Shown here one piece after another: positions 1 through 64,000 of a stretch of DNA of 64,000 nucleotides. Under the pieces are notes generated by a model. It searched no databases. It was not told the origin of the DNA and was given only the letters and a program-made list of their open reading frames with translations. The DNA comes from an archaeon. GTDB lineage: Archaea > EX4484-52 > WAPT01. Positions within the stretch are counted from its first letter, which is position 1, and each line of letters opens with the position of its first letter. The position numbers and the translations under genes were made by a program. The stretch is taken from the NCBI GenBank assembly GCA_029258795.1, contig JAPDKB010000002.1, positions 64,001 to 128,000 on the forward strand, given 5' to 3'.

Positions 1-34
1 CACCACCATCATGCTTCATGTTCCTTACGTTCAT

Positions 35-175
35 GCGGGGGTTGCCGAGCCTGGCCAAAGGCGCGGGGCTTAGGACTCCGTGGCTCAGTGCCTGCGTGGG
101 TTCGAAGGCCGCTGTTCGGTGGCTGGGTTTTCAAGTCCGATCTTAACGCGGCCGGAACTCCCACCCCCCGCACCA
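35..175 (+). tRNA. tRNA-Leu(TAG) with a 52-nt T-loop intron (107..158, position 59/60)
   Basis: Acceptor stem GCGGGGG/CCCCCGC plus encoded ACCA; anticodon arm CGGGG-CT TAG GA-CTCCG; long variable arm. The T arm GTGGG TTCGAA^...^T CCCAC is interrupted by a bulge-helix-bulge: TTCG/CGGA helix, AAG and ACT bulges, GCCGC/GCGGC outer helix. Confidence 0.93.
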
Positions 176-244
176 GCCCGAACCAGATTTCTGCCAAGAA
201 TTCACCATTAATTATATAAACGATGAAATCCCCAACCTTTACTC

Positions 245-2284
245 ATGAAGAAAGTACCGATCATGAGCGCTCTTTTAATCTCCGTATTTGTTTTTATCCT
301 ATTTCTCCCAGCATCCCATGCGGTTCAGATAATCATAATCAACGAAACTGAGGAATTCGCGCCAGCAAACCTCGAAAAAATGGTTATCAGTGGCGATCTA
401 TTTGAGGGCATGCTGTATTTTAGCGCAGAAGGTTATGCGGCTGAAACCGGAGGGAAGGCAAAGGTTTACATAGCAGGAAAGCCCTCCGACATTCTTGTTG
501 AAAGCGTGACAATCAACGGAAATGAAGGAAAGGTGTTTTTTGACGAGCGGGGGTATTTTGTGGTTGTTGATACGCCCTCCTTCCATCTTGAAGGCAGGAT
601 AAAAGTGAGGAGCGGCGATAACATTCTGTTTTTCCCCGGACCAATAAACAAGCTGGAGTTCCGGCTTAAACATGGCTATGCGATAAACGGTCCGGAGTTT
701 TACGGTGTGGTGAACAAGACAATCACCCTCAAGAAAACTTTCGTGGAAAGGTACATCTCTGTTACTGGCTCTGGCAAGATAACTGTCGAAAGCACAAATA
801 CTGTAAGGTTCAAGTACGTGTTCGAGGTTGCGGGATATGGAGGGGTTATAGGCACGCTATCAATACCTCTGAACAACGGCGAGCTTGTTAACATCATTGA
901 CGTGGATAACTGCGCTGGTTCCAGCTGGAACAAGAACGAGGAAGGCATAACCTTCCAGCTGCCGTGCGAGAAGGCAATAATCACGCTGGAAGGTGTGTTC
1001 TCCTGCGGGGAATGCAATTCTATCCGCTTCACAAACCCGATAGACAGCTATATGAAAGTGATTGTGGAGGCAGTGCCGGAAAAGAAGCTCACAATCAGGA
1101 CATATGCAACGGAGCTGGATGTGAGTGAAGCACCATTTCCCATGCAATATCCTAACGGCAGGGTCTTTCTGCTCAGCGGGCATCAAGCCATGACTATTGA
1201 GGTTGAGGAGCTTGAGAAACTTCCTGCTCTTGCCGCAACTATTGATAGGGCAAAATGTACGCAAGCCATAAATAAGGATGGTGCTGCACTGACGAGTTGC
1301 GAGTACCGCTACAAGAACAGCGGTATGGATTTCATAAAGTTTGAGCTGGAAGGCACGCCATTATATGCTGAAGCTAACGATAAGTCGCTCAGGCTTACGG
1401 TTGAAGATGATGACCTTTATCTCGCTTTTCCGAAGAGCAGGTATGGAGGAGATATGGAAATCATGTATTTCACGAGCATGTCAAGAATTCTACCTATTGA
1501 TTTGATCAGCTTGCCCATCCCATCCACAGAAGTTCCAACAACCGAAATGGCTGTCGATGTTTACCTGCCCAAGGACGTTTACGTTCTGGCAGCTTTTGGA
1601 GGGGACAGATTTACAAGCGAGCTTCCTGCTCTTGAGTTTGTTGTGGCGTTCACCATAGCAGTGCTTCTTGTTGGACTCGCGCTGTGGAACGATAAGAGGA
1701 AGCTTCTCATGTTTTATGTCGTTTCCGCAGCCATATACTTCATCTCCCAGCAGCTCTTCCTGATATGGCTTGCAATCTGCCTGCTTCCGTTTGTTAAGCG
1801 CAACCTGCCGACGGAGGAAATAAAGAAGACGTGGAGGGTTATAAAGTTTCTTCTTGCTACGGGAATTGTCATAGCTGCTCTGTTTTTCGTTATTTCATGG
1901 CTGTTTTCCGGAACGGGTAGCTATATGGCAGCTAAGCAAGAAGCGGCAGTGTATAAAGCTACAGGTGAGCGATTCATTGGAAATATGCCGGTGGTGGAGG
2001 AGAAGAGTGTGCAGCTTGGCGAGGAGGGTAAGGGAACAATAACCATACAGCTGAAGGAGGGAATAAAGCCGGTGAAGATGGAGATACCGCAGCTGGGTAA
2101 GGTTGTCTCGCTGCACCGCGCTCTTGTGACAGCGGAAAGACCGGCAAGCTTTAAGCTGGTTGTGATTGACAGGCTTGTGATCTACATGTTGCTGCTGGTA
2201 GCTCTCTATTTCTTCCTCAAACTGCTTCCCGATCTCAAGAAAGCGTACATCGATGCATTTCCCTCTCTCAGAAAAATAAGGTGA
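245..2284 (+). CDS. Large exported/membrane protein of unknown function
   Basis: 679-aa ORF with an N-terminal signal peptide, a beta-rich middle region and several C-terminal hydrophobic helices; TATA-like tract upstream. Confidence 0.75.
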   Translation: MKKVPIMSALLISVFVFILFLPASHAVQIIIINETEEFAPANLEKMVISGDLFEGMLYFSAEGYAAETGGKAKVYIAGKPSDILVESVTINGNEGKVFFDERGYFVVVDTPSFHLEGRIKVRSGDNILFFPGPINKLEFRLKHGYAINGPEFYGVVNKTITLKKTFVERYISVTGSGKITVESTNTVRFKYVFEVAGYGGVIGTLSIPLNNGELVNIIDVDNCAGSSWNKNEEGITFQLPCEKAIITLEGVFSCGECNSIRFTNPIDSYMKVIVEAVPEKKLTIRTYATELDVSEAPFPMQYPNGRVFLLSGHQAMTIEVEELEKLPALAATIDRAKCTQAINKDGAALTSCEYRYKNSGMDFIKFELEGTPLYAEANDKSLRLTVEDDDLYLAFPKSRYGGDMEIMYFTSMSRILPIDLISLPIPSTEVPTTEMAVDVYLPKDVYVLAAFGGDRFTSELPALEFVVAFTIAVLLVGLALWNDKRKLLMFYVVSAAIYFISQQLFLIWLAICLLPFVKRNLPTEEIKKTWRVIKFLLATGIVIAALFFVISWLFSGTGSYMAAKQEAAVYKATGERFIGNMPVVEEKSVQLGEEGKGTITIQLKEGIKPVKMEIPQLGKVVSLHRALVTAERPASFKLVVIDRLVIYMLLLVALYFFLKLLPDLKKAYIDAFPSLRKIR

Positions 2285-2287
2285 TCT

Positions 2288-3454
2288 TCACTGCTCTCTC
2301 TTGCTCCCGATCGTCACCAGCTCCGTGTTTTCAAGCGCTTTTTCCACAAGCCCTTCAACATCCATATTCTCCTCTATTCTCTTCACAACCTCCAGCTTTG
2401 CCCTTGTTTCGGGATGCTTCGCTATCATGAACGAGCAGCAATCGGGATATGGTTGAATTGAAATTTCGTACGTGCCGATCCTTTTTGCAAGATCTATGGT
2501 TTCCTCCTTGTCAAAGCCAGCTAGCGGTGTGAGCACGGGCATGCCTGTAGCTTCATAAATCGCTGCAAGATTGTCCAGAGTTTGCGATGCTACCTGCGCC
2601 ACATTGTCTCCGGTGACAAGCGCGTTTGCTCCCTCCTTTCTCGCTATTTTTTCACCTATCCTCATCATGAACCGCCTGTAGATTATCATTCTGTAGGAGG
2701 CGGGCACAACCTTTATTATCTCGCGCTGCACATCTCCAAAATTCACCATGTAGAGCTTGCTCTCGCCCTGAAATTCTGCAAGCACCCTCACAATGCTCTC
2801 GATCTTCTTCCTCACCTCCCTGCTGTGCAGCGTTTCATTGAAGAAATGGACAAAAACAATTTTGCATCCGCGTTTCATGAGAAGGAATGATGCAACAGGG
2901 CTGTCTATACCGCCTGAAAGCAGGGACACCACCCTGCCGGAAACGCTGACCGGCAGACCGCCAACACCCTCAATTCTTTCCGTGTAGATGTACGCTTCCT
3001 TCTCACATATCTCGATGTGCACCACAACATCCGGCTCTTTCATCTTCACCTTCTTGCCCAGCTTCTCCACCACCACACTCCCAACCATTCTGTTGATCTC
3101 CATCGAGTTGTATGGAAAGGATTTGTTTGAGCGTGATGCCGCTATCTTGAACGTGCTGAACTTCATGTCCTGGAGAATGGCTACTGCAGCTTTCTTGATC
3201 GCCTCGATATCCAGCTTGCAAACCCTTGCCAGCGCGAAATATCTTATGCCCGGAGTTTTGCTGAGCTTCTCCGCAATTTCATCAGCCTTGCTTTCATCTC
3301 TAATCTCCACTATTATCCTTCCAAACCTTCTCCTTGCCAGCGCGCCGGCCCCCTTCACCTTCCTGTTGATGTTCTCCACCAGCTTTTTCTCAAAGAATTC
3401 CCTGTTCTCTCCTTTCAACCCTATTTCGGAATAATGCACAACAAAAACCTTCAT
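2288..3454 (-). CDS. thiI: tRNA 4-thiouridine(8) synthase ThiI (no rhodanese domain)
   Basis: N-terminal YSEIGLKGENR, THUMP domain, PP-loop SGGIDSPVA, GDNVAQVASQTL and PDCC motifs. Confidence 0.95.
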   Translation of the reverse strand: MKVFVVHYSEIGLKGENREFFEKKLVENINRKVKGAGALARRRFGRIIVEIRDESKADEIAEKLSKTPGIRYFALARVCKLDIEAIKKAAVAILQDMKFSTFKIAASRSNKSFPYNSMEINRMVGSVVVEKLGKKVKMKEPDVVVHIEICEKEAYIYTERIEGVGGLPVSVSGRVVSLLSGGIDSPVASFLLMKRGCKIVFVHFFNETLHSREVRKKIESIVRVLAEFQGESKLYMVNFGDVQREIIKVVPASYRMIIYRRFMMRIGEKIARKEGANALVTGDNVAQVASQTLDNLAAIYEATGMPVLTPLAGFDKEETIDLAKRIGTYEISIQPYPDCCSFMIAKHPETRAKLEVVKRIEENMDVEGLVEKALENTELVTIGSKREQ

Positions 3455-3500
3455 GGAGAAAAAGTATTGTGAGGAAAGGTTAAAAAGGATGAACCCGGGT

Positions 3501-4082
3501 TTACTTGCCCCTGCCCTGATTTGCTCTTATGCTCGGCCTTACCTTCTCAGCACCTTTACCCTTGTTTCTCAATCCTCTGGCTTTCTTGCCCGCTGAGGTC
3601 AGCCCTCTAAACACCCTGCCTTTGTGCGCCTTTCCCGCTATCCATCCGAGCTGTTCATCGTTCTTTATGGCCGGATGGTGTGGGTCGAGCATTATCACCT
3701 CATACCACACGTACTGTCCGTCCTCCCCCACATAATAGCTGTTCAGAACTTCGAGGTTTGGATAGTGCCTTGCTGCCCTCTCCTCAGCTATCCACTGCAA
3801 GCTTTTCTTCGGACTGAACAGAACGAAACCGTATCTCTTTGGTCTCCTACCCTGCCTGTGTCTCGGCCTCTCTCTTCCACCCCTCTTAACACGTACCCTG
3901 ACAACAACCACACCCTGCTTTGCTTTATAGCCGAGCGATCTTGCCCTGTCTATTCTTGTGGGTCTCTCAACTCTAACCACGGCAGGTTCTCTCCTCCACT
4001 TTATCAATCTCTCCTGCCATAGCTTGCCCAAGCTTTCCTTCGGTCTCTTCCACAGGGTTCTGACGTACTGGTACATGCCCAT
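3501..4082 (-). CDS. rpl15e: 50S ribosomal protein L15e
   Basis: [32 protein letters not shown] and [12 protein letters not shown] motifs. Confidence 0.98.
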
Positions 4083-4183
4083 AGAACATCACTCCATAAA
4101 CAACTGACAAACTTTCTTCATCCTCCGCAACATTTATATATTTAACTGCGCCGACTTCGTGAAGCAGTATGCCCTATACTCAA

Positions 4184-4531
4184 TCACTTTTTCTTGGAAG
4201 AGGTGCTTTTCTTCTTGGTTGTGCTTTTTGCTTTGGTTGCTGTTTTCTTTGTTTTCTTCTCCCCAACCTCGGCTTCAACCTCCTCCAGCTCGGCTTCTTC
4301 TTCCTCCAGCAGCTTGTTCATCTTGTAATCATCCCACGCTATCCACGCTACAAGCATGCCCATGAAGAACAGGAATGCTCCGAAGACGCCCTCAAACACT
4401 ATCTTGAGGCTTTTCCAGAGTGCCGCTCCAAAGTACGGGATGTTACCGATATACCAATAGATGCCAGCAGCCATCAGCAGGATACCTATGACCATCTTAA
4501 CTCCATTGTTCATCCGACCACCTCTAAGCAT
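4184..4531 (-). CDS. Small two-TM membrane protein with acidic then Lys/Thr-rich tail
   Basis: Two hydrophobic helices followed by EEEEAELEE and KKTKKTATKAK; GAGGTGG RBS before the ATG near 4513. Confidence 0.7.
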   Translation of the reverse strand: MLRGGRMNNGVKMVIGILLMAAGIYWYIGNIPYFGAALWKSLKIVFEGVFGAFLFFMGMLVAWIAWDDYKMNKLLEEEEAELEEVEAEVGEKKTKKTATKAKSTTKKKSTSSKKK

Positions 4532-4684
4532 TTTTCCAGCTTTTCTGAAATTAGCGAGGGAAATTTTAAAAATCTACCAACCGCGCTCAAAAGGTCAGAG
4601 AAACGGGGAGAGTGTAAGCTGGGTTTTCCTTTCGGCATCCATGTTCTGCTAACCTTAAAAATGTTCCCTCTGCAGTTTTTCAAC

Positions 4685-6571
4685 ATGCGCTTCTTCCCGT
4701 TCTCAACGATCAGGCCCGGACAAAAGGATATGGTGGAAGCTGTAAGGGATGCGTGCGAGCAGGGGAAAGTTCTGCTGGTGCACGCTCCAACCGGAATAGG
4801 AAAGACCGCAGCTTCGCTTGCTCCTTCCTTGGAATATGCGGTGGAGCATGACAAGAGAGTTGTGTTTTTAACTCCGAGGCACACGCAGCACAAGATAGCT
4901 ATTGATACAGTCAGAAGGATAAATGCTCGTGCCAACGTGAATCTGAAAGTTGTGGATGTGATCGGTAAGAAGTGGCTTTGCAGGATGGAGGGAATAGAAA
5001 AGCTGAGCTCCGCTGAGTTCAACGAGTACTGCAGAGCTCTGAAGAGAAACGAGGCCTGCCCTTTTTACAACAACACGTGGAACAGGAGAAGTGGAGGGCT
5101 TACCAAGAAAGCTGAGGCCATGATAAAAAGCGTGAGGAGAGATGTACTCTATGCGGAAGAGGTCTATGAACTTTGCGATGACCTGTGCCCCTATGAGATC
5201 CTCATGCAGGCAGCCAGAAATGCCAACCTGCTGATAGGAGACTATTATCATATCTTCCATGAAAGAATAAGGAAGAGCTTCCTCGGCAGGAGCAACACGA
5301 AGCTGGAGGATGTTGTTCTTGTGGTGGATGAAGCGCACAACTTGCCAGCAAGGATAAGGGAACTCATGTCATCATCAACAAGCCTGCTTGCAATGAAAAG
5401 AGCTGAGAGAGAAGCGGAGGTTTTTGGCTACGACGATCTGGCCGAGATCATAGCCACAATCAGAACGCATGTGAAAAAGAAGCTGAAGGAAAAGCTGGAG
5501 AAATCCGGAACACCTCAGCTTTACGTTGGAAGAAGTTTGCTGCTCGATGCAGCTGAAAATAGTGGTGCTGATCTGGAAGAGCTGCTGGACTACATGGAGG
5601 AGGTGGCTGACGAGGTCAGGGAGGAGAAAAAGCGCTCATATGTTGGCGGGTTTGCATCATTTTTGAGGAGGTGGAAGGATGAAGCTCCAATCTACTGCAG
5701 AATAGCGGAGAAGAAGCTGACCAGAAAGGGCAGAACCAACTATGTTCTCACGCTTCACTGCCTTGACCCCGCTCCCATTGCCTCGGAGGTGTTTAAGGAA
5801 GCGCATGCCACAATTCTCATGTCCGGCACCTTGCTCCCGCTTGAAATGTATGCAGATGTGCTCGGCGCAACGGAACTTGATGCAGTCAGATTGAAACTGA
5901 GGTCGCACTTTCCGCGCAGCAACAAGCTTGAGATCGTGGTGGATGATGTTACAACCCAGTACAACAGAAGGGAGGAAAGGAACTTCGAGAAAATAGCGAA
6001 ATACATCATTTCAGTAGTTAATGCCACTCCTGACAACGTTTGCGTTTTCTTCCCGAGCTATGAGCTCCGCGACACCATCGCAAGAATGGTTGAGCTCTCG
6101 CTTGAAAAGAAGGTGCTTCTGGAGAAGCAGGGGATGAGCAAGAGCAGGAAAGCGCAGCTATTCCATGAGTTTGTAAGCGCAGCTGAGCAGGGAGGAGCAT
6201 GCCTGCTTGGTGTGATGGGTGGCAGCTTCGATCAGGGTGTTGACTTTCCGAACAACGTGGTGAAGTGTGTTATCGTGGTGGGGCTGCCACTCGAAAAACC
6301 GGATTTGCTGACCGAAGCGATGATAAACTACTATGATGCTAAATTTGGCAAGGGATGGGATTATGCCTACACCTATCCCGCAGTCATAAAAGCGCAGCAA
6401 GCAGCTGGAAGAGCCATAAGGAGTGAGAAGGATAAAGCGGTTGTGGTTTATATGGACAAGCGTTATCTCTGGGCAAACTACAGAAAGTGCTTCCCTGCTG
6501 AAACAAGATTCATAGTGTCAAGAAATCCAGCAGAGCTCATAAAAAGGTTCTTCTCGGATAGCAAGAAGTGA
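4685..6571 (+). CDS. xpd: XPD/Rad3-type FeS DNA helicase
   Basis: RPGQ Q-motif, APTGIGKT, Cys ligands (C...C...ACPFY...CPYE), DEAHN, MSGTL and QAAGRAIR. Start reassigned to ATG 4685. Confidence 0.92.
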   Translation: MRFFPFSTIRPGQKDMVEAVRDACEQGKVLLVHAPTGIGKTAASLAPSLEYAVEHDKRVVFLTPRHTQHKIAIDTVRRINARANVNLKVVDVIGKKWLCRMEGIEKLSSAEFNEYCRALKRNEACPFYNNTWNRRSGGLTKKAEAMIKSVRRDVLYAEEVYELCDDLCPYEILMQAARNANLLIGDYYHIFHERIRKSFLGRSNTKLEDVVLVVDEAHNLPARIRELMSSSTSLLAMKRAEREAEVFGYDDLAEIIATIRTHVKKKLKEKLEKSGTPQLYVGRSLLLDAAENSGADLEELLDYMEEVADEVREEKKRSYVGGFASFLRRWKDEAPIYCRIAEKKLTRKGRTNYVLTLHCLDPAPIASEVFKEAHATILMSGTLLPLEMYADVLGATELDAVRLKLRSHFPRSNKLEIVVDDVTTQYNRREERNFEKIAKYIISVVNATPDNVCVFFPSYELRDTIARMVELSLEKKVLLEKQGMSKSRKAQLFHEFVSAAEQGGACLLGVMGGSFDQGVDFPNNVVKCVIVVGLPLEKPDLLTEAMINYYDAKFGKGWDYAYTYPAVIKAQQAAGRAIRSEKDKAVVVYMDKRYLWANYRKCFPAETRFIVSRNPAELIKRFFSDSKK

Positions 6572-6884
6572 AGCCAAAAATCCTGTATTCCACACTCCTA
6601 CGAAGCAACCGTTCTTTCCTACTAATTTTCAATTCTTCCTCCATAGCCCTCCTCAAACATTCCATTGATGCGTGAAGATAATTAATGCGATATTTTAGCT
6701 TTTCTCGTGGAGTGTTCTGGGCGAGCTCATGAAAGCAGTCACTTAACCATTTCCAGCCATCTGGATCGTCGGGATGTTCGTCAACATACTTAAGAAAAAG
6801 GTCTTTTGCCGCTTTGTAATTCCCCTCAGCATAAAGCTGCTTTGCTATGTGGTAAGGCGAGGTTATCTCTCTTATCTCAGCCAT
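6537..6884 (-). CDS. TPR-like helical protein
   Basis: AKQLYAEGNYKAAKDLFLKYVDEHPDDPDGWKWLSDCF fits a TPR pattern. Confidence 0.65.
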   Translation of the reverse strand: MAEIREITSPYHIAKQLYAEGNYKAAKDLFLKYVDEHPDDPDGWKWLSDCFHELAQNTPREKLKYRINYLHASMECLRRAMEEELKISRKERLLRRSVEYRIFGFTSCYPRRTFL

Positions 6885-7022
6885 GAAAATGAAGTAAAAA
6901 TCCGCAAGTTTTAAATTTTCAACAGATATGTTTGGAATAACAGAGTTTTCTTCGCCATCTCCTACCCAAATTCTCTCGCGTTTTCAAAAATTTTGATGGA
7001 CGTTATGAATAACCTTTTTAAA

Positions 7023-7044
7023 ATTATGAACATATGTTCATAAT
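7023..7044. promoter_or_regulatory. Perfect 22-bp palindromic operator between TATA box and DUF134 start codon
   Basis: ATTATGAACATATGTTCATAAT is its own reverse complement; TTTTTAAA lies immediately upstream and the ATG is at 7045. Confidence 0.75.
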
Positions 7045-7467
7045 ATGCCCCGCAGGAAGAAGTGCAGGATGATAGGAGAGATGCCAGGAGTGCTGTTCTT
7101 CAAGCCACGTGGCATTCCAACGAGCGATTTGGAAATTGTGGAACTTAGCATGGATGAACTTGAGGCCATCAAGCTGAAGGACATGGTGGGGCTGGATCAG
7201 GAGGAATGCGCAGAAAAGATGGGCATCTCAAGACCAACATTTCATCGCATACTCACAAAAGCGAGGAGGAAAATTGCCGATGCGATGATCAACGGCAAGG
7301 CAATAAAGCTGGATGAAAATGTGAAGCTCATCAACGCGAGAAGATTCAGATGCAGAAACTGTATGCACGAATTCACCATACCGCACGGCAGGAGAGTCGT
7401 GGATGTTACTTGTCCATCCTGCGGGAGCGGCGAGTTTGAATCACTTCACAAAATTGTATGGGGGTGA
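7045..7467 (+). CDS. DUF134 (UPF0251) HTH DNA-binding protein with C-terminal Zn ribbon
   Basis: MPRRKKCRMI, FKPRG, ELEAIKLKD, MGISRPTFHRILTKARRKIA; CxxC...CPxC tail. Confidence 0.9.
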   Translation: MPRRKKCRMIGEMPGVLFFKPRGIPTSDLEIVELSMDELEAIKLKDMVGLDQEECAEKMGISRPTFHRILTKARRKIADAMINGKAIKLDENVKLINARRFRCRNCMHEFTIPHGRRVVDVTCPSCGSGEFESLHKIVWG

Positions 7468-7473
7468 TGTTTT

Positions 7474-7698
7474 ATGCCTTGGGGGAGAGGTCTTGGAAGA
7501 ATGCGCGGATGGAGATGTTTTGGTAGAGGATGGAATTTCGCTTTCTGGAGGGGGAGGGGTAGAGGAATGAGAGCTGGACCTCCGGCTAAATGTGTTTGTC
7601 CTAACTGCGGATATGAGGTGGTGCATGTTAGGGGCAGGCCATGTTCATCAGAAATCTGTCCCAAGTGCGGCAGCAGGATGGTTGGGAAGTGGGAGTAA
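7474..7698 (+). CDS. Small Gly/Arg/Trp-rich protein with Cys-rich Zn/FeS finger
   Basis: GRG repeats followed by CVCPNCG...GRPC...CPKCG; GGTGA RBS; in-operon position. Confidence 0.75.
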   Translation: MPWGRGLGRMRGWRCFGRGWNFAFWRGRGRGMRAGPPAKCVCPNCGYEVVHVRGRPCSSEICPKCGSRMVGKWE

Positions 7699-7717
7699 AT
7701 TTTGGGGGTGAGGTTAC

Positions 7718-8137
7718 ATGAAAATCTGTGTTCCAGCAACAGGAGAGGGTCTTGAGGTAAGGATATGTCCTGTATTTGGCAGAGCACCTTACTTTGTTTT
7801 TGTGGAGGTGGATGATGGAGGAAACATAACCTCATGGAACGCGGAAAAGAACCCAGCCGAGTATGCGAGGGGTGGTGCGGGCATAATGGCATCCCAGAAG
7901 GTGGTGGATGCTGGCTGTGATGCACTCATAACCATTTCAATCGGGCCTAAAGCCTATGATGTGCTGAGAGCATCGGGAGTGAAGGTTTATGCCGGGGTGG
8001 AGGCATCGGTAAAGGATAATGTTGAAAAGCTGGTTAGAAACGAGCTGAGCGAGATGGTTGAAGCTGTGCCTGGAAGGTTCGGAAGAGGATGGAGAGGAGT
8101 AAGGGGCTTTGGAGCAGGGAGAGGGTGGAGATGGTGA
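7718..8137 (+). CDS. NifB/NifX (COG1433) family protein with RG-rich tail
   Basis: MKICVPA, FGRAPYF, GGAGI and IGPKAYDVL motifs. Confidence 0.88.
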   Translation: MKICVPATGEGLEVRICPVFGRAPYFVFVEVDDGGNITSWNAEKNPAEYARGGAGIMASQKVVDAGCDALITISIGPKAYDVLRASGVKVYAGVEASVKDNVEKLVRNELSEMVEAVPGRFGRGWRGVRGFGAGRGWRW

Positions 8138-9390
8138 AGAACAGACACGCTGCTTTACGTGAGGGAATTAGGGCTATGCGTAACGTTTCCGTAGCTCTAT
8201 TGCTGCTTGCTGCCCTGAAATTTGCAGTTGGAATCATTGCCAACGCTCCCGTGCTTGTAGCGGACTCGCTCCATACCCTTGTGGATCTTTCCGCGGTGCT
8301 TGCCGTGCTTTTAGGCATAAAGCTTGCTACAAGACCTCCCTCGGAAAGGTTTCCGTACGGTTATTACAAGGCCGAATCTCTGGCAGCGCTTTTCGTTTCG
8401 GTAATCATAATGTACGGCGCGTACGAACTGGTTGGTGGGGCATTGCACAGGTGGAAGGAAGGCGCAGCCATCAACATGGTTCCGCTGGCTTCGGTTGTTG
8501 CAGCTATATCTCTGGTGCTCTCTTATATCCTTTCCAAGTATGAGGAAAGGGCAGCATTGCTGACGGGATCGGATGCCATCTCTGCCACCTCAAAAGAAGC
8601 ATTGCTTGACGTCTTTTCTTCGGGCATGGTTCTGGTTTCCATCTTGCTCTCGTCAGCAGGACTTGCGTTCGTTGAAAGCGCAGTTACCATCCTCATCAGC
8701 CTGCTGGTTTTCAAGCTCGCTTTTGAAAATGTGTATTCAAGCATCATGGCTTTGATGGATGTCAGCCCTAGCAGGAAGATGGAGCAAAATGTAAGAAAAG
8801 TTCTGGAGAGCATGCCCGCCATAGTTGGTTATAGGGACATGCGTCTCAGAAAGGCGGGCCCGTTCATATTTGGGGAGGTAACCATAATTACGGATCCAAA
8901 GCTTGATGTCGAAAAAGCCCACAGCATTGCTGACGAGGTTGAGAGGAAAGTTATGGAAGAGGTGCCGCAGATAGAGCATCTTGTGGTGCATCTCGAGCCG
9001 TATGAGAAAGAGAAGTTGAGAGTTATCGTGCCCGTTACAGGGAATGAGGGAATGAATTCAAAACTTGCAGAACACTTCGGAAGGGCTGAAGGGTTCCTCA
9101 TCTTTGAGGTTGAAAAAAAGAAGGGGAAAATGAAATTGCTTGATTTTGTCAAGAACTTGCAAAAACAAAAGAAGGTGAGAGCGGGATTAGCTGCCGCAAA
9201 ACAGCTGCTGAAAAATGTCGAGTTTGATGCAGTCATAACTAAAGAGATGGGAGAGATAGCGTTTCATGTCCTGAAGGATGAGGGTAAGGATGTTTACAGG
9301 GCAAAAGGCTCTACCGCTGAAGAGGCTGTGAAGCTTTTCATGAAGGATGAGCTTGAAAAACTGGATACGCCCACAAAGGAAAAGGAGTGA
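8131..9390 (+). CDS. Cation diffusion facilitator fused to C-terminal NifB/NifX domain
   Basis: ADSLHTLVD, FPYGYYKAE, AHSIADEVE and VHLEP, then HFGRAEGF ... MGEIAF. Start reassigned to ATG 8131. Confidence 0.9.
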   Translation: MVKNRHAALREGIRAMRNVSVALLLLAALKFAVGIIANAPVLVADSLHTLVDLSAVLAVLLGIKLATRPPSERFPYGYYKAESLAALFVSVIIMYGAYELVGGALHRWKEGAAINMVPLASVVAAISLVLSYILSKYEERAALLTGSDAISATSKEALLDVFSSGMVLVSILLSSAGLAFVESAVTILISLLVFKLAFENVYSSIMALMDVSPSRKMEQNVRKVLESMPAIVGYRDMRLRKAGPFIFGEVTIITDPKLDVEKAHSIADEVERKVMEEVPQIEHLVVHLEPYEKEKLRVIVPVTGNEGMNSKLAEHFGRAEGFLIFEVEKKKGKMKLLDFVKNLQKQKKVRAGLAAAKQLLKNVEFDAVITKEMGEIAFHVLKDEGKDVYRAKGSTAEEAVKLFMKDELEKLDTPTKEKE

Positions 9391-9394
9391 GGTG

Positions 9395-9739
9395 ATGCGA
9401 ATGAAAATTGCCATACCGCTTGAGGAAAATAAGGGGGTTGATTCAAGAGTTGCGGAGCACTTCGGAAGGGTGAGATTCTTTCTGATATATGATACGGAAA
9501 GCGGAAGTTTTGAGGTGGTTGATTTTGAGAAGGAGGAGGAAGGAGTCTGCAGCCCTGCGAGCTTTCTCATAGAGAGAGGTGTGCATGCCGTTTATGTGCT
9601 TGGAATGGGTTACAAAGCGAGATGCATGCTTGAGGAAGCAGGCGTGCAGGTTCTCACAGGAGAGTACACGATAGCGAGAGACATCCTCAAAAATCTCGAC
9701 CGCTTGAATAAATTTGAGGGAGGGTGTACTCATCACTGA
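9395..9739 (+). CDS. NifB/NifX family protein
   Basis: MKIAIP, HFGRVRFF and GMGYKA motifs, GGCTHH tail; GAGGTGA RBS. Confidence 0.85.
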   Translation: MRMKIAIPLEENKGVDSRVAEHFGRVRFFLIYDTESGSFEVVDFEKEEEGVCSPASFLIERGVHAVYVLGMGYKARCMLEEAGVQVLTGEYTIARDILKNLDRLNKFEGGCTHH

Positions 9740-9754
9740 AGTGGAAAGTGCGGT

Positions 9755-10636
9755 GTGTGTTCGATGCCCTTTACGATATGTGTTGTTTCAGGTAAGGGTG
9801 GTGTTGGCAAGACAACGGTAGCCGCAGCTCTCTCCAAAATATTGGCAAGAAAGTACAGGGTACTTGCGGTTGATGCGGATGTTGAATGCCCAAACCTCCA
9901 CATCCTTTTGAAGGCAGGAGAGCTTGAGAAGGTGAGGGACGTTTGCACCACGCTTCCCGAGATAGATGAGAAGCGATGCATCCAATGCGGCAGGTGTGTG
10001 GAAGTGTGCAGAAAAAACGCGCTTTTCAGGAGAAAAGAAGGAGTTCCTCTCCTAATAGAAGAGCAGTGCAACGGCTGCAAGGCATGCTTCATTGTGTGTC
10101 CCACCAAAGCTATAGGGGAGAAAAAAGTTGTGATGGGAACGATAAGGAAGCGCGTGATCGAAAATGACAGGCTGGTTTTGCTATCCGGAGAGTTAGAGGT
10201 GGGACAGGAGGAGCCGACACCTGTTGTCAGAGAGCTGATGAGGGAGGTTGAAGCTGTAAAGCGTGATTTCGATTTTGTGGTGGTGGATGCAGCTCCCGGC
10301 GTGAAGTGCAACGTGGCTGCAGCTCTCGAGGGATGCGATCACACCTTGCTTGTTGTGGAGCCGACACCTTTCGGTGTTGAAGATGCGAAGCGAGTTGCGG
10401 AGCTAATCAAAATTATAGGTGTGGATGCTCATGTTGTCATCAACAGGTCTGTAAAGCGGGAGGAAGATGAGAAGAGAGTAATGGGTAGCGTACCATTTTC
10501 TGTAATCTGTACTTTACCCTACTCCACGGAAGCCGTTAGACTCTATGTGGCAGGAGATGTGGAAAAGATGGAAGGTATAGGGGATATCGCAAAAGCTGTG
10601 GAGAAGCTTGCGGAGCTTTCGGGTGAGGAGGGATGA
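9755..10636 (+). CDS. MinD-superfamily P-loop ATPase with inserted 2x[4Fe-4S] ferredoxin (COG1149)
   Basis: SGKGGVGKTT, DADVECPN, CxxCxxCxxxC twice, EPTPFG. Confidence 0.9.
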   Translation: MCSMPFTICVVSGKGGVGKTTVAAALSKILARKYRVLAVDADVECPNLHILLKAGELEKVRDVCTTLPEIDEKRCIQCGRCVEVCRKNALFRRKEGVPLLIEEQCNGCKACFIVCPTKAIGEKKVVMGTIRKRVIENDRLVLLSGELEVGQEEPTPVVRELMREVEAVKRDFDFVVVDAAPGVKCNVAAALEGCDHTLLVVEPTPFGVEDAKRVAELIKIIGVDAHVVINRSVKREEDEKRVMGSVPFSVICTLPYSTEAVRLYVAGDVEKMEGIGDIAKAVEKLAELSGEEG

Positions 10637-11514
10637 AGAAAGTTGTGGTTGCATCCGGAAAGGGAGGGACGGGCAAAACAACCATCGCGTCAAGCCTCGC
10701 GGTGACGGCAGCAAAGCATTGTAAAGTGGTGGTGGCTGACTGTGATGTTGACGCTCCCAACTTGAAGCTGATTCTGGGGAAAGATAATATGGATGGCTTT
10801 GATTTTGTGGAGGTCAGCACGTCGGAGAAGGCATGTGTGGGTGAGCAGCGCTGCATCAACTGCGGGAGGTGTGTTGAAGCGTGTCAGTTTAATGCCATGC
10901 AGTGGGACAACAAGAAAAAGCTACCGAAGGTCAAGAAGATTTACTGCGAGGGTTGCGGAGCATGCCAGCTTGTGTGTCCAGCTGGAGCCATAGAAATAAA
11001 GGCTGTTAGAAACGGTAGAGTGGGGTGGGGAAAGCTAAGCCCAAATCTCTGGCTGGTTTTCGGTGAGCTTTACGTGGGAGAGTCAGCAAGTGGTAAAATA
11101 GTGGTGGATGTGAAGAAGAAAGCTCTCGAGCTTGCAAGAAATATAAATGCTGACCTGTTCATTGTTGATGCTTCCGCAGGTATAGGATGTCCCGTGATAG
11201 CATCCATGGCGTTCATGGATCACGCTCTCATCGTTGCGGAGCCCACACCCTCAAGCGTCAGCGACATGGAAAGGATGCTCATGCTGGCGGAACACTTCAG
11301 GATGGAAAAGAGCGTGGTGATAAATAAAGCCGGGCTGAGCGAGAGATGGCGAAAGGAAATAGAGACCATGGCATCGAGATATGATGCGGAAATCATAGCC
11401 ACAATTCCGCACGACATGAGAGTTATGAATTCTGTATCAAGGCTCGTTCCTCTTGTTGAATATGAAGCCTCTTATCTTCCTTTATTCGAAAAAATTCTGA
11501 CAAGATTACTCTGA
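10633..11514 (+). CDS. Second COG1149 MinD-like ATPase with ferredoxin insert
   Basis: SGKGGTGKTT, DCDVDAPN, two CxxCxxCxxxC motifs, SGKIV, GIGCPVIAS. Confidence 0.9.
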   Translation: MKKVVVASGKGGTGKTTIASSLAVTAAKHCKVVVADCDVDAPNLKLILGKDNMDGFDFVEVSTSEKACVGEQRCINCGRCVEACQFNAMQWDNKKKLPKVKKIYCEGCGACQLVCPAGAIEIKAVRNGRVGWGKLSPNLWLVFGELYVGESASGKIVVDVKKKALELARNINADLFIVDASAGIGCPVIASMAFMDHALIVAEPTPSSVSDMERMLMLAEHFRMEKSVVINKAGLSERWRKEIETMASRYDAEIIATIPHDMRVMNSVSRLVPLVEYEASYLPLFEKILTRLL

Positions 11515-11994
11515 AAAGAACAGCTTCCTGTAATTCTCTGCTAGCTTAACAACCACAACCTTCCCTTCTTTCTCCCTGCTCACCACCCCTCTCTTCTCCA
11601 GCCTCTGCACAGCCCTGAAAACGCGCAGCTTATCAAGCCTTGCCTGCTTTGCTATCCTTGCCTGTGTACTCTCTCCACCGCTTTCAAGCAAGATCTTCAT
11701 AACTCTGGCCTCATCATCTCTGAGCAAGCTAAGCAATAGCTTCTTTTGCTGCGTTTCATTTCTGAAGCGGGGAGAAAGAAGGTAGTAGGTCGTGGTGCCT
11801 ATGAAAAGGCCGAGCACCCCTATGAAAGGAATAAAGAGGTAAACGGGAATGGCACAGGCGCAAATATCTCCTTCGTACACATGTTCCTGCACGTAAAGGG
11901 AAGAGAGAGCAACTATAAAAACAAAGATGGACAGAATAAGCATTGCAAGTATGATTTTTTTATGGAGAGTTTTGAATGATAACGAGCTGTCCAT
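11506..11994 (-). CDS. Membrane-anchored winged-helix protein
   Basis: Two TM helices flanking CAC, then a C-terminal wHTH (QARIAK...VFRAVQRLEKRGVV). Confidence 0.75.
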   Translation of the reverse strand: MDSSLSFKTLHKKIILAMLILSIFVFIVALSSLYVQEHVYEGDICACAIPVYLFIPFIGVLGLFIGTTTYYLLSPRFRNETQQKKLLLSLLRDDEARVMKILLESGGESTQARIAKQARLDKLRVFRAVQRLEKRGVVSREKEGKVVVVKLAENYRKLFFSE

Positions 11995-12052
11995 GTATCT
12001 GGCATGAGCGGAGAAAAACTTTTATATATATCTTTGGGTGCAATTAAAGGTA

Positions 12053-12985
12053 ATGCCCGCAAAAAAGCAGAGCTTTGGAGAATTTTTGAAGGATAATGTG
12101 GCAACGTCTTTCAAGCATGCGATCCACAGCAGGAGTTTTGTGATAGTTTATCTTTTTCATCTCGTGTTTTTCTCGGCGATGATTTACACAGCATTAAAAA
12201 TGGTTCCTTCTTTTCTCCAACTGAGCATCGCTCAAGAAATGGGGATCGGGCTTGCTGCAGGCACGAACACAGCCGGAATTCTAATGACGCAGTTCGTATA
12301 CTTGGGAGTGATATTTATCATATACTGGCTCCTCAGCTATGTCATAACGGTTGCAGTGCTGGTGGGATTTGATGAGATGAGACGCACCAAAAAAGAGGGA
12401 AGGTTTCTTGATCACTTCGTTTACGGGTTTTATCGGCTGCCCACATTGATAGGCATAGCTATCGTTTCCGCCTTGCTCATGCTTCCCGGTGCAATACTAT
12501 CCGAGCTGGTCAAGAAGGTGTCATTGACTGCCGGAAGCTTTGTTTATGACGTTTATTCCATTGTTCTCACACTGACCATTTTGCTTGCTGTGCCATATGC
12601 CGTGCTGAAGAAGGAAGGCATCCTGAGTTCCATCAAGAAATCCTACCGTGCCTTTAAGGACAATCCCGTCGAGATTCTGATCTCCTATCTTGTGGGGGTC
12701 GCGGTCTCGCTCTCTGTTGTGCTCGCATTTCTCGTGCCGGTTGGTGTTGTGCTGGTCATGAAGCTCTCTCCAGCCATATCACCACTCTTACAGCAGCTGG
12801 GTGGCGCAGCACAACAAAACCCGCAGCTTATGGTGGGTTCAATCTCCGGAATAGTAACCGCACTTTATCAGCACCGTTACTGGCTCATTGGAGGTTATGT
12901 TGTTGGCATTGTGGGTTTCACACTTTCTTACCTTTTCTGGGCTTCTTATCTAGTAGGGTTGTTCAGGAGGTACGGGAGAAAGTAA
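12053..12985 (+). CDS. Multi-pass membrane protein, unknown function
   Basis: About six hydrophobic segments; ILSSIKKSYRAFKDNP-type amphipathic repeat. Confidence 0.7.
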   Translation: MPAKKQSFGEFLKDNVATSFKHAIHSRSFVIVYLFHLVFFSAMIYTALKMVPSFLQLSIAQEMGIGLAAGTNTAGILMTQFVYLGVIFIIYWLLSYVITVAVLVGFDEMRRTKKEGRFLDHFVYGFYRLPTLIGIAIVSALLMLPGAILSELVKKVSLTAGSFVYDVYSIVLTLTILLAVPYAVLKKEGILSSIKKSYRAFKDNPVEILISYLVGVAVSLSVVLAFLVPVGVVLVMKLSPAISPLLQQLGGAAQQNPQLMVGSISGIVTALYQHRYWLIGGYVVGIVGFTLSYLFWASYLVGLFRRYGRK

Positions 12986-13065
12986 TTCGTTGATTGACGG
13001 TATTCTCTGAAGGGTGAATTCTAATGTTTTAAAAATTTAAAGTGTAACTATCAAGCGGTGAAATT

Positions 13066-13695
13066 ATGAATGATGATCGGGTAAATAAAATTAAAATCAT
13101 GTATGTTTTAATCCCGGTGCCTGTATCGAAATCTCCATTTATTGAAAATGAACACAAAACCTATTCTGAAAAGAGCAAGTCTGGTGTGATACATCCAGAA
13201 ATACTTTCTGCTGGTTTTGCAGCATCCCTTTTTGAGGATAAGCATTTTGAGCGCATTTATAAAAAGGTCGCGCGAAGATTTGGGAATCATTTAGGAAGTA
13301 GAACGTATGATGTCAAAAACAGAGGTTCTCTTCCACTAATGGTCATTGAGGCATGCTCAAAAGCTGTGGGTCTAGATGCTTTGGATCCTGAAGAAATTTA
13401 TATCCAGAATTTATTGGAATTCAAAAGAAACAAAGAATATCGAATTCAGGTTTTGAAAGAGTGTTCTGAGATGAGCAAGGGAGCGAGGTACAAAGACAAG
13501 TATGTGGAGGTCATACGCCAATTCTTGGGCGATATACCTTGGTACAAGAGAATAACGGAGAAATTAAAGGGCAAGCAGGGTGACGATTTTGAGAATATGG
13601 AAGGACTGGGTAAAGAGATTCATGAACACATTATCGATGGTTATTTCATCTTACATGATTACCTCCAACAAAAATCGTGTGAATGTTACGGGTGA
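13066..13695 (+). CDS. Hypothetical protein (AT-richer accessory block)
   Basis: 209-aa ORF with GGTGA RBS; no recognised motif. Confidence 0.6.
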   Translation: MNDDRVNKIKIMYVLIPVPVSKSPFIENEHKTYSEKSKSGVIHPEILSAGFAASLFEDKHFERIYKKVARRFGNHLGSRTYDVKNRGSLPLMVIEACSKAVGLDALDPEEIYIQNLLEFKRNKEYRIQVLKECSEMSKGARYKDKYVEVIRQFLGDIPWYKRITEKLKGKQGDDFENMEGLGKEIHEHIIDGYFILHDYLQQKSCECYG

Positions 13696-14792
13696 TGCAT
13701 ATGCAGGCTATGGAGCTTCCACCACTATTTAAGGAAACAGAGGAAAAATACGAAGTGCATAGGTTGCCTGAGTATATAATTACTGATAAAGAAGTTAAAG
13801 ATGAGAAAAAAGCTAACTCATACCGTGATAGCGGATATTTCGTTGTAGAGGGTAAAGTATATTCACTACCTCCAGAAGTTCCGGCAGCAGGACTTGCTTC
13901 TTCAAGATGGGATGATGACGAGATAGTAGAATATTATCTAAACTACCTTATCAGAGATTTTATCCCTAAAGAAAAGAAAAAGTTCGTTGAACACTATATT
14001 GATAACCCATTATCTATAGCTAAAACCTTGGGTCCCGAAAATATAATTTTGAGAGTTTTTGGTAAGGAAAGTATGAAGGATAAAAAAATTTATGAAGAAA
14101 AGGTAAAAGACACGGATCAAGATAAGCTGCGCGGATTACTTCCTGCTATCTGGGCAGAATATTATTTTCAGAATCCATTTTATCATATGTCCTACAGCCC
14201 GTATGAAGAGCTGAAAGAAGGAACAACGGCTAAAGACATATACCTTCTGTGTATTCACGGATTCCGTGACAATCCTAAATATAAGGAGAAAGCTCTACAC
14301 ACTTGGGGTAAGTGGAGCGAGCTTGTAGGGCACACGGATGATCCTCTTATCGAGAAATACCGCATTCTCAGTACAGACCCAGAAATGGAGACCAGACTGA
14401 GACGTGAGACCATGGAACTTCTGGCGGCACCTATTGCTGCCGGAACGATTCTCGGTGTCGGAACATTATCCACAGCGCTCCTCGCACAGACAGATGTGCT
14501 CAAGTGGGGCTTGAAGGCAGGATTTGAAGCTTACAAACACACAGGTGTTACGGGTGCGATTCCAGCACTAGCATATGGAGCGGTCGCGATTCCCGGATTC
14601 ATAATCGGCGGTACTGCAGGTTGGCTGGTCTACAACATCCTCGGAAAAATGGGTGGAGAGAAAATAAGTGAAGGAAAAATACGAAGGATAGAGGAGGATA
14701 AAAGCAGGGTGAGGACAGAGCTTGAAAAAGACATGGAAATCTATCAGAATCTTGCAGACAGTTACTACCGGATGTTAAGAGCTTTGGAATGA
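13683..14792 (+). CDS. Hypothetical protein with C-terminal Gly/Ala-rich hydrophobic hairpin
   Basis: 369-aa ORF coupled to the upstream gene; AAGTILGVG and GAVAIPGFIIGGTAG segments, then a charged helix. Confidence 0.65.
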   Translation: MLRVMHMQAMELPPLFKETEEKYEVHRLPEYIITDKEVKDEKKANSYRDSGYFVVEGKVYSLPPEVPAAGLASSRWDDDEIVEYYLNYLIRDFIPKEKKKFVEHYIDNPLSIAKTLGPENIILRVFGKESMKDKKIYEEKVKDTDQDKLRGLLPAIWAEYYFQNPFYHMSYSPYEELKEGTTAKDIYLLCIHGFRDNPKYKEKALHTWGKWSELVGHTDDPLIEKYRILSTDPEMETRLRRETMELLAAPIAAGTILGVGTLSTALLAQTDVLKWGLKAGFEAYKHTGVTGAIPALAYGAVAIPGFIIGGTAGWLVYNILGKMGGEKISEGKIRRIEEDKSRVRTELEKDMEIYQNLADSYYRMLRALE

Positions 14793-14793
14793 A

Positions 14794-17649
14794 TTAAGAG
14801 ACGGGTAAGGAAGGGTTGTTGGGCCAGTAATACATGGCATCTATTTGTGCATATGCCCATTCCTCCGCCATACCCATTCCAAATTCTGCCACCGCAAGCC
14901 ACGCACCAGCGGTAAAGTACGCTGCCACTACGTTAACCGCAGTCATGAAAGCGCTAACACCCAATTTCAAAGCCTGTTCTTGAAGGGTGCCGCTTCCATA
15001 GTAACAGAAGTTGTCAGTGTTTGTTGGAGCTCGAACAACCGAAACCGTGATTACGGGGTGAGTGGTTTTATCAATTAGCTGTTGAGGCACAATACCGTCT
15101 AAAGCACTTGTGAAGATATTGGGTGGATTACAGCTTCTTTTGACCTTAACGTTAGTCGGGAGGATATCAACATCTTCTCCAAGCCAATGCTTAAAGGAGC
15201 TGTAATCATAGAGTTCGTTATTGGCACGACCGGTGGGCTCAAAAATACCCCATATCGGATTATTCTCTGGTGTCTTTCCCACACAGTAAACTTCCTCTCT
15301 TATGGGTAAGGGCATACCATTCTCTACTATTATTCCTCCAGCACCAGTAACTTTAGCCACATAAACACAGGATTTAGGCCAAGAGGCACATATGTCTCTT
15401 GGAGGTGGTGTGAACGGATTCACGAAATCGGTAAACCAACTCCAGTCCGCACCAGAATAAGGTAACAAATTACACATTTGGATTAATGCCGCGCACTCCT
15501 CATACATTTTTCGAGTTTCATTATTATCATCTTTTGTTACTACGTGGTCGATTACATGGTCTTGATAATATTTTTGGAGGTCATCAAGCACCTCGTCATC
15601 AGAGTGTGAGTCATCGAATAGAACTAATTCAGTATGCGTTTTAATATCTTCAGGAATTTTTTCGGTGTCACAATTAAGCTTTGTTTTGACATATTCCGCA
15701 CACACATGTCTATCAAATCTAGTGACAGCACATTCTTTTGTGGCGGTTTTTGAAACCAGCAAGTCCGCTTTGCAGGGAGCGGCAAAATACATTCTTAAAC
15801 TTGAACCTCCCTTGTCGATCTCCACAAAATAAGGTCTGACTTCATCCACCAGCTTTATGGTTTGAGTTGCCCTCTCCGGGCTGGCGGAAGCCGTGAGAAT
15901 GTCCAGCAGGAACACTTTTTGAGGGGAGTAAACATGAAGTGTGTTATAGTCAGAAGGCAACTCCTTGACTTTGAGTGCCATGTCTATTTGCTGAGTGGTA
16001 TAGAGGAGTGCAGCAAGAGCACAGGTCGAAAATCTCTTGAAAGGTCTACCACTGCCTGTCAGAGCTGTGCACTCATAAGAGTTTTTCGCAACTTGTGCCC
16101 AGTAAGAATCTTCCGGTATGATCTGATCCGCAAGTCCGGTATCATCAAGCGCTTCCAGCATCCAGAAGGAGAAATGTGCACCTTCTCGGTAAGCCAGAAA
16201 CTTCATAACCTCCGGGAAATTCTTCCCCACCCCTTTCCAAAATTCCGGACTTAATTTTCGCTGACCCATGAAGCCATATTGATCGGCTAACTTTCTTATA
16301 TTATTTTTGAGCGCTTGGTATGTAGTTTCATCATTTAGAGCATCCTTGAGTATACCCATCGCCTCTTCTTTACTTCCAGCATTTTTTATCTTCTCCAAGG
16401 TTTCTTCCGGTAAGTCCTTCGCGATTGTCGATGCTATTTTGTTATCTGTTTTTAGAACTACCACTGCCAACTTGCTATCTAACTCACCACTTTTTACCCC
16501 CTTAACTATTTCATAGATTCTTTTCCATTGATCTCCCATTTCTTTTATGCTTAGAGTGTAACCTTTAGTGTTAAGATCTCCAAAAATTTCTCGAAAAACA
16601 ACACTTCCGTCCTCTCCATTTCTAATAGCATTTTGCAGCTTTTCGGCTGCTTCTTTGGCAACGTTTTCACTCACGCCTTTATTTTTTAACCACTTTTCAA
16701 AACTCTCCGCCAGGATTTCGTCTCCATCCTTTCGTAGCGTCTTGGCAAATCCTTCCAAGCCCTCAGTACAGCTTTTTAGTGCAATTCTGGATAGAACCTT
16801 CCCTTCTCCTCCAAATATTCTGCCCAAAAAGTTCAGTTTTTTAAGCGCCTTAAAAGCCTTCCCAGCTATACCGCCGCCAACGTTCAAAAATCCCGCAAGC
16901 ACCATACTTCCGAAGAGGTCTGCAGCTTCTTCAGACTCGAGCCATGCCTGCTCTTCTCCCTCTGGAAAAGAATTGTAATAAATTATGACATCAGGGTCGT
17001 AATATTTTGGTTTGATTCTCTCACCGAACTCAACTTTCCCGCTTTCATGCTGTTTCAAGTCAAAATTGAACACTTTACACTTGAATTCTGGTGTGTTCAG
17101 TTGAGAATAGTATTCAGTTATCTTCTCATCCTTGCTGGCGGGATTGCTCCATAAAGCATCTTTTGATAGCAATGTGCTGTTCGCACACACAACAACACTA
17201 TTACCGAACCTGTAAGCAACGGGTTTTTCCTCAGCATAGGCAAGCTCGATTCCAAATAATCCTGTTACAATGTTCTCAACCTTTCTCTTAACTCTTTTCA
17301 TATCCCTTATCATCATCGCCGTTGGGTTGTTTTTTCCAGCTTCTATTGCATTTATTGCATCATCAAATGTGTATAGAGGCTCTATCGTTACTGATCCTGC
17401 ATTGTTCGTTATTTCTGAATTTTCACAGGTATAGTCGTTAATGTATCCTGCAGCCTCACTGTTTATTGCGCAAGCTAACGCTAGAGCTGAAGCCTGGCTT
17501 ATGGGGTCGATTTTGAACTCGAGAAGCTTGCTTAAGAATTCATTCAGGCCTATGATGAATGCCACAAGAAGAAACAATATGAAAATGAAGAGAAGTATTC
17601 TAAAAATAGGTTCTTCTTTCAACGTGGCTTTGGTACGGGAGAGTTTCAT
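14794..17649 (-). CDS. Large (951 aa) Cys-rich membrane-anchored surface protein
   Basis: N-terminal basic stretch plus TM helix, many Cys, internal amphipathic Gly-rich segment, C-terminal hydrophobic hairpin. Confidence 0.8.
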   Translation of the reverse strand: MKLSRTKATLKEEPIFRILLFIFILFLLVAFIIGLNEFLSKLLEFKIDPISQASALALACAINSEAAGYINDYTCENSEITNNAGSVTIEPLYTFDDAINAIEAGKNNPTAMMIRDMKRVKRKVENIVTGLFGIELAYAEEKPVAYRFGNSVVVCANSTLLSKDALWSNPASKDEKITEYYSQLNTPEFKCKVFNFDLKQHESGKVEFGERIKPKYYDPDVIIYYNSFPEGEEQAWLESEEAADLFGSMVLAGFLNVGGGIAGKAFKALKKLNFLGRIFGGEGKVLSRIALKSCTEGLEGFAKTLRKDGDEILAESFEKWLKNKGVSENVAKEAAEKLQNAIRNGEDGSVVFREIFGDLNTKGYTLSIKEMGDQWKRIYEIVKGVKSGELDSKLAVVVLKTDNKIASTIAKDLPEETLEKIKNAGSKEEAMGILKDALNDETTYQALKNNIRKLADQYGFMGQRKLSPEFWKGVGKNFPEVMKFLAYREGAHFSFWMLEALDDTGLADQIIPEDSYWAQVAKNSYECTALTGSGRPFKRFSTCALAALLYTTQQIDMALKVKELPSDYNTLHVYSPQKVFLLDILTASASPERATQTIKLVDEVRPYFVEIDKGGSSLRMYFAAPCKADLLVSKTATKECAVTRFDRHVCAEYVKTKLNCDTEKIPEDIKTHTELVLFDDSHSDDEVLDDLQKYYQDHVIDHVVTKDDNNETRKMYEECAALIQMCNLLPYSGADWSWFTDFVNPFTPPPRDICASWPKSCVYVAKVTGAGGIIVENGMPLPIREEVYCVGKTPENNPIWGIFEPTGRANNELYDYSSFKHWLGEDVDILPTNVKVKRSCNPPNIFTSALDGIVPQQLIDKTTHPVITVSVVRAPTNTDNFCYYGSGTLQEQALKLGVSAFMTAVNVVAAYFTAGAWLAVAEFGMGMAEEWAYAQIDAMYYWPNNPSLPVS

Positions 17650-17686
17650 AGTTATGGTTTTGATATTAAGTGGTATTTATTGATTT

Positions 17687-17809
17687 TGGTGCGCCGGCCG
17701 GGATTTCCTGCTGCGGAACAGCCGGAAATGTGAGGGAGTTTCTTCCGCAGCAATCGAACCCGGGTCAGCGGCTTGGGGGGCCGCTGTCATACCACTAGAC
17801 CACCGGCGC
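17687..17809 (-). tRNA. tRNA-Gly(CCC) with a 49-nt T-loop intron (17704..17752)
   Basis: Acceptor GCGCCGG/CCGGCGC plus ACCA; anticodon arm GCGGC-CC CCC AA-GCCGC; intron stem GCTGCGG/CCGCAGC with a relaxed BHB (G.A mismatch in the central helix). Confidence 0.88.
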
Positions 17810-17888
17810 ACAATATCCAATCTTCTGCAAGAATGTTTTTGCCGGTTCAACCTTTAAATTTATTAATGATGCAACCCACAATTTCGTC

Positions 17889-18404
17889 ATGACTGGAATA
17901 ACGATTCGCGAACCAGAAATGAATGATGCCAAGCTTCTTCTTGAGTACTTTAACGAGCTGATGGAGGAGAGAACATATCTGGTTTATGATAGAAAGATGA
18001 CGTTGCGAGAGGAGAGAAAGTGGTTGAAGGAACAGCTGGAGAAGATGAAGAAGGGCAAGCTGGTTTTTGTTGTTGCCGAAGCGGACGGGAGGATCGTCGG
18101 CACAGCGCGTATAGAAAGAAAGAATGGTAGAGAGAGTCATCTTGCAGAGTTCGGGATAGCGGTATCCAAGGACTACAGGAGCAAAGGCATCGGAAAAATG
18201 CTGTGGAATGCAGGTTATGAACGCGCTAAAAAGCTATGGGGCGGAAAAGTGAGATACCTCATTCTGTATGTTTTTGAGAACAATGATATCGCACAAAATT
18301 TTTACAGAAAACTGGGCTTCAAGGAAGTTGCCCGCGTCCCGAATGCCATAAGATGGAACGACGGAAGTTTGATAGATGATATAGTGATGATGCGAGAATT
18401 CTGA
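17889..18404 (+). CDS. GNAT family N-acetyltransferase
   Basis: VSKDYRSKGIGKML (motif A) and NDIAQNFYRKLGF (motif B). Confidence 0.9.
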   Translation: MTGITIREPEMNDAKLLLEYFNELMEERTYLVYDRKMTLREERKWLKEQLEKMKKGKLVFVVAEADGRIVGTARIERKNGRESHLAEFGIAVSKDYRSKGIGKMLWNAGYERAKKLWGGKVRYLILYVFENNDIAQNFYRKLGFKEVARVPNAIRWNDGSLIDDIVMMREF

Positions 18405-18411
18405 TGTTTCG

Positions 18412-19434
18412 TCATTTCCTCTTCTTTCCACACCACACATGCACCAGCATTTCTTCCCTGCTAATTCCACCATGAGCACCTATAAGCTCAGCACTTTTTT
18501 GCCTCTCAAACGGGTAAACGAACCTTGCATTATTATCCGCTATTACCACCACATTTCCATACATCCTGTAACATCTTCTGCTTATTCTTCCTTCAAACAA
18601 TTCGGATAGCGCACATATCTCCACATATTTATCCTGAGGCTTAAGCGCCTTCGACACAGTATCAACAGTTGTGTCCTTGTAAAAAGCCACTCTGCTACCG
18701 CCGACAGGCACACATCCGTCTACTTCCGGCAGTTTGATTTTATGTGTGGTTTTTATCAAACCGTGATCGGATAAAATGATCAATTCCGACCCTTCAGGCA
18801 TCTTTTTCCAGAGATGTTTTACGAATACCTTTATCATTGCTCTCTCGACCGTCATGGCATCGTTATCAAAACTCTTGTGAAGTATGCGATCCACACCATC
18901 CCAATAGATGAGTGAGAAATCCGCTTCTCTGAGTGGGAACACCTCAGACAGTTGCTTTATCCCTACGATTTCGGCGTGCTTGCATGTCATTCTCGTGAAA
19001 ATGCTATCTGGATATGGCGTGTAGTAGCATGCTTTCAGTCCCATCTCGTATAACATTTGGGATAATGGCTTGAAAGGAAAGACACGTCTTTTAAGAATCT
19101 TTTCATCAACTTCTACACTTTCGGGATAAGCTACGTGCCAAGGAGGGATCTCCATTATCAACTCCTCTCCATAAACTTCAACTCTCGCATACCATTCCAG
19201 ATAGCCGTGCTGATGTGGATCCTTCAGTGAATGGAACGAGTATTGAAATGTGGGTGTGGATGACGGAAAGACAGTTCTATATAAGTGCCTTTTCAGGGAC
19301 CTTAAGCCAAGCTCCCTTGTACCAAACCCATCAATAAGAAAGAGTACAGTTGGGTGTTCCTTTGCAATTTCGGGAATATCTCGAATCAAATCCATCAATT
19401 TAGGTATCTCTTCATACCGGAATGAGCTCCTCAT
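18412..19434 (-). CDS. Alkaline phosphatase superfamily nucleotide pyrophosphatase/phosphodiesterase-like protein
   Basis: LIDGFG, FPSSTPT (Thr nucleophile), DRILH, LSDHG and AHGG motifs. Confidence 0.8.
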   Translation of the reverse strand: MRSSFRYEEIPKLMDLIRDIPEIAKEHPTVLFLIDGFGTRELGLRSLKRHLYRTVFPSSTPTFQYSFHSLKDPHQHGYLEWYARVEVYGEELIMEIPPWHVAYPESVEVDEKILKRRVFPFKPLSQMLYEMGLKACYYTPYPDSIFTRMTCKHAEIVGIKQLSEVFPLREADFSLIYWDGVDRILHKSFDNDAMTVERAMIKVFVKHLWKKMPEGSELIILSDHGLIKTTHKIKLPEVDGCVPVGGSRVAFYKDTTVDTVSKALKPQDKYVEICALSELFEGRISRRCYRMYGNVVVIADNNARFVYPFERQKSAELIGAHGGISREEMLVHVWCGKKRK

Positions 19435-19542
19435 AATTTAGTGGGGGGTAAAAAACTATTTAATATAGTGCTCTGTGGAACATTGTCTCGACATCTCAAT
19501 ACACGCGAACCATTTTAAAGTTTGGTTTTGCTCTTCTAAGGT

Positions 19543-20040
19543 ATGGGCGATTCAATGAAAAATGGATTCGAGGCGGCAAAAGAGGTTTACGATCTCAAGC
19601 GCGAGAAATATGGTTTACCTCCTTTTGAGGTCATCTCAATTCTTTTCGATGTTTCCAATCTCGGAAGGCCGGCACGCTTCATTCTGTACGAGATAGCTCA
19701 GTGCATGACTCAAACCGTCAACACCATGCTTGCTCTTATCGAAAGCCTGGTTTCAGGGATGAGGTTGGGCTCATCCTACGAGTACAAGATGCTCACGCTG
19801 GAGGAGAGAGAAGCGGTGAAAAAAATGTGGTTCAAGCTCCAGAGCAAGATGTGGATGCTTCACCGCATAAGCTCGAGCTTGGATGAGGAGGAATTGTGCA
19901 AGGGTATAAAGGAAGTGTACGACTTCTGGGTGAACGAGTTCATACCGTTCAGGGATGTGGTGTTCAGGAAGCTGGAGGAAAGATGGGACAATCAGAAGGT
20001 GAAGAAGCTCGGACAGGAGAGTTTGGAAATATATGAGTAG
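19543..20040 (+). CDS. Hypothetical helical protein
   Basis: 165-aa ORF downstream of a TTTTAAA promoter; typical codon usage. Confidence 0.65.
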   Translation: MGDSMKNGFEAAKEVYDLKREKYGLPPFEVISILFDVSNLGRPARFILYEIAQCMTQTVNTMLALIESLVSGMRLGSSYEYKMLTLEEREAVKKMWFKLQSKMWMLHRISSSLDEEELCKGIKEVYDFWVNEFIPFRDVVFRKLEERWDNQKVKKLGQESLEIYE

Positions 20041-20045
20041 CTTTC

Positions 20046-21074
20046 TCACAGCAGCTTGATTAGGATGTAAGGCAGGCTCAAATACGTCACAGGCAGAATG
20101 AAGAACATCAGCACAACCTCAAGCCATTTTCTCGTTTTCACATTGGAAGCCAGAGCAAAGAGGTTTAGAAAAATCACGAATTTAAGGGCGTTGAGACAGA
20201 AAGCAAGCACGTCCTTCCTGTCCATCCTCTTAAATGCTTCTTCAAAATTATATTTCACATGGATGGCTTCATCTACAAACTCCAGATTGATGAGCTTTTC
20301 ATAGCTGAAGCGGAAAGCCATATCAAGCTCCATGGAGTTGAGGAACCTTGCTTTCAGCTTGACTTTTCTCTCCATGAGCTTCTCAAGCGCCTTCCTGTTC
20401 TTCTCCACCCCCACTTTAACAGGCTTGTCCATGAATAGCAGAGCAGATTCGATGGAATAAAGCACGGCTTTTGATGATAGCTTGAGGCAGAGCTTTGGAA
20501 AGAATAAGGCTCCCATCGAGCTTAGCAGGGTCATGTAGAAGGGTACCATTATGGCTTTGAACTTCTCCCATAGCGTCGGCTTGACACCTATCACCTTCCT
20601 TATATCCCTGCCGTACAGCACCTTACCTTCTCTTTTCATCTTCAGAAACAGCATGGACTGGGAGGCAACAAGCTTTGCTCCAAGCTTGAGGTCAGGCCTT
20701 TTTATCTCCCCGTTTTTCCAGTCAATGTCCTCTGGACTGAACACCTCGAAGGGCACGTAGAGCTTGGCTTTCTGCAGAGCTTTATCCAGCTTTCCCCTTC
20801 CTGCGGTTGAGCAAACCTTGTGGAACATCGTGCCATGCTTCTTATCAAGCTCCCAGAAGAGTTTTTCAGCATAAACGCGCACGGGCCCAACATCCTCCTT
20901 TTTCTTTACTCCAATTATGAGGTCGACATCGCTTATACCTCGCTTCCACTCACCTCTCGCAGCGCTACCAAAAAGCAATATGAAGTCGATTTTGTCTGGA
21001 TATTTTTGTGTTAATTCGTCCACAAAATCCCTGAGGAAGTTTTCAACCAGCTGCTGTTCGGAAGGGTTCTGCAT
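20046..21074 (-). CDS. Pol-beta-superfamily (MNT-type) nucleotidyltransferase with hydrophobic C-terminal region
   Basis: LFGSAARG...SDVDL motif, EGKVLYG, and hydrophobic C-terminal helices. Confidence 0.75.
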   Translation of the reverse strand: MQNPSEQQLVENFLRDFVDELTQKYPDKIDFILLFGSAARGEWKRGISDVDLIIGVKKKEDVGPVRVYAEKLFWELDKKHGTMFHKVCSTAGRGKLDKALQKAKLYVPFEVFSPEDIDWKNGEIKRPDLKLGAKLVASQSMLFLKMKREGKVLYGRDIRKVIGVKPTLWEKFKAIMVPFYMTLLSSMGALFFPKLCLKLSSKAVLYSIESALLFMDKPVKVGVEKNRKALEKLMERKVKLKARFLNSMELDMAFRFSYEKLINLEFVDEAIHVKYNFEEAFKRMDRKDVLAFCLNALKFVIFLNLFALASNVKTRKWLEVVLMFFILPVTYLSLPYILIKLL

Positions 21075-21182
21075 GAACGAAAAATTAGTATGATGTGTAT
21101 TTATTAATTACTCTTATCGCGATAAGCACTTTGATGAAGCACCCAAAAATATATTAATCCCTTTGAACCCAAATTTTAAGGT

Positions 21183-21941
21183 ATGGCGAGAACAAGGATA
21201 AGAAGGGTGAAGTTCGGGATTCCGGGACTGGATGAGGCGCTTGGTGGTGGCATACCTAAAGGAAATGCTGTGGTGCTCTCAGGTCCACCAGGATCAGGAA
21301 AGACCATTCTGGGTTTGCAGTTCTTGATCAACGGAGCAACCATGTTTAAGGAGCCGGGAGTTTACATCACTCTGGAGGAAGAAAGAAAGGATGTTGTGGA
21401 TCAGGCATCCGTTTTTGGATGGGATCTGGAAGAACTGGAGAAGAACGGCATGCTTAAGATAGTGGAGCTGAGAAGGGAGGACATTCCGACCTTCCTGAAC
21501 GGATATCTCGATGAGCTCAAGAAAAAAATGAATCCCGCCAGAGTTGTTGTGGACTCGATAACCTTTTACTACGCTTACGCGCTCCTCCACACCTACACCA
21601 AAGAGTACATAAAGACGCAGCAGGAGCTGCTTTTACATGATGGGGACCGGATGACACATCCAATGGTGGCAAGAACGACCATAATGGATCTCGTGAGAAA
21701 ATTGAAATCGATGGGTGTGACGTCTTTACTCACTTCCGAAATTCCGGGTAGCTCCCGCTATTACACTCGAGATAAGCTTTCAGAGTTCATAGCAGATGGT
21801 GTCATCACACTGCACTCTGTGGAAGTTGGAGAAAAGAACTTCAGAAGCATAAAGATAGTCAAGATGAGGAAGACGGGTCACGAGTTCGGGTACATTCCAT
21901 TTGAAATCACATCCAAAGGCATAGAGATCAGAAAGATGTAG
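21183..21941 (+). CDS. KaiC/RAD55-like RecA-superfamily ATPase (single domain)
   Basis: GIPGLDEALGGG, GPPGSGKT, YITLEE, VVDSI and IVKMRKT motifs. Confidence 0.92.
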   Translation: MARTRIRRVKFGIPGLDEALGGGIPKGNAVVLSGPPGSGKTILGLQFLINGATMFKEPGVYITLEEERKDVVDQASVFGWDLEELEKNGMLKIVELRREDIPTFLNGYLDELKKKMNPARVVVDSITFYYAYALLHTYTKEYIKTQQELLLHDGDRMTHPMVARTTIMDLVRKLKSMGVTSLLTSEIPGSSRYYTRDKLSEFIADGVITLHSVEVGEKNFRSIKIVKMRKTGHEFGYIPFEITSKGIEIRKM

Positions 21942-22036
21942 GATAGAAGGAATGCAATTTATGAGGTTTATATATTTTCAGAAGATTTAAAACTGTTTGC
22001 CACATATCTATATTTCTGTCTTGGATGATTTGTCGT

Positions 22037-22189
22037 GGGCCGGTGGTCTAGCCTGGAAGGACGTCGCCTTGGCATCACACAGCTTTCACGGCTGTGTGCC
22101 AGTATGGCGGAGGCCCCGGGTTCAAAATGGCTGCTTACGCCGTTTTAAGAATCGGGCAAGCTTTCATGAAAATCCCGGCCGGTCCACCA
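22037..22189 (+). tRNA. tRNA-Ala(GGC) with two introns: 37/38 (22075..22104) and 59/60 (22127..22172)
   Basis: Acceptor GGGCCGG/CCGGTCC (G3:U70) plus ACCA. BHB1 is TTGG/CCAG with CAT/TAT bulges; BHB2 is TTCA/TGAA with AAA/AAT bulges. Confidence 0.93.
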
Positions 22190-22224
22190 CATATAAATTT
22201 TTTTCTCTCCATCTTTAACTCTCA

Positions 22225-24003
22225 ATGACAAGAAAACTACCAACGATGTATGAGATAAAATCAATAAGGAATGAGACGCCTTCTATAAAGACGTTTTCAT
22301 TTCACGCTCCCGAGATAGCGAAGCTAGCAAAACCCGGGCAGTTTCTCATGGTCTGGTTGCCCGATATTGATGAAATTCCAATAAGCGTTGCCTTTGCCGA
22401 TGAGAAAAGCGGCACGGTGGAGCTGGCAATTGCAAAAGTGGGGGACTGTACATCCAAAATCCATGAGTTGAAAGAGGGTGATGTTCTGGGTTTGCGCGGT
22501 CCCTATGGTAACGGCTTCGATATTAATTATGGGATGGAGGAAGCTTGGCTCGTTGCAGGAGGGTGTGGCGCTGCCCCACTACGCTTTCTCGCAAGCAGGC
22601 TGAAGGAAAAGGGAGCGAGTGTTACAACTTTCATAGGCGCGAGAAATAGGAGTGAGCTTCTCTACCTTGCCAAGTTTAAGGAGATAGGTGAAGTTATGGT
22701 TGCCACAGATGATGGAAGCACCGGCTACAAGGGTTTTGTGACCGAACTGCTGGAAAACGAGCTCAAAAACTGCAAGCCAGACATGATTTTCACTTGCGGA
22801 CCCGAGCCCATGATGCGAAAGGTCTGTGAGGTGGCAGAAAAGGAAGGGGTAAGGGTGCAGGCATCGATAGAAAGGATGGTGAAGTGTGCAAGAGGCGCAT
22901 GCGGAGCATGCGACATTTTTGGCTTTAGGGTCTGTAAGGAAGGTCCAGTGTTCGATGGAATGTTCCTGCTCAGGACAGAATTCGGCAGGTGGAAGCGCGA
23001 CAAGAGCGGGAAGAGGATAGGGATTGCGGGCAACACAGACCTTTCCTCACCACCCATTCCCGAGTTCAGACCAACCATAAATCCCAAGCTGAGTATGAAG
23101 CTCCTCAACATCCAATTCCCGAATCCATTCATGAATGCTGCTGGTTTTGGTGTGTCCGGCATGCTTCTTTACCGCTACGTCAAAAACGGAGCTGGAGCAG
23201 TCGTTACAAAATCCGTGGGGAAGGAGGAGAGAGGAGGATTTCCCAACCCTACCTTTGGCGAGCTTGAAGATGGCACTTATTTCAACGCTATGGGTCTTCC
23301 CAACCCCGGCATAGATAATTACCAGCTTGACATTCAGGATGCGAAGAAAGCTAACGTGCCCGTTGTGGTCAGCATATTTGGACAGAGTGAGGAGGAATGT
23401 GCTTACGTGGCGTCAAAAGCCATTGAATATGGTGCAGATATGATCGAGATTAATGTTTCATGTCCTCATACGGAAATTTCAAGCGTGGAGAACGACCCCG
23501 AACTTGTGAAAAGCATAACAAGAGCTGTGGTTGAGATTGCAGGGAAAAACGGTGTGCCTGTAACCGTAAAACTATCTCCCAACGGTGATTACGTGAGCGT
23601 TGCCAAAGCCGCTGAGGAAGGAGGGGCAAGCGCCATAACCGCCATAAACACTGCACGAATAAGACCCACAATCGAGTTTGATGGCAAGGAGCTCAAAATC
23701 CTTGGAAATCCTACCGGCTATGGCGGGATGTCGGGCAGGAAGCATAAGGAAACCGGAAAGAAGGTTGTGTACGAGCTTTATGAGGAGATAAGCATACCCA
23801 TAATCGGCGTGGGAGGTATATTCAACGGCAGGGACGCTTTTGAATACGCGGCATGTGGAGCTTCACTCTTCCAGATAGGTAGCGCTATGGTCCACAGAGG
23901 CTTAAGCGTGTTTTCAGCCATCCAGAAGGAGCTTGAGGAAGAGCTTGAAAAGAATGGGTTTGAGAAGCTGGAGGATGTTGTGGGAGCTTATCACAAAAGG
24001 TGA
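22225..24003 (+). CDS. pyrKD: Fused dihydroorotate dehydrogenase electron-transfer subunit PyrK and catalytic PyrD (class 1B)
   Basis: RGPYGNGF, TDDGS, CGPEPMM and CxxGxCGxC...CKEGPV, then NAAG, TKS, NAMGLPNPG, INVSCPH, KLSPN and IIGVGGI in one ORF. Confidence 0.92.
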   Translation: MTRKLPTMYEIKSIRNETPSIKTFSFHAPEIAKLAKPGQFLMVWLPDIDEIPISVAFADEKSGTVELAIAKVGDCTSKIHELKEGDVLGLRGPYGNGFDINYGMEEAWLVAGGCGAAPLRFLASRLKEKGASVTTFIGARNRSELLYLAKFKEIGEVMVATDDGSTGYKGFVTELLENELKNCKPDMIFTCGPEPMMRKVCEVAEKEGVRVQASIERMVKCARGACGACDIFGFRVCKEGPVFDGMFLLRTEFGRWKRDKSGKRIGIAGNTDLSSPPIPEFRPTINPKLSMKLLNIQFPNPFMNAAGFGVSGMLLYRYVKNGAGAVVTKSVGKEERGGFPNPTFGELEDGTYFNAMGLPNPGIDNYQLDIQDAKKANVPVVVSIFGQSEEECAYVASKAIEYGADMIEINVSCPHTEISSVENDPELVKSITRAVVEIAGKNGVPVTVKLSPNGDYVSVAKAAEEGGASAITAINTARIRPTIEFDGKELKILGNPTGYGGMSGRKHKETGKKVVYELYEEISIPIIGVGGIFNGRDAFEYAACGASLFQIGSAMVHRGLSVFSAIQKELEEELEKNGFEKLEDVVGAYHKR

Positions 24004-25301
24004 TGGTTATGCACGAGCTTGTTATCGAGGGCAGGTTTGTAACACTTGATGGTGTGAAATCCGGTTACATCGGGATTGATGGTGACAGGATTTCTGAGGT
24101 ATCGCTTAGCGCTATAAAAGGAAAGAACAAAAAGAGGTTTGCGCAGGAGTGCCTCATTTTTCCGGGATTTATCGATATTCATGTTCACCTCCGTGAGGAT
24201 GAGAGCCGGAAGTGGGTGCATAAGGAAGATTTTAAGACAGGGAGTTTAGCAGCCATTAACGGAGGCGTGACCCGTGTTGTTGACATGCCAAACACACCAG
24301 CCACAGGCACCACAAGAGAAAGGATTGAGAACAAGATTGAGCGTGCAAGAAAAGCCAAAATTCCGGTGCAGTTTTATGGCGGTATTGCAACAAACAATCT
24401 GGAAGACCTTGAAAAAATGAAAGATGTTGTGATCGGTTACAAGGGCTTTCTTTGCCAGAGCACGGGTGATATGACCATAAACTATGAGATTCTGGAAAGG
24501 GCCATCCAGAAGATCAGAGATGCTGGTTTGCCATTAACTCTCCACTGCGAGGAGCAGAGCATGGTTGATGAACTACAGAAAAAATACGCGAACTCCAGTT
24601 TGGGTGTGCTTGCTCATCCAGAAATAAGGGCTCCAGAGACAGAGTATGTTTGCGTGGAGAAGGTGTTGAAGCTTGCGGAAAAATATGATGGTATGCATTT
24701 CAACATAGCTCACGTTTCCACGCCGGAAGCAATGGAGATGGTTGAGAAAGCTAGGGAAAGGGGGCTTAAAGTTACGTGCGAGGTTACACCTCACCACCTC
24801 TTTTTCAGCAAGAGCGCGATGAAGAAGAAAGGAGCGTATCTCAAAATGAACCCTCCTTTAAGAGACGAGGAAAGGAGGAGGAAGCTTCTGAACATGGTTA
24901 AGGAGGGCAAAGCTGATTTTGTGGCAAGTGACCATGCACCCCACACCATAGAGGAGAAGGAAAGCGAAAATCCTCCGAGTGGGGTTCCGCAGCTTGATAC
25001 CTACGGTATTTTTGCAGGGTGGCTGATCAGGGAGGAAAAACTCGACCCAGCCTTGATATTGAAAATGTGTTCCTACAACCCTGCAAGATTCCTCGGGCTT
25101 GAGGATGAGGGCAAAATAGAGGCAGGATGTAGAGCAAACCTGACCGTGCTTGACACGAAGCACAGTATTAAGGTGGAGAATGATATGGTTAAGAGCAAAT
25201 GCGGATGGACACCATTCGATGGCTTAACATTTCCATCATGCGTCGCTGCTGTAATGTTGAATGGTGAGGTTCTTGCGGAATATCACGAGCTCTTCATGTG
25301 A
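24000..25301 (+). CDS. pyrC: Dihydroorotase
   Basis: DIHVHLRE, DMPNT, HCEE, HVST, CEVTPHHL, KMNPPLR and SDHAPH motifs. Confidence 0.93.
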   Translation: MMVMHELVIEGRFVTLDGVKSGYIGIDGDRISEVSLSAIKGKNKKRFAQECLIFPGFIDIHVHLREDESRKWVHKEDFKTGSLAAINGGVTRVVDMPNTPATGTTRERIENKIERARKAKIPVQFYGGIATNNLEDLEKMKDVVIGYKGFLCQSTGDMTINYEILERAIQKIRDAGLPLTLHCEEQSMVDELQKKYANSSLGVLAHPEIRAPETEYVCVEKVLKLAEKYDGMHFNIAHVSTPEAMEMVEKARERGLKVTCEVTPHHLFFSKSAMKKKGAYLKMNPPLRDEERRRKLLNMVKEGKADFVASDHAPHTIEEKESENPPSGVPQLDTYGIFAGWLIREEKLDPALILKMCSYNPARFLGLEDEGKIEAGCRANLTVLDTKHSIKVENDMVKSKCGWTPFDGLTFPSCVAAVMLNGEVLAEYHELFM

Positions 25302-25414
25302 ACGACTTCTGCCGATTGTTTTGAAAAAAACGGTATAAGGGACGAAAACCTTTATATAATTCCGCATGCCTAAATAAACATAGCTAATCTTAAAACGGTT
25401 GAGGGGTGAATTAG

Positions 25415-25711
25415 ATGGCGAAGAAGGGAAAGAAGAGGTACTTTGTTTTGCTGGATGACAAGGGCAATGAAATCGGTGTCTTTACCGGAAGGCAGCCAAG
25501 ACAGGCAGCTCTTAAGGCTGCTACAAGGGGTTACACCAAAATCAGATTGAGAGAGAGGGGAACAAACAAGATCCACATCTATCAGGGTAGTAGGAAGAAG
25601 GTGCCTGCTCCAGCCAACGCACCAGAATGGATGGGTAAGGAAGTGTGGAAGCCAGTGGTTAAGAAGGTAGGAATCGAGAAGATCGAGAAGAAAAGGAAAA
25701 AGAAGAAGTAA
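25415..25711 (+). CDS. Non-histone chromosomal protein MC1
   Basis: GVFTGRQPRQAALKAA, IRLRERGT and PEWM...WKP match MC1; strong TTTATATA promoter. Confidence 0.92.
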   Translation: MAKKGKKRYFVLLDDKGNEIGVFTGRQPRQAALKAATRGYTKIRLRERGTNKIHIYQGSRKKVPAPANAPEWMGKEVWKPVVKKVGIEKIEKKRKKKK

Positions 25712-25720
25712 ATTTATTCA

Positions 25721-25749
25721 GGCGCTGACAACATAAGATGGTCAGCGCC
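25721..25749. terminator. Hairpin between the convergent MC1 and nreA genes
   Basis: GGCGCTGAC...GTCAGCGCC 9-bp stem followed by a T-rich run on the + strand. Confidence 0.5.
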
Positions 25750-25757
25750 CCTCTTTT

Positions 25758-26984
25758 CTATTTTTTCCATGCCACAAGTGTTGTTTGCCTTTCTTTAAGT
25801 TTGTTGAGGAGCTTGCTTATGCTTTTGAGATGGAGATTGCACTTCATTTCATTTTCAACGATTTTGATGGCTTGTTCCACACTTTCCATGATTCGTGGTT
25901 TCGTTCTCATCGCTTCCCTCACAGTTTCCCTGACCACCCACACACCCAAAGGAGCCCAGTAGTCCGGCAGGATTTCCCTCACAATCAGCACACTCGCCTG
26001 CCTTTTTATCTTTGCAAGATGTTCCAGCACGGCAAGACGGGAAGCGTAGTAACCACCAGCGGTCTCATCCACATACTTTTTGCGGGAGGTGAAGTCCTCG
26101 TAATCCTTTGTGATGTAATACCTCTTTCCAAATTTCTTCCACTCGCCAATCGGGTGGGCTATTTCCACCAGCTCGAATTTCCATGTGGAGGGAAAAAGCA
26201 GAACCCAGAATCGATTGCCGTTGTACTCAGCATAGTGAATCATCACGGAATCCACCACATCATATTGCCTTATCTCATTGATGAAGTGCTTCCCCAGCAT
26301 GTCATCCACAGCCGTTATGCTCCACCTCGTGGGAACGAGCTTCCTCTGCTTTTTCACGCCCAGCATGCCAACAGAAAGCACCCTTGAGAGTACGTTTTCA
26401 TCCACACCTCTCACATAAAGTTCAACTAAGGCATCGGTTGCTTTCAGGTCGGAATCGTAATATGCTTTCTCCACCCTTCTGTCAACTTTAGGATTTTCCG
26501 CGAGCACCATTCTTTTCAATTTACCCCTCAACCCCACAGGAGAAAAAACGTAGGAAAAGTTAACCTCTATGGATGGTTTTTTCATGAACTCCACTTCTGT
26601 TAGCACGCTTCTCCTTGCCATCGCAATTTCGTGCACCATCTCCACAAGTTTGGAAGGGGTTTTAACACTTGTTTTGAAAGCGGGATTTATCATGCTCAAC
26701 CTCTTGGCAAGTACTGAGGCGACATCCAGCTTCTGCGTGAACCAGAGGCGTGGAGCATCATAGTATTCAGGAGAGTTATCCTTAACGCCCAGCGCACCAA
26801 CATTAACAGCAGGATACCCGAATCTCCCCACAAAGACAGAAGGAGGGGTGTAGAGCTCATCCCTCTCCTTTATTTGAGTTGCCCTCTCCTTCAGCTTCAG
26901 CGCTTCCACGAAGTAGCACGGCTTTCCGCAGAGGTTTTTACCCTTGCATTTAACACAGAGCGCGGGGTCTATTATCTTGCCCAT
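25758..26984 (-). CDS. nreA: Archaeal DNA repair protein Nre
   Basis: N-terminal CxxCKG..LCG..C, PPSVFVGRFGYP, RKLVPTRWSITAVD, GGYYASRL, C-terminal PIP-like QTTLVAW. Confidence 0.92.
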   Translation of the reverse strand: MGKIIDPALCVKCKGKNLCGKPCYFVEALKLKERATQIKERDELYTPPSVFVGRFGYPAVNVGALGVKDNSPEYYDAPRLWFTQKLDVASVLAKRLSMINPAFKTSVKTPSKLVEMVHEIAMARRSVLTEVEFMKKPSIEVNFSYVFSPVGLRGKLKRMVLAENPKVDRRVEKAYYDSDLKATDALVELYVRGVDENVLSRVLSVGMLGVKKQRKLVPTRWSITAVDDMLGKHFINEIRQYDVVDSVMIHYAEYNGNRFWVLLFPSTWKFELVEIAHPIGEWKKFGKRYYITKDYEDFTSRKKYVDETAGGYYASRLAVLEHLAKIKRQASVLIVREILPDYWAPLGVWVVRETVREAMRTKPRIMESVEQAIKIVENEMKCNLHLKSISKLLNKLKERQTTLVAWKK

Positions 26985-27076
26985 AGGGAAATGTAGGGCG
27001 CGCAGTTTTTAATTAGTAAAACCAAAACTAGGACATATCCAAAAATATTTAATAGTGTTATCCCAATTCATCTCCT

Positions 27077-27357
27077 GCGGCAGGGCTAGGCCGGGGAGCT
27101 AGCCCCTCCCTGTAACCGCAAACGGGCTAACGGCGGGGCCGAAAACCGGGGGGCGGGCGATTGGCGGCTCGCTGGGCAGCTTGCTGCTGAACAATGACTC
27201 TCTGCCCCCGAAGGCCGCTGTACCGGTGAACCGGGTCAGGCCCGGAAGGGAGCAGCCCTAAGCCGGTACTTCGGTGCTTCGGGATCAGCGGAGAGGAGGT
27301 AGGCAGCATCTCTGCCCGCGAGCTTAGCCGCGCTCCACCCCCGGGAAGCCCTGCCGC
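27077..27357 (+). ncRNA. Archaeal SRP (7S) RNA
   Basis: Terminal helix GCGGCAGGGCT/AGCCCTGCCGC, Alu-like GCTAGGCCGGG...CTGTAACC, helix 8 GGTCAGGCCCGGAAGGGAGCAGCC; TATA upstream. Confidence 0.93.
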
Positions 27358-27385
27358 GTAATTTTGCAAAAGGGTGTGGAGTTGC

Positions 27386-28189
27386 ATGAAGCGCGAGAAA
27401 AGGAGTATGACCGCAAGAAGGGTGGAGATGGTTGTTTTTATTTTGCTTGTGTTCGCTTTCTCACTTGGTCTTATGATGGGAAGCGCAGGTTATCTTGCAG
27501 AACTCATGATTAAAAGTGGTTTGGAGCAGCAAAAAGAGGTTAAGAGTGTGGAGGAGCTGACGGGGAGCAGAGCTTTTGAGGGTAACAACACCGCAAGCGT
27601 GACTATACCTGCTGTTATGGCAAACGATACGGGAGTTTACGCAACTCTCGTTGTAAGGGCCGTGCCTGGAACCGGAAAGATTTTCGTGCAGATGAACAAC
27701 TTGCTTGTGAATGATGACACGCAGCAGTCCATAAGGAAAGCGGCACTGGTGGCTTCAAAGCTCGCGGATGTCAATCTAAGCACCGTTGATCTTTATTACG
27801 AGATTAACGCCCCAGCCACCGAGCTTGAAGGAGGGAGTGGAGGAGCAACAATCGCTGTTGCGACTTATGCAGCACTTACCGGCAAGAAGCTTCGAGACGA
27901 TGTGATGATGACCGGGAGCATAAATCACGATGGCACGGTGAGCATAGCGAGCAAGGTGATAGAAAAGGCAAAGGTTGCAGAGAGTTTGGGGATGAAGTAC
28001 TTTCTCGTGCCCAAAGGCATGAAAATGCTTTACGATTACAAGCCCACAACTTTTTGCTATGAGTGGCAAGATGGTGTGGAGTTCTGCGATACAGAATACG
28101 AGCGCGTCAAAACAGAGCTTTGGAACTTGAGCGTTGAAGTCGTGGAGGTAAGCACGCTTCGGGAAGCTCTGAAGTATTTTTTGGAGTGA
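27386..28189 (+). CDS. Membrane-anchored Lon-like S16 serine protease (COG1750-like)
   Basis: N-terminal TM, DTQQSIRKA, EGGSGG (catalytic Ser region), MTGSINHDG, EKAK. Confidence 0.8.
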   Translation: MKREKRSMTARRVEMVVFILLVFAFSLGLMMGSAGYLAELMIKSGLEQQKEVKSVEELTGSRAFEGNNTASVTIPAVMANDTGVYATLVVRAVPGTGKIFVQMNNLLVNDDTQQSIRKAALVASKLADVNLSTVDLYYEINAPATELEGGSGGATIAVATYAALTGKKLRDDVMMTGSINHDGTVSIASKVIEKAKVAESLGMKYFLVPKGMKMLYDYKPTTFCYEWQDGVEFCDTEYERVKTELWNLSVEVVEVSTLREALKYFLE

Positions 28190-28275
28190 TAAGTTTTTGC
28201 AAGAAATTGCCAATATTATGCAAAAACTGTGAAATCGAAAACTCAGAACTTTAAACATTCTTGAGATCCATGAAT

Positions 28276-28409
28276 TGGCGCCGCGGGCCGGATTTTCACT
28301 TCTCAAAGAGCAGGTTTCCTCTTTTATTCCCAGCTCCGCTTCGAACCGGCGCGCCCTTGCGGGCAGTGGCTCTCGAGGCCACCGCACTACCTGGCTATGC
28401 GACCGCGGC
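28276..28409 (-). tRNA. tRNA-Ser(CGA) with a 47-nt T-loop intron (28293..28339)
   Basis: Acceptor GCCGCGG/CCGCGGC, G73 and CCA; anticodon arm GTGGC-CT CGA GA-GCCAC; long variable arm; TTCG/TGAA helix with AAG/AAT bulges. Confidence 0.92.
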
Positions 28410-28462
28410 GCGAAGAATACCACTACTCAATTAACATACTATTGGGTGGAGCTTTAAAATCT

Positions 28463-28912
28463 TTACTCCTTGATCTTCTTCTCAAACTCCAGAATCTGGT
28501 GTTTGAGCCTCACAAGCACATCGGTGGTTTTGCTGAGCGATTCCTTCAACTTCTCCTTTTCTTTCTCAAGCTCTTTTATCTCTTCCTCTAAGGTTGCTTT
28601 TTCAGCGGTAAGCTTTGCGACTTCATCCTTCAAACTCTTCAGTTCTATCTCCATCTGTTCCTTTTCCTTTGTTAGCTTGCTGACCTTCTGGCTCAGCTCT
28701 TTTCTCGTATGCTCAAGCTCTTCAACCTCAAGCTTCAGCTGTTGCTCTTCCGTGGTAAGTTCCTTCAACTTGTTTTCAAGCCGCTTTTTCTCTTCCTTTA
28801 TCTTTATTGCTTCTTCTATGCTTTTTTCAAGCACATCCAGAATGTTCGCGAGCTCTTTCTCATACTCCCCAGACATCTGCGCTTCTTGTTTCTTGGAACC
28901 TCCGTTTCCCAT
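28463..28912 (-). CDS. Coiled-coil protein
   Basis: Continuous heptad E/K/L pattern; GGAGGTGA RBS before ATG 28912. Confidence 0.75.
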   Translation of the reverse strand: MGNGGSKKQEAQMSGEYEKELANILDVLEKSIEEAIKIKEEKKRLENKLKELTTEEQQLKLEVEELEHTRKELSQKVSKLTKEKEQMEIELKSLKDEVAKLTAEKATLEEEIKELEKEKEKLKESLSKTTDVLVRLKHQILEFEKKIKE

Positions 28913-29027
28913 TAGCTCACCTCCATCTGAAAACACTGCCTGAGAATTAAGTATTGTTCACCCCTATAAATAATTTTCGAAAAAATACTCAAAAAATATA
29001 ATAGGGTGTTTCACCACAAAACAACTC

Positions 29028-30014
29028 ATGGAAATTCAGTACACTTACGAGAACCTGAACTGGATAATACTGACAGCAGGGATCATAATCATTCTACACC
29101 TTCTCGTGCTGAAAAAAAGCAGGGAGCGCGTGATTCTCTTTGCAAATTACGAAACGCTCAGAAAGGTTACTGGAGGTGAGCTAATACATCGCAATCTTGT
29201 GCCTCTTACCCTAAGAGTTCTGGCAGTTATATGTCTTTTGCTCGCGATTTCCAACCTAAAGATTATCGTGATAAAGCCGGTTTCCGATGTGGACTTCGTC
29301 ATTACAATAGATACTTCCCCCACCATGCTCAGCTCTGATGGAGGCAATTTCACCCCCAGCAGGTTGGAAGTGGCTAAAATGGCTGCCGAGCAGGTTGTGG
29401 ATGTGCTGCCCGAAACCACCAAGGTGGGTGTAGTAACATTTGCGGGCAAAGCCAAATTGAAACTTCAACTCACCAACAATAAAGAAGTCATAAAGAAAAC
29501 GCTTGATTCCATCTCTCTTGAGGGGCCTGCGGGCACAGCCATTGGTGATGCAGTAATTGTGGCCTCAATGCTCCTCTCCAACTCAACCAAGGACAAAAAG
29601 GTTGTGGTGCTGATCACAGACGGTAAATCGAATAAGGGCGTATCTATCAACGAATCCGCAAAGTTCGCCCTTGACCATGGTGTGCGCGTCAACGCTATAG
29701 GTGTGGGAAAAAAGAACGTCACTGTGCCCTTCAACATTACAGAGCTGAATTTGACCGAGCTAATCAACGAAAATGCCACCATTTATATGGGAGAGGCGCT
29801 GGATGAACAAGCCCTGCAGTACCTTGCAAACATGACGGGAGGCAAGTACTTCTACGTTCAGAACAGCACGCAGATGCTGGAAGCTTTCAAGGAATCCGTG
29901 CTGAAAGCCAATGCCGTTGAGCTGAATGTGAGAAAGTGGGCCATAATTATTGGCGTCATACTTCTCATTCTCGAATGGGCGCTTGGCGCAACCAAATACA
30001 AAACTTTACCCTGA
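29028..30014 (+). CDS. BatA-like von Willebrand factor A membrane protein
   Basis: N-terminal TMs, MIDAS DTSPTM, GTAIGDA, LITDG and TGGKYF motifs, C-terminal TM. Confidence 0.88.
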   Translation: MEIQYTYENLNWIILTAGIIIILHLLVLKKSRERVILFANYETLRKVTGGELIHRNLVPLTLRVLAVICLLLAISNLKIIVIKPVSDVDFVITIDTSPTMLSSDGGNFTPSRLEVAKMAAEQVVDVLPETTKVGVVTFAGKAKLKLQLTNNKEVIKKTLDSISLEGPAGTAIGDAVIVASMLLSNSTKDKKVVVLITDGKSNKGVSINESAKFALDHGVRVNAIGVGKKNVTVPFNITELNLTELINENATIYMGEALDEQALQYLANMTGGKYFYVQNSTQMLEAFKESVLKANAVELNVRKWAIIIGVILLILEWALGATKYKTLP

Positions 30015-30018
30015 AAAA

Positions 30019-31014
30019 CTATAACCCCCTTCCTGCAGCCCACACATCCAGCCAGTGTATAATCGGCTTGACGAAGGGCTCGTCCGTTATGTATTTCAGG
30101 AGATGTACTCCCGCCCTGTGAAATCCTTTCTCTACCATCTTCATTTGCTTTAAGGCCTCTCTCTTGTATTCTTCAGCATACTTATCCAGATCCACCTCCA
30201 TGACTTTACCTGTCAGCGGATCTTTTAATCTATAATAACCAGTACCCTTGGGAAGCTCGATGTCGCGTCGGTCACGCACCATTATGCCCAGAACACCCTC
30301 AAATTTGGATGACGCCATCCTTAACTTATCCTCCCAATCCCCCTGCAAACCGATAAAATCGGAGATGATGAAGAGCATGGTTTCCCTTCTGAGGATCTTC
30401 ACAGCGAAATCCAGAGCTGAAGAGAAGTCCTTTTTTCCTTTCCAGTTTCTTCTGTCGAGCATGGCTGAAAGGATGCGGTAATAGTGTGCGCTCTCTTTTA
30501 ACGGAGGTACAAATCTATTTATCTTATCAGAAAACATGATGATCCCGGCATTATCTCCATTCTCAAGCGTGGCGTAGGTAATGGCGCCAGCTATAAGCGT
30601 TGCGTACTCACTTTTCAGCCGTTTAGCGGTGCCAAAAAGCATGGTGGGGGAGGCATCAACCATTACAACTACATCAAGATCACGTTCCTGTTCAAAAACC
30701 TTAACGTAAAGCTTTGTAATTGTGCCACCAGCGTTGACCCTCAGAGTCGATTTCCAGTCGATAAGGGAAGCGTCATCACCTTCCTCATACTGCCTGAGTC
30801 CGTAGAACTCAAGACCCTTGCCCCTGAAAACCACCTTGTACTTCAAAACCAGCCTGAAAATGTCCGCAAGTTTCTTGACTTCAACATCTATTTCCTTAAC
30901 AAGCTTCTTGACTTCCTCAGGAACTTCACGCCTTCTTTTTGCTTTTTCCAGCTCTCTTTCCAACTTTTTCTTGTGCGCTTTTCTGTTAACAAGCTTCTTT
31001 ATTTTTGGGCTCAT
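30019..31014 (-). CDS. DUF58 family protein (MoxR-associated)
   Basis: GLEFYGLRQYEEGDDASLIDWK, DASPTM and IISDF motifs. Confidence 0.9.
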   Translation of the reverse strand: MSPKIKKLVNRKAHKKKLERELEKAKRRREVPEEVKKLVKEIDVEVKKLADIFRLVLKYKVVFRGKGLEFYGLRQYEEGDDASLIDWKSTLRVNAGGTITKLYVKVFEQERDLDVVVMVDASPTMLFGTAKRLKSEYATLIAGAITYATLENGDNAGIIMFSDKINRFVPPLKESAHYYRILSAMLDRRNWKGKKDFSSALDFAVKILRRETMLFIISDFIGLQGDWEDKLRMASSKFEGVLGIMVRDRRDIELPKGTGYYRLKDPLTGKVMEVDLDKYAEEYKREALKQMKMVEKGFHRAGVHLLKYITDEPFVKPIIHWLDVWAAGRGL

Positions 31015-31149
31015 GCAAGATGATTTGGTTAAGCTTCCCTAAAAAAGTTTCTCTAATTTTGTGGCTCTGAGATTAAGTATCATAACTTCGTTCACCGAAA
31101 AATATATATAGAATGTTAATCCAATTTTAAAGTAATTCGGTTGGGTGAG

Positions 31150-31767
31150 ATGAAAATGCCATCTCGTAGAGCAATTAAAGATGAAGAATACGAAATACCC
31201 TATGATGATTATGAAGTAATGCCTATAAATCCGTTGCGCAGACTTGAGAAAAGGTTGGAAGCTCTGGAGGAGTCAAGAACACTCTCCAATCTCGAAAGAT
31301 TTATAGACAAGATAATCGATATGACTGAGCTAAATCAAAAGATTGTTGAGGAGGTTGTAAGGTCTAATCAGGGTTTGAGAGAAGAGATTGAAGTGCTTGT
31401 GGGCAAGCTGGATAAGCTTGAGGAAAAAATAGAGCAGTTCGTGGACATTTTGAAAATGCTTGGTGAGGAGGAAGCCAGAAGTGGTGGAGAGGAAGTCATG
31501 ATGAAGATTGCAGAGAAATTTGATGATATCGCCAACAAAATAGCGGAGAGTAACACAAACGTTCTGCAGGCTTTGACATCCATCGATAAGCGTCTGAAGA
31601 AGCTCGCGAGTGAAGGGTCACACATCCACGCAATGCACAAGCCGTCCGCACCACCCGCATCTCCGGCACCACACGGAATGGGGTCGGGAATGCCGCCCAC
31701 TCCATCAGAATTTGGAGCACCCCAACCAACCTCTCCAGGTCCTACTCCTCCACTCAAAAGAATATGA
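31150..31767 (+). CDS. Coiled-coil protein with Pro-rich C-terminal tail
   Basis: Heptads followed by PSAPPASPAP...PTPP; TATA and GGTGA RBS upstream. Confidence 0.7.
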   Translation: MKMPSRRAIKDEEYEIPYDDYEVMPINPLRRLEKRLEALEESRTLSNLERFIDKIIDMTELNQKIVEEVVRSNQGLREEIEVLVGKLDKLEEKIEQFVDILKMLGEEEARSGGEEVMMKIAEKFDDIANKIAESNTNVLQALTSIDKRLKKLASEGSHIHAMHKPSAPPASPAPHGMGSGMPPTPSEFGAPQPTSPGPTPPLKRI

Positions 31768-31773
31768 TAAGGG

Positions 31774-31986
31774 GTGATGATGATGGATAAGCAGACGAAA
31801 AAAATAATAGAATCGATTGAATATTTCGTGCTTCTGCTGGCTCTGGCCATGATAGGTGTGCTGATGGGTATGATGAGTGTTGTGCAGAATCAGCAGGATA
31901 TGCTCGTGATAATTTCGATGATGAATGTGATGGGAATACTGCTTGCGGACATGTTGCTGTTCAAGATTTACAGAGAGAAGAAATGA
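31774..31986 (+). CDS. Small two-TM Met-rich membrane protein
   Basis: Two hydrophobic helices, RBS, operon position. Confidence 0.65.
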   Translation: MMMMDKQTKKIIESIEYFVLLLALAMIGVLMGMMSVVQNQQDMLVIISMMNVMGILLADMLLFKIYREKK

Positions 31987-32005
31987 TAATTGAGAGGTGG
32001 ATTAA

Positions 32006-32467
32006 ATGATGAGGAAAGGTCTGACGCCTATCATAGCGATGGTTTTGCTTTTAATGCTGGCTATAGCCGCAGGAGGTATGCTTTTTGTTTTTGCACAAAA
32101 GATGCAGTCGAGTTTACAGGAAAATGTCCAAAAAGAAATGTTGTCTGAAGCAGAGAGGCAGGCGATGAGGGTTGCTATAGTTAGTGTCTACAAGACAAGT
32201 GAGGGTAAAATTGGTGTGGCTGTAAGAAATATAGGAAGGAAAGATATTCCTACAGATTACATAAGTCTTTATCTAAATGGACAACCCGTATCCGATGTTA
32301 CCTTCAATTGCGACGGCACAATTCAAGTTTTTAAAACCTGTGGATTGAAATTAGACAACATGGACTTTCCGGGAGATGGTGAGCGGTTTACTATCAGAGT
32401 GGATGCTCCCGGGAACACTGATACTAAAGTATGTAAATCAGAGGGCGGGATGTGCGTTCCTCCATAA
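32006..32467 (+). CDS. Archaeal type IV pilin-like protein (class III signal peptide)
   Basis: RKG^LTPIIAMVLLLML; VRNIG beta-sandwich motif. Confidence 0.85.
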   Translation: MMRKGLTPIIAMVLLLMLAIAAGGMLFVFAQKMQSSLQENVQKEMLSEAERQAMRVAIVSVYKTSEGKIGVAVRNIGRKDIPTDYISLYLNGQPVSDVTFNCDGTIQVFKTCGLKLDNMDFPGDGERFTIRVDAPGNTDTKVCKSEGGMCVPP

Positions 32468-32491
32468 ACCTTTTATTTTGTGGTGTTGAGT

Positions 32492-33136
32492 ATGAGGCCG
32501 AAAGCTCAGGTTCAGGCAGTTTCCTATGTATTGGTGTTGGGAATAATCTTAGCCACGGTATCAGCAACCTATTTTTGGGGGTTACCCCTTCTTCAGAAAG
32601 GAGAGGCGACAAGCAAGCTCGAATCTGCAAAAAATACAGCAATGGAAATAGCAGACACTCTTAATGATGTTGCTACAACTGGCTCTCAGAAAACCCTGAC
32701 CTTTAATCTTTACGGGATGGTTAAAATAGATCCAAACGATAATTCCATTTATTACATTATCAGGTCTCAAAAAAGCCCCTATGCCCTGAATGTGTGGATT
32801 CCGCTGGGTAGTGATGAACCACATGGTGTGAAAGGTACGGAATGGGAAAATTCAACCGCGGTTTTGGGTCAGGATCCACCAGCAACTGTTCTTGTCAGGG
32901 CTGAAAGGTATGGTTCAGAATATGTTATTCTCTACAGGATCGCATTTAGAGAACTTTACGATTTGGATAGTGGGGAGAGTTATTATTATAATCTAACAGC
33001 AGGAGGTAATACTCAGGTGACGGCAGGAAGGGCCACATTAACTCTTACTAAAGGAGAACCAACAAGAAGTGGAAGCAACAGTTTAGGCGGCAAAAGGATA
33101 AATGTACCGATCTATGCAGGAGTGAATTCTGGATAG
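32492..33136 (+). CDS. Minor pilin-like protein
   Basis: KA^QVQAVSYVLVLGII...WGLPLL class III-like N-terminus. Confidence 0.75.
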   Translation: MRPKAQVQAVSYVLVLGIILATVSATYFWGLPLLQKGEATSKLESAKNTAMEIADTLNDVATTGSQKTLTFNLYGMVKIDPNDNSIYYIIRSQKSPYALNVWIPLGSDEPHGVKGTEWENSTAVLGQDPPATVLVRAERYGSEYVILYRIAFRELYDLDSGESYYYNLTAGGNTQVTAGRATLTLTKGEPTRSGSNSLGGKRINVPIYAGVNSG

Positions 33137-33153
33137 TTTTTTTTAGTTTTAAG

Positions 33154-33588
33154 TTGGTGAGTGAATTGAAAAGAAAGGGTCAGACTTTAACCCTAGAACA
33201 GGTGCTCGTTTTCAGTATAGGTATTACTATGATTATATCTCTTTTAATTTTAGTTTCCAATATTTATCAGCAGTTGGGGAGAGAAGCCGATGCCGTAATG
33301 GGAGAAACAACGCTCATGTACATTTACGCTGCAGCAAGCCAGCTGGATAAAGAATCATTGCAGAATTACATAAAGATTCCACTTCCAACAACTTCCACAT
33401 TTAGAGATTACCGAATAACAGGGATGGGAGAACTAGGTATAGGAATAGAATTACCCACCTATTCCATCGGTCTGCATTTATCGCTTCATGGAATTAAGGG
33501 CTTTTACGGAGCGGTTGAGAGTGATGATAAATATGCTGTGATTTCGACTGGTGGGGGTTCTCAATTTGTGGGGATCTCCCCACCATAG
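33154..33588 (+). CDS. Minor pilin-like protein
   Basis: RKG^QTLTLEQVLVFSIGI class III-like N-terminus. Confidence 0.72.
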   Translation: MVSELKRKGQTLTLEQVLVFSIGITMIISLLILVSNIYQQLGREADAVMGETTLMYIYAAASQLDKESLQNYIKIPLPTTSTFRDYRITGMGELGIGIELPTYSIGLHLSLHGIKGFYGAVESDDKYAVISTGGGSQFVGISPP

Positions 33589-33590
33589 TT

Positions 33591-34265
33591 CTATTTAACA
33601 ATGGAAAGAAGGTCTTCTATGTCATCGATAATATAGTCGGGCTCAACCTTTCCTTCAAACTTCATCCCCCCATATTTTGCAAAACAGGTTTTCATCCCAA
33701 CGGCTTTAGCTCCGGCTATGTCCACTTCTTCTCTGTCCCCGACATAAAGCGATTCTTCTGGATTTACTCCTGCAATTTTTAAACCAAGCATGAATGGTTC
33801 CGGAGAAGGTTTTCTCTTTCCAGTGTCATCCAGCGTGACCACTATCTTGAAAAAGTGATGTAACTTGAGAGTGCACAATCTTATCCATGCTTTGAGGCGC
33901 GGAGCATCCGTTATTATACCCAGCTTGACTCCACGCCTCATTAGCTCAAGTAATGTGGGTATCACGTGTGGATATGGCTCAAGAAAGCTAACCCTTCTTT
34001 GTCTGTATGCAACGATGGCAGCAGCCAGAATTTTTGGATCGGGCGTGTCCATCACTTCCTTAAGGAAATCATCGAAGATGTGTTTGTACTCCATGCCGTG
34101 CTTATCATAAAGTTTGTAGAGGAGTTCCATCGCCTTATCCCTCTCTATTTTCAGCCCTGCATCCACCATCGCTTCCACACTTCCCTCGAGACACATTCTC
34201 TTGAATCGCATGAAATCCACAAGCGTGTTGTCCAGATCGAAAAACACCGCCTTGATTCGAGTCAT
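33591..34265 (-). CDS. HAD superfamily hydrolase
   Basis: FDLDNTL, IITD, KPSPEPF and VGDREEVDIAGA motifs. Confidence 0.92.
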   Translation of the reverse strand: MTRIKAVFFDLDNTLVDFMRFKRMCLEGSVEAMVDAGLKIERDKAMELLYKLYDKHGMEYKHIFDDFLKEVMDTPDPKILAAAIVAYRQRRVSFLEPYPHVIPTLLELMRRGVKLGIITDAPRLKAWIRLCTLKLHHFFKIVVTLDDTGKRKPSPEPFMLGLKIAGVNPEESLYVGDREEVDIAGAKAVGMKTCFAKYGGMKFEGKVEPDYIIDDIEDLLSIVK

Positions 34266-34322
34266 AAATTTTTAAGAGTGAACAACATTCTTAAAATTAT
34301 AATAACTACAGAAAGATAGAGG

Positions 34323-34898
34323 GTGGATAATGTGGGTCTGCCGTCGGTCATAAAGGTTAAGGGATACAGGTTGGTGAGGAACGACAGTTATGACGAGCCT
34401 CTTTACTCTGTAGTTTTGGAAGCCAGAGCCAAGTCGCTGTCTTCAGCTATAACTAGGTGTATAAGTAAAGCAAAATCAATCGAGGAGATGATACAAGACA
34501 GCTACGGCCTTATATACTATGGATTTGAGGTGCTAACTCAAGTTAAGGATGAGAATTGCTGGCATGCGGTGGTTAGAGCGGACTACATCCCTGATGAATC
34601 AATAAATGACGAAAGTGAGGAGTACGATTACAAGGAATTGTATGATGGGAGGGACGATCTCAGCGTCAAGAAAACCAAGATTGATGTGCGTGGCCAGGCA
34701 GATATAGTCGAATCGATGATTCTTCTCAACATAATCGATGAGCTGGAAATGATATTGATGAGGCCACCACTCATCAGAGATGTTACGCAGGTGGCTAGGG
34801 ATTTAGGTATCAGGAATGCCGCATCTAAACTCATTAATTTATCCAAGAAAGGATTGGTAAGTATAAAAAAAGGGAGAGTGTCCAGAGAGAATTTGTAA
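34323..34898 (+). CDS. Hypothetical protein with probable C-terminal winged helix
   Basis: 191-aa ORF; VTQVARDLG...LSKKGLVSIKKGRV. Confidence 0.55.
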   Translation: MDNVGLPSVIKVKGYRLVRNDSYDEPLYSVVLEARAKSLSSAITRCISKAKSIEEMIQDSYGLIYYGFEVLTQVKDENCWHAVVRADYIPDESINDESEEYDYKELYDGRDDLSVKKTKIDVRGQADIVESMILLNIIDELEMILMRPPLIRDVTQVARDLGIRNAASKLINLSKKGLVSIKKGRVSRENL

Positions 34899-34905
34899 GT
34901 TGAGA

Positions 34906-35310
34906 TTATTGTTGCTTCTTCTTTTTTTCGTACTCCTCAATAAGCTTCTGTAACCCTTCAACAGCCATTTTTGTGCAGTGGACCTTTACTGGAGGCAATC
35001 CACCGAGCTCCTTAACCAGCGATTCGTACGAGAGTTTCTTCGCTTCTTCAATCGTTTTTCCCTTTGCAAGCTCCGCCAGTATGTCGCTGCTTGCTATGGC
35101 TGCAGCACATCCAAATGTTTTGAATTTGATGTCTTCAATTATCTCCTTATCTCCCTCTTTCCTGACTTTCATTGTGAAGCTCATCACATCTCCACACACA
35201 GGATTTCCAACTGTCACTTTGGCATCTGCATCCTCAATTTCTCCTGTATTTCTGGGATTGCGGAAGTGTTCTATGAGCTTCTCAGTGTAAACATCACTCA
35301 ATATTATCAC
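34906..35310 (-). CDS. iscU: Fe-S scaffold IscU/NifU
   Basis: HFRNPRN, GNPVCGD, FGCAAAIAS and LPPVKVHC motifs. Confidence 0.95.
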   Translation of the reverse strand: MIILSDVYTEKLIEHFRNPRNTGEIEDADAKVTVGNPVCGDVMSFTMKVRKEGDKEIIEDIKFKTFGCAAAIASSDILAELAKGKTIEEAKKLSYESLVKELGGLPPVKVHCTKMAVEGLQKLIEEYEKKKKQQ

Positions 35311-35323
35311 CCCTCTTTATGTT

Positions 35324-36496
35324 TCACCCTTTCCATAGCGGCGAGATTTCACGCAACTTATTAACGACTTCCGGAAAGACCTCGAGGAAATAATCCACAT
35401 CCTCATCCGTGTTGAATCTTCCGGCACTTATTCTGATTGAGCCATGCGCTATCTCCGGCCTCAACCCTATCGCTATGAGGACGTGGGACGGCACGAGCTT
35501 GGTGGAAGAGCAAGCGGAGCCAGTGGATACCTCTATTCCGTACTCATCAAGCATCATGACCGTGCTCTCCCCTTCCACCCCCTCTATTGAAAAGTTAACG
35601 TTTCCCGGCAATCTTTTGTTGAGGTCAGAAGGACCATTGAGATAAACCTTTTCCAATCTGCTTGTAATACCTTCTATTATCCTCTTCTGAAGTCTTCTCA
35701 ACTTTTCCTTGTCCTTGCTCACTTCCTCCATAACAAGCTCTGCGGCCTTCCCCATACCGACTATACCCGCAACGTTCTCCGTTCCTGACCTCCTGCCCTT
35801 TTCCTGTCCACCTCCATGCAAGAGAGGGTCGATTTTCACACCGTTCCTGATGTACAAAGCGCCTATTCCTTTCGGAGCGTAGAATTTGTGCCCGCTTATC
35901 GTCATCAAATCCACGCCCAGCTCTTCAACATCCACCTCCGTCTTACCAATTGCCTGACACGCATCCGTATGGAAGTACGCGTCGCTTTTTTCCTTTACAA
36001 TCTGGCACGCTTCCTTCACGGGTTCAAGCGTACCTATCTCATTATTGGCAAGCATTATGGAAACGAGAATTGTATCCTTCCTAAGCGCGTTCTCCAGCTC
36101 TTCCAAGTTTATGAACCCTTCCTTATCCACCTTAAGATACGTGATGTCAAATCCCTGCTTCTCAAGCCACTTGCATGTGTTGAGTATGCATTTGTGCTCT
36201 ATTGGTGTGGCGATTATGTGCTTTCCTTTATCCTTATTGGCAAAAGCAACCCCTTTCAATGCCCAGTTGTTGCTTTCAGTACCGCCGCTGGTAAAGTAAA
36301 CACCACCATCCTTACAGTTTATCATCTTCTCCACCTTTTCCCTGGCATCCTCAACAGCTTCTCTGGCTTCCCTTCCCTTTCTGTGAACATTGTTTGGATT
36401 ACCCCATTTTTCCTTTAGAAAGGGCAACATAGCATCCAAAACTCTCGGATCAACGGGTGTGGTTGAGTTATTGTCCAGATAAACATATCTGTTCAT
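35324..36496 (-). CDS. iscS: Cysteine desulfurase IscS/NifS
   Basis: YLDNNSTT, TSGGTESNN, SGHKFYAPKG, GGGQE..RRSGTEN and STGSACSS motifs. Confidence 0.95.
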   Translation of the reverse strand: MNRYVYLDNNSTTPVDPRVLDAMLPFLKEKWGNPNNVHRKGREAREAVEDAREKVEKMINCKDGGVYFTSGGTESNNWALKGVAFANKDKGKHIIATPIEHKCILNTCKWLEKQGFDITYLKVDKEGFINLEELENALRKDTILVSIMLANNEIGTLEPVKEACQIVKEKSDAYFHTDACQAIGKTEVDVEELGVDLMTISGHKFYAPKGIGALYIRNGVKIDPLLHGGGQEKGRRSGTENVAGIVGMGKAAELVMEEVSKDKEKLRRLQKRIIEGITSRLEKVYLNGPSDLNKRLPGNVNFSIEGVEGESTVMMLDEYGIEVSTGSACSSTKLVPSHVLIAIGLRPEIAHGSIRISAGRFNTDEDVDYFLEVFPEVVNKLREISPLWKG

Positions 36497-36561
36497 GGTG
36501 AGTTCACCTATAACACTGTTATACAAAAAGCTTATATCGTAAAAATTTATAAATGTGTGTA

Positions 36562-38121
36562 TCAGAGAAACGCGCTCACATCCTCCTGCTTTTTCTTCTT
36601 TTCCTCAACCCATTTTCTGACCGCATCTTCCAGCGTGTCCTCAAACAAACTTGCACTGCATTTCCTCTTCCTGATTTTAACGAACACAGGGACATTCACA
36701 GCTTCTCCAACCATCACCGCTTCTCCCGGCTGGAGGGAGGTTATGAGTTCAAGCGCTTCTCTCGTGAGACCTTCCGAACTCTCCTTTATATGATTGAGGT
36801 CGTTCGGGTTTGTTATTCTCATTATGATGTGTGTGTTGCACTGTGCAAGTGCTGTCTGTGAGAGATAGTAGGGGCGCTGAGACACGAGGCATAGACATGC
36901 ATAAAACTTCCTTCCCTCCCTTGCCAGCGTTTCTATGGGCTCCTTTGCCAGCGCTTCATATTTGCTGGCTATAGAAGGGACAAAATTATGTGCTTCCTCC
37001 ACCACCAGCAGGAACGGAGGAACGACACCAGTTACTCTCATCCTGAAAAGCTGCTGTGTGAGGAGCCGCACAATCAGCAGCTTCTTTCTCACGTTTTCCG
37101 TATCGCTCAGATCTATCACGTAGAGATGTGCATGCATTATATCCCTCAGGTTTGGATACGCAACTTTTGAAAACAGGTTTAAGGAAGCAAGAGCGTTCAT
37201 TATTTCTTCCCCCACTTCTCGCTCCTTCTTCTCCAACCCCATGGAATCAAGATTTGCAAGCACGTCTTCCACATCATAACTGCCGTGTTCTTTGAAAAAC
37301 TCTCTTACTTTTGAAATGAAGGAGGATGCTGCCCTTCTTTTTTTGTCTTTTAAGTCAGGAAAAAGCAGTTTTATGAGCTCGACATCCACCACGTCAGTAA
37401 GGGAAAATGACACCTCCCTACCTTTAATTACTGTTGTCATTCTAGCATAATTTGCATCTTCCGCATAGACAGTGTATTCTCCGTGGGGGTCCACAACCAC
37501 CACAGCCGGAACATATCCTCCGTTTTTAGCGATGTCGAACAATTCTTCTATGATCACACTTACCGTGTGGCTTTTACCAGCTCCAGACATCGCAAGAATC
37601 GCAAGGTGTTTCCGAAGCAGTTTTGTCGGATCAACCACCAGGTCTACCTCAGGCTGGAAAAGGAACTTACCGAGCTTAATCCCCGATTCAGCCGTACCTG
37701 TCAGCTTTTTCACATGGTTTGGTGGAGATGGCACCACTTTATCTCCAGGTATGGGTGGAGAAAAACACTTGACGAGATAAAAATCACCATCTCCTTCTTT
37801 TATTTCCCCGATAATTCTGGCATTAGCATATACGGATTGCCATCTCTGCAGATAGGAGCTGCTGCTTGAACTCTCATCAAGCATGTCCGTCATAACAACT
37901 TTATCTTCCATATAGGGGTTATATGCAACTATATCTTCAACAACTGCAACGATTCTATGCCCACGAGAGGTAAGGACCTCCACATACTGATTCTTTCTCA
38001 CTGTATTCATTTCATCTTCATTCTCCTTTATCACGAAAGTAAGGTTTGTGGTGGATGGAGACTTTTCGGCTGACACCACATATCCTATGACTTGATCATC
38101 TTGTAACTCTTTCCCTTTCAT
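36562..38121 (-). CDS. herA: HerA-family bipolar DNA helicase/ATPase
   Basis: HAS-barrel N-terminus, HLAILAMSGAGKS, VDPHGEY, EEAHNF, AREGRKF and SQRP motifs. Confidence 0.9.
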   Translation of the reverse strand: MKGKELQDDQVIGYVVSAEKSPSTTNLTFVIKENEDEMNTVRKNQYVEVLTSRGHRIVAVVEDIVAYNPYMEDKVVMTDMLDESSSSSSYLQRWQSVYANARIIGEIKEGDGDFYLVKCFSPPIPGDKVVPSPPNHVKKLTGTAESGIKLGKFLFQPEVDLVVDPTKLLRKHLAILAMSGAGKSHTVSVIIEELFDIAKNGGYVPAVVVVDPHGEYTVYAEDANYARMTTVIKGREVSFSLTDVVDVELIKLLFPDLKDKKRRAASSFISKVREFFKEHGSYDVEDVLANLDSMGLEKKEREVGEEIMNALASLNLFSKVAYPNLRDIMHAHLYVIDLSDTENVRKKLLIVRLLTQQLFRMRVTGVVPPFLLVVEEAHNFVPSIASKYEALAKEPIETLAREGRKFYACLCLVSQRPYYLSQTALAQCNTHIIMRITNPNDLNHIKESSEGLTREALELITSLQPGEAVMVGEAVNVPVFVKIRKRKCSASLFEDTLEDAVRKWVEEKKKKQEDVSAFL

Positions 38122-38246
38122 AAAGAGAGATGTTGCACGTCAAAATTTTTAAACAGAATATACCCTCTCGACATATTTGCAGTCGCAACTTTTATATATG
38201 GGCAAATCCATAAACATCAGTAAGCTAAGCCCAAAGAGGTGAGTGA

Positions 38247-38675
38247 ATGATGGCAAGGAAAGGTATATCTCCATTGATAGCGGTAGTGTTGCTCGTGGTC
38301 TTTACAGTGGGTATTAGTGTAGTGATATCCAGCTGGCTGAGCAGCTATGCCAAGCAAACCACAGAACAGGCAGGACAGGGCACACAGCAGGCCATAGAGT
38401 GTGCAAAAGCTGTGGTTGACATAACCGATGCAACGAACAACGGCGTGTTTGTGGCAAATGTGGGTGCTACAGACATAACGGTTACGAGATTATACCTCTA
38501 CGACGATAACAACAATATCTGTTCGCAGGATGTGAATCAGAACCTCCAGATAGGAGAAGAAGTGTACATCAACTATAACTTCACAGGATGTCCTGCAGGC
38601 TTTAACAGCGCAGCACTAACAAAGGTCAGAGCAGTGACGAACTGCCCAGGAGTAACAGATGAATACACTTACTAA
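38247..38675 (+). CDS. Archaeal type IV pilin
   Basis: RKG^ISPLIAVVLLVVFTV; own TTTATATA promoter and GAGGTGA RBS; T-rich terminator after the stop. Confidence 0.88.
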   Translation: MMARKGISPLIAVVLLVVFTVGISVVISSWLSSYAKQTTEQAGQGTQQAIECAKAVVDITDATNNGVFVANVGATDITVTRLYLYDDNNNICSQDVNQNLQIGEEVYINYNFTGCPAGFNSAALTKVRAVTNCPGVTDEYTY

Positions 38676-38805
38676 CCGACAAAAATTAGAAAGCAAGATT
38701 TTTCCTCTTTTCTTCTTTTTCATTTATTTTGTGGAGCATCCCATACGGAGTTTCAAAAACTTTAAATACCTTATTGCAATTATAAGAAATATCATCTTCT
38801 GCAGA

Positions 38806-38929
38806 CCCGCCGTAGCTTAGTCTGGTAGAGCGCTCGGCTGTAGGTCTGTGCCGCGTGGTATGGCGCAGCCACGCAGCCAGTTGCTCAGAAACCGAGAGGT
38901 CCCCGGTTCGAATCCGGGCGGCGGGACCA
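38806..38929 (+). tRNA. tRNA-Tyr(GTA) with a 47-nt canonical intron (38844..38890) and an intact T loop
   Basis: C1:G72 acceptor CCCGCCG/CGGCGGG plus ACCA; CTCGG-CT GTA G^...^A-CCGAG; TTCGAAT uninterrupted. Confidence 0.92.
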
Positions 38930-40860
38930 AATTGAAAATGCTAGATTTTTCATAACAAACATGTATTCAAAATCCAATCGGTAATTTTTTATAAGTAAAA
39001 ATGAACGGATATGAAAGGGGATTTGAACACTTCTGACTGTTCAAGAAATATTCTGAAAAAGATTAGAAATATTTCCACCTTATCTATGAGACCACAAAAC
39101 TTATTAAGCACTTTTTGACGAATTATGAGAAAAGCTAGTTATTTAGAAGTGAATAACTCATTTTGTAAAGGACTCCCCACAAAAGAAATTAGAAACACAG
39201 AGGGAAAATTAAACATTTTTTACAAATGGTCTATTAAGTAATGAATGAGGAAACTACCCAAAGGGTGAGTTAGGAATATTCAGCTTTTTGTACAAATATG
39301 CGCAACTTTCTCCTTTACATATTTCTTTTATAATTTTTAATGAAGAGTCGTTACACCTGAAAAATGCTATCTTATATTCAATTGGAGATTCTAAAAATTC
39401 TTTCTCAGAATATACCACATGTATCTTTTTATTTGAATAGAATGCAATTGGAGGACAATTTCCAATACAGACAACTTCAGGAATATTAGTGGTGTTGAGA
39501 TAGAGACCCATTTCTTTAGTAACATATCTTAATCCTTGCTCAAATTCTATTTGAGGAGTGTAACATCTTTGGTATTGTGTAATTAAAAAAGAAAATGAAA
39601 ACAGAATAAAAAATGAAAATATAATAAAGAATATTGGGCGATCCAACTTAAAATATTTTCCAAACTCTACAAAAAAATAAGATATGAAACACACTAGAAA
39701 AGATACCAGAAGAAGAAAAAACCTTTCTACTTCCCAAGGAATTGTAGGAGGCTTCGCAACATTTCTAAAAACTATACTTGAAGAGTATACAAATAGTGTC
39801 AAAGAGGCATAGATTAGAATAAGATTATATTTTCTTTCATATGGAGATAATTGTCTGTTGAATATTTTTTCTTTCATAAAAATAAGTATTCCAAGAAAAG
39901 AAAAAAGCACAAAACCAGTTCCTAGAGAATCGTTAAAAAGATAAACTAAAAAACTAAGCTCAGACTTGTCTCCTTCGGAAATTACATGTGATGCCTTTAT
40001 GAAGGTATAGAAAGGGTTTCCAAATTTTAGATAATTGAACAATATATACGGTAACATTCCCATGAAAAAGATAAAAATGAAGAAAAATATCTCTTTTATT
40101 TTCTTTCTTCTAATTAATTCTAGAACTAGTGGCAATATTAGAACCCAAATCAAAAGATTTGTGAATTTCATCAAAACTGCTAAACTCAAGAACAATGCAC
40201 TTGCATAAATATGTACTGGGTTTTGGTTTTTTGTTCCATAATACATAAGAATGAAACTCATTAAACCAAGAACACACGCGGGATGATCTGTAAGGACATA
40301 CCTACTGTGGAGTATGCTAAGCGGAAATATCGCAATAAGAGAGGAACTAAATCTTGCAACTCTTTCATCAAATAATTTACCTAAATAGTATACAGGAAAA
40401 ACAATTAAAGAATTAAAAAAGGCAAGAAACACTTTAGAATATACGAGATAATTTTGTGGAGATAATTTCCATATAATGGCTAAGAATAGAGATATCAATG
40501 GAGGCCTTAAAGAGATTTCTTCATACCCAATTTCTTCCCCTCCAAATAATTTTCCGTGGAGTAAATATACGGCTTCGTCCCATATCACATACGTTGTATC
40601 TATAAATGTGAGTCTCAAAAATAAAGCTATTCCAAAAATAAATAGGAGGAATGTCACATCCTTTCTGCCCATCTTCAATCTCATAATAGTTTGTTTTTCG
40701 TTCGTTTAAATTAATTATAATTATCACGGAAATTATCGACCTGTTCTCTGAAATTCAATTTATGGGATAAATGATATTAATTGAATCTAGATTTTTGGAG
40801 ATGACAAAATAAAATAAATTCGTAACGATTAAATCCAAGAGGAGAGGATAAGAGTGCTGG
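38930..40860. other. AT-rich foreign-looking islet downstream of tRNA-Tyr
   Basis: Abrupt shift to long A/T runs and AT-biased codons directly after the tRNA 3' end; boundaries approximate. Confidence 0.65.
39254..40684 (-). CDS. GT-C fold glycosyltransferase (ArnT/PMT family 39-like)
   Basis: WDEAVY after TM1, RPPL, LTDHP and KFT motifs; about 11 TM helices. Confidence 0.85.
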   Translation of the reverse strand: MRLKMGRKDVTFLLFIFGIALFLRLTFIDTTYVIWDEAVYLLHGKLFGGEEIGYEEISLRPPLISLFLAIIWKLSPQNYLVYSKVFLAFFNSLIVFPVYYLGKLFDERVARFSSSLIAIFPLSILHSRYVLTDHPACVLGLMSFILMYYGTKNQNPVHIYASALFLSLAVLMKFTNLLIWVLILPLVLELIRRKKIKEIFFFIFIFFMGMLPYILFNYLKFGNPFYTFIKASHVISEGDKSELSFLVYLFNDSLGTGFVLFSFLGILIFMKEKIFNRQLSPYERKYNLILIYASLTLFVYSSSIVFRNVAKPPTIPWEVERFFLLLVSFLVCFISYFFVEFGKYFKLDRPIFFIIFSFFILFSFSFLITQYQRCYTPQIEFEQGLRYVTKEMGLYLNTTNIPEVVCIGNCPPIAFYSNKKIHVVYSEKEFLESPIEYKIAFFRCNDSSLKIIKEICKGESCAYLYKKLNIPNSPFG

Positions 40861-40911
40861 CATTATGATATAATTACCAGAAGTAGGTTTAGAAGCGCCT
40901 TCTCATTTTCA

Positions 40912-42336
40912 TCATTCAATCATTATCTCAGAACTTCTGGTTCTTATCTTTCTTCTTCCAACCTGTGCTCGCACTTCTACTGGTGGAAGCTTTATTTTGC
41001 CCTCCACGTGCAAAAGCGGCTTTATTTTGTAAGCGAGCACCTTCTCCTCTCCCGGTTTCAAACTTGCGAATCTCCACACTATTCTTGTCTTTCCATGCAA
41101 TTTTTTGATTTCCACGGGCTTTCCAGCCTCAAATTCTCTTATCACCTGGAACATTCCGGGCACGTCATCCACGACTTCAACGTTCTTAAGCGTGCGTTTG
41201 CCACGGTTTCTTATGGTTACATAAACTTTGTGTATGTCCTCATGTCTCCTGTGTTTTTTATGCACACGCGGATATTGCACGACCTCAAAAACAATGAAAA
41301 AGATGATAAGTGCAGCCAGAATCATGAACAAGAACGGCCAGTAGTTTATTCCGTATCGTATCGTGCATGATTCAAGCGGTTTTAGTTTGCATTCCCACAC
41401 GAAATAAGTGCTTCCATCCTCCTCCACAATCTCTGGCTTGGTGATTATTATGTACGCAAAGTCAGGATATCTTTTTGGTTCTTGAATAGTGAATGTTCCT
41501 TCCTCATTACCTTTGTTGGTTACAGTTATGATTATTTCTTTCTCCATGAACTTTTTCTCCACTGCTTTGGATTTATCCATCACAGCTTTGCTCTCGATGG
41601 TAAAGGATGTTCTTTTTTCATCCAGCGTGTCACCTATATCATCAACGAGTTTTGCCACCACACTATATTCTCCCTTTGCTTTATACGGATCGAGGGTGAA
41701 GTTGAAAGTCAGTAACTTTGTCTCGTTGACCTTTAGATCAGGCACACGTTTTTTCGCAACTTCTTTGCCAGTTATACCTTCAACCTCAACAACCACGTAG
41801 ATGTTGTAGCCTTCTGTGCTCTCAGAACCCTCGTTTTTGACACCCACCATAACCGTTATCGGCTCGCCCATCGAATAAAGTTGCTTGGATGTTTCGAGCT
41901 TTTTCATCACGAGCTTTATAGATTTTTCCACGTAGACAGTGTCTTTAATTTCTATTTTCTGAGCATGATTATTTTTGTTCCTGACTATAATTATGAACTG
42001 GTAAAGACCGGACGGTGTTCCTTCGGGAGGAGAGATGGTGATGGAGACCTTTTTAGTTTCATGGGGCGCAAGTCGCAGGTATGATGGCTCGACATTATAC
42101 CACGCGATCTGAGAAGCGCTCAGAAGCACCTCCAGTTCTAAAGGTGTGTCTTCAAGGTTGGTTATAATCGCGGTGTATTTTACGCTTTCAGGTGGTTTGA
42201 CAACCTTCACATCCGCTAAAATTTTCACCTGAAACGGATTTGTTTGAGAAAAACCAACAGGCATCAGGTTAACTATGAAAATCCCCAGCACCGCGAATAG
42301 CAAAATATACCTCTTCACATCGCTCCCCTCAATCAT
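40912..42336 (-). CDS. Surface protein with Ig-like (CARDB/NEW3-like) repeats, TM helix and C-terminal DUF11-like domain
   Basis: Signal peptide; repeated (I/V)xNxG motifs; LKPGEEKVLAY; ATGA overlap with the upstream gene. Confidence 0.72.
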   Translation of the reverse strand: MIEGSDVKRYILLFAVLGIFIVNLMPVGFSQTNPFQVKILADVKVVKPPESVKYTAIITNLEDTPLELEVLLSASQIAWYNVEPSYLRLAPHETKKVSITISPPEGTPSGLYQFIIIVRNKNNHAQKIEIKDTVYVEKSIKLVMKKLETSKQLYSMGEPITVMVGVKNEGSESTEGYNIYVVVEVEGITGKEVAKKRVPDLKVNETKLLTFNFTLDPYKAKGEYSVVAKLVDDIGDTLDEKRTSFTIESKAVMDKSKAVEKKFMEKEIIITVTNKGNEEGTFTIQEPKRYPDFAYIIITKPEIVEEDGSTYFVWECKLKPLESCTIRYGINYWPFLFMILAALIIFFIVFEVVQYPRVHKKHRRHEDIHKVYVTIRNRGKRTLKNVEVVDDVPGMFQVIREFEAGKPVEIKKLHGKTRIVWRFASLKPGEEKVLAYKIKPLLHVEGKIKLPPVEVRAQVGRRKIRTRSSEIMIE

Positions 42337-42524
42337 TCTGTGGGCGAGTAGTAGCATCTCTTGGGAACACATACCAATCCTTTCTTTTTAAGCTTGCTCA
42401 TTATTCTGGACACCTCCTTGACTTCCATCCCCGGCATTCTGGCCACTTCTCCCGGTCTAACGGGTTTGCCAGCTTTTTTCATGGCGTCCAGCAACAACTT
42501 TTCCTCCTCGCTTATGTTGCTCAT
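42333..42524 (-). CDS. Small winged-helix DNA-binding protein
   Basis: 63 aa: AMKKAGKPVRPGEVA...KEVSRIMSKLKKKGLV.PKRCYY. Confidence 0.75.
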   Translation of the reverse strand: MSNISEEEKLLLDAMKKAGKPVRPGEVARMPGMEVKEVSRIMSKLKKKGLVCVPKRCYYSPTE

Positions 42525-42670
42525 TAACTCGCCCCCACTTTACATAGAAAATTGCCAGCAAAATGATAAATATGTTTTGTCATGTTTTGAAAGAAGATGA
42601 GATTCGAAATATCGGTTAGGACCTAAGGCGGGAGTGATGGTCTAAAATTAGGAAAAATCCGTGATATGAT

Positions 42671-42794
42671 TGGAGCCCCGGCCGGGATTTTCATGGAAGA
42701 TTACTCGACCCTTAAAGCGGCGTCGAGCAGCCATTTTGAACCCGGGACCTCTTCCTTACCAGGGAAGCGCTCCACCAGGCTGAGCTACCGGGGC
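42671..42794 (-). tRNA. tRNA-Thr(GGT) with a 47-nt T-loop intron (42688..42734)
   Basis: Acceptor GCCCCGG/CCGGGGC, U73 and CCA; CTTCC-CT GGT AA-GGAAG; BHB TTCA/TGAA with AAA/AAT bulges and TGG/CCA outer helix. Confidence 0.93.
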
Positions 42795-42855
42795 GTAAAT
42801 GAAAGACATTTCAACAAACGAGACGAAATTTTAAAATAGTTTTTATGTTTTTGCG

Positions 42856-43635
42856 TCAGGCTGCAAGGGCTTCTATGAAAAGTGCAGCCAGCATGAATAT
42901 GGAAAAGGACGCTCCCAAAACATAACTTTCCTTTGCATATTTTTCGGGGTCAAGCAACATTTTGTAAGCACAGTAAAAAAGCACAGCCATAAAAATAGCT
43001 CCAACCTTCACATGCACCATCCCGAACAACTTGACCGGGAGCAGAAGGATTGTTCCGCCCACGAAAAGAAAAATAGAAGCCACCATGCCCGTAATTTTCT
43101 CACCGTACAGCGCTGAGAGGGTCTCATAGCGGTATTTATCAGTATCTAACGACACCTCCCACATGAGTTCCAAAGCCGCGAAAACGAAAAATATGGTAAT
43201 GCTGAGCAACGCAAGTGTTTCATTTATTCCAAAAACAGAACCTCCAGCCAGAAAGATCAGAGCTGCTGCAAAAGAGCGGAGGATGAAAGATAGCCATTTA
43301 TCTCGGAGCAGAAAGTGAAGCATACTCATCACAAAGAGGAGCGAGTATAACAATCCAGATGTTGTGGAGATTGTGAAGAACATGAGGATCATCGCAAATG
43401 GAAGGGCGAGTAACGCAATTCCGGGAACCCATTTGAACTTTTCTCCGTTTCTCATTCTTGAATCCAGAATGATGAGGAATCCTATTGAGATCAGACCCAG
43501 CGGAATCACATGCAGCGTGTCCCTCACACCAATTCCGGAATTTCTTGCACTCACCAAAGCACCAGTAATGAATAAAGAAAGAGCAAGAAGCATCTTTTCT
43601 ATTGTGTGTCCATTACTGCTTTCAGCATCGTCCAT
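42856..43635 (-). CDS. Divergent UbiA-like multi-pass membrane protein
   Basis: About eight TMs; ELMWEVSLDTDKYRYETLSALYG resembles the second Asp-rich UbiA loop, but the first motif is not recognisable. Confidence 0.55.
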   Translation of the reverse strand: MDDAESSNGHTIEKMLLALSLFITGALVSARNSGIGVRDTLHVIPLGLISIGFLIILDSRMRNGEKFKWVPGIALLALPFAMILMFFTISTTSGLLYSLLFVMSMLHFLLRDKWLSFILRSFAAALIFLAGGSVFGINETLALLSITIFFVFAALELMWEVSLDTDKYRYETLSALYGEKITGMVASIFLFVGGTILLLPVKLFGMVHVKVGAIFMAVLFYCAYKMLLDPEKYAKESYVLGASFSIFMLAALFIEALAA

Positions 43636-43668
43636 GATCCCCACTCTTTCCAAATAAAATAGCAGGAA

Positions 43669-43845
43669 TTACTTCTTGGATGCTCCTCTCATCTGTTTCT
43701 TCTTCGGTCTTAATCTTTTAGAACCACATTTCCTGCACTTCGCTTTAGCAGGATTCTTAACCCTGATTCTCGCATTGCACCTCATGCAAACATAAACATT
43801 CCTGAACATTCTCTCCTCCACAACTTCCGGTCTGGGCGTGGCCAT
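43669..43845 (-). CDS. rpl40e: 50S ribosomal protein L40e (below ORF-track size cutoff)
   Basis: Translated by hand: MATPRPEVVEERMFRNVYVCMRCNARIRVKNPAKAKCRKCGSKRLRPKKKQMRGASKK; GGTGA RBS. Confidence 0.93.
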   Translation of the reverse strand: MATPRPEVVEERMFRNVYVCMRCNARIRVKNPAKAKCRKCGSKRLRPKKKQMRGASKK

Positions 43846-43922
43846 GAGACATCACCATCAAAAACTGAACACGGAGTTTGAACACAATTATGCTGTTGTG
43901 TAAATTTTATAAATATTTGGCA

Positions 43923-44522
43923 TTATGGCTGTCCTTTTTCATGTTTCTCATTCCTCACCAGCTTCTCAAGCTCATCGGACCAGCTAACCGATCCAATTTC
44001 GTACTCTTCCTCTTTTACCCCGCGCTCAAGGAGAGCAAGCATAACTTCCACCACGTCATCAGGCGGGGTGGATGTGGTGTCTATTTCGTAAGCCATTTTC
44101 CATCTTTTCAAGTGATACGCTTCTTGAGTTATCACATCCAGTATCTCCGCCTCAACGTTTTCCCTGATTTTTTCCGGACCCCATCCTTTCGCTTCAAGAC
44201 GTTTTCTAAGTTCATTCGGGTGGCACCTTAGAATGAAAAGAGCATCGACCTTTATGAAGTGCGCCAGGTGTCCCTCTACCACAACATGTCTGGAAAGGTT
44301 AGCCTTTTCCAGCGCGTTTTCCAGCTTTTCAACATCAACAATATAGCATTTTCTTTTCTTATCATAACCTTCTATTGCTTTAAGTTTCTCAGCAAGCTCA
44401 TTAACTTCAACTACTTTCCATCCCAGCCTTCTTGCAAGTTTTTGGGCAAGAGTGGTCTTACCAGTTCCGGGAGTGCCTGTTATCCCGATGCTTTTTACGT
44501 TCACATCCATAGACGTTCTCAA
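43923..44522 (-). CDS. Adenylate kinase, AK6/Fap7 type
   Basis: ITGTPGTGKTT, VEGHLAH and LRKRLEAKGW..EKIRENVEAE motifs. Confidence 0.92.
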   Translation of the reverse strand: MRTSMDVNVKSIGITGTPGTGKTTLAQKLARRLGWKVVEVNELAEKLKAIEGYDKKRKCYIVDVEKLENALEKANLSRHVVVEGHLAHFIKVDALFILRCHPNELRKRLEAKGWGPEKIRENVEAEILDVITQEAYHLKRWKMAYEIDTTSTPPDDVVEVMLALLERGVKEEEYEIGSVSWSDELEKLVRNEKHEKGQP

Positions 44523-46732
44523 CCTCTTATTGTTTGAAAAATGAGCTTGATGATTGTGTTCAGCTGTTGAATTAATTCAGATAATAAGGTGGAAATGTTT
44601 TCTTTCATCTGACCGATGAAAATGCGGACCCCATTACCTTTCAATTCTCCCCGCCACACAACTTTTGACCCCACTTCATCAAAACATACAATCTCAGCGT
44701 TCTTTCCGGAGAGAGGCGCATCTATCATCACTCTGTTATCTCCAGCCAAAAGTTTGTTAGGGATGGGAACATAGTTTTTGCCATCAACCAAAACACTCAG
44801 ATTGTGACATACATTGTTGATGGAAATTAACAGGAATGTTCTGTTATCGCGTGCATACACATCTTTAACTTTCATCTCAGTCTTCTCTATGATCTTGTAT
44901 ACAACGGGTATGGCATCAACGACCTCATCATTCATTAGGAGCTTCACCCAAACCATTCTTTCACCAGTTCCTCTGGGTTTGATGTTTGCCTCAAGCTCAT
45001 TTTTACCATTTTCGAGTTTGAATTCTTCAGCACCGATTTTGATGGTTAGATTTTGGGCTTTGGAAGGGTTGAAAATCTCAACTTTGATGGTGATCTCGCT
45101 TCCGTTATACACAGTACTGGGATGGAACACACTACCAATGTACGGAAGCTTAACATCGCTGGTGGTGTAGCTTAGCACTTGATAACCACCATGTTCATCG
45201 AACACAAACATCCTCTGGGATGGAGTTTGGGGGAGGTAAAATATTCGAGACTCACTTTGAAGATCATAAGATTCCAGCATGACATCATTACCCACATATA
45301 ATTTGAGGGGAGTTACACACCCTTCTGCGTTCACAATAACACCCACATCCGCATTACTTTGCACCTCTTGCCTGAGAAGTGATGCACGCCAGCATTTTGC
45401 ATGCGGTTTTTGGAGCGGTGATACTTTAATTTCAACCGGCAGGGCTCGTGGTTCAGTGTAGTATGTGTTGAGCGTGAGGGGGCAGATGTATTCGTAGTGG
45501 GGGTCCAGCTGATTTGAGGCTTTGACGATCCAGTAGTGGTATGCATTCTTTCCCGCCGCTTCCGTAACATATGCTGTGCTGTCCTCAATTTCCAAAATGC
45601 TGGCGCCTTTACATGGCAGAAGAATGAGTTTATCCACTTTTGTCGTGGTTGGAGTTATCTTAACCCATACAACACCCGAGCCACCAAGAGGTAAGGTTAA
45701 AGGGGCAGCGTACAGCGCAACATCATCTCTTGGAAACTGCTTTTCAACCAAGCTTACTTCAAATTGGGGTTCTTCCGAGTTCCAGTTTATATCTCGTATG
45801 TTGTACCCTTCCACTTTTATGTTGTTCGATATCTTGTTGTCCAGATACGATCCCATATATATGTGGGTTGCATCCACATTACCCACTTCAAGCCATAAGA
45901 CATCCACGGGAATCCATCTATCACCCACATAGACCTCTGCTATGGCATGACTTTCCCATCCATTTTTGCCAAAAGCATAAACATGAGCATATCTTGCAGG
46001 AATGCCTATTGCTCTTGCAAGCGCTATGAAAAGGGTTGTATATTCAGCGCACACACCTCTCCTGTTTTTCAGAACCCACAACGCATCTTTGTTTTCATCA
46101 GCATATCCCTCATCATACTCAACATTTTCGTTTACCCAGATAGCCAACGCTGCAACCTTCTCAAAATCATTTGTGGCATTTTGCGTTAATCTCCGGGCCA
46201 GCGATCGGATTTCGGGGGCGTTGCTTTGAATGTTCTCTGTCGGCAGGAGGTACTGCTGAATTTCTGCAGGATATGCGCTACCGATTAGATTGCTGCTTTC
46301 CAATGGGTGTTTCACCTCAAAGGATTTCGAAACCACATGAAACTTGAGTTCATATCTGTAAGTGTTGGGCGGATTCTTTATTTTCAGGCTGCATATTGTG
46401 TTCCCATCCTTATCCTTCAACAACTCACATTCCGAAGGGTATGAAATTACGTTCTGCCATTTGTTGCTGTAAGGTATGCTCAGGTTGATTTCGAGAAGTT
46501 TACCTTCTCCATGAAAGCTTACCTCTCCTTTAAACGTGATCCACGCATCCAGCTCTGACACATACCTTGCCTCAGTTGAATTTAAAACAACATTTTCCCG
46601 AGCCAAGGATAAATTGCTCACAAAACTCAGGAAAATCATTGCTGCAAAGACGGATAAAATGGAGATGTTAATCCATCTACGGTTCCAGATAACAGATTTA
46701 AAAGTTAAGCACTCACTTACTATCATACGCAT
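44519..46732 (-). CDS. Exported transglutaminase-like (Cys-His-Asp) domain protein
   Basis: Signal peptide; GVCAEYTTLFIALARAIGIPAR, SHAIAEVY and WIPVD; long beta-rich C-terminus. Confidence 0.85.
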   Translation of the reverse strand: MRMIVSECLTFKSVIWNRRWINISILSVFAAMIFLSFVSNLSLARENVVLNSTEARYVSELDAWITFKGEVSFHGEGKLLEINLSIPYSNKWQNVISYPSECELLKDKDGNTICSLKIKNPPNTYRYELKFHVVSKSFEVKHPLESSNLIGSAYPAEIQQYLLPTENIQSNAPEIRSLARRLTQNATNDFEKVAALAIWVNENVEYDEGYADENKDALWVLKNRRGVCAEYTTLFIALARAIGIPARYAHVYAFGKNGWESHAIAEVYVGDRWIPVDVLWLEVGNVDATHIYMGSYLDNKISNNIKVEGYNIRDINWNSEEPQFEVSLVEKQFPRDDVALYAAPLTLPLGGSGVVWVKITPTTTKVDKLILLPCKGASILEIEDSTAYVTEAAGKNAYHYWIVKASNQLDPHYEYICPLTLNTYYTEPRALPVEIKVSPLQKPHAKCWRASLLRQEVQSNADVGVIVNAEGCVTPLKLYVGNDVMLESYDLQSESRIFYLPQTPSQRMFVFDEHGGYQVLSYTTSDVKLPYIGSVFHPSTVYNGSEITIKVEIFNPSKAQNLTIKIGAEEFKLENGKNELEANIKPRGTGERMVWVKLLMNDEVVDAIPVVYKIIEKTEMKVKDVYARDNRTFLLISINNVCHNLSVLVDGKNYVPIPNKLLAGDNRVMIDAPLSGKNAEIVCFDEVGSKVVWRGELKGNGVRIFIGQMKENISTLLSELIQQLNTIIKLIFQTIRG

Positions 46733-46762
46733 ATCAATTTATGTTCGCGAGGTGATTAATAA

Positions 46763-47728
46763 ATGTTTGAGATATGGACCGAAAAATACCGACCAAAACG
46801 ACTGGATGAAGTTATCGGACAGGAACATGTTGTCTCACGTCTCAAAGCTTTTGTAAAAAGCAAGAACATACCAAACATGCTTTTTGCTGGGCCAGCGGGT
46901 GTAGGTAAGACAACATGTGCTATCGCCCTCGCAAGAGAGCTTTATGGAGAGGAGAACTGGAAACAGAACTTTCTGGAAACAAATGCTTCAGACGAGAGAG
47001 GCATAAATGTTATAAGGGGTAAGATCAAAGAATTCGCGAGAACAAAGCCCATAGGAGATGTGGGCTTCAAGATAATCTTTCTGGATGAGAGCGATGCTCT
47101 CACACAGGAAGCTCAGCAGGCGTTAAGGAGAACCATGGAAAAATACGCCAACACAACTCGCTTTATCCTTTCCTGTAATTATTCATCTAAGATTATTCCT
47201 CCAATACAATCGAGGTGTGCTGTTTTTCGCTTCAAACCGATAGATCCGGAGAAGATGAAAGCACACCTGAAGAAGATATGCGAATCCGAGGGTATTGAGG
47301 TGACGGAGGAAGGACTGGATGCGGTGGTGAGGGTTTCAGAGGGGGACATGAGGCAGGCGATAAACATTCTTCAGGCGGTTTCCATCACCACCAAAAAGCT
47401 TACAGTCCAAAACGTTTACGAGGTGGCAGCTTCCCTTAAACCAGAGGAAGTAAAGGAGATACTGGAACTTGCTTTAAAGGGTAATTTCACTCAGGCGAGA
47501 GATAAGCTCATCGAGGTTATGGTTGAGCGTGGTATGTCGGGAGTGGATGTGATTAAGGGGATACACAGGGAGATTCTCGGCCTGAACATAGAGGAAAGAG
47601 AGAAGGCGCATCTTATTGATAGACTTGGGGAATATGAGTTCAGAATTGTAGAGGGGGGTAGTGAGGATCTGCAAATTGAAGCATTTCTTGCAGAAGTGGT
47701 AGCGCTAAAATCAAAATTGATTAGATGA
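46763..47728 (+). CDS. rfcS: Replication factor C small subunit (no intein)
   Basis: WTEKYRP, GPAGVGKTT, NASDERG, LDESD, QQALRRTME and IQSRC motifs. Confidence 0.97.
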   Translation: MFEIWTEKYRPKRLDEVIGQEHVVSRLKAFVKSKNIPNMLFAGPAGVGKTTCAIALARELYGEENWKQNFLETNASDERGINVIRGKIKEFARTKPIGDVGFKIIFLDESDALTQEAQQALRRTMEKYANTTRFILSCNYSSKIIPPIQSRCAVFRFKPIDPEKMKAHLKKICESEGIEVTEEGLDAVVRVSEGDMRQAINILQAVSITTKKLTVQNVYEVAASLKPEEVKEILELALKGNFTQARDKLIEVMVERGMSGVDVIKGIHREILGLNIEEREKAHLIDRLGEYEFRIVEGGSEDLQIEAFLAEVVALKSKLIR

Positions 47729-47823
47729 TACTGCTCCTCAAAAGACCTCTTCTTTTCTTTTTAATCTTCGTGTCAAAATAAAATAAAAAGAAAGAGAAAT
47801 TCAGTGCTTGCCCTTTATCTCGT

Positions 47824-48288
47824 TTAAGCGTACTTGCCGCTCAAGGTTCCTGTGTTCGCTATATCCTGAGTAAATCCTTCAGGTGTGTAGTATATTGTTG
47901 TTTGCAATGTGTAGCACTTTCCTTCCTTTGCATCGGAAATAGTTGCTGACCCCGAAATAACCGCTTTGCTTCCTGGCTGTAGGTTGGTTCCTCCGTTTAT
48001 GTTCGTTACCTCAACATCACCCAGCTTCACTCGGGTGATATTCACCACTCTATCCATTCTGTTTTCCACTTCAATCTGAAAAGTCACTGTACCGGTATTG
48101 TCAGCATCCAAGGAAAATGTCCCTGTAGGAACAACTGCATTCACCATTTCAAAGCCATTCGCTCCTCCCGGTCCACAGGCCCTGTTAGAGAACACTTGGG
48201 TATAGAGTAAAGCACCCACTATTGCTATCGCTAGCAACGCCCAGCCATACGTCATTAAGTATTCGGTTGCTGCCTGACCTTTTCTCAT
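47824..48288 (-). CDS. Pilin with QxxxE-type class III signal peptide
   Basis: RKG^QAATEYLMTYGWALLAIAIV; own TTTATATA promoter and GGAGGTG RBS; next to the tad genes. Confidence 0.88.
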   Translation of the reverse strand: MRKGQAATEYLMTYGWALLAIAIVGALLYTQVFSNRACGPGGANGFEMVNAVVPTGTFSLDADNTGTVTFQIEVENRMDRVVNITRVKLGDVEVTNINGGTNLQPGSKAVISGSATISDAKEGKCYTLQTTIYYTPEGFTQDIANTGTLSGKYA

Positions 48289-48382
48289 GCTAACACCTCC
48301 TAAGAGCTGCTTAATGTTTTTATGCCATAAACCCCTATATAAATCTTTTCCGCGGATATCTTCTCATTCGACAGCCAACTAA

Positions 48383-49432
48383 TTACAATATGATGCTGAA
48401 TATCTTTTCCATAACCTTTATCGTGCCATAATATATGCTGAGCGAAAGGATTATGAAGGGAGGTATGTATTTTATTGCCTCTTTTGCAGAACCGTTCTGA
48501 ATTATGGAAATCAGTATGCTGGCGAATATTATGTTTATGACCAAACAGAGAATGGAGAAAATGGAAAAGCTATGGACATCCAGCTGAACAGGTTTCATGG
48601 TTATGAACCCTCCTCCCAAGAATTGAGACGCTTCCTCCCCTATGGTTACACCACCCCACACAGACGTTGTGGTGGATAACAACACATTAGAAATCGCGAA
48701 AAGAAATGGAGCTGCTATGACTCCTGCTATGAATATAAACATCATGTACATGGAAACATTCGACCTTATTTCCCGCTGGAGCACCTCAGCAGTCCTTAAA
48801 TCGTTGGCAGTTTCCTCAAGCAAATTTGCTATTGTTCCACCTGATTTTATACCTTCAAGCAGCAGTTTTACTGTTCTTTCAAGGGATACAGATTTTACTC
48901 TATTAACCAGTTTTTTAAACGCCGTGCCGACATCCTCTCCTCCATAAATCTCGAATGCGACCTTCTTAAACTCCTGGGCAAGCTCCCCAAACTCGGGACG
49001 GGAAGCGAAAAGAATGGCACGGTCTATGGTAAGCCCTGACTTTATGTTGGCCGCTATCAGCATCAGGATGTCGGGAAGCACCGCTTCCATCCTTTTTCTT
49101 CTCCCCTCAGCCATGTAGGTGAAGAGAAGGTAAGGTAGGTAGTATCCGAAGGGAAGCATGATGAATGAAGGAATCAGGGCAAGATGAATCGGTACATGAA
49201 ATGTAACGAAAAGAACAGCACTTTCTATCAATCCCACGAGCCACATTATGAGAATTAAAGCTCCACAAAAAACACTTTTATCTCCCTCTATCCCCGCATA
49301 TATTTTTTCTTTTTCAATCTTTTTCCTGTATTTTCTTGGCAGATAAGAGTAGAAGGTGTACGCTATATCCTTTAAATTCTGTTTTACATTCAATTTCCTT
49401 ATCTTCCTGTGTGTGAATTTCAATTGCTTCAT
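48383..49432 (-). CDS. TadC/FlaJ-like T2SSF pilus platform protein
   Basis: LPDILMLIAANIKSG, EFGELAQE and SGGTIANLLEETA motifs; TMs. Confidence 0.9.
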   Translation of the reverse strand: MKQLKFTHRKIRKLNVKQNLKDIAYTFYSYLPRKYRKKIEKEKIYAGIEGDKSVFCGALILIMWLVGLIESAVLFVTFHVPIHLALIPSFIMLPFGYYLPYLLFTYMAEGRRKRMEAVLPDILMLIAANIKSGLTIDRAILFASRPEFGELAQEFKKVAFEIYGGEDVGTAFKKLVNRVKSVSLERTVKLLLEGIKSGGTIANLLEETANDLRTAEVLQREIRSNVSMYMMFIFIAGVIAAPFLFAISNVLLSTTTSVWGGVTIGEEASQFLGGGFITMKPVQLDVHSFSIFSILCLVINIIFASILISIIQNGSAKEAIKYIPPFIILSLSIYYGTIKVMEKIFSIIL

Positions 49433-50292
49433 ATTTTCACCGATGGACGTTTACTTCTAACCACCTGAACGAACATGTACTGAAAGACGAGCAGGGTGAA
49501 CAAACCCACCGCAAGCATACTCTTATCCACCACCAAACCGACAAATGATGAAAGTATCATGAGGAAAGTTATGCCCAGCGAAGGCACGATTATCCCGAAC
49601 ATCATGTACATCAGGGTCCATGGGTTGAGTTCCTGTCCGTATTTCTTTATCGCGATGAGCTGCTCTTTCAAAATTTCATCCACCACTGCTTCAAGCGATT
49701 TGGTGAGGTCTGCTCCGGTCTTCACGGCAGTGAGCAGCTGCCACAGAGCCCTTCTTAAAGGGAGAGACGGATTTTTGGATATGCTGTCCTCAAGCGCTTC
49801 CACCTGACTCTTACCGGCATTTATGTTCTCGATTATATGTCTGAACTCCTTTGACGCTTCTCCATACCCTTCGGAGACGGCAACCATGGCATGGTAGAGA
49901 GGCACACCCGCTTTAACCTGAATCAGCAAATGCCTCAGAGCGTAGGGGAGATCCTCCTCTATCTTTCTGCCGCGCTTTCTCACGAGGAGTCGTGGATAGT
50001 AAAGTGAGGAATAGAAGTTGACCAGAAAAAATAGAGGATATGAAATTAACCCCACTTTTATGATGAGGTTATCCTGCATTATAATTCCTCCAAGCAGAAT
50101 GATGGTGCCAATCATGAATGAAGTATATACACCTTTGTAAAGCGAGACGGCTATATGCTCAACCAAATTAAGCTTTGATCTGGCTTTGACGAGATCGGCA
50201 TTGAGATGAAAGAGGGATGGCTCGAGCTTCTTTGCAAGCGGAAAGAACTTCCTCGCTTTTTTGAGCATTATCTCATCATCGACACGAGGCAT
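49429..50292 (-). CDS. TadB-like T2SSF pilus platform protein
   Basis: LPYALRHLLIQVKAGVPL, YGEASKEF and KYGQELNP motifs. Confidence 0.9.
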   Translation of the reverse strand: MPRVDDEIMLKKARKFFPLAKKLEPSLFHLNADLVKARSKLNLVEHIAVSLYKGVYTSFMIGTIILLGGIIMQDNLIIKVGLISYPLFFLVNFYSSLYYPRLLVRKRGRKIEEDLPYALRHLLIQVKAGVPLYHAMVAVSEGYGEASKEFRHIIENINAGKSQVEALEDSISKNPSLPLRRALWQLLTAVKTGADLTKSLEAVVDEILKEQLIAIKKYGQELNPWTLMYMMFGIIVPSLGITFLMILSSFVGLVVDKSMLAVGLFTLLVFQYMFVQVVRSKRPSVKI

Positions 50293-50298
50293 CGCACA

Positions 50299-51864
50299 TC
50301 ACAGCGCTATAATTTTGAGTTCTTCAAGCAGGTCTTCGTCCAGAAGCACTCTTGGGTCTTCATCTTTCTGTGCCATCCTCACTATTTCCTCTTCATTTCT
50401 GTAGTATTCTGCCGTTATCTTGCCTATGGTGTTCACGGTTTTAATTCCATGTTTTTTCAACCACTCCAGAATCATCACTTTCTTTCGTATGTCTTCATCA
50501 ATTTCTCGCTCAGTTAAGCCGGTGTAAAGATTTATCTCTCTGTAAATGCGCCAGCATTTGTTGAGCCGCTTAAAGGTATCATTTCCAGCATTCCATCTAT
50601 AAATCACATTAAGACCAAGTTCCTTATCACCCGGCATTATCTCAACCATTTCCAGAGTTTTTCTAACTCCCAACCTCCTGTGACGGAACTGCACAACTAT
50701 CATGTGCAGAGCACTGAGTATGGAGGGTGGCAGTTCCATGGGGGGATTTGTGAGTCTTTTCACAACCTCCTCAGCCCTGTCTCCATGGAAGGTGGCGTAA
50801 GCGCTGTGACCCGTCCTTATGGCTTCAAACATGACTTCTGCTTCCTCCTTCCTCCTTATTTCTCCTATGACTATTCTATCCGGTCTCATTCTGAGAGCGT
50901 TTACAAGAAGGTCGAGCATGGTCACAGCACCTTTACCTTCAGGGTTTGCTTCTCTGCTGGAGAACGGAACCCAGTGCAGGAATCTGGGGAGATTTATCTC
51001 TCTCGTGTCCTCTATGGAGATTATTCTCTGATTTGGTGGAATGAATGGCAAGAGTGTTGAGAGCATAGACGTTTTACCTGAAGCTGTTCCACCAGCGACT
51101 ATGATGTTCATCTCGTACTGCATGGCAAGCCAGAGCATAGCAGCCATTTCAGCAGAAAGCGTGTTGTTTTCCACAAGATGTATGATGGTCCAGGGCGATC
51201 GGGAGAATTTTCGGATGGTCAGGGTGTTGCCATGAGTGGAGATGGGAAAAAGAGTGGCATTAACCCTGTCTCCTGTGGGTAGATAAGCGTCCATGAGCGG
51301 ATGGAGGTTGGTTATTTGCCTCCCAACTCTCCTGCCTATGGCTGAAGCGTAATTGTAGATTTTCTCCTCACTGTCCACATACAGGTTGGTTTTCAACCAC
51401 CCGTACTTTTTGTGGTACACCCATACCGGCTCTTTGGAGGAGTTAACAACTATTTCTTCCAGATGAGGGTCAGCTATGAAGAACTCTATATCCTCCAAAC
51501 CCAACATCTCATGAATCAAGCTGCCCGCAAGAATATTCTTTTCTCTTTCCGAAAGGGTGGGGAGGTAGCTTTCTATCATTTCAAGGGCTTTAGCTCTAAA
51601 CCTCTTTTTCAGGTTTGTAACCGCGCCGGGGTCCACGAATTCTTTGGTGGATATCTCCACCATCTTTATGAGCTCTTCCCTTATAGCATTCAATATGGCT
51701 TTGGTCGCAACATCTATTTTGGGGCTTTTGAGAATGTACATTGGCACGTATTCGGATATGGACTCAACTATCTCCACTTCCGCTTCCACTCCATCCGCTT
51801 CCACTTTATAACTCTCAATGACTCTGATATCCTCCTTTGGCTTGCTTTTGGAAGTGCGAACCAT
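50299..51864 (-). CDS. TadA/CpaF/FlaI-type pilus assembly ATPase
   Basis: GDRVNAT, TIRKF, GGTASGKTS, SIEDTRE, ALRMRPDRIVIGEIR and TGH motifs. Confidence 0.95.
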   Translation of the reverse strand: MVRTSKSKPKEDIRVIESYKVEADGVEAEVEIVESISEYVPMYILKSPKIDVATKAILNAIREELIKMVEISTKEFVDPGAVTNLKKRFRAKALEMIESYLPTLSEREKNILAGSLIHEMLGLEDIEFFIADPHLEEIVVNSSKEPVWVYHKKYGWLKTNLYVDSEEKIYNYASAIGRRVGRQITNLHPLMDAYLPTGDRVNATLFPISTHGNTLTIRKFSRSPWTIIHLVENNTLSAEMAAMLWLAMQYEMNIIVAGGTASGKTSMLSTLLPFIPPNQRIISIEDTREINLPRFLHWVPFSSREANPEGKGAVTMLDLLVNALRMRPDRIVIGEIRRKEEAEVMFEAIRTGHSAYATFHGDRAEEVVKRLTNPPMELPPSILSALHMIVVQFRHRRLGVRKTLEMVEIMPGDKELGLNVIYRWNAGNDTFKRLNKCWRIYREINLYTGLTEREIDEDIRKKVMILEWLKKHGIKTVNTIGKITAEYYRNEEEIVRMAQKDEDPRVLLDEDLLEELKIIAL

Positions 51865-51926
51865 GATTCAGAATATGTTTGCGCTCCTATATTAATGTTT
51901 CTCAATCCTGTTTCAAGAATCCGGAT

Positions 51927-52514
51927 TTACACCTTCCTTTTATCTCCAATTACGGATGAGCATTTGAGATACCACACATACCAATAAGCTATCACCACTG
52001 CCGTGAGCCCCCACCTCCATAGATGGATGTGGACAACATCCATGAGGTCTGTGCCGTATTTTATGCCCACCATTATGGTTGTGACGAGGCGCATGATATT
52101 CATTACAAATATGATCAGCGCTCCACCGAGTATTCCAGCCAACCTGTGCTCCCATCTCACTCTGGGAGATGCGATTATTAATCCGAAAATGGCCAGAAAG
52201 GATTTCCAGCCCACACAGTCCCGTATTATCTCAACAGAAACGCCGGAAGCATGCACAATTACTCCATTCGCTATGGCTGCATAACCAACCAGATTGAGCA
52301 CATGAGCCACACATCCAGCAACGATTTCCTGAAGCCAGGTCATATCGACGTTCATCCACAGAAGAAAATGGAGCAAGCCAGCGGTCATTGTGAACTTAAT
52401 CAAAAATATGAGCACCTCATACAGCTTTTTGTCTCGCTCACTCAGATTTTCCACAAACTTTCGTTCTTTCTTTTTGAGCTTCCGAAACGTTTTCAAGAGA
52501 ATATTTGAGCGCAT
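51927..52514 (-). CDS. Archaeosortase/exosortase family protein
   Basis: Catalytic-type Cys (IIRDCVGW), Arg (NIMRL) and His (VVHIHLW) in a multi-TM protein. Confidence 0.82.
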   Translation of the reverse strand: MRSNILLKTFRKLKKKERKFVENLSERDKKLYEVLIFLIKFTMTAGLLHFLLWMNVDMTWLQEIVAGCVAHVLNLVGYAAIANGVIVHASGVSVEIIRDCVGWKSFLAIFGLIIASPRVRWEHRLAGILGGALIIFVMNIMRLVTTIMVGIKYGTDLMDVVHIHLWRWGLTAVVIAYWYVWYLKCSSVIGDKRKV

Positions 52515-52590
52515 ACAAATATTTTACTTCGAAGAAAACATTAATAATGGTGATCACAAGGAAAGCAGCCTTCTGGGTGCTCAGTTAAAT

Positions 52591-52725
52591 TCAGCTGGCT
52601 ATCATCATTCTTTCTCCACAGCATTCTGGAGGAGAATTGAATGCATGACACTCTCTATGCTCCTCACGCTCCACCGTCTTCCCGCATCTGGTACACACAT
52701 ATTTTCTCTTTTTTACAGCACTCAT
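52591..52725 (-). CDS. 44-aa Zn-ribbon microprotein
   Basis: MSAVKKRKYVCTRCG...PPECCGERM; TTTATATA about 25 nt upstream implies a leaderless transcript. Confidence 0.7.
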   Translation of the reverse strand: MSAVKKRKYVCTRCGKTVEREEHRECHAFNSPPECCGERMMIAS

Positions 52726-52813
52726 ACTGCATAGTAATGCTCTTGCCCGTATATAAAGCTTGGTCTTGATACATCGAGATACCGGAAAATAAAAAATAAG
52801 AGGACTGGAGTGA

Positions 52814-53641
52814 TCACAGCTCCGGCTCTTCCGCGTGATTCCACAGAATTTCGAAGACGCTGTGCGCAAAGTTGCGAGCGAAATGCTCCGAGCCAGTCCA
52901 CAAAGACACTTCCTGTGAGGGGTGTGTATCCTCTCCACTCAAAGTCATGATTGCTCCTTTTCCGTCAGCGATGAACATCTTACCGTAAGGTATCTTTGGC
53001 ATCTTACCCTGCAAGGTGTTCAAATCTTTTATCTCTGCAACACCTTTAAGCATCTCTGCCGCCTTTACATTGTTCGGAGTTATGGGTGCAAGAATTCTTA
53101 TTCTAACTCCCTTGTCAGCAGCTTTTTGCAGAACTCCGGAATGAACATTCACGAGCTCCTTCAACCCCTCTTCTGTGGTTATGATATCCAGAGTTTTTTC
53201 AGCACTTTTAGCCATGTTTTCGAATCTCTGGTAGAGAGCATATCTGCCCTTAAGTGAGCCAGTGAGGTCGGCAGGTTCAACCAAGCTAACACCCTTGGAA
53301 TAGAGGTTCTTAAGCTCTACAAAAGCATCACTCGTCTTGAACTCCTCAATCCTGCTCACCATCTCCTTCAATTCCTCATGCAGCCTTGCCTTAACTCTTT
53401 CAAGAGCTTCCTCCGGCTCGACAGCAACATATTTTATGGGCTTGGAGTGCTGAATAATGACAAAACCCTTTTCAGCAAGGGACTCAAGCACATCATACGT
53501 TCTGGAGCGAGGAACGTTAGAAAGCTCGGCGAGCTCTCCAGCAGTTGCAGCACCTCTCGCAAGAAGAGCGGCATAAAGCTTCCTTTCATAAAGATTCAAA
53601 CCAAGCATTTTCAAAGCATCCATGGCTTTTCTGCTTATCAT
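52814..53641 (-). CDS. TrmB family transcriptional regulator
   Basis: LGLNLYE..YAALL, VPRSRTYDVLESLAEKGFV and PIKYVAV; PLD-like effector domain. Confidence 0.92.
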   Translation of the reverse strand: MISRKAMDALKMLGLNLYERKLYAALLARGAATAGELAELSNVPRSRTYDVLESLAEKGFVIIQHSKPIKYVAVEPEEALERVKARLHEELKEMVSRIEEFKTSDAFVELKNLYSKGVSLVEPADLTGSLKGRYALYQRFENMAKSAEKTLDIITTEEGLKELVNVHSGVLQKAADKGVRIRILAPITPNNVKAAEMLKGVAEIKDLNTLQGKMPKIPYGKMFIADGKGAIMTLSGEDTHPSQEVSLWTGSEHFARNFAHSVFEILWNHAEEPEL

Positions 53642-53842
53642 GCTCTCACCACACCACGCCTCTTTTTATCGTTTTTCATTATTTTTTCCGAAACGAATCT
53701 ATATAAAGATTACCTTTAAAGAGTTGTCCTACAAAGTTCAAACTTGTTGCTCTATATTTTATTGAGACATCTTTTTAAACCTTTCTATTTTCACCACTCA
53801 TAGGTGACTACTCAAGCAACAAGTGAGAGCTTGAAGCTTTCC

Positions 53843-55825
53843 TTACCCGGATCTGTGACGCTGTATCGTGTACAAGTGTTCTATCCTGCCTAATGTATCT
53901 ATCTCCTCAACACTTTTATCGGCGCGTAATCTAACGAATCTGGGGAATCTCAGGGCATAGCCAGAGGTGTAGTGAGGAGATTTTTGGATTTCCTCGTAGC
54001 TGACCTCAACTACCACCTGAGGCATAACCTCCACTTCTTTCCCCTTCTCCTTGATTATTAGCGGTTTGAGCAGATTCGTCATTTCCTCGTATGTTGTGCC
54101 CTCCTCACTCTTTTCTTTCAGACCCGTTGACATCTTGCCCACAGTTAACAGCTCTCCTGTGTCCTCATCTCTACACGCGAGAATGTAAGAGGTGAGCCAT
54201 CCGGAACGCTTACCTTCACCCCATTCCGCACCCACTATAACCAGATCAAGGGTTTCCAGCGTGGTCTTCAGCTTCACCATGTATCCAACTCTTGAGCCGG
54301 GTTTGTAGACCGCATCAAGATTTTTGAACATCACGCCCTCATTTCCGAGATCAAGAGCTTCCTCAAAGAAGCGCTGAGCTTCTTCATCCTTGTCCGTTAT
54401 CAGTTGCTTTGCAAGCACCATAACGTATGGCTCTTCCTTTATTATGCTTTTCAGCAGCTCTCTCCTCTTTCGGAAGGGAAGGTCGATGGTGAGCTCACCC
54501 TCCAGATAAACTATGTCGAAAAGGTTGGTCATCACGGGAATTTCTTTAGCCATCTTCTCTATCTCATACTTTCTCTTTATTCTTCTCGAAATCTTCTGGA
54601 AAGGCAACCACTTCTTCGTTTCCTTATCGTAGCCAATGGTTTCACCCTCTATCACACACCGTTTTGCAGTAACGTGTTTTCTGACCGCTTCAACAACATC
54701 CGGAAACTGCTTTGTGACATCTTCCAGCCTCCTGGTGAATATCTTCACTTTATCTCCATCCTTGTGTATCTGCACCCTGAATCCATCGTACTTGTATTCA
54801 AGTGCTGCTGGTCTCCCCACCATATCAAACGCTTCTCTGACGGAGTAAGCGCGTTGAGCGAGCATGACCCTTATGGGCCTGAACAGGATCAGCTTGACTC
54901 TCTTTAAGCCATCTTCACCCTCGTTTTTTGCAACCTTTGCCACAAGTGCGAGGTCATTGGTGAGGGCATAAGCCCTCTCAAGCAAATCAATTATTTTCTG
55001 CTTCATCTCGCTTCCCTTCTCAGCCGAAGAAAGGATGAGGATATCCACATTGCTTTTTTTCTTCCACAGTACATCGAGTTTCTCAATTTCCTCCTTACCT
55101 ACAATCTTAACATCATTGTTCTTCAGGAACTCCTGAAACTTGAGGGAACTCATTCTTTCGAGGGAGATGTAAGCACTTTTTTCCACCCACACCATCTTGC
55201 CCTTTTCTTCGAAAAGCGCATCATACCTCTTCTTTCCATCTCCGTATGGTTGAGTAAGTAGGGCTTCCCATATCACATCTGTGAAATAAGCTTTAGCTAT
55301 TCCATCCCTGATTATCCCTTCCGCCACACCAACTCTCAGATCTCCCAGCACAGTCCTAACTATGTACTTCGCTTCAGCGGGAGAAGCGTGTATTAGAAGC
55401 TCGGATATGAGCATGATCTTCCTTTCCTGCGAGCCCCCCCCCTCCAGCTGCGCCGCTTTTTTCAAATTCTCAAACACCTTATCCACGCTCAGCTCCTGCC
55501 TGAATAATGTCACCTGCTTTCTGCGAGAAGCCAATTCCTCCACTATCAAACCCAGATCTCCCTTTTCCTTCCATTTTGCCTCAATTTCACTCTCACTCAC
55601 GCCGTAAGCCCTTGACACCGCCCTTATAGTCAGCTTGGTGGCAACGCCTATCTCTTCTTCACTCCATGGAGGAAACACCGTGCCCATTATCAGCAGTATG
55701 GATTTTTCAAGAAGGTCATCCTCCTCTATTTTTTCCAAAAATCTTGCAAGAATTTCGGTTTTTTTTATCTTGGAAGTTGTAGATGCCAACGCATCGTACA
55801 GCTTCACGAACTCAGCGTACTTCAT
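53843..55825 (-). CDS. lig: ATP-dependent DNA ligase with an extra internal segment
   Basis: EYKYDGFR, EGVMFK, LDLVIVGAEWGEGKR and LRFPRF motifs; QVTLF PIP-like motif. Confidence 0.96.
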   Translation of the reverse strand: MKYAEFVKLYDALASTTSKIKKTEILARFLEKIEEDDLLEKSILLIMGTVFPPWSEEEIGVATKLTIRAVSRAYGVSESEIEAKWKEKGDLGLIVEELASRRKQVTLFRQELSVDKVFENLKKAAQLEGGGSQERKIMLISELLIHASPAEAKYIVRTVLGDLRVGVAEGIIRDGIAKAYFTDVIWEALLTQPYGDGKKRYDALFEEKGKMVWVEKSAYISLERMSSLKFQEFLKNNDVKIVGKEEIEKLDVLWKKKSNVDILILSSAEKGSEMKQKIIDLLERAYALTNDLALVAKVAKNEGEDGLKRVKLILFRPIRVMLAQRAYSVREAFDMVGRPAALEYKYDGFRVQIHKDGDKVKIFTRRLEDVTKQFPDVVEAVRKHVTAKRCVIEGETIGYDKETKKWLPFQKISRRIKRKYEIEKMAKEIPVMTNLFDIVYLEGELTIDLPFRKRRELLKSIIKEEPYVMVLAKQLITDKDEEAQRFFEEALDLGNEGVMFKNLDAVYKPGSRVGYMVKLKTTLETLDLVIVGAEWGEGKRSGWLTSYILACRDEDTGELLTVGKMSTGLKEKSEEGTTYEEMTNLLKPLIIKEKGKEVEVMPQVVVEVSYEEIQKSPHYTSGYALRFPRFVRLRADKSVEEIDTLGRIEHLYTIQRHRSG

Positions 55826-55893
55826 GAAAGGAATTTGTGCGGTGGAATTTTAAATAAGTTAAAACAAGAGAATCGGAAAAGCGCTTGTGGGTT

Positions 55894-56790
55894 TTATCTT
55901 TTGCTGCGTTTTTCCCTATCACCGAGAATGGTGCTCACAACTTCAAATGGCAGGAGGAATATAACTTTCTGGTTTGGATCGCTTGCAGTATCCGCAAGGG
56001 TGTGCAGCGTTCTCAAATGCAGAGCTTCAGGAACGCTTGCTATCTTCTTTCCAGCTTTCACAAGATTCTCGGCAGCTTTAACCTCACCCTCTGACTTTAT
56101 GATCACCGCTCTCTTCTCCCTTTCCGCCTCTGCCTGCCTTGCCATGGCCCTTCTCATTTCCTCCGGTAATTCTATGTCCTGAAGCCTCACACCAGTGACA
56201 TCTATACCCCAATCATCCGTGATCTCATCCACAACCTTTCTTATCTCTTCAGCAATCTCATCCCTCTTCTGCAGAACGTCATCCAGCTCTTTACCGCCTA
56301 TCACATCCCTCAGCACGGTCTGGGAGTACATCATGGTAGCGTATTTATAATCTTCCACATTCAGCACGGCTTTGTCTGGATACTGCACCCTGAAGAACAC
56401 GGTTGCGTTTATTTTTACAGGCACGTTGTCCTTGGTTATCACTTCCTGCTTGGGCAGGTCAATTGTCTGTATTCTCATATCGATTTTGCGAAGGTTCTGG
56501 ATGATCGGCGCGACCCACACCAGCCCGGCATCAAGCAAACCCTTATACTTACCAAGGGTGAATATCACACCCTTCTCGTACTGATAGATTATTTTGATAC
56601 CTGCTAGGGCATACAGGACTATGAGAATCCCAACAATAATCGCTTTCCCACCTATAGCAAATATAAGCGCTATGCCAACAAGAAGCAAAATTAAGAACGC
56701 GCTCATTTGAAGTGTGTTTTTGTACGCCATAAGCTCTTTAGGGGAGCTTAATTTTATATGTTTTTTCAGGATGGGAAAAACGGTCATCAT
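55894..56790 (-). CDS. SPFH/stomatin (band 7) family protein
   Basis: QEVITKDNV, QTVLRDVIG and MARQAEAEREKRA motifs. Confidence 0.92.
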   Translation of the reverse strand: MMTVFPILKKHIKLSSPKELMAYKNTLQMSAFLILLLVGIALIFAIGGKAIIVGILIVLYALAGIKIIYQYEKGVIFTLGKYKGLLDAGLVWVAPIIQNLRKIDMRIQTIDLPKQEVITKDNVPVKINATVFFRVQYPDKAVLNVEDYKYATMMYSQTVLRDVIGGKELDDVLQKRDEIAEEIRKVVDEITDDWGIDVTGVRLQDIELPEEMRRAMARQAEAEREKRAVIIKSEGEVKAAENLVKAGKKIASVPEALHLRTLHTLADTASDPNQKVIFLLPFEVVSTILGDREKRSKR

Positions 56791-56872
56791 GACGGAAAAC
56801 TTGATTATGGAGGCGTTTCTAATTGAAATTTTTTAATAAATGACAATATATAGTGTAAACGTGGGTGAAAAA

Positions 56873-57205
56873 ATGGATGATGAAATTAGATTTAAAGATT
56901 CGAGACGCGAAACGAAAGAATCAAGGTATAAATTCGCAAAATACGCTTTTCCAATAAGTGCTCTTCCTATAGGTGTGGCAGCGGAAGTTGTATGGCTCAA
57001 GGTACTTGGTGAAATGAACTATGAACCAGAAATTCTGGGGTACGTTCAAGAAATAATACCATTATTTGATCCGCTTACAGGAATTGGAATGATGATAATA
57101 GGAATTGGAACAGGACTGGGTGCAGAAAGGGCTTACAAATATTTTGACAGAAAGGAGAAAGAAGCGAAATACCACGAAAACCTAATGGACCGCTACGATT
57201 ACTGA
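56873..57205 (+). CDS. Small two-TM hypothetical protein
   Basis: GGTGA RBS; GIGMMIIGIGTGLG glycine-zipper TM; AT-richer than its neighbours. Confidence 0.6.
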   Translation: MDDEIRFKDSRRETKESRYKFAKYAFPISALPIGVAAEVVWLKVLGEMNYEPEILGYVQEIIPLFDPLTGIGMMIIGIGTGLGAERAYKYFDRKEKEAKYHENLMDRYDY

Positions 57206-57300
57206 GGTCAAGTCTCGAGTATGGATGAGCCCACAATCTTACTCATCTACACTTCAATTCTTAAAGTCAATAACAAGAACAAGTCCAAAAAACAATTGGT

Positions 57301-57355
57301 TGCGGGCGCGTCCTTGGATGCGACCGGGGAGAAGAAAAAAGCGGACGCGCCCACA
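57301..57355 (-). terminator. GC-rich stem-loop just 3' of ftsZ
   Basis: On the minus strand TGTGGGCGCGTCC pairs with GGACGCGCCCGCA (13 bp, one G-U), followed by TTGTTTTTT. Confidence 0.5.
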
Positions 57356-57363
57356 CGATCTGT

Positions 57364-58473
57364 TCAGTGTCTGATTATCTCTATACCCAGTGCCTCGCCC
57401 AAGCTCTTTTTCTCAAGCTCTTCAGCGGTTTCTGAAGGCCCGAGCACATACGGGCTCTTTACACCGGTTATGATGGTTATCACTCTTATCTTTCCATCCA
57501 TACCAGGGTCAATTCTTGCACCCCAGATGGTCTGAGCGTTTGCATCCAGATGTTTCTGCACATACGTTCCTATTTCGTTTATCTCGCTGAGCTTGAGGTC
57601 TTTTCCACCAGATATGTGTATCAGAGCTCCATTTGCTCCAGTGTAATCCACATCAAGTAACGGATTTTCAAGCGCTCTCTCGACAGCTTCCCTTGCTCTT
57701 GACGCGGATGAACTCTCTCCGATACCTATCATTGCCACGCCTCCAACGCTCATCACGGCTTTCACATCAGCGAAATCCAGATTGACGAGGGATGGCTGAG
57801 ATATGGTTTCCGTTATACCTTTTATCATTGTCACGATAATTTCATCCGCAACAGCAAACGCCTGATCAAGCGACATCTCTCCTGCTATATCCAGCAGGCG
57901 GTCGTTTTCTATCACAATTACGGTGTCTGTAACTTTTCTCAGGTTAACAAGCCCTTCTTCCGCCTTGTGGATTCTCGCACCCTCTATCCTGAAGGGCATT
58001 GTAACAACACCAATCACTATAGCTCCTTGACTTTTTGCAATCTCAGCCACAACCGGAGCTGCTCCTGTTCCGGTACCGCCACCCATACCTGCTACCACGA
58101 AAACCATGTCCACTCCACGTAGAACATCTTTAATTTCGTTAATGGACTCTTCAGCCGCTTTTTTACCAACATCAGGATATCCCCCCGCTCCAAGCCCCCT
58201 CGTAACCTCTTGTCCGAGGAGTATCTTCCTATCCGCTTTAATCATTTTGAGGTGTTTCGCGTCGGTGTTCATGGCTATCGTTTCTGCTCCTATAATTCCG
58301 ATTGTACTTAGCCGATTAATGGCATTACATCCCATGCCTCCTATCCCCACCACTGCAATTCTGGCCTCCTGTGGTGTCTCAAATTCAGGATTTTCGTCCT
58401 GATAATAGATAGGTACCGCATCTTTATTCATTTGCCTTTCGATTGCCTTCTGAATAATTGACTCCATCTTCAA
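57364..58473 (-). CDS. ftsZ: Cell division protein FtsZ
   Basis: GIGGMGCNA, NTDAKHL, GLGAGG, GMGGGTGTG and NLDFADV motifs. Confidence 0.97.
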   Translation of the reverse strand: MKMESIIQKAIERQMNKDAVPIYYQDENPEFETPQEARIAVVGIGGMGCNAINRLSTIGIIGAETIAMNTDAKHLKMIKADRKILLGQEVTRGLGAGGYPDVGKKAAEESINEIKDVLRGVDMVFVVAGMGGGTGTGAAPVVAEIAKSQGAIVIGVVTMPFRIEGARIHKAEEGLVNLRKVTDTVIVIENDRLLDIAGEMSLDQAFAVADEIIVTMIKGITETISQPSLVNLDFADVKAVMSVGGVAMIGIGESSSASRAREAVERALENPLLDVDYTGANGALIHISGGKDLKLSEINEIGTYVQKHLDANAQTIWGARIDPGMDGKIRVITIITGVKSPYVLGPSETAEELEKKSLGEALGIEIIRH

Positions 58474-58560
58474 TCCCCCTCCACCAGTTTTTTTGTGAAC
58501 ATGAACCTATAGCTCACACTACCGAAATGTTTAAATTCTCCAGTTTGCACACTATTCCTT

Positions 58561-58712
58561 ACCCGCAAGAAACCGAGCCGTCTGCCCGCTAGGAAGAGCT
58601 GCAGACTGCCAAATAATTCAAACCCACTTCAAAGCCCGCAAGTTTTAAGCCCGCAAGGAAATTTTGCCCGCGTGTAGTGAAAAGTTTTTAAATCTCCTTC
58701 TCAGCCCGCTTA
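58561..58712. repeat. Six same-orientation RCCCGC(AAG) repeats upstream of ftsZ
   Basis: ACCCGCAAG 58561, GCCCGCTAG 58584, GCCCGCAAG 58634, GCCCGCAAG 58649, GCCCGCGTG 58666, GCCCGCTTA 58704. Confidence 0.7.
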
Positions 58713-58714
58713 AT

Positions 58715-58880
58715 TTAAAACCATGATTTATTTACTATATAAATCTTTTCGTAAGGGTAACTATAGTTTTAAAAATATATTTTGGTATAGTGTGACCTTT
58801 ATTTCTTGTGGAACTAACCTTAGTTTCATGTGGAAAATACAACCTTTATTAAAATACAACCTTTATTTAAGAATTTCCAC
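58715..58880. other. Candidate replication origin (ORB-like boxes plus AT-rich unwinding element)
   Basis: Minus-strand GTTCCACAAGAAATAAAGGT (58795..58814) and TTTCCACATGAAACTAAGGT (58817..58836); AT-rich tract 58715..58790; 17-bp tandem repeat 58834..58867; opposite-strand TTTCCAC at 58874; cdc6 about 2.5 kb away. Confidence 0.6.
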
Positions 58881-58920
58881 CGAGTGAGAATTTAACCCTC
58901 AATCCTTGTAAGGTGAGCAT

Positions 58921-59937
58921 ATGCAGTGTAAAGACGTAATTCCACCACACGGCCATGGCCTGATGACCAACAATCGACTTATCTTCATCATGTGGGGCAG
59001 GGTGCTGTTCGGCAATGATCCGTTGTATGTTCTGAAGTATGTACCATCCAAAGGGTCAGGAGAAGATGTTCGAATTTTTAATGGTATGCGTTATCTGAAG
59101 GTGAGATCACCCATTTACGGCTACAGCAACATGATCGAAGTTCTCACGAGTGTTTGTCCAAAATATGTCGGCCAATCCCCATATTTTACTAGGAGGGTTG
59201 TTTGCATTCCGGAAGAGGACATCTCCCGCATTTTCTCGCCCGTCGAGATTGCAGAAAAAATAATCTCTGATCCTCAGGACCCGGTGGAAGAAAAATTTGT
59301 AGATTACTGCGAGTTTTTTAGAGAGCAGATTGGAGGGGGTGTAGGATTCGGCATCACTGCTTCACTTATGTTCGGAATGCACACCACCAAATCTGACATA
59401 GATCTGATAATTTACAGCCAAAACCCGCAGCAGGTCCAGCTGAAAATTTTTGAACTGATTGAAGAAGGGATGGTGTGCACAGCTCTCAGAGAAAACGAAA
59501 AGGAGAAGAGAATCGTTGAGAACGTGTTTCAGCAGAAGGTGGATGAAAGTTTCATAAAATGGCTTGTGGAGCAAAGAAGATATTACGGCTCATTGAGACA
59601 TCCGGAGATTGGTGTGGAGTGCCACCTCATGCTCCTGTCCAAGCAAACTAAGGTGATTGAACACAAGCCATGTGAAGTTAGACGCGTATGCGTTGAGGGA
59701 GAGGTGGTGAATGCTGATGAGACCTGCTTATCCGCGCCTGAATTTGAAATAAGGTGTGGGAATGAAACTTTCTGGGTGGTGTGCTATCACAGAGGTGGAG
59801 AGCTTGTGAAAACAGGTGATAGAGTTTCATTAGCGGGAGACATGATGAAATTTTCTGATGGCTCAGCATTAATAGCTCTCGTGGACTGGAACGATGACTG
59901 GCTCAGGATTTTGAGAACTGAGCAAAGCTTGCGCTGA
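58921..59937 (+). CDS. Archaeal predicted nucleotidyltransferase (COG1665-like)
   Basis: GITASLMFGMH..KSDIDLIIY motif; C-terminal OB-like region. Confidence 0.72.
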   Translation: MQCKDVIPPHGHGLMTNNRLIFIMWGRVLFGNDPLYVLKYVPSKGSGEDVRIFNGMRYLKVRSPIYGYSNMIEVLTSVCPKYVGQSPYFTRRVVCIPEEDISRIFSPVEIAEKIISDPQDPVEEKFVDYCEFFREQIGGGVGFGITASLMFGMHTTKSDIDLIIYSQNPQQVQLKIFELIEEGMVCTALRENEKEKRIVENVFQQKVDESFIKWLVEQRRYYGSLRHPEIGVECHLMLLSKQTKVIEHKPCEVRRVCVEGEVVNADETCLSAPEFEIRCGNETFWVVCYHRGGELVKTGDRVSLAGDMMKFSDGSALIALVDWNDDWLRILRTEQSLR

Positions 59938-60012
59938 GCTTCGGAAAAGAACCCTATGAAATTTTTTAAAATTACCTGCCATACTATACTCACGTTGTTA
60001 TCGTGTTTTCAC

Positions 60013-60172
60013 GGTCCCGTAGCTCAGCTGGTTGGAGCGCCGGTCTTATATGACCGCGGGAGCTAAAAATAACGGCTGTTGCTCCCGTGTCTAGGCCAGC
60101 CGGAGGTCGGGGGTTCGAAAGCCATCTAGAGAAACTGGAAAGAGAATATGGCAGAAAATCCCCCCGGGACCA
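60013..60172 (+). tRNA. tRNA-Ile(TAT) with two introns: 37/38 (60051..60097) and 59/60 (60120..60158); CCA not encoded
   Basis: Acceptor GGTCCCG/CGGGACC, A73; CCGGT-CT TAT G^A-GCCGG. BHB1 is CTTA/TAGG with GAC/GTC; BHB2 is TTCG/AGAA with GCCAT/ATGGC. Confidence 0.88.
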
Positions 60173-60213
60173 TCCTTATTCTGCCCGCATTGATATCCTA
60201 AGATTCTTAAAAT

Positions 60214-61287
60214 TTGGAGTATTATACTCACTATATGATAGTTACAGATGATGCGAAAGTATTGAAAGTTGAGGGGCACCAGCGGCATGGATATTTGATC
60301 GTTGGTGCTAAAATTTCTCCCGATATGAAGAAATACTTGGAAACGAAAGGAGAGGCAGGATACAAACCGGCTGTCAGCTTCTCTTTAAGAAGCAAGCTGG
60401 CCAGATGCGGTGCTGATGCTCGGCTATCGGGGTGGGAAATTCATGAGGACCTTCTCATGGGCAAACTGGAATATATCAATAGGGGATTGCCAATTGAATA
60501 TCGTCCGGGAGATGAGATAGGGAGGTTCTTCGGATACCATCAGAAGGAAGCTTTGAGAGGGCAAGAACTGTATGATATGGTACGTAAATGGACTCCGCAA
60601 GAGAGTGTCAGAATGAATCCTGAGGAATGGAACGAGTTTAGGGATTCCACAATAGCGCTGGAACTCCAACCCTACAAGGTATATGAGGTTAGGAAATCAA
60701 AAGAACCAGTGAGAGCACCATATATAATCGATAGCAACGAGCTTTATCTGAAGATTAAGGAAGTAACGCCAGAAGAGGTCGTTGAGGAGCTGCCTTTCGA
60801 ATCAAAAGAGCGGATGTTATCGCAGATGATGGAGGATAAGTCCCTTAAGGACACACTGTTCTGGGAGTGGCTTGCCATACAGCTATCCAAGAATGGCTTC
60901 TGTGTTGTGGAAAGCGTGGCTGAGATCGAGATTCCCGAAGGACATTATGGTCTGATACCAAGAAGGACTTCACTCTGGGGCAGCACCAATCAAGCATCTT
61001 CAGTCATAGTTGATCCTGCTCCCAAGTTTCAGGGCAAGCTACTCTATGAGATCGTTTCGGGCACGCCGGGAGAGCATCTCTCTCCAAAACGCTACGGATA
61101 CCTGCGCATCTATCCAGATACGCTCTCCCACACAGAAGAGCGCTACAGACCGGAAAAGCCGGAGAAGATGGAAACAAGGAGGGAAAGGAAGGAGAGAATG
61201 ACGACCATCTCCACAGGCGTGGCAGCATGTCCATGGCGTGGAAGATGTGAGGAGGAATCAGTTGAGGAAATTCTGGGAATGATATAG
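60214..61287 (+). CDS. Hypothetical protein with degenerate dUTPase/dCTP-deaminase-like motifs
   Basis: SLRSKLARCG, and IEIPEGHYGLIPRRTSLWG...IVDPAPKFQGKLLYEI, resemble trimeric dUTPase-fold motifs. Confidence 0.5.
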   Translation: MEYYTHYMIVTDDAKVLKVEGHQRHGYLIVGAKISPDMKKYLETKGEAGYKPAVSFSLRSKLARCGADARLSGWEIHEDLLMGKLEYINRGLPIEYRPGDEIGRFFGYHQKEALRGQELYDMVRKWTPQESVRMNPEEWNEFRDSTIALELQPYKVYEVRKSKEPVRAPYIIDSNELYLKIKEVTPEEVVEELPFESKERMLSQMMEDKSLKDTLFWEWLAIQLSKNGFCVVESVAEIEIPEGHYGLIPRRTSLWGSTNQASSVIVDPAPKFQGKLLYEIVSGTPGEHLSPKRYGYLRIYPDTLSHTEERYRPEKPEKMETRRERKERMTTISTGVAACPWRGRCEEESVEEILGMI

Positions 61288-61331
61288 CTTATGATTATGT
61301 TTTATACTTTTTCTCATCCAAAAATTCTCAC

Positions 61332-62342
61332 ATGGTTGATGATGGAGGCATCATTATTAAGGAAGAGGTGTTCGAGGAAGCTTATATACCATCCCGAATG
61401 CTTCACCGGGAGGGGCAAATTCGGGAAGTGGCGAGATGTCTTGAGCCGGTGGTGGAAGGAAGAAGAGCGCTCAACCTGTTTCTTTATGGTCCGCCGGGCA
61501 CGGGTAAAACCACCCTTGTGAAATACATGTTCGATGATCTCTCATCAAGAAGCATGAAGTTCAAGCCGATCTACATAAACTGCTGGGAGCGCAACAGCAA
61601 GCATGCTGTAGCATCGGCATTGCTGAGCAGCGTTGACCCTCTGGCTCCACTCAAGAGAACTCCGGCTGAATTGCTTGAGGACTTTCTCGGGAGTGTGGAG
61701 AGAAAGGAGTACAACGTTGTTGTGTGTCTGGACGAGGTGGACAGAATGGAGGATAAGGACATGCTCTATGATCTCTCTCGAGCCGGGATAGGGCTTGTGC
61801 TCGTCTCCAACGATCCCTACGCGCTCGTTGACCTTGACCCGCGCATAAAGAGCTCCCTCTTTCTCAACTTCGTGGAATTCCCGAAGTACAGGCCGGACGA
61901 GCTCGTTGACATTCTTAAGGACAGGGCTGAAATCGGACTGAGACCGGGAGCCATAGAGCCCCATTTGCTGCGGGTCATAGCTGTGAGTGCTGAAGGGGAT
62001 GCACGGGTTGCCATAGCCACGCTGAGGAACGCTGCCAAGCTTGCTGAAAGCAGAGGAGCAAGCAAGATAGAAAAGGATGATGTGATGCAGTCCGTTAAGG
62101 CAGCCAGAAAGCTCAAGGTGCAGCAGATATTAAGCACGCTGAATGAAGAAATGCGGCTCCTTTATTCAATTGTGGAGGAGCACGGCGAGATAAGCTCAGC
62201 GGAGCTTTACCAGATTTACAGGGAGCGCAGCAAGAAGCCGGTGGCTGAGAGAACCTACCGAAATTACATGGACAGGCTGGTTGAGCTGAAGCTTGTGAAA
62301 GCTGAGGGAGATGTGAGGTGGAGGAGGTATAAGGTAGTGTGA
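61332..62342 (+). CDS. cdc6: Orc1/Cdc6 replication initiator
   Basis: YIPSRMLHREGQI, GPPGTGKT, YINC, LDEVD, DPRIKSS and GDARVAI motifs; C-terminal wHTH. Confidence 0.93.
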   Translation: MVDDGGIIIKEEVFEEAYIPSRMLHREGQIREVARCLEPVVEGRRALNLFLYGPPGTGKTTLVKYMFDDLSSRSMKFKPIYINCWERNSKHAVASALLSSVDPLAPLKRTPAELLEDFLGSVERKEYNVVVCLDEVDRMEDKDMLYDLSRAGIGLVLVSNDPYALVDLDPRIKSSLFLNFVEFPKYRPDELVDILKDRAEIGLRPGAIEPHLLRVIAVSAEGDARVAIATLRNAAKLAESRGASKIEKDDVMQSVKAARKLKVQQILSTLNEEMRLLYSIVEEHGEISSAELYQIYRERSKKPVAERTYRNYMDRLVELKLVKAEGDVRWRRYKVV

Positions 62343-62356
62343 GAATAGGAACAACT

Positions 62357-62800
62357 TCAAGTCAATCCATACTCTTTTAGAAAGGTCTTGATTTCCTCCT
62401 CCCTCTTCATCAAATTCTCCACCGGCAGAAACAGCGGCTCCAGCTTTTCTATTTCCTCCCAGCTTTTCCACTCCCATCCCTCACATTTCTCTGGCTCCAT
62501 GACTTTTGGCTCACCACTTTTCCATCTTGCGATCATCCAGACGGTTATGTAGTGCTTACCCTCCTTCTCAAACACGTCGTTGGTGGCTGTCAGAAACCTG
62601 ATGTCAGCGATCTCTACTCCAGCTTCCTCTCTAACCTCTCTTCTCGCACATTCCTCAAAACTCTCTCCAAATTCCAAATGCCCTCCGGGCGTGTGCCACG
62701 TGCCATGGCCATGGCTTGTGGATTTCCTTTTACCAATCAAGAGCTTTCCGTCCTTAACGACTATAACCGCAACACCAACTCTTGGCCTGTCTCCTGACAT
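62357..62800 (-). CDS. NUDIX hydrolase (NUDT15/MTH2-like)
   Basis: RPRVGV, PGGHLEFGESFEECARREVREEAG and EPEKCEGWEW motifs. Confidence 0.92.
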   Translation of the reverse strand: MSGDRPRVGVAVIVVKDGKLLIGKRKSTSHGHGTWHTPGGHLEFGESFEECARREVREEAGVEIADIRFLTATNDVFEKEGKHYITVWMIARWKSGEPKVMEPEKCEGWEWKSWEEIEKLEPLFLPVENLMKREEEIKTFLKEYGLT

Positions 62801-62867
62801 TAATTCTGACTGGAAACTCAAAAGTTAAATGTTTAAAAAGCCCACCGAACTTCTAGGAGGTGGTGTC

Positions 62868-63095
62868 ATGGAAAATGAAAAAATCCTCGAAGCGCTGAAG
62901 GATCTGATCTGGATAAATGCGGTCATAGCCACCGAAATAATCCGGGTGGTGGAGAACACGAAAGCTGCTCTTGGTTCTGATGTGCCAGCAAGCTGTAAAG
63001 ATGAGCACAGGCAGATACTCCAGAAGGTTATAGAGCTGGCGGAGAAATGGAGGAAAGAAGATATTTTGAGGGAGCACAATCTCAAACATCCTTGA
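62868..63095 (+). CDS. Small helical hypothetical protein
   Basis: GGAGGTGG RBS before ATG 62868; TTTAAAAA promoter. Confidence 0.65.
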   Translation: MENEKILEALKDLIWINAVIATEIIRVVENTKAALGSDVPASCKDEHRQILQKVIELAEKWRKEDILREHNLKHP

Positions 63096-63101
63096 TCCGA
63101 G

Positions 63102-63389
63102 CTATTTAAGCACTTCCCTCACCACATCAACAAAATCCTGTACGGAAGCGCCCACAACAACAACATCCGTAGAAGAGAACCACTTTTCAACAGCTTTTCC
63201 GACCTCGCTTACGTTCACCCCTTTGAGAAAGTTCTCCAGCTCCACTATTTTCTCTTCAGGATGCATGAAGAAATCTCCGGTTATCCTGATATCCTCGATC
63301 TTGTCGTCATCAACAACAACCCTAACCCTTATTAGTTTACCTCCAGCAACCTTTTTCTCAGCTCTTTTTTCTACCTCCAAAAGTTCCAC
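63102..63389 (-). CDS. Lipoate-protein ligase C-terminal subunit (LplB)
   Basis: KVAGGKLIRV and ITGDFFMHPEE motifs. Confidence 0.88.
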   Translation of the reverse strand: MELLEVEKRAEKKVAGGKLIRVRVVVDDDKIEDIRITGDFFMHPEEKIVELENFLKGVNVSEVGKAVEKWFSSTDVVVVGASVQDFVDVVREVLK

Positions 63390-64000
63390 CCCCGTGTTGA
63401 GTACTTTTCGTTATAGAGCTTCTCAGCAAGCTCCAGCTCGTAAGGAGTGAGCTTTCCATCCACGAACCTGACTCCAAGCACATCTTCAAACGATTCTCTC
63501 ATCAAGCTTGAAAATTCATCGAAGGACGGCACGTAGCCCAACTGCTCTTTTACCGTGGTCACCACCCTTTTAAGATCATCCACAACCTTGTCCTTAAGCT
63601 TTTCCCTGCTTATTTTCAGCACGTTGAGCATCGTATCAACATCGAAATCCAGCAGAATGGTGCCGTGCTGAAACACCACACCTTTCTTGCGGGTTTGTGC
63701 GTTGCCCGAGATTTTTCTGCCCGCAACCACCACATCGTTCACGGGCCTGAACGAAGCATCCATACCCAGCTTTTTGAGCGCATCGATTATCGGCTGACAC
63801 AACACCCCGTATGATGTAACGATATCCCTCAGCTCGGGCATGAAGTTCTCCGGAATAATGATCGAATAGTTCAGCTCGCCTTCCGGATACTTGTACACGG
63901 CTCCACCCCCCGTCATCCTTCTGAAGATTCTTATGCTGTGCTGCACACAGTACTCCACATTCACCTCCTCCTCCACACTCTGAAAGAATCCGATTGCTAC
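63371..64000 (-). CDS. lplA: Lipoate-protein ligase catalytic subunit LplA (5' end outside the window)
   Basis: RRMTGGGAVY, NDV...RKISGNAQ and QHGTIL motifs. Confidence 0.92.
   Translation of the reverse strand, partial: VAIGFFQSVEEEVNVEYCVQHSIRIFRRMTGGGAVYKYPEGELNYSIIIPENFMPELRDIVTSYGVLCQPIIDALKKLGMDASFRPVNDVVVAGRKISGNAQTRKKGVVFQHGTILLDFDVDTMLNVLKISREKLKDKVVDDLKRVVTTVKEQLGYVPSFDEFSSLMRESFEDVLGVRFVDGKLTPYELELAEKLYNEKYSTRGWNFWR

Follow-up and report, generated by a model that had tools for sequence, protein, structure and literature searches.

Recurrent insertions in the T-loops of tRNA genes

Why should so many tRNA genes of one archaeon be interrupted in the T-loop, and always at the same place? 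The question is raised by a 64,000-nucleotide stretch of DNA (the window) from the genome of a DPANN archaeon (G000; 1.2 Mb, a metagenome bin, 96% complete), whose tRNA genes are listed in Table 1 together with the state of each site in the congeners G001 and G002. The inserts of the Leu(TAG), Gly(CCC), Ala(GGC), Ser(CGA), Thr(GGT), and Ile(TAT) genes all lie precisely between T-loop positions 59 and 60, and exon 1 ends in TTCRAW and exon 2 begins with T in 6/6 of these genes, as the initial annotation had described. The additional canonical 37/38 introns that it had reported for Ala(GGC) and Ile(TAT) were also located, leaving Tyr(GTA) as the sole gene of the seven with an uninterrupted T-loop. 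The Leu(GAG) gene that ends at the window edge carries a 45-nt 59/60 intron plus an insert of ∼31 nt on the 3' side of the anticodon stem. Resemblances between introns extend across isoacceptors: the Gly(CCC) intron is 84% identical to that of Cys(GCA), and the 59/60 intron of Ala(GGC) is 81% identical to that of Thr(GGT). Standard callers do miss or mislabel such genes, as had been anticipated. ARAGORN got one of the seven, with wrong bounds (44-121), and its label for the Ala(GGC) gene, Thr(ggt), is wrong; the gathering score of the Rfam tRNA model was reached by two of the seven, one merely as a fragment.

Table 1. tRNA genes of the window and their introns (window coordinates; the last column gives the state of the 59/60 site in the congeners).
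Feature	Position	Strand	Remarks	Congeners
tRNA-Leu(GAG), last 5 nt (CACCA)	1..5	+	gene = G000:C2:63833-64005, mostly upstream of the window	
tRNA-Leu(TAG) gene	35..175	+	CCA encoded	
Leu(TAG) 59/60 T-loop BHB intron, 52 nt	107..158	+	strict motif, H = TTCG/CGGA	G002 orthologue intron-free
tRNA-Gly(CCC) gene	17687..17809	-		
Gly(CCC) 59/60 intron, 49 nt	17704..17752	-	GCTGCGGA...TCCGCAGC family; H 3/4 paired	G002 orthologue without intron
tRNA-Ala(GGC) gene	22037..22189	+	two introns	
Ala(GGC) canonical 37/38 BHB intron, 30 nt	22075..22104	+		
Ala(GGC) 59/60 intron, 46 nt	22127..22172	+		G002 empty; G001 holds a different intron
tRNA-Ser(CGA) gene	28276..28409	-		
Ser(CGA) 59/60 intron, 47 nt	28293..28339	-	H 4/4 paired, inner helix relaxed	filled by a 26-nt intron in G001 and G002
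tRNA-Tyr(GTA) gene	38806..38929	+	T-loop TTCGAAT intact; ∼47-nt anticodon-loop intron only	
tRNA-Thr(GGT) gene	42671..42794	-		
Thr(GGT) 59/60 intron, 47 nt	42688..42734	-	strict motif	G002 orthologue uninterrupted, exons 74/74 identical
tRNA-Ile(TAT) gene	60013..60172	+	two introns; CCA not encoded	
Ile(TAT) canonical 37/38 BHB intron, 47 nt	60051..60097	+		
Ile(TAT) 59/60 intron, 39 nt	60120..60158	+	H 3/4 paired	filled in G001 and G002

Genome-wide census

The whole genome was scanned without use of the BHB motif: the pattern comprised TTCRA, a T-stem of 5 bp able to close over an interval of 10-200 nt, and an acceptor stem of 7 bp, and acceptance of the spliced sequence by ARAGORN served as the final filter. 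The scan returned 29 genes (30 rows, with Met appearing twice) versus 1 in the reversed genome, and the pattern of T-loop inserts is not due to chance. With Arg(TCG), read by hand, as the 30th gene, 59/60 introns are present in 30 of the 45 resolved tRNA genes, and the remaining 15 keep an intact T-arm; the near-saturation claimed from the window (6/7) thus amounts to 30/45 for the genome as a whole. The insert directly follows the sixth T-loop nucleotide in all 30 genes, and this one position accounts for 30 of the ∼43 introns counted in total (∼70%). The G000 tRNA census is incomplete to the extent that no gene for Lys(UUU), Thr(CGU), Arg(CCG), or a third CAU tRNA could be located.

Could the interrupted genes be pseudogenes in decay, assembly errors, or chimeras of the bin, the real tRNAs coming from elsewhere, such as a host? 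DPANN cells are host-dependent, and the metagenome bin does include foreign contigs (C11 with bacterial-type tRNAs; C10, C12, and C17 at 28-31% G+C). Against this explanation, the 30 genes are spread over seven of the eight largest contigs, removal of the insert gives an ARAGORN-accepted tRNA with a 7-bp acceptor stem and a 5-bp T-stem in 29 of them (Arg(TCG) being the exception), CCA is encoded in 26, and BHB pairing is kept. Ten of the sites are filled in two other assemblies as well, and the same region occurs in independent public contigs, one of which, X2, contains 0.72 of the sampled words; no RNA run was found to contain this DNA. Trp, Cys, His, Asp, and other single-copy essential isoacceptors occur in the interrupted form only, and the check for intron-free copies proposed in the initial annotation yielded only duplicates on contig C11, clustered beside a bacterial-type (class II) tRNA-Tyr. 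We consider a non-functional origin of the inserts extremely improbable.

The splicing motif and its predicted enzymes

Their sequences mark the inserts as genuine archaeal BHB introns between T-loop nucleotides 59 and 60, with predicted splicing. The TTCR tetramer pairs 4/4 with the intron 3' end in 27 of the 30 genes, in agreement with its proposed role as one strand of the central helix; the T-stem is paired 5/5 in all 30, and 21 introns form a strict hBHBh' motif with the T-stem as the outer helix. Nearest-neighbour folding recovered the T-stem in 28/30 cases, mostly together with an intron hairpin, and gave the 4-bp central helix flanked by its two bulges in 2/30 only, thus offering no support for the motif; a bound enzyme may be needed for that helix to form. 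The T-stem of the tRNA itself would act as the outer helix of the precursor, T54-T55-C56-R57 would pair with a YGRA tetramer near the intron 3' end to make the 4-bp central helix, and the inner helix would be the intron hairpin, typically GCYGCGGA...TCCGCRGC. The two 3-nt bulges would consist of A58-N59 plus the first intron base and of the last two intron bases plus T60; a single EndA would cut both, and RtcB would join the exons to restore a normal TTCRAWT loop. Because the TTCR exon half-site is supplied by every tRNA, one intron cassette should be spliceable in any of them, which would make 59/60 a universal landing site. The canonical 37/38 intron is organized alike: a 5-bp stem provides the outer helix, loop nucleotides 1-4 enter the central helix, the 7-nt loop is cut after its sixth nucleotide, and the enzymes are the same. 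It differs in lying in the anticodon loop, the sequence of which varies among tRNAs, so that 37/38 introns are tailored to each tRNA whereas the TTCR half-site is constant.

The G000 genome encodes RtcB and one EndA with both N and C domains, and a maximum-sensitivity profile search of all ORFs found no EndA paralogue (next E = 0.38). The closest EndA enzymes are those of M. kandleri and M. jannaschii, and a 7-residue insert precedes the catalytic His, as in N. equitans; the insert is common to DPANN relatives and absent from Methanosarcinales. Four copies folded together scored 0.69 versus 0.02 for the best control (contact agreement at least 79%, pLDDT 82), a mark reached by 20/30 solved homomers and 1/23 monomers, although a similar complex has already been solved, so the score may reflect the model's memory. 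This EndA is alpha4-like, encoded by one gene, and bears the DPANN 'L3' insert. The broad-specificity endonucleases that the initial annotation had linked to non-canonical introns would not be needed for most of those in G000, 21/30 motifs being strict, and an L3-type EndA common to the whole phylum does not explain a burst in G000.

Comparison with congeners and the timing of the probable burst

The motif-free scan was extended to one congener, G002 (all 856,925 bases), where it detected 10 introns, all at sites occupied in G000. Fifteen G000 introns face an uninterrupted T-loop in G002, so at least half are absent from the sister species. Fourteen of these empty sites were identified by contiguous gene matches and Arg(TCG) by a contiguous match from the anticodon to the 3' end; at least one 2.5-kb flank lies on the same G002 contig in every case except Leu(GAG), the downstream flank of which includes the adjoining Leu(TAG) gene. 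Five of the 30 sites (Asp, Glu(TTC), a Gly(TCC) copy, and two Pro(TGG) copies) were not comparable. For Val, Thr(GGT), and Gln(TTG), the exons match those of the intron-free G002 orthologues at 100% identity, and 10 of the 14 junctions compared are identical over 36 nt. A covariance model gave, at E≤0.01, 30 matches in G000, 9 each in G001 and G002, and 0-7 in other genomes of the order; being trained on G000 introns it under-counts others, and it found 9 of the 10 G002 introns at this threshold. When 32 candidates per genome were scored in 151 archaeal genomes (≥90% complete), G000 had 29 matches, the next genomes 7, 7, 5, 4, and 3, and 127 genomes none. The G002 Cys gene gives unbroken alignments in 13 genomes from four further families of the order, and the same holds for the G002 Val(GAC) gene, with 79-86% identity, in five f2 family genomes (full-length but weaker matches outside f2 may be other Val isoacceptors); both alignments break, at position 61-64, in G000 only.

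These are very probably genuine 59/60 BHB introns of a family that multiplied in the G000 lineage, in a burst specific to it. An ancestral family of the genus, residing in Leu(CAG) and Glu(CTC), would have multiplied there and raised the occupied sites from ∼10 to 30 of 45 genes. The acquisition at one site postulated in the initial annotation is upheld by related introns in unrelated isoacceptors, by the absence of at least 15 from near-identical G002 orthologues, and by the orthologous Ala(GGC) gene of G001, which bears a different intron at the same position. Alternatively, the genus ancestor may have held ∼30 T-loop introns, of which the G001/G002 lineage precisely lost ∼20. With an identity of 0.88-0.94 between their orthologous introns, G001 and G002 are close sisters, so one loss episode could cover both, and the single T repeated at each junction, with bulges that often match (AAT/AAT), could permit precise deletion. 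Furthermore, the similarity of G000 family introns to one another is about the same as their similarity to the G002 introns of Leu(CAG) and Glu(CTC) (0.80-0.82), which leaves most copies undatable. The uninterrupted Cys and Val(GAC) matches in other genomes speak against such a loss, as do the ceiling of 7 model matches elsewhere in the order and the different introns of the Ala(GGC) orthologues. The two top G000 paralogue pairs (0.96 and 1.00) are more alike than the orthologous introns of G001 and G002 and thus appear younger than the split of those species, although intron-to-intron gene conversion could have inflated paralogue identity. We judge ancestral presence with wholesale loss to be quite unlikely.

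Possible routes of intron spread

Twelve of the 30 introns fall in families of 80-100% identity that span different amino-acid types. Identity reaches 0.96 for Ala(CGC)/Val(GAC) and 1.00 for Leu(CAA)/Leu(CAG), and is 0.81-0.84 among the Cys, Gly(CCC), Gly(TCC), Glu(TTC), and Pro introns, versus a shuffled null maximum of 0.64. The T-arms flanking similar intron pairs are only 0.58-0.87 identical; the Val flank, CCAGG-TTCGAT, differs from that of Ala(CGC), CCGGG-TTCAAA, despite 96% intron identity. No intron copies outside T-loops were detected by blastn-short, 40/40 matches lying inside known T-loop introns. Our best guess, a tentative one, is that introns arrived as discrete units bounded by the EndA cut sites, by reversal of splicing at the RNA level with later fixation in DNA. 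This route is favoured because recipient exons are unchanged up to the junction even when they are unlike any donor, and it is weakened by the result of a PF00078 search, which found no reverse transcriptase in the 96% complete genome.

Copying at the DNA level, with selection then favouring exactly spliceable insertions, is about as likely as RNA-level entry. Spread by DNA alone, through homology-driven gene conversion or duplication among tRNA genes that share T-arm sequence, is a possibility to be taken seriously; it fits the negative search for a reverse transcriptase, and a DNA-level process is assumed in reviews (PMC4090602). The Leu(CAA)/Leu(CAG) and Pro genes share both intron (1.00 and 0.81) and T-arm flank (1.00), as whole-gene or long-tract conversion would give, and Pro(CGG) has flanks that correspond to the Pro(TGG) locus of G002, an indication that a gene was duplicated within the Pro family. 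In cross-isotype pairs such as Val and Ala(CGC), by contrast, similarity ends at the intron borders with no flank co-converted, and the identity of the Val, Thr, and Gln exons and of most junctions to intron-free G002 genes likewise argues against a DNA-only route.

The initial annotation had further proposed, after an idea of Randau and Soll, that the introns are kept or selected because they break the T-arm sequence used as attB by virus or plasmid integrases. In its favour, a single tyrosine recombinase, of Xer-like type, was seen in G000, and the 3' part of the neighbouring tRNA is not repeated, but few integrases are normal for a 1.2-Mb symbiont-type genome; no tRNA-flanked integrated element was found in G000, and these observations are uninformative either way. 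The 15 genes with an intact T-arm mean that targets remain, the congeners that hold 9-10 introns are not known to have more integrated elements, and selfish or neutral spread accounts for the same data. We regard protection from integrases as unlikely, and the T-loop introns are probably selfish or neutral passengers.

Relation to known systems

The novelty is smaller than first thought, as both 59/60 introns and intron transposition are already in print. Introns at 59/60 have been described in ARMAN-2, also a DPANN archaeon (PMC3239211). As far as the relevant parts of that paper go, single genes are described at this position, versus 30/45 in G000; the ARMAN-2 intron was cut in vitro by the ARMAN-2 EndA, whereas splicing in G000 is predicted from sequence. 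The ARMAN-2 enzyme is a three-unit epsilon2 type and that of G000 one alpha4-like gene, and the ARMAN-2 Cys intron has 13 nt and a relaxed hBH motif, whereas G000 motifs are mostly strict. Alpha4-type EndA with L3 in DPANN and Hadesarchaea (Kaneta et al. 2018, PMC5829648) resembles the G000 enzyme in being a single gene with an insert before the catalytic His, and such enzymes were tied there to more disrupted tRNA genes; the pertinent sections report proportions of disrupted genes for few genomes, without describing a concentration at one site or a burst at the level of species. The closest parallel is found in Thermoproteales, in which similar introns are reported to have spread across tRNA genes (Fujishima 2010, as cited in PMC4033280 and PMC4090602). 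According to these accounts, near-identical introns likewise occur in tRNA genes of different isotypes with dissimilar bodies, and gain within a clade was fast. Families of at least 80% identity hold 12/30 T-loop introns in G000 and, by a different clustering method, 28.3% of 272 Thermoproteales intervening sequences (benchmark figures, bioRxiv 10.64898/2026.10.13.758758, section 2.5). The Thermoproteales belong to another phylum, with an (alpha-beta)2 EndA carrying the crenarchaeal loop rather than an alpha4-like enzyme, and their introns, up to three per gene, are described at canonical and various non-canonical positions, whereas ∼70% of those in G000 share one position. Unlike the Thermoproteales case as presented in these sources, the burst in G000 is resolvable at the level of species within one genus, making this genome a natural case for the study of archaeal tRNA intron spread.

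Intron-bearing tRNA genes in the window

On reading, the first tRNA locus of the window proved to be a complete tRNA-Leu(TAG) in which GTGGG-TTCGAA is followed by a 52-nt insert and then by T-CCCAC, the acceptor strand, and ACCA. A CGGA near the end of the insert is able to pair with TTCG, the two 3-nt bulges are AAG and ACT, the inner helix is GCCGC/GCGGC, the outer helix is the T-stem, and the cut sites are predicted between T-loop nucleotides 59 and 60 (59/60). Judged by its sequence, this insert is a textbook hBHBh′ motif. The same T-loop arrangement was found in Gly(CCC), Ala(GGC), Ser(CGA), Thr(GGT), and Ile(TAT), with strict BHB introns also at 37/38 in Ala(GGC) and Ile(TAT); Tyr is the sole tRNA of the window whose T-loop is intact. 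When the loci were read and the motif pairing was tabulated, the description of these six inserts in the initial annotation was correct in every detail that could be checked. Its warning that standard callers might miss or mislabel such genes was borne out as well. ARAGORN called one tRNA among the seven genes, with wrong bounds, and the Rfam tRNA model reached its gathering score at two loci, the Tyr gene and a fragment, with a third fragment added in permissive mode. Annotation of the genomes of this lineage is expected to under-call tRNAs badly, which would distort completeness estimates and codon-usage inferences for DPANN bins.

The window also holds an archaeal SRP RNA (Rfam RF01857, 139 bits) and three weak, sub-threshold Rfam matches to C/D-box snoRNAs (19–26 bits, E = 0.7–5.5), which may be archaeal sRNAs or chance matches. 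A tRNA-Ile(UAU) is present, and only two CAU tRNAs were found genome-wide; an excerpt of PMC3239211 describes a like pattern in ARMAN-4 and -5, without tRNA-Ile(CAU) and TiaS.

Coordinates of the tRNA genes and other features discussed (contigs of the studied genome unless stated)
Feature	Location	Strand	Remarks
tRNA call by ARAGORN	window 44-121		bounds wrong
tRNA-Tyr (Rfam)	window 38806-38926
tRNA fragment (Rfam)	window 42739-42794
tRNA-Ile(UAU)	window 60013-60172
tRNA-Leu(GAG)	C2:63833-64005, ending at window 5		T-loop intron plus ~31-nt insert directly 3′ of the anticodon stem, exact insert borders not fixed
SRP RNA	window 27079-27355	+	full length
C/D-box snoRNA match	window 5317-5385	-	sub-threshold
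C/D-box snoRNA match	window 29326-29361	-	sub-threshold
C/D-box snoRNA match	window 30349-30394	+	sub-threshold
Arg(TCT), D-loop intron	C5:~23285-23420	-	~20a/21, outside window
Arg(CCT), D-loop intron	C3:~79310-79436	+	~20a/21, outside window
Arg(TCG), D-loop intron	C1:64108-64300	-	~20a/21, outside window
Val(CAC), D-loop intron	C2:~52490-52612	+	~20a/21, outside window
tRNA-Leu(CAA)	C3:113040-113230		anticodon-loop intron of 55 nt
tRNA-like locus	C3:58968-59098
Intron-free tRNA cluster	C11:165-495		four genes
EndA	C6:35296-35889		197 aa
Tyrosine recombinase	C7:47627-48121		between tRNA-Thr(TGT) and tRNA-Gln(TTG)
Thr(GGT) partial alignments, to ~60-65	G009:C25:27416-27474; G014:C11:14247-14310; plus f5 genomes		families f8 and f5 (G009 and G014, other genomes of the order)

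Genome-wide census of 59/60 introns

The studied genome (GCA_029258795.1, hereafter G000) is assembled in 23 contigs of 1.17 Mb in all and is 96% complete; the window corresponds to C2:64001-128000. A scan that started from the BHB motif gave 169,284 candidate motifs and 50 spliced tRNA calls; it included 22 loci with a T-loop junction, or 22 of the 30 in the final set, and was superseded by a scan in which the motif was not used. The motif-free scan required TTCRA, a 5-bp T-stem closed over a gap of 10–200 nt, a 7-bp acceptor stem, and acceptance of the spliced sequence by ARAGORN. It returned 29 genes, and the same scan of the reversed genome, run as a control, returned one match. R1, a covariance model built from the alignment of these 29 split T-arms, recovered all of them together with Arg(TCG), which has a D-loop intron as well. 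The 30 true matches scored at least 39 bits, and intact T-arms appeared as 28-nt matches at no more than 28.9 bits. Removal of the insert yielded a cloverleaf accepted by ARAGORN in 29 cases, and the 30th, Arg(TCG), was read by hand.

A 59/60 intron is thus present in 30 of the 45 resolved tRNA genes. The 15 intact T-loops on the main contigs are those of Gly(GCC), Gln(CTG), Met, Tyr, Ile(GAT), Lys(CTT), Gly(TCC), Val(TAC), Val(CAC), Arg(TCT), Arg(CCT), Ala(TGC), Asn, Phe, and Thr(TGT). Sorted by site, the introns number 30 at 59/60, 8 in the anticodon loop, 4 in the D-loop, and 1 as an extra insert in Leu(GAG), so that about 30 of 43 lie at one position. Their density is approximately 0.95 per gene (43/45) versus 0.84 for the Thermoproteales by tRNAscan-SE 2, as given in an excerpt of PMC8450103; it is therefore the concentration at one site, not the density, that stands out. 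The census of this 96% complete genome contained no Lys(UUU), Thr(CGU), Arg(CCG), or third CAU tRNA.

Four intron-free tRNA genes on the 9-kb contig C11 form a tight cluster, Thr(TGT)-Tyr(GTA, with a long variable arm)-Gly(TCC)-Thr(GGT). Class II tRNA-Tyr is bacterial according to an excerpt of PMC4033280, and this gene together with the gene order, both bacterial marks, suggests that C11 is probably foreign to the binned archaeon. G+C contents are 28–31% in contigs C10, C12, and C17 versus 44% genome-wide. One tRNA-like locus on contig C3 combines a Glu-type acceptor stem and an intact T-arm with about 57 extra nt in the anticodon region and no CCA; exhaustive single deletions recovered no tRNA structure, and the locus may be Arg(CCG) or a pseudogene.

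Motif anatomy of the T-loop introns and other inserts

The initial annotation had assigned the inserts to BHB introns at 59/60 with TTCR as one strand of the central helix, and this assignment held across the genome. The intron tetramer forms 4/4 pairs with TTCR in 27 of the 30 introns and 3/4 in the other three; by base counting, a random tetramer would pair with TTCR at a frequency of 1/64 to 1/32. The outer helix, which is the 5-bp T-stem, is paired at 5/5 positions in all 30. Strict hBHBh′ motifs were found in 21 introns, and the nine relaxed motifs comprise three with one central-helix mismatch and six with a displaced or short inner helix. Every junction reads TTCRAW/intron/T followed by the 3′ strand of the T-stem, i.e., it falls after the sixth of seven T-loop nucleotides (with an uncertainty of 1 nt for introns that begin with T), and the predicted spliced loop is TTCRAWT in all cases. 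The sequences accordingly display the features of the BHB class, namely two 3-nt bulges around a 4-bp helix, flanking helices, and a cloverleaf after removal. Minimum free energy (MFE) folding gave the T-stem in 28 of the 30, usually plus an intron hairpin, and the full central helix with both bulges in 2; we judged such folding to be unsuited as a BHB test and counted its outcome neither way.

The four D-loop introns constitute a second class, set apart from the 59/60 family by eye, and the three from Arg genes resemble each other by the same measure. Searches for a strict BHB motif in these four and in the Tyr intron found none; a relaxed, asymmetric motif could arise if the conserved D-loop YTGG paired with CCGG close to the end of the intron. 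In G002, one of the two congeners (the other being G001), the match to Arg(TCG) has a break of about 40 nt in this D-loop region. The extra insert of Leu(GAG) is present in G002 as well, and the "Ser(tga) with intron" called by ARAGORN in G001 and G002 is the ortholog of this gene. The C/D-box-like sequences GTGATGA and CTGA occur in the anticodon-loop intron of Leu(CAA), which may encode a C/D-box guide RNA.

Similarity of the introns in dissimilar exons

Alignment of the 29 split T-arms revealed a shared frame, T/A-GCYGC(GGA)... ...(TCC)GCRGC-YGRA-AA. Pairwise identity of the introns, expressed as matches over the longer length, was 1.00 for Leu(CAA)/Leu(CAG), 0.96 for Ala(CGC)/Val(GAC), 0.81–0.84 among Cys, Gly(CCC), Gly(TCC), Glu(TTC), Pro(CGG), and Pro(TGG), and 0.81 for Ala(GGC)/Thr(GGT); shuffled sequences averaged 0.49 and peaked at 0.64. 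Among the 25 pairs listed, with intron identities of 0.76–1.00, 23 have T-arm flanks that are 0.58–0.87 identical, and two are same-isotype pairs with identical flanks. In cross-isotype pairs the flanking T-arms are far less alike (0.58–0.87) than the introns. Whole-gene duplication would explain part of the Pro and Leu cases. No intron copy was found in G000 outside the known T-loop introns, all 40 blastn-short matches lying within that set.

Occupancy of the same sites in relatives

With R1 at E ≤ 0.01, we obtained 30 matches in G000, 9 in each of the congeners, and 0–7 in the other 39 sampled genomes of the order. At E ≤ 0.001 and a completeness of at least 80%, the phylum as sampled amounted to 28 genomes, none from outside this order, which gave 30, 7, and 8 matches and 0–6 in the rest. 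Among 151 archaeal genomes at least 90% complete, for each of which 32 candidates were scored, G000 had 29 matches, the next had 7, 7, 5, 4, and 3, and 127 had none. Because R1 is biased towards the introns of G000, G002 was scanned by the motif-free method over 856,925 bases in 33 contigs, which is nearly its whole genome. Ten T-loop introns were found (Ser(GGA), Leu(CAG), Ile(TAT), Ser(CGA), Leu(TAA), Glu(CTC), Pro(TGG), Ser(GCT), His, and Arg(GCG)), all at sites that are occupied in G000 too.

At a further 15 of the G000 intron sites the T-loop of G002 is uninterrupted: Cys, Met, Thr(GGT), Gly(CCC), Ala(CGC), Ala(GGC), Leu(TAG), Leu(GAG), Leu(CAA), Pro(GGG), Val(GAC), Gln(TTG), Trp, Ser(TGA), and Arg(TCG); five of the 30 sites were not comparable and were left out. 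Contiguous gene matches were obtained for 14 of the 15, and the Arg(TCG) match runs unbroken from anticodon arm to 3′ end. For 14 of them, one or both 2.5-kb flanks lie on the same G002 contig, the exception being Leu(GAG), whose downstream flank includes the adjoining Leu(TAG) gene. Exon identities between the two genomes reach 74/74 for Thr, 73/73 for Val, and 72/72 for Gln. The junctions are identical over 36 nt in 10 of 14 cases, and in two of the other four R57 is G in G000 versus A in G002.

Polarity was read from alignments of G002 genes with more distant relatives. The Cys gene of G002 is matched over its full length in 13 genomes of four other families of the order (f2, f3, f6, and f7), and in G000 the match ends at position 61. 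For its Val(GAC) gene, five f2 genomes give full-length matches at 79–86%, and G000 gives one that ends at position 64; the weaker full-length matches to Val(GAC) from other families may represent different Val isoacceptors. Full-length matches to the Thr(GGT) gene come from two f2 genomes, and its alignment stops near 60–65 in genomes of f5 and f8, where the breaks may represent independent T-loop introns in the same isoacceptor. Ala(GGC) has a 59/60 intron in G001, of a different subfamily from that of G000, and none in G002. Orthologous introns are 0.88–0.94 identical between G001 and G002 and 0.40–0.76 identical between G000 and G002, and two pairs of paralogous introns in G000 stand at 0.96–1.00. 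Taken together, the uninterrupted relatives, the different Ala(GGC) intron of G001, and the high paralog identity make gain in the G000 lineage the economical reading of these alignments. Two points temper it: members of the G000 family are approximately as close to the Leu(CAG) and Glu(CTC) introns of G002 (0.80–0.82) as to each other, and gene conversion from intron to intron could raise the identity of paralogs.

Among the sequencing runs listed as containing this DNA, none was an RNA run. Contigs from four DNA runs, compared with window 17600-37599, showed no clean joint at any intron. At the introns they break or switch to paralogous tRNA genes, examples being an apparent joint at 22063-22167 and loose ends that match the Ala(CGC) locus, and they consequently give no evidence on presence or absence within populations. 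An exact 17-position pattern of the T-loop/intron junction occurred in at least 118 metagenome and 17 viral stretches; these were read as chance, and a covariance-model check of 97 loci of the at least 135 gave no match.

Splicing enzymes and the arrival of intron copies

EndA is encoded by one gene with N-terminal and catalytic domains (PF02778 and PF01974). No second EndA or beta subunit was detected in the 96% complete genome with Pfam models or a lineage profile of 80 relatives applied at maximum sensitivity to all ORFs (next E = 0.38), although a diverged beta subunit may have escaped detection. The initial annotation had left the EndA architecture to be identified; the gene content, one two-domain gene of the ~180-aa type with no structural beta subunit, fits an alpha4 (homotetrameric) enzyme. 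The nearest solved relatives are those of Methanopyrus kandleri (E = 6e-38), Methanocaldococcus jannaschii (alpha4, 5e-31), and the catalytic subunit of Nanoarchaeum equitans. The closest database records, a "Nanobdellati archaeon" (90%), MAGs labelled Nanohaloarchaea (62–68%), and then Aenigmatarchaeota, agree with a DPANN placement. A four-copy fold scored 0.69 versus 0.02 for the best control; 20 of 30 solved homomers attained this mark, as did 1 of 23 monomers. Contact agreement was at least 79% and the pLDDT was 82. Because the like tetramer of M. jannaschii is already solved and the score may simply reflect that structure, this fold shows likeness, not binding.

Ahead of the catalytic His, EndA has a 7-residue insert (NPYKKGEKS) that aligns with the one in N. 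equitans and is absent in M. jannaschii. On this alignment it is the counterpart of the "L3" loop described by Kaneta et al. (2018; PMC5829648), an excerpt of which links L3-bearing alpha4 EndA in DPANN to more disrupted tRNA genes. In published work an L3-type insert is associated with a broader substrate range. The insert is common to the sampled DPANN relatives, and Methanosarcinales are without it; since the relatives share it, the enzyme is a permissive background and not the cause of the burst in G000. A gene for RtcB is present, and excision by EndA with ligation by RtcB is predicted from the genes and the motif.

Copies would enter as a discrete unit bounded by the EndA cut sites, a reading that we rank slightly ahead of copying at the DNA level with selection for exact borders. 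Homology-driven DNA conversion is opposed by two observations: similarity ends at the intron borders, and the recipient keeps its own T-arm sequence even where this is unlike that of the host of the most similar intron. Selection could yield exact borders as well, because an insertion leaves a single-copy tRNA in working order only if it rebuilds a cleavable motif, and for this reason the discrete unit is placed only slightly in front. A route through RNA is opposed by the search for a reverse transcriptase (RVT_1), which found none in G000. We nonetheless offer, tentatively and as less likely than not, a protein-less, site-specific mobile intron that, once excised and probably circular, re-enters other tRNAs at 59/60 by reversal of EndA/RtcB under the guidance of YGRA/TTCR pairing, the gene then being rewritten from the interrupted RNA with no dedicated reverse transcriptase involved. 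If this were true, the genus, whose occupied sites number 9–10 in two of its species and 30 in another, would be where ongoing "homing" could first be caught between species.

Protection from viral integration, a possible benefit suggested in the initial annotation, is the idea of Randau and Söll according to excerpts of PMC4033280 and PMC4090602. The sole tyrosine recombinase of G000 is Xer-like by sequence. An integrated element beside tRNA-Thr(TGT) was considered and dropped because this neighboring recombinase is Xer-like and the contig has no partial tRNA repeat; a search of C7 for an att-like repeat of tRNA-Thr(TGT) found none.

Comparison with known systems

The feature is real and extends across the whole genome, and it is not a new category. 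Introns at 59/60 are reported for ARMAN-2 in Cys and, together with 53/54, in Pro(GGG), one of them cut in vitro (PMC3239211, in part). The literature searched, in which the label "59/60" is not searchable as a term, yielded no earlier report of such concentration at the T-loop or at a single site. Reviews regard the mechanism by which archaeal tRNA introns arrive as unknown (PMC4090602, in part), and a 2026 census of Asgard genomes gives no general route of arrival (bioRxiv 10.64898/2026.10.13.758758). G000 offers an unusually clean natural experiment, with one site, one recognizable intron family, at least 15 insertions that a congener with up to 100% identical exons lacks, a second insertion acquired independently at the same site in the other congener, and a minimal enzyme set (one EndA and RtcB, with no reverse transcriptase detected). 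Being conserved in all tRNAs, the T-loop is able to act as a universal acceptor for one intron cassette. The interest is chiefly for the evolution of tRNA introns and for DPANN annotation.

The spread of similar introns across tRNA genes has been proposed for the Thermoproteales (Fujishima 2010, via excerpts of PMC4033280 and PMC4090602). Families of at least 80% identity hold 28.3% of 272 intervening sequences in the Thermoproteales and 1.5% in Asgard archaea, as obtained by another clustering method (bioRxiv 10.64898/2026.10.13.758758, section 2.5). Like the transposing introns of the Thermoproteales type, those of G000 are similar in different isotypes with dissimilar exons, and their presence or absence at orthologous genes differs between close relatives, here G000 and G002. 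The reported spread in the Thermoproteales covers canonical and noncanonical positions, whereas the G000 family was found at 59/60 only.

Follow-up and report, generated by a model that had tools for sequence, protein, structure and literature searches.

Two tRNA genes of different identity, tRNA-Ala(GGC) and tRNA-Thr(GGT), are located some 20 kb apart in a 64,000-nt stretch of one archaeal contig (hereafter, the window), and both carry a similar short insert in the T-loop. The question raised by this locus is whether a non-coding intron has been copied from one tRNA gene to another, as the initial annotation proposed, and, if so, by which route. The host is a tiny vent archaeon.

The Ala and Thr genes and their introns

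The positions and sequences given for both introns in the initial annotation were confirmed, and the two genes are organized as follows (window coordinates):

22037..22189, + strand, tRNA-Ala(GGC) gene (exons 22037-22074, 22105-22126 and 22173-22189; CCA encoded)
22075..22104, + strand, canonical 30-nt intron of tRNA-Ala(GGC) at position 37/38 (central helix TTGG:CCAG)
22127..22172, + strand, family-B intron of 46 nt at position 59/60 (T-loop) of tRNA-Ala(GGC) (strict BHB; covariance model R1, E 6e-17)
42671..42794, - strand, tRNA-Thr(GGT) gene (exons 42735-42794 and 42671-42687; called by ARAGORN after intron removal)
42688..42734, - strand, family-B intron of 47 nt at position 59/60 of tRNA-Thr(GGT) (strict BHB; covariance model R1, E 3.5e-19)

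The tRNA of the Ala gene was found by ARAGORN once the 59/60 intron had been taken out. This program had also given the gene the label Thr(GGT), placing the intron borders elsewhere, a call ruled out by the G3:U70 pair read in the acceptor stem and by the BHB; the orthologue in the congener G001 was labelled Ala(GGC). The 37/38 intron presents its 4-bp helix two bases before each splice site and is found at the same place in both congeners (G001 and G002), although its sequence has diverged. For the Thr gene, the Rfam tRNA match covers the 5' exon alone (42739-42794), and the identity is given by the ARAGORN call. Both host identities proposed at the outset were retained.

Both T-loop inserts agree with the hBHBh' motif, in which two 3-nt bulges surround a 4-bp helix with flanking helices. 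Each of them scored 4/4 for the central helix, 2/2 for the inner helix and 5/5 for the outer helix, which is the T stem. They are archaeal BHB tRNA introns at a non-canonical position, whose removal gives a canonical cloverleaf, and their excision is predicted. A group I or II self-splicing intron or a homing intron, whose ribozyme core takes up hundreds of bases and often comes with an ORF for an endonuclease or a reverse transcriptase, was ruled out by their length of 46-47 nt, by the absence of any ORF and by the lack of any Rfam intron family in the window at the gathering score. Unconstrained RNAfold predictions drew the T stem together with the hairpin of the intron, the 4-bp central helix being absent, and the z-scores of the folds did not stand out (Ala -0.20, Thr -2.06 and Asp -0.71).

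From the anatomy of the genes, the T stem of the precursor would act as the outer helix, while T-loop bases 54-57 (TTCA) would pair with the TGAA placed two bases before the intron 3' end and form the 4-bp central helix. The splice sites would then sit in the two 3-nt bulges and the inner helix would be built by the intron's own ends. The genome encodes a single PF01974 match, a 197-aa single-unit EndA of the alpha type with both EndA Pfam domains, whose closest solved relatives are archaeal EndAs, and also an RtcB (E 2e-175). It is predicted that this single alpha-type EndA cuts both bulges and that RtcB joins the exons. The exon half of the motif would be offered by the near-universal T-loop and any T stem, with the intron bringing the remainder. 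Such an intron could be spliced in any tRNA, and this portability would account for both the 59/60 hot spot and the presence of one family in many hosts.

Homology of the Ala and Thr introns

Global alignment of the Ala and Thr introns gave 38 identical columns out of 47 (81%), the same count as that obtained by hand in the initial annotation, and MAFFT alignment of the gene regions agreed. We considered that this likeness might be an artefact of an assembly chimera or a convergence due to splicing constraint alone. The BHB does constrain the intron ends (4 nt on the 5' side and 9 nt on the 3' side), and the genome was binned from a metagenome and includes one or more contigs of foreign appearance. 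However, in the intron core, defined as the intron without those ends, 26 of the 34 positions are identical, a value reached by 0/20,000 mononucleotide shuffles (z = 7.0), so that the likeness extends, as had been claimed, into the region that splicing does not need. Compared with the cores of another 19 introns located at 59/60 in this genome, the Ala and Thr cores showed a mean identity of 44% and a maximum of 54%. In addition, a single 236-kb contig contains both genes, their flanks being syntenic in relatives, and the same architecture is repeated in 27 genes. An artefact or convergence has, with these data, next to no chance of being the explanation. Among the Logan contigs listed for window positions 23400-43399 (four runs, two studies), no piece spans the Thr gene; the loose ends at 42735-42738 come from Thr-like genes that have no intron and are flanked differently, and that presumably belong to relatives, a pattern that speaks neither for nor against the assembly. 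Among the sequencing runs listed as containing the stretch, none was of RNA. The core comparison supports that the Ala and Thr introns are homologous beyond splicing needs.

A third and more diverged copy is present in tRNA-Asp(GTC), also at 59/60, and the three copies constitute family B. The covariance model R1, searched against 61 genomes, recovered these three copies alone, all in this genome. Weak matches of this model in G027, G035 and G036 (E 2.6e-4 to 4.2e-3) were discarded, as no T-arm or tRNA was seen around them by eye. No free-standing family-B copy was detected by nhmmer. When the intron was the sole query, blastn-short did not link the Ala and Thr introns; short-word BLAST is too insensitive for these introns, so that nhmmer and the covariance model were needed. 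With regard to the proposal that several changes preserve the intron stem, 91% of the cells of the three-sequence alignment are paired in a 12-pair helix, but just one pair had changed on both sides and 347/500 shuffles equalled that, which makes the covariation a weak argument.

Introns at position 59/60 across the genome

A 59/60 intron of 24-52 nt interrupts 27 of the 43 tRNA genes identified in this genome, whereas 6 were verified in each congener, by counts that miss genes with a second non-canonical intron; the load differs about four-fold between sister species. The outer helix is a 5-bp T stem in 27/27 of these introns and the 4-bp central helix is perfect in 26/27. Likewise, 26/27 end in YGRRNN, the exception being that of Gly-CCC (AGGAAA). 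The 27 introns include two families, named A (10 members) and B (Ala-GGC, Thr-GGT and Asp-GTC), with every member at 59/60, and the Ala/Thr pair thus belongs to a burst of 27 genes. Hosts of family A include both class II tRNA-Leu and tRNAs of class I, the introns of Leu-CAA and Val-GAC being 85% identical. Other interrupted genes of the window are:

17687..17809, - strand, tRNA-Gly(CCC) gene with a 49-nt family-A intron (17704-17752) at 59/60 (nhmmer E 0.006)
28276..28409, - strand, tRNA-Ser(CGA) gene with a 47-nt intron (28293-28339) at 59/60, belonging to no family
35..175, + strand, tRNA-Leu(TAG) gene with a 52-nt intron (107-158) at 59/60, belonging to no family

The Gly(CCC) intron presents a central helix of 3/4, and ARAGORN gives Gly(CCC) once it is removed. 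Default ARAGORN placed the borders of Leu(TAG) wrongly at 44-121, and the label 'Ala(GGC)' that ARAGORN gave at C2:63833-64005 was rejected because it corresponds to a class II Leu(GAG). By default, ARAGORN identified 1/6 of the tRNA genes of the window and Rfam 2/6, one of them partly. In practical terms, most tRNA genes of such genomes escape standard tRNA finders.

Presence and absence of the introns in relatives

The Thr(GGT) gene is syntenic and lacks the intron in both G001 and G002. Once spliced, it matches the intronless G002 gene at 73/73 exon positions and that of G001 at 72/73. It is also intronless in two genomes of a neighbouring family (G003 and G015); the comparison of the Thr intron state comprises these four genomes and leaves out G026, whose locus (L011) had no match to the search expression. 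Syntenic orthologues of the Ala(GGC) gene are likewise present in the congeners, and at this locus three states are seen: G002 lacks a 59/60 intron, G001 has a family-A intron and this genome has a family-B intron. Neither G001 nor G002 carries a 59/60 intron in Ala(CGC). Asp(GTC) is intronless in G003 and G015, and the gene itself was not found in the G001 or G002 genomes.

It could be argued that the genus has had 59/60 introns for a long time and that they look recent due to loss in the sister species. The Ser and Leu 59/60 introns are common to all three species, from which it follows that the site has long been in use. Moreover, orthologous 59/60 introns of G001 and G002 are 88-93% identical, so these species are close and both absences would be accounted for by a single loss in the ancestor they share; loss in relatives is possible, few genomes being compared. 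Nevertheless, Thr(GGT) and Asp(GTC) are intronless in the neighbouring family too, and orthologous introns of this species and either congener are at most 57% identical, in contrast to the 81% of the paralogous Ala/Thr pair, which places the copying after the species split in any case. We regard this ancestral reading as very improbable.

Another alternative, already contemplated in the initial annotation, is that Ala(GGC) and Thr(GGT) go back to the duplication of a single gene that already bore the intron, followed by a change of identity. Whole-gene paralogy does occur in this genome, since Leu-CAA and Leu-CAG have introns 100% identical and exons nearly so, and from the T arm to the 3' end the Ala and Thr genes agree at 26/29 positions. 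The T arm that both hosts had been said to share was confirmed as a block identical over 12 nt 5' and 10 nt 3' of the intron. However, the 5' two-thirds of the exons are identical at just 33/50 positions (66%), less than the introns, and the acceptor stems differ, that of Ala containing G3:U70. Furthermore, the syntenic congener orthologues of both genes, whose exons are the same but which lack this intron, contradict such an origin, to which we give practically no credit.

The comparison with these relatives shows that the Thr copy was gained in this lineage after the congener split and was copied from a different tRNA gene within this genome. Judging from the orthologues, each host gene must once have existed without the family-B intron. 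The central claim that a non-coding intron was copied between different tRNA genes was borne out by the orthologues without this intron, the homologous cores and the non-paralogous hosts.

Route of copying

The explanation that best joins these results, and which we hold as very likely, is that the Ala and Thr introns are two copies of one short family-B intron, and that the Thr gain happened within the burst, with a DNA-level route as the favoured candidate. For family B we favour ectopic copying between tRNA genes at the DNA level, which would be primed by the identical 12+10-nt block of T arm and acceptor stem, with short-homology gene conversion or templated break repair as candidate forms. 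The exact block occurs in 4 genes genome-wide and 3 of them host family B, a count made post hoc because the block was defined from family B itself. In addition, a search for an RVT_1 reverse transcriptase gave no match in this genome, whose completeness is 96.3%.

The initial annotation had proposed that intron likeness should be compared with T-arm identity, gene conversion through the T arm being one of its two suggested routes. Family B, limited to identical T arms, behaves as gene conversion would predict, but across the 27 introns core identity did not follow the identity of the 24-nt flanks (Spearman -0.04; 1431/2000 permutations at least as high). Family A shows no tracking either: its hosts represent at least four different T-arm contexts, the cores of Val-GAC and Leu-CAA/CAG are 83% identical with just 14/24 identical flank positions, and the median flank identity of the 45 family-A pairs (18/24) is the same as that of all 351 pairs. 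The likeness within family A does not follow the flanks, and homology-primed conversion is therefore not the general rule.

Reinsertion at the RNA level was the other suggested route. An excised intron would enter the T-loop of another mature tRNA by reversed EndA/RtcB action, and the product would be reverse-transcribed and recombined into the gene. Targeting would then be due to pairing of the intron TGAA with the universal T-loop and not to exon homology, which is consistent with the location of 27/27 introns exactly at 59/60, with the complementarity of the intron-borne helix half to T54-R57 and with the flank-independent spread of family A. Reviews also consider the transposition mechanism unknown, according to the available text of PMC4090602. 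However, the missing RVT_1 and the restriction of family B to hosts with identical T arms do not favour this route. To our knowledge, there is no known reverse splicing by archaeal EndA, which also counts against it. We consider RNA-level reinsertion improbable, and for the family-B copies DNA-level ectopic copying is preferred.

A broader and more speculative proposal, which we think unlikely, is that the 59/60 introns of this DPANN genus are a currently active non-autonomous mobile RNA element. The cassette would carry its own half-motif, complementary to the universal T-loop, and could enter any tRNA without exon homology. The proposal fits three results on family A. This family has entered different class I tRNAs independently in three species, namely Ala-GGC in G001, Glu-CTC in G002 and at least 8 genes of this genome. 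It also spans classes I and II, and it stays 70-78% identical between species while the orthologous Ser and Leu-TAA introns have decayed to background level (at most 57%). If true, this pattern would point to selection for mobility or to transfer between species, and insertion would be guided by RNA structure, through reversed EndA/RtcB chemistry or other machinery, rather than by homologous conversion.

For the question of how archaeal tRNA genes gain introns, this genus offers unusually fresh events, namely orthologues with identical exons with and without the intron, one locus in three states in three species and the difference in load between sister species. With this material, the order of insertion, the source and the flank requirements can be tested by comparative and population genomics. 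The genome is also an example of how strict BHB introns at a non-canonical site can be borne by most tRNA genes in the presence of a single alpha-type EndA gene.

Comparison with known systems

In the DPANN archaeon ARMAN-2 (Ca. Micrarchaeum acidiphilum), 59/60 introns of tRNA-Cys(GCA) and tRNA-Pro(GGG) are cut in vitro by an epsilon2 EndA (PMC3239211). Common traits with our host are the DPANN affiliation, the T-loop location at 59/60 and the many disrupted tRNA genes (56% in PMC3239211). However, the ARMAN-2 Cys intron has 13 nt, a relaxed hBH motif and a three-unit EndA, whereas the introns described here have 24-52 nt, an almost invariably strict central helix and a single-unit enzyme; that text reports no intron families common to several tRNAs. 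Kaneta et al. (2018, PMC5829648) tied DPANN alpha4-type EndAs to increased tRNA gene disruption and took incomplete DPANN tRNA sets as a sign of undetected disrupted genes. The single alpha-type EndA and the many disrupted genes of our host agree with this, but related introns in different tRNAs are not described in the portions available.

In a Caldiarchaeum subterraneum population, tRNA-Thr(GGU) gained an intron via a mobile element (Sugahara et al., 2012, PMC3293823). Both cases have in common the presence or absence of a tRNA-Thr(GGU) intron among close relatives. However, the Caldiarchaeum gain involved an element of 1.8 kb that bears a recombinase, as well as a scattered fragment of a gene, and neither was found here beside the tRNA genes. 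In the literature searched there was no paper describing intron transposition in DPANN, although tRNA tables in the supplements to PMC5829648 and PMC3239211 may contain introns of this sort.

The closest precedent is the large-scale tRNA intron transposition of Thermoproteales (Fujishima et al., 2010, Mol Biol Evol 27:2233, through PMC4033280, PMC4090602, PMC4390854 and PMC10714607). In both systems highly similar BHB introns occupy one non-canonical position in distinct tRNA genes of one genome, and are read as a recent gain by copying whose mechanism is unknown and thought to act at the DNA level. Here, however, the host is a DPANN archaeon and not a member of the Crenarchaeota, and one alpha-type EndA gene replaces the alpha2-beta2 enzyme. 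Fujishima and colleagues reportedly required an identity above roughly 70% between introns whose host tRNA genes are evolutionarily distinct. The Ala and Thr introns have the traits of translocatable introns, with 81% identity, the same 59/60 position and orthologues without the intron in relatives. Unlike the Thermoproteales case, as far as its available description goes, nearly all the non-canonical introns are at a single site and intronless congener orthologues with identical exons are at hand. Finally, no translocatable introns were known in class II tRNAs according to the consulted portion of PMC4390854, whereas family A is present in both classes. The copying of tRNA introns is consequently a phenomenon already published for Thermoproteales, which this DPANN case extends, also to class II tRNAs.

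Two tRNA genes with a similar T-loop intron

The genome studied (G000) is an archaeal bin of 1.17 Mb in 23 contigs, of which the window covers C2:64001-128000. Judged from an XPD-like helicase, its nearest named relatives are unclassified DPANN archaea (Nanobdellati). Neither the tRNA-Ala(GGC) nor the tRNA-Thr(GGT) gene of the window was detected by ARAGORN under default settings, and the only part of them recognised by the Rfam tRNA model was the 5' exon of Thr(GGT). Their features are as follows.

22037-22189, + strand, tRNA-Ala(GGC) gene, with G3:U70 in the acceptor stem
22075-22104, + strand, canonical intron of tRNA-Ala(GGC), 30 nt
22127-22172, + strand, intron of tRNA-Ala(GGC) at position 59/60, 46 nt
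42671-42794, - strand, tRNA-Thr(GGT) gene
42688-42734, - strand, intron of tRNA-Thr(GGT) at position 59/60, 47 nt

The sequences quoted by the initial annotation were found at its coordinates, and its count of 38 identities in 47 between the two 59/60 introns was reproduced by global alignment, with which MAFFT agreed. This likeness exceeds the splicing constraint, since the intron cores (without the first 4 nt and the last 9 nt, which splicing constrains) are identical at 26 of 34 positions, a score reached by none of 20,000 shuffles (z = 7). Compared with the corresponding cores of 19 further T-loop introns in G000, these two had a mean identity of 44% and a maximum of 54%. The exons are less similar than the introns in the 5' two-thirds of the genes (33/50 versus 38/47), and the segment between the T arm and the 3' end matches at 26 of 29 positions. 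The identity claimed for the T arms of both hosts was also confirmed, as an exon block that spans 12 nt upstream and 10 nt downstream of the intron.

A 59/60 intron is present in five of the window's six tRNA genes; the sixth, tRNA-Tyr(GTA) (38806-38929, +), has a canonical 47-nt intron only. An archaeal SRP RNA was identified with Rfam at 27079-27355 (+, 139 bits). Just upstream of the window start, and 30 bases upstream of tRNA-Leu(TAG), lies tRNA-Leu(GAG) (G000:C2:63833-64005), with two non-canonical introns, of about 39 nt (variable region) and 45 nt (59/60). The ARAGORN labels for this gene, Ala(GGC) and Ser(TGA), are wrong.

Splicing motif and machinery

Both introns lie between positions 59 and 60 and have the strict hBHBh' geometry of the bulge-helix-bulge (BHB) motif, which is the substrate form cut by archaeal splicing endonucleases. 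The outer helix is the T stem (5/5 pairs), and the 4-bp central helix is formed by T-loop bases 54-57 (TTCA) with a TGAA ending two bases before the 3' splice site. The bulges at the splice sites are AA|A and AA|T, and the inner helix starts with TGG paired to CCA in Thr and TG to CA in Ala. A run of A's leaves the intron border ambiguous from sequence alone, and it is the geometry that fixes 59/60; the Thr exons joined at this point are exactly the intronless congener gene (73/73).

The genome contains a single gene for the splicing endonuclease EndA (197 aa, both Pfam domains), whose closest relatives of solved structure come from M. kandleri and M. jannaschii; tblastn gave no clear second copy in G000 (best other hit, E 0.46). 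The ligase RtcB is also encoded. From the motif geometry and these two enzymes, excision of both introns is predicted. With respect to the catalytic unit of M. kandleri EndA (5x89), the G000 protein (L001:1216-1809, contig C6) has a Lys-rich insertion of about nine residues just before the conserved His-x-Lys-Tyr stretch. Loops near this region in other EndAs confer a broad substrate range (PMC5829648).

Genome-wide set of 59/60 introns

All 169,267 strict BHB candidates of G000 were excised in turn and ARAGORN was run on each product, followed by a scan of 10 unresolved Rfam regions under relaxed criteria and a uniform re-measurement. In all, an intron of 24-52 nt exactly at 59/60 was located in 27 tRNA genes, the central helix being perfect in 26 and the T stem paired in all 27. 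The remaining 16 of the 43 identified tRNA genes, a count that leaves out four genes of contig C11, lack such an intron. Once introns are removed, the anticodons of Arg-CCG, Arg-CCT and Val-CAC can be assigned only provisionally. The Ala/Thr pair is part of a burst of 59/60 introns in this genome.

All-against-all comparison and profile searches separated out two families. Ten introns make up family A (Pro-CGG, Pro-TGG, Gly-TCC, Gly-CCC, Cys-GCA, Ala-CGC, Val-GAC, Glu-TTC, Leu-CAA and Leu-CAG); those of Ala-CGC and Val-GAC are 93% identical, and those of Leu-CAA and Leu-CAG do not differ, these two genes being paralogous over their whole length. Family B has three, Ala-GGC, Thr-GGT and, at 61-63% identity, the more diverged Asp-GTC. 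By profile search, neither family had a free-standing copy.

Other introns were also observed. tRNA-Leu(CAA) (G000:C3:113040-113230) has a 55-nt canonical intron, missing from the near-identical Leu(CAG), with TGATGA and CTGA motifs placed as in a box C/D guide RNA. Candidate non-canonical introns at sites other than 59/60, all provisionally assigned, are those in the D arm or loop of Arg(CCT) and Val(CAC) and another of 58 nt in Arg(CCG) (G000:C3:79335-79379, C2:52518-52568 and C3:59006-59063).

Contig C11 (L073:1-9256) contains four intronless tRNA genes within 330 bases (Thr-GGT, Gly-TCC, Tyr-GTA, Thr-TGT), whose Thr-Gly-Tyr-Thr order is of bacterial style, adjoining Na/Pi symporter-PhoU, UbiB and patatin-like RssA genes; its genes look bacterial. 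It is probably a bacterial contig binned by mistake and, for this reason, its Thr(GGT) was not counted as a second copy in the organism. Contigs C10, C12 and C17, with a G+C content of 28-31% compared with 41-45% in the main contigs, may be foreign or come from a mobile element; the profile search found no copies of the intron families on them.

Intron gain in relation to close relatives

In the two congeners, G001 and G002, Thr(GGT) is intronless, with 72/73 and 73/73 exon bases, respectively, identical to G000. Their flanks map by tblastx to both sides of the G000 gene, and therefore the three loci are orthologous. Thr(GGT) also lacks an intron in G003 and G015, of the neighbouring family. 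In G009 (L008) and G014 (L009), of another family, it contains unrelated inserts at the same T-loop site, which suggests independent gains at one site. The orthologous, syntenic Ala(GGC) locus has three states.

States of the Ala(GGC) locus
G002: canonical intron only
G001: canonical intron and a 49-nt family A intron at 59/60
G000: canonical intron and a family B intron at 59/60

Ala(CGC) has a family A intron in G000 and none in either congener. Asp(GTC) is intronless in G003 and G015, and the gene was not found in G001 or G002. A family B covariance model matched only the three G000 copies among 61 genomes; three weak matches were rejected because the surrounding sequence was not tRNA-like.

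Of 20 pattern matches in the congeners, 19 regions were inspected, the other being an identical copy located where a contig ends. In G001 and G002 alike, six 59/60 introns were confirmed by T stem, central helix and ARAGORN call, counts that would miss genes with a second non-canonical intron. Their hosts are three Ser and two Leu genes in each case, the sixth being Ala-GGC for G001 and Glu-CTC for G002, both with family A introns. Across 41 genomes of the order, a crude pattern count gave 31 matches in G000 (reversed-pattern control, 4), 11 and 9 in the congeners (controls, 4 and 5) and 0-12 elsewhere. In this survey, near-identical 59/60-type inserts recurred within the single genomes G020, G004, G030, G032 and G028 (family f3), G005 (family f4), and G025, G027, G029, G033 and G035 (family f6), such as four of about 46 nt that resemble one another in G020, and two in G005. 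The order may commonly have intron families that span several tRNA genes.

The intronless loci of the relatives show a recent gain in the G000 lineage. Together with the homologous cores, the intronless orthologues in congeners support the initial interpretation that an intron was copied between different tRNA genes. Between G001 and G002, orthologous introns at 59/60 share 88-93% identity, but between G000 and either of them at most 57% (background); the Ala and Thr introns within G000 are 81% identical. If drift rates are similar among introns, the Ala-Thr copying would be later than the split of G000 from its congeners, a date that agrees with the lack of family B elsewhere.

Route of copying

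Gene conversion through the shared T arm or reverse splicing had been proposed as the route, and intron similarity was compared with T-arm identity. No such relation was seen over all 351 pairs (Spearman -0.04; 1431 of 2000 permutations at least as high); family B departs from this. Family A pairs have a median flank identity of 18/24, the same as all pairs, and the Val-GAC and Leu-CAA/CAG introns have cores 83% identical with flanks matching at only 14/24. Flanks identical at 22/24 or more were found in 3/3 family B pairs compared with 37/351 overall. The identical 12+10-nt block is present in exactly four G000 genes, of which three carry family B and the fourth family A; as the block was defined after family B was seen, the evidence is weaker than the nominal chance of about 0.001 implies. 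A search of the G000 genome, which is 96% complete, for a reverse transcriptase (PF00078) gave no hit. Because family B sits only in genes with the identical T-arm block and no reverse transcriptase was found, copying of the Ala/Thr pair at the DNA level via short homology is favoured; an RNA-guided route is less probable.

Comparison with known intron transpositions

This kind of event is already known. In the literature, introns that resemble one another in diverse tRNAs of seven Thermoproteales are read as large-scale intron transposition (PMC4033280), its mechanism is given as unknown and supposed to act on DNA (PMC4090602), and transposed tRNA introns are viewed as transposable elements (PMC10714607). 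The non-canonical site 59/60 is known as well: among DPANN it occurs in ARMAN-2, and an intron of this type is cut in vitro by the epsilon2 enzyme of that organism (PMC3239211). Alpha4-type EndAs of DPANN have been linked to increased tRNA gene disruption (PMC5829648). For DPANN, we found intron transposition reported nowhere, supplements aside. PMC4390854 states that no translocatable intron was known in class II tRNAs; family A of G000, with class II Leu hosts, contradicts this. New here are the lineage, the clustering of the introns at a single T-loop site, the inclusion of class II tRNAs, and the contrasts among congeners, both the fresh presence/absence differences and the locus with three states.

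Follow-up and report, generated by a model that had tools for sequence, protein, structure and literature searches.

A tRNA-Ile(UAU) gene with two introns as the probable substitute for the agmatidine system in an uncultivated archaeon

Results

The gene described here very probably encodes the AUA-decoding tRNA-Ile(UAU) ("tRNA-Ile3") of an uncultivated small-genome archaeon, where it would replace tRNA-Ile2(CAU) together with its TiaS-dependent agmatidine. In the window, i.e. the whole stretch of 64,000 nt that was analysed, we identified a genuine tRNA gene of archaeal type, interrupted by two introns of the protein-spliced kind. Read from G1 to A73, it covers exactly positions 60013–60172 of the plus strand (124013–124172, plus strand, of contig C2 in genome G000). 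Excision of both introns (Table 1) yields a cloverleaf of 74 nt, which ARAGORN calls tRNA-Ile(tat); the coordinates, the two introns and the UAU anticodon proposed by a preceding sequence-only reading are thereby borne out. All stems of the spliced tRNA are intact. The acceptor stem has 7 bp (GGTCCCG/CGGGACC) and is followed by discriminator A73, the D-arm is GCTC...GAGC, the anticodon stem CCGGT/GCCGG contains a U31-G39 wobble pair, and the T-arm is formed by GGGGG/CCCCC; the tRNA body is split by the two insertions. The CCA end is not encoded, A73 being followed by TCC.

The gene fills the gap between two open reading frames without Pfam match (58921–59937 and 60214–61287). An FtsZ gene lies upstream of the locus and a Cdc6/Orc1 gene downstream. 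Because of its two introns, the gene escapes both default ARAGORN and Rfam with the gathering score as cutoff when the window is searched; the Rfam tRNA model, applied to the whole genome at E<=1, misses it as well.

Table 1. Elements of the tRNA-Ile(UAU) locus (positions in the window)
Element	Position	Strand	Basis
Putative promoter: AT-rich TATA-like box, ~40 nt ahead of the tRNA gene, AATTTTTTAAAATT	59960..59973	+	Predicted from the sequence only
5' exon, tRNA positions 1-37: acceptor GGTCCCG, D-arm, stem CCGGT, C32 U33 U34 A35 U36 A37	60013..60050	+	Same 5' exon, ending in CTTATA, at 35 related loci
Anticodon TAT (UAU), reads AUA	60047..60049	+	ARAGORN on the spliced sequence; kept in 34/34 parsed orthologues
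Intron 1, 47 nt, canonical position 37/38, strict hBHBh'	60051..60097	+	BHB scan, class 4-3-3; RNAfold
Middle exon, tRNA positions 38-59: A38, GCCGG, variable loop AGGTC, T-stem GGGGG, T-loop TTCGAA	60098..60119	+	
Intron 2, 39 nt, T-loop position 59/60, relaxed BHB	60120..60158	+	BHB scan, class 3-3-3; fold
3' exon, tRNA positions 60-73: T60, T-stem CCCCC, acceptor CGGGACC, A73	60159..60172	+	

The first intron is bounded by a bulge-helix-bulge (BHB) motif that conforms to the strict hBHBh' type, so that the clean BHB noticed earlier at the anticodon stands. Its central helix is formed by C32-T33-T34-A35 (60045–60048) and positions 60092–60095 with 4/4 pairs, one of them G-U, and the BHB scan adds three flanking pairs on either side. 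The two bulges comprise 3 nt each (60049–60051 and 60096–60098). They are flanked by the anticodon stem on one side, and on the other by 60052–60054/60089–60091, which continues into a helix of 60056–60063 with 60081–60088. RNAfold predicts a 7x7 internal loop that separates the anticodon stem from the intron 1 helix.

Cleavage of BHB motifs takes place after the second bulge nucleotide, a rule that puts canonical introns at 37/38 and that agrees with the anticodon-intron pair in yeast (position 32 with intron position -3). Applied to the motif of intron 1, it makes A60050 position 37 and A60098 position 38 and results in a mature loop CU-UAU-AA. A G at position 37, in a loop CU UAU GA, had been suggested before, but this reading had to be given up: neither splice site is adjoined by a G, the sole GA nearby (60052–60053) is intronic and its use would require two separate deletions, and any one excision that respects the anticodon stem leaves a base other than G at 37. 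The 34 orthologues that could be parsed invariably read C-T-T-A-T-A, intron, A. Position 37 is an ordinary A, as expected for a tRNA reading ANN codons, and with it every argument resting on G37 falls. Around 60039–60088, ARAGORN offered alternative splicings ("Ala ggc", "His gtg" and "Pro agg"); these were rejected, since the orthologues conserve the UAU loop and not such readings.

The BHB motif of the second intron is relaxed, with 3/4 central pairs (a G57-A mismatch), 3 + 3 flanking pairs and a helix GCCAT/ATGGC. The sequence at its 3' end, GGCAGAAAA, resembles in kind that of at least 23 other T-loop introns of this genome, in which at least 24 tRNA genes carry a T-loop intron, many with shared ends. 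Intron 2 is part of this genome-wide set. The same site is occupied in the two other species of the genus as well, and among the 34 Ile(UAU) orthologues T-loop introns are patchy (6/34). For splicing, the genome encodes one EndA endonuclease of 197 aa, with matches to tRNA_int_endo_N (E 8.9e-16) and tRNA_int_endo (E 1.8e-25).

For a survey of conservation, the gene was compared by BLAST with 61 genomes (42 of the phylum and 19 other archaea), and 40 loci were fetched for inspection. A 5' exon ending in CTTATA is found at 35 loci in 35 genomes; 34 of these could be parsed in full, the remaining one being cut by a contig end. The succession C32 U33 U34 A35 U36 A37, intron, A38 is present in 34/34 cases, with a 37/38 intron that varies in sequence and in length (26–124 nt). 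Its central helix has 4/4 pairs at 19 loci and 3/4 at 15. Constant exons combined with variable introns are what a functional split tRNA gene predicts.

A contig of a close strain, assembled independently in a different study, spans 59900–60173 and is identical in all three exons, whereas it deviates by two substitutions and one indel upstream of the gene, by five substitutions and two indels in intron 1 and by two substitutions in intron 2. These data bear on the idea that UAU arose through faulty sequencing or assembly, or that we are dealing with a pseudogene in decay that goes back to a CAU or GAU tRNA. One could point to the metagenomic origin of the draft genome and to the failure of ARAGORN (default) and Rfam (gathering score) to report the gene, yet TAT occurs at 35 related loci from as many genomes, the stems are all preserved, and the differences from the contig of the other study within the gene (seven substitutions and two indels in total) are confined to the introns. 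The identity of the exons in an independent contig means that UAU is not an assembly error, and we consider an error or a pseudogene practically negligible as an explanation. A C at 60047 or 60049, as had been envisaged for the case of a misassembly, was seen neither there nor at the related loci, and across four metagenome runs (DNA contigs) no variant letters were found at the anticodon. The UAU anticodon thus stands.

In this genome, ATA accounts for 9086 of 18934 Ile codons (48%), or 35.0 per 1000 codons, with ATG at 25.9 per 1000 (553 ORFs of >=250 codons, 259,351 codons in total, from simple ORF calling with contig C11 left out). Translating ATA as Ile results in ordinary contents of Ile (7.3% of residues) and Met (2.6%). 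Read as Met, it would raise the Met content to 6.1%, which argues against a reassignment of the codon.

The agmatidine system, i.e. tRNA-Ile2(CAU) and TiaS, is absent from the whole phylum, as represented by 42 genomes. With the TiaS_FLD model (PF08489) we obtained no match in the genome itself, which is 96.3% complete in 23 contigs, while the four control archaea were all positive (4/4). The phylum-level sample consists of genomes of the same single order, the genome under study counted in; it comprises 42 genomes, 28 of them at >=80% completeness and ten at >=90%. PF08489 matched 0/42 of these genomes, as compared with 10/19 of the other archaea, and 0/28 of those with at least 80% completeness. 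A tblastn search of the genome with four outgroup TiaS proteins gave a best E-value of 0.04. For a draft of this completeness, these searches agree with the earlier suggestion that the organism has dropped TiaS.

To search for tRNA-Ile2(CAU), the tRNA inventory was compiled from plain ARAGORN (25 genes), the Rfam model (34 hits at E<=1) and two home-made passes: in the first, each of 404,240 BHB candidates was excised and ARAGORN re-run; in the second, T-loop introns were excised together with one further BHB candidate. Loose regex scans for anticodon arms with CAT, TAT or GAT gave mostly noise, and only loci with full tRNA context were retained from them. All Rfam hits at E<=1 (34/34) could be accounted for, among them two odd ones in which the D-loop is interrupted by an intron, Val(CAC) and Arg(CCU); the set found comprises, by our own provisional tally, about 44–46 anticodons. 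The CAU anticodon was encountered on the initiator tRNA (C2:46756–46833), which has A1-U72 and an anticodon stem with three G-C pairs, and on elongator Met (C2, ~176577–176773, minus strand), which is interrupted at 37/38 and in the T-loop and whose first intron contains box C/D-like motifs (GTGATGA...CTGA). A third CAU tRNA, i.e. tRNA-Ile2, was not found by this search, which could miss a gene with two or more non-canonical introns of which neither is in the T-loop. As to tRNA-Ile(CAT) and tiaS in this genome, which the sequence-only reading had singled out as the genes to look for, neither turned up. Another ARAGORN call, "Met cat" at C3:58917–59096, was rejected, as it needs T37 and a spacing of four nucleotides from the D stem to the anticodon stem; this locus is more likely a Gly(GCC) or Arg(CCG) tRNA with an unusual intron.

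Since the genome is a draft, an unassembled tiaS or tRNA-Ile2 gene stays conceivable as long as this genome is viewed alone. The UAU tRNA would then be redundant, most AUA reading being done by TiaS and a tRNA-Ile2(CAU) encoded in the unassembled 3–4% of the genome. The assembly consists of 23 contigs at 96.3% completeness, and tRNA genes often go unassembled. Such redundancy appears very improbable, given that TiaS is lacking in all 42 genomes of the phylum, including the ten that are at least 90% complete, and that it occurs in none of the genomes where the UAU gene was seen.

The proposed replacement of the agmatidine system by tRNA-Ile(UAU) agrees with the distribution of the two. The UAU gene was verified in 30/42 genomes of the phylum, counting BLAST-verified loci plus pattern matches; the 12 genomes without a verified gene are 57–89% complete. 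The pattern (D-arm plus CTTATA loop) matched in 35/61 genomes with 40 rows, of which 33 were judged tRNA-like and 7 not, and 4 matches were obtained with the reversed pattern as a control. In the outgroup of 19 archaea, a tRNA-like UAU match is present in 7/9 TiaS-negative genomes (five of them parsed in full) and in 0/10 TiaS-positive ones. The two remaining TiaS-negative outgroups (G046 and G054) lack any match to the UAU pattern. A pattern match in the TiaS-positive genome G052 was rejected for want of a tRNA D-loop. In the 61 genomes sampled, TiaS and a UAU tRNA were never seen together. We attach no statistical weight to these counts, as the sampled genomes are related to one another.

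Regarding isoleucine identity, the tRNA body has its nearest counterpart in tRNA-Ile(GAU) of the same genome, with 63/74 identical positions and with the acceptor-stem type and A73 in common. Elongator Met comes next (60/74), and Val(UAC) reaches 57/74. This comparison used 21 tRNAs, namely the spliced elongator Met and 20 genes without introns called by ARAGORN, of which four lie on the suspect contig C11. A likeness of the anticodon loop to that of Val(UAC), pointed out before, therefore means little. The genome has one IleRS gene, and R998 of the encoded enzyme aligns with R999 of yeast IleRS (8wnd_A); in the eukaryotic/archaeal-type enzyme, this arginine reads the carbonyl on base 34, as reported with a structure from 2024 (PMC11685878). 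Sua5 and Kae1, enzymes for t6A, are encoded, and so are Elp3, TruD and Cbf5. For the Pus1/TruA family (PF01416), no match was obtained in the genome, the control being positive in 13/14 genomes.

Discussion

According to our proposal, the precursor would be transcribed with both introns, and the 197-aa EndA would cut the two BHB motifs in vivo. A ligase would then join the three exons, followed by addition of CCA. The spliced tRNA would be charged by IleRS, with the similarity of body and acceptor stem to the genome's tRNA-Ile(GAU) pointing to isoleucine; the arginine reading the base-34 carbonyl is retained in this enzyme. A37 would most likely be converted to t6A, and U34 would pair with the A of AUA. 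U34 itself may lack a modification or be present as pseudouridine or as an xm5U of the Elp3 type. In haloarchaea, a mutant tRNA-Ile with U34 is reported to acquire cnm5U34 and to bind AUG and AUU too (PMC3895270). In the light of that case, the presence of an Elp3 gene in the genome studied here is a point against this proposal, as AUG might be misread.

How, then, is AUG avoided? One conceivable answer is that the conserved 37/38 intron is required, either to present U34 (and U36) within the anticodon-intron helix for a modification made only on the precursor, e.g. pseudouridine as in the eukaryotic tRNA-Ile(UAU), or as a shield of U34 from Elp3, so that the mature tRNA reads AUA only. In favour of such a requirement, 34/34 orthologues keep the intron despite its variable length (26–124 nt) and sequence, with U34 and A35 always within the central helix, and introns are also reported for tRNA-Ile(UAU) of K. 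cryptofilum (PMC6000648) and ARMAN-2 (PMC3239211). In yeast, Pus1 is described as forming pseudouridine at 34 and 36 solely while the precursor still contains the intron, and formation of ncm5U34 as being blocked by that intron (PMC11408192). Elp3 is encoded in the present genome, as are Cbf5 and TruD as possible pseudouridine synthases.

On the other hand, retention of the intron is not specific to Ile: tRNA-Thr(UGU) keeps its 37/38 intron in 18/18 orthologues (21 loci were fetched, three of which were other tRNAs), and BLAST matches extend across the 62-nt intron of tRNA-Lys(CUU) in 25/42 genomes, its sequence being conserved as well. Canonical introns are thus simply stable in this phylum. 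Pairing of C32–A35 with the 3' end of the intron, seen in 34/34 orthologues (at least three of the four pairs being formed), holds for any canonical BHB intron. Moreover, the Pus1/TruA family was not detected in the genome, intron 1 is devoid of box C/D motifs as judged from its sequence, and a bacterial tRNA-Ile(UAU) is reported to function with an unmodified U34 (PMC3575796). The notion of an intron-dependent U34 modification is weakened by these observations, and we regard a requirement for the intron as unlikely.

An intron that pairs with U34-A35 was noted in every tRNA-Ile(UAU) examined, across this phylum as well as five further archaeal lineages without TiaS. That the universal 37/38 intron pairing with U34-A35 reflects a treatment of the wobble U that is eukaryote-like and confined to the precursor seems to us doubtful, if worth stating. 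Such a treatment could consist in pseudouridylation by an enzyme other than Pus1 (Cbf5 with an H/ACA guide, or TruD) or in protection of U34 from Elp3. If true, it would explain how AUA is read without misreading of AUG, and reading AUA in the eukaryotic manner would be older than the eukaryotes themselves.

The finding adds a further complete lineage to those archaea that do without agmatidine and read AUA by means of a UAU anticodon, namely a GTDB phylum with 42 species representatives, most of which have genomes of 0.5–1.6 Mb. For annotation, the present case means that standard tRNA finders overlook an essential tRNA-Ile(UAU) gene when it is split by two introns, so that a genome could wrongly seem unable to read its most-used Ile codon. 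These archaea are also a natural test case for how a tRNA-Ile with U34 avoids AUG.

Comparison with known systems

The UAU-for-agmatidine strategy is already known from related archaea, and the gene described here is a further case in another lineage. In Nanoarchaeum equitans, the tRNA-Ile(UAU) gene has an intron, and this organism, too, belongs to a phylum other than the present one. N. equitans (PMC8450103) and Candidatus Korarchaeum cryptofilum (PMC6000648) are the textbook cases in which tRNA-Ile3(UAU) is reported to replace tRNA-Ile2(CAU). As in our genome, the tRNA-Ile(UAU) of K. cryptofilum is described as nearest to the tRNA-Ile(GAU) of the same genome, whereas its gene has one intron instead of two, and the phyla differ (PMC6000648).

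The sequence-only reading had named Nanoarchaeum and Korarchaeum as examples of the few lineages with a UAU-type tRNA-Ile; these cases stand, but the list was incomplete. For ARMAN-2, -4 and -5, Fujishima et al. had reported in 2011 that tRNA-Ile(UAU) is present while tRNA-Ile(CAU) and TiaS are missing (PMC3239211). According to the same report, the ARMAN-2 precursor carries a 25-nt intron at 37/38 with a strict hBHBh' motif and is cut in vitro by the organism's own endonuclease. ARMAN, which like our organism count among the DPANN, resemble it in having the UAU gene, in that no tRNA-Ile(CAU) or TiaS was found, in the strict hBHBh' motif at 37/38, and in a genome rich in non-canonical introns, 59/60 included (PMC3239211). 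Unlike in ARMAN-2, the intron at 37/38 is 47 nt long instead of 25 nt, a second intron resides in the gene's own T-loop, and, in place of the three-unit epsilon2 endonuclease reported there (PMC3239211), we found only one EndA, which comprises a single N-terminal and a single catalytic domain. The organism also comes from a different, heat-associated lineage. Apart from the ARMAN paper, we came across no publication on TiaS or agmatidine in DPANN that states a DPANN-wide loss of TiaS.

A bacterial parallel is provided by the tRNA-Ile2(UAU) of Mycoplasma mobile: an enzyme that modifies C34 has been lost (TilS there, TiaS here) and a UAU anticodon reads AUA (PMC3575796). In contrast to our gene, that of M. 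mobile is bacterial and intron-less, and its U34 is reported as unmodified; specificity is ascribed there to a change at Arg865 of IleRS together with a property of the ribosome (PMC3575796).

Similarities extend to the eukaryotes. The yeast tRNA-Ile(UAU) likewise has a 37/38 intron, described as obligatory, that pairs with the anticodon (PMC11408192), and an additional intron in the T-arm is reminiscent of Cyanidioschyzon merolae, where three introns, among them ones in the D- and T-arms, are reported for tRNA-Ile(UAU) (PMC9602550). In eukaryotes, Pus1 converts U34 and U36 to pseudouridine on the precursor (PMC11408192), an enzyme family for which we obtained no match in the present genome. 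Shared with eukaryotes, on the other hand, is an IleRS of the eukaryotic/archaeal type with the arginine that reads base 34 (PMC11685878).

Anticodon stem of tRNA-Ile(UAU)

In 32 of the 34 fully parsed tRNA-Ile(UAU) orthologues, the anticodon stem ends in a U31-G39 wobble pair; the two others (genomes G045 and G053) carry A39 instead of G39. At the same stem position, the source genome (G000) has C31-G39 in tRNA-Ile(GAU) and A31-U39 in elongator tRNA-Met. The T-arm sequence of its tRNA-Ile(UAU) is identical to that of elongator tRNA-Met(CAU). A pseudouridine synthase of the TruA/Pus1 family (PF01416) was not found in this 96.3% complete genome, the same search giving a match in 13 of 14 control genomes (the exception being Sulfolobus acidocaldarius).

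Positions of the tRNA features and the splicing endonuclease (G000, source genome; C, its contigs; L, fetched loci)
Feature	Position	Strand	Remarks
U31-G39 pair of tRNA-Ile(UAU)	window 60044 and 60099	+	sequence, orthologue comparison
Elongator tRNA-Met(CAU), two introns	L054, G000:C2:176570-176780	minus	outside window
tRNA-Lys(CUU), 62-nt intron at 37/38	L052, G000:C3:18520-18658		also loci L076-L105
tRNA-Val(CAC), D-loop intron	G000:C2:52503-52624		
tRNA-Arg(CCU), D-loop intron	G000:C3:79312-79436		
tRNA-like gene, ~57-nt insert	G000:C3:58968-59096		
Four intron-less tRNA genes (Thr-Gly-Tyr-Thr), tight cluster	G000:C11:165-495		
Splicing endonuclease, 197 aa	L049:1216-1809 = G000:C6:35295-35888		directly downstream of tRNA-Phe(GAA)

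tRNA introns and their processing

Across the whole source genome, at least 24 tRNA genes are interrupted in the T-loop (59/60), and about ten of these introns have the ends TGCTGCGG...CCGCAGCTGAAAA in common, which suggests a single spreading intron family. D-loop introns occur in the genes for tRNA-Val(CAC), which ARAGORN mis-calls Phe(aaa), and tRNA-Arg(CCU), and likewise in the tRNA-Ile(UAU) genes of two other sampled genomes (G009 and G014). The sole splicing-endonuclease gene found encodes a single protein that combines one N-terminal domain with one catalytic domain. Given how many introns with relaxed, non-canonical bulge-helix-bulge (BHB) motifs fill this genome, a subunit of homotetramer size would not be expected. 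A second, diverged subunit may have been missed.

The tRNA-like gene on contig C3 has a good acceptor stem and T-arm, and its insert is bordered by an 8-bp helix (CCTTCCGG/CCGGAAGG); its anticodon may be GCC (Gly), the intron then lying at 32/33, or else CCG (Arg). The cluster on C11 holds three of the six top Rfam scores of the genome and its arrangement resembles the bacterial thrU-tyrU-glyT-thrT order. This 9.3-kb contig may be a bacterial contamination of the bin.

Candidate functional introns

The intron sequence of tRNA-Lys(CUU) is conserved across the phylum, with BLAST matches spanning it in 25 of 42 genomes (75-96% identity), which hints at a function of its own, e.g. as a guide RNA. 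The 37/38 intron of elongator tRNA-Met(CAU), about 74 nt long, contains box C/D-like motifs: GTGATGA close to the 5' end, a further GCGATGA, and CTGA at the 3' end, overlapping the BHB helix. It may be a guide RNA for 2'-O-methylation of C34; intron-encoded guides for this type of modification are known from some archaeal tRNA-Trp and tRNA-Met genes.
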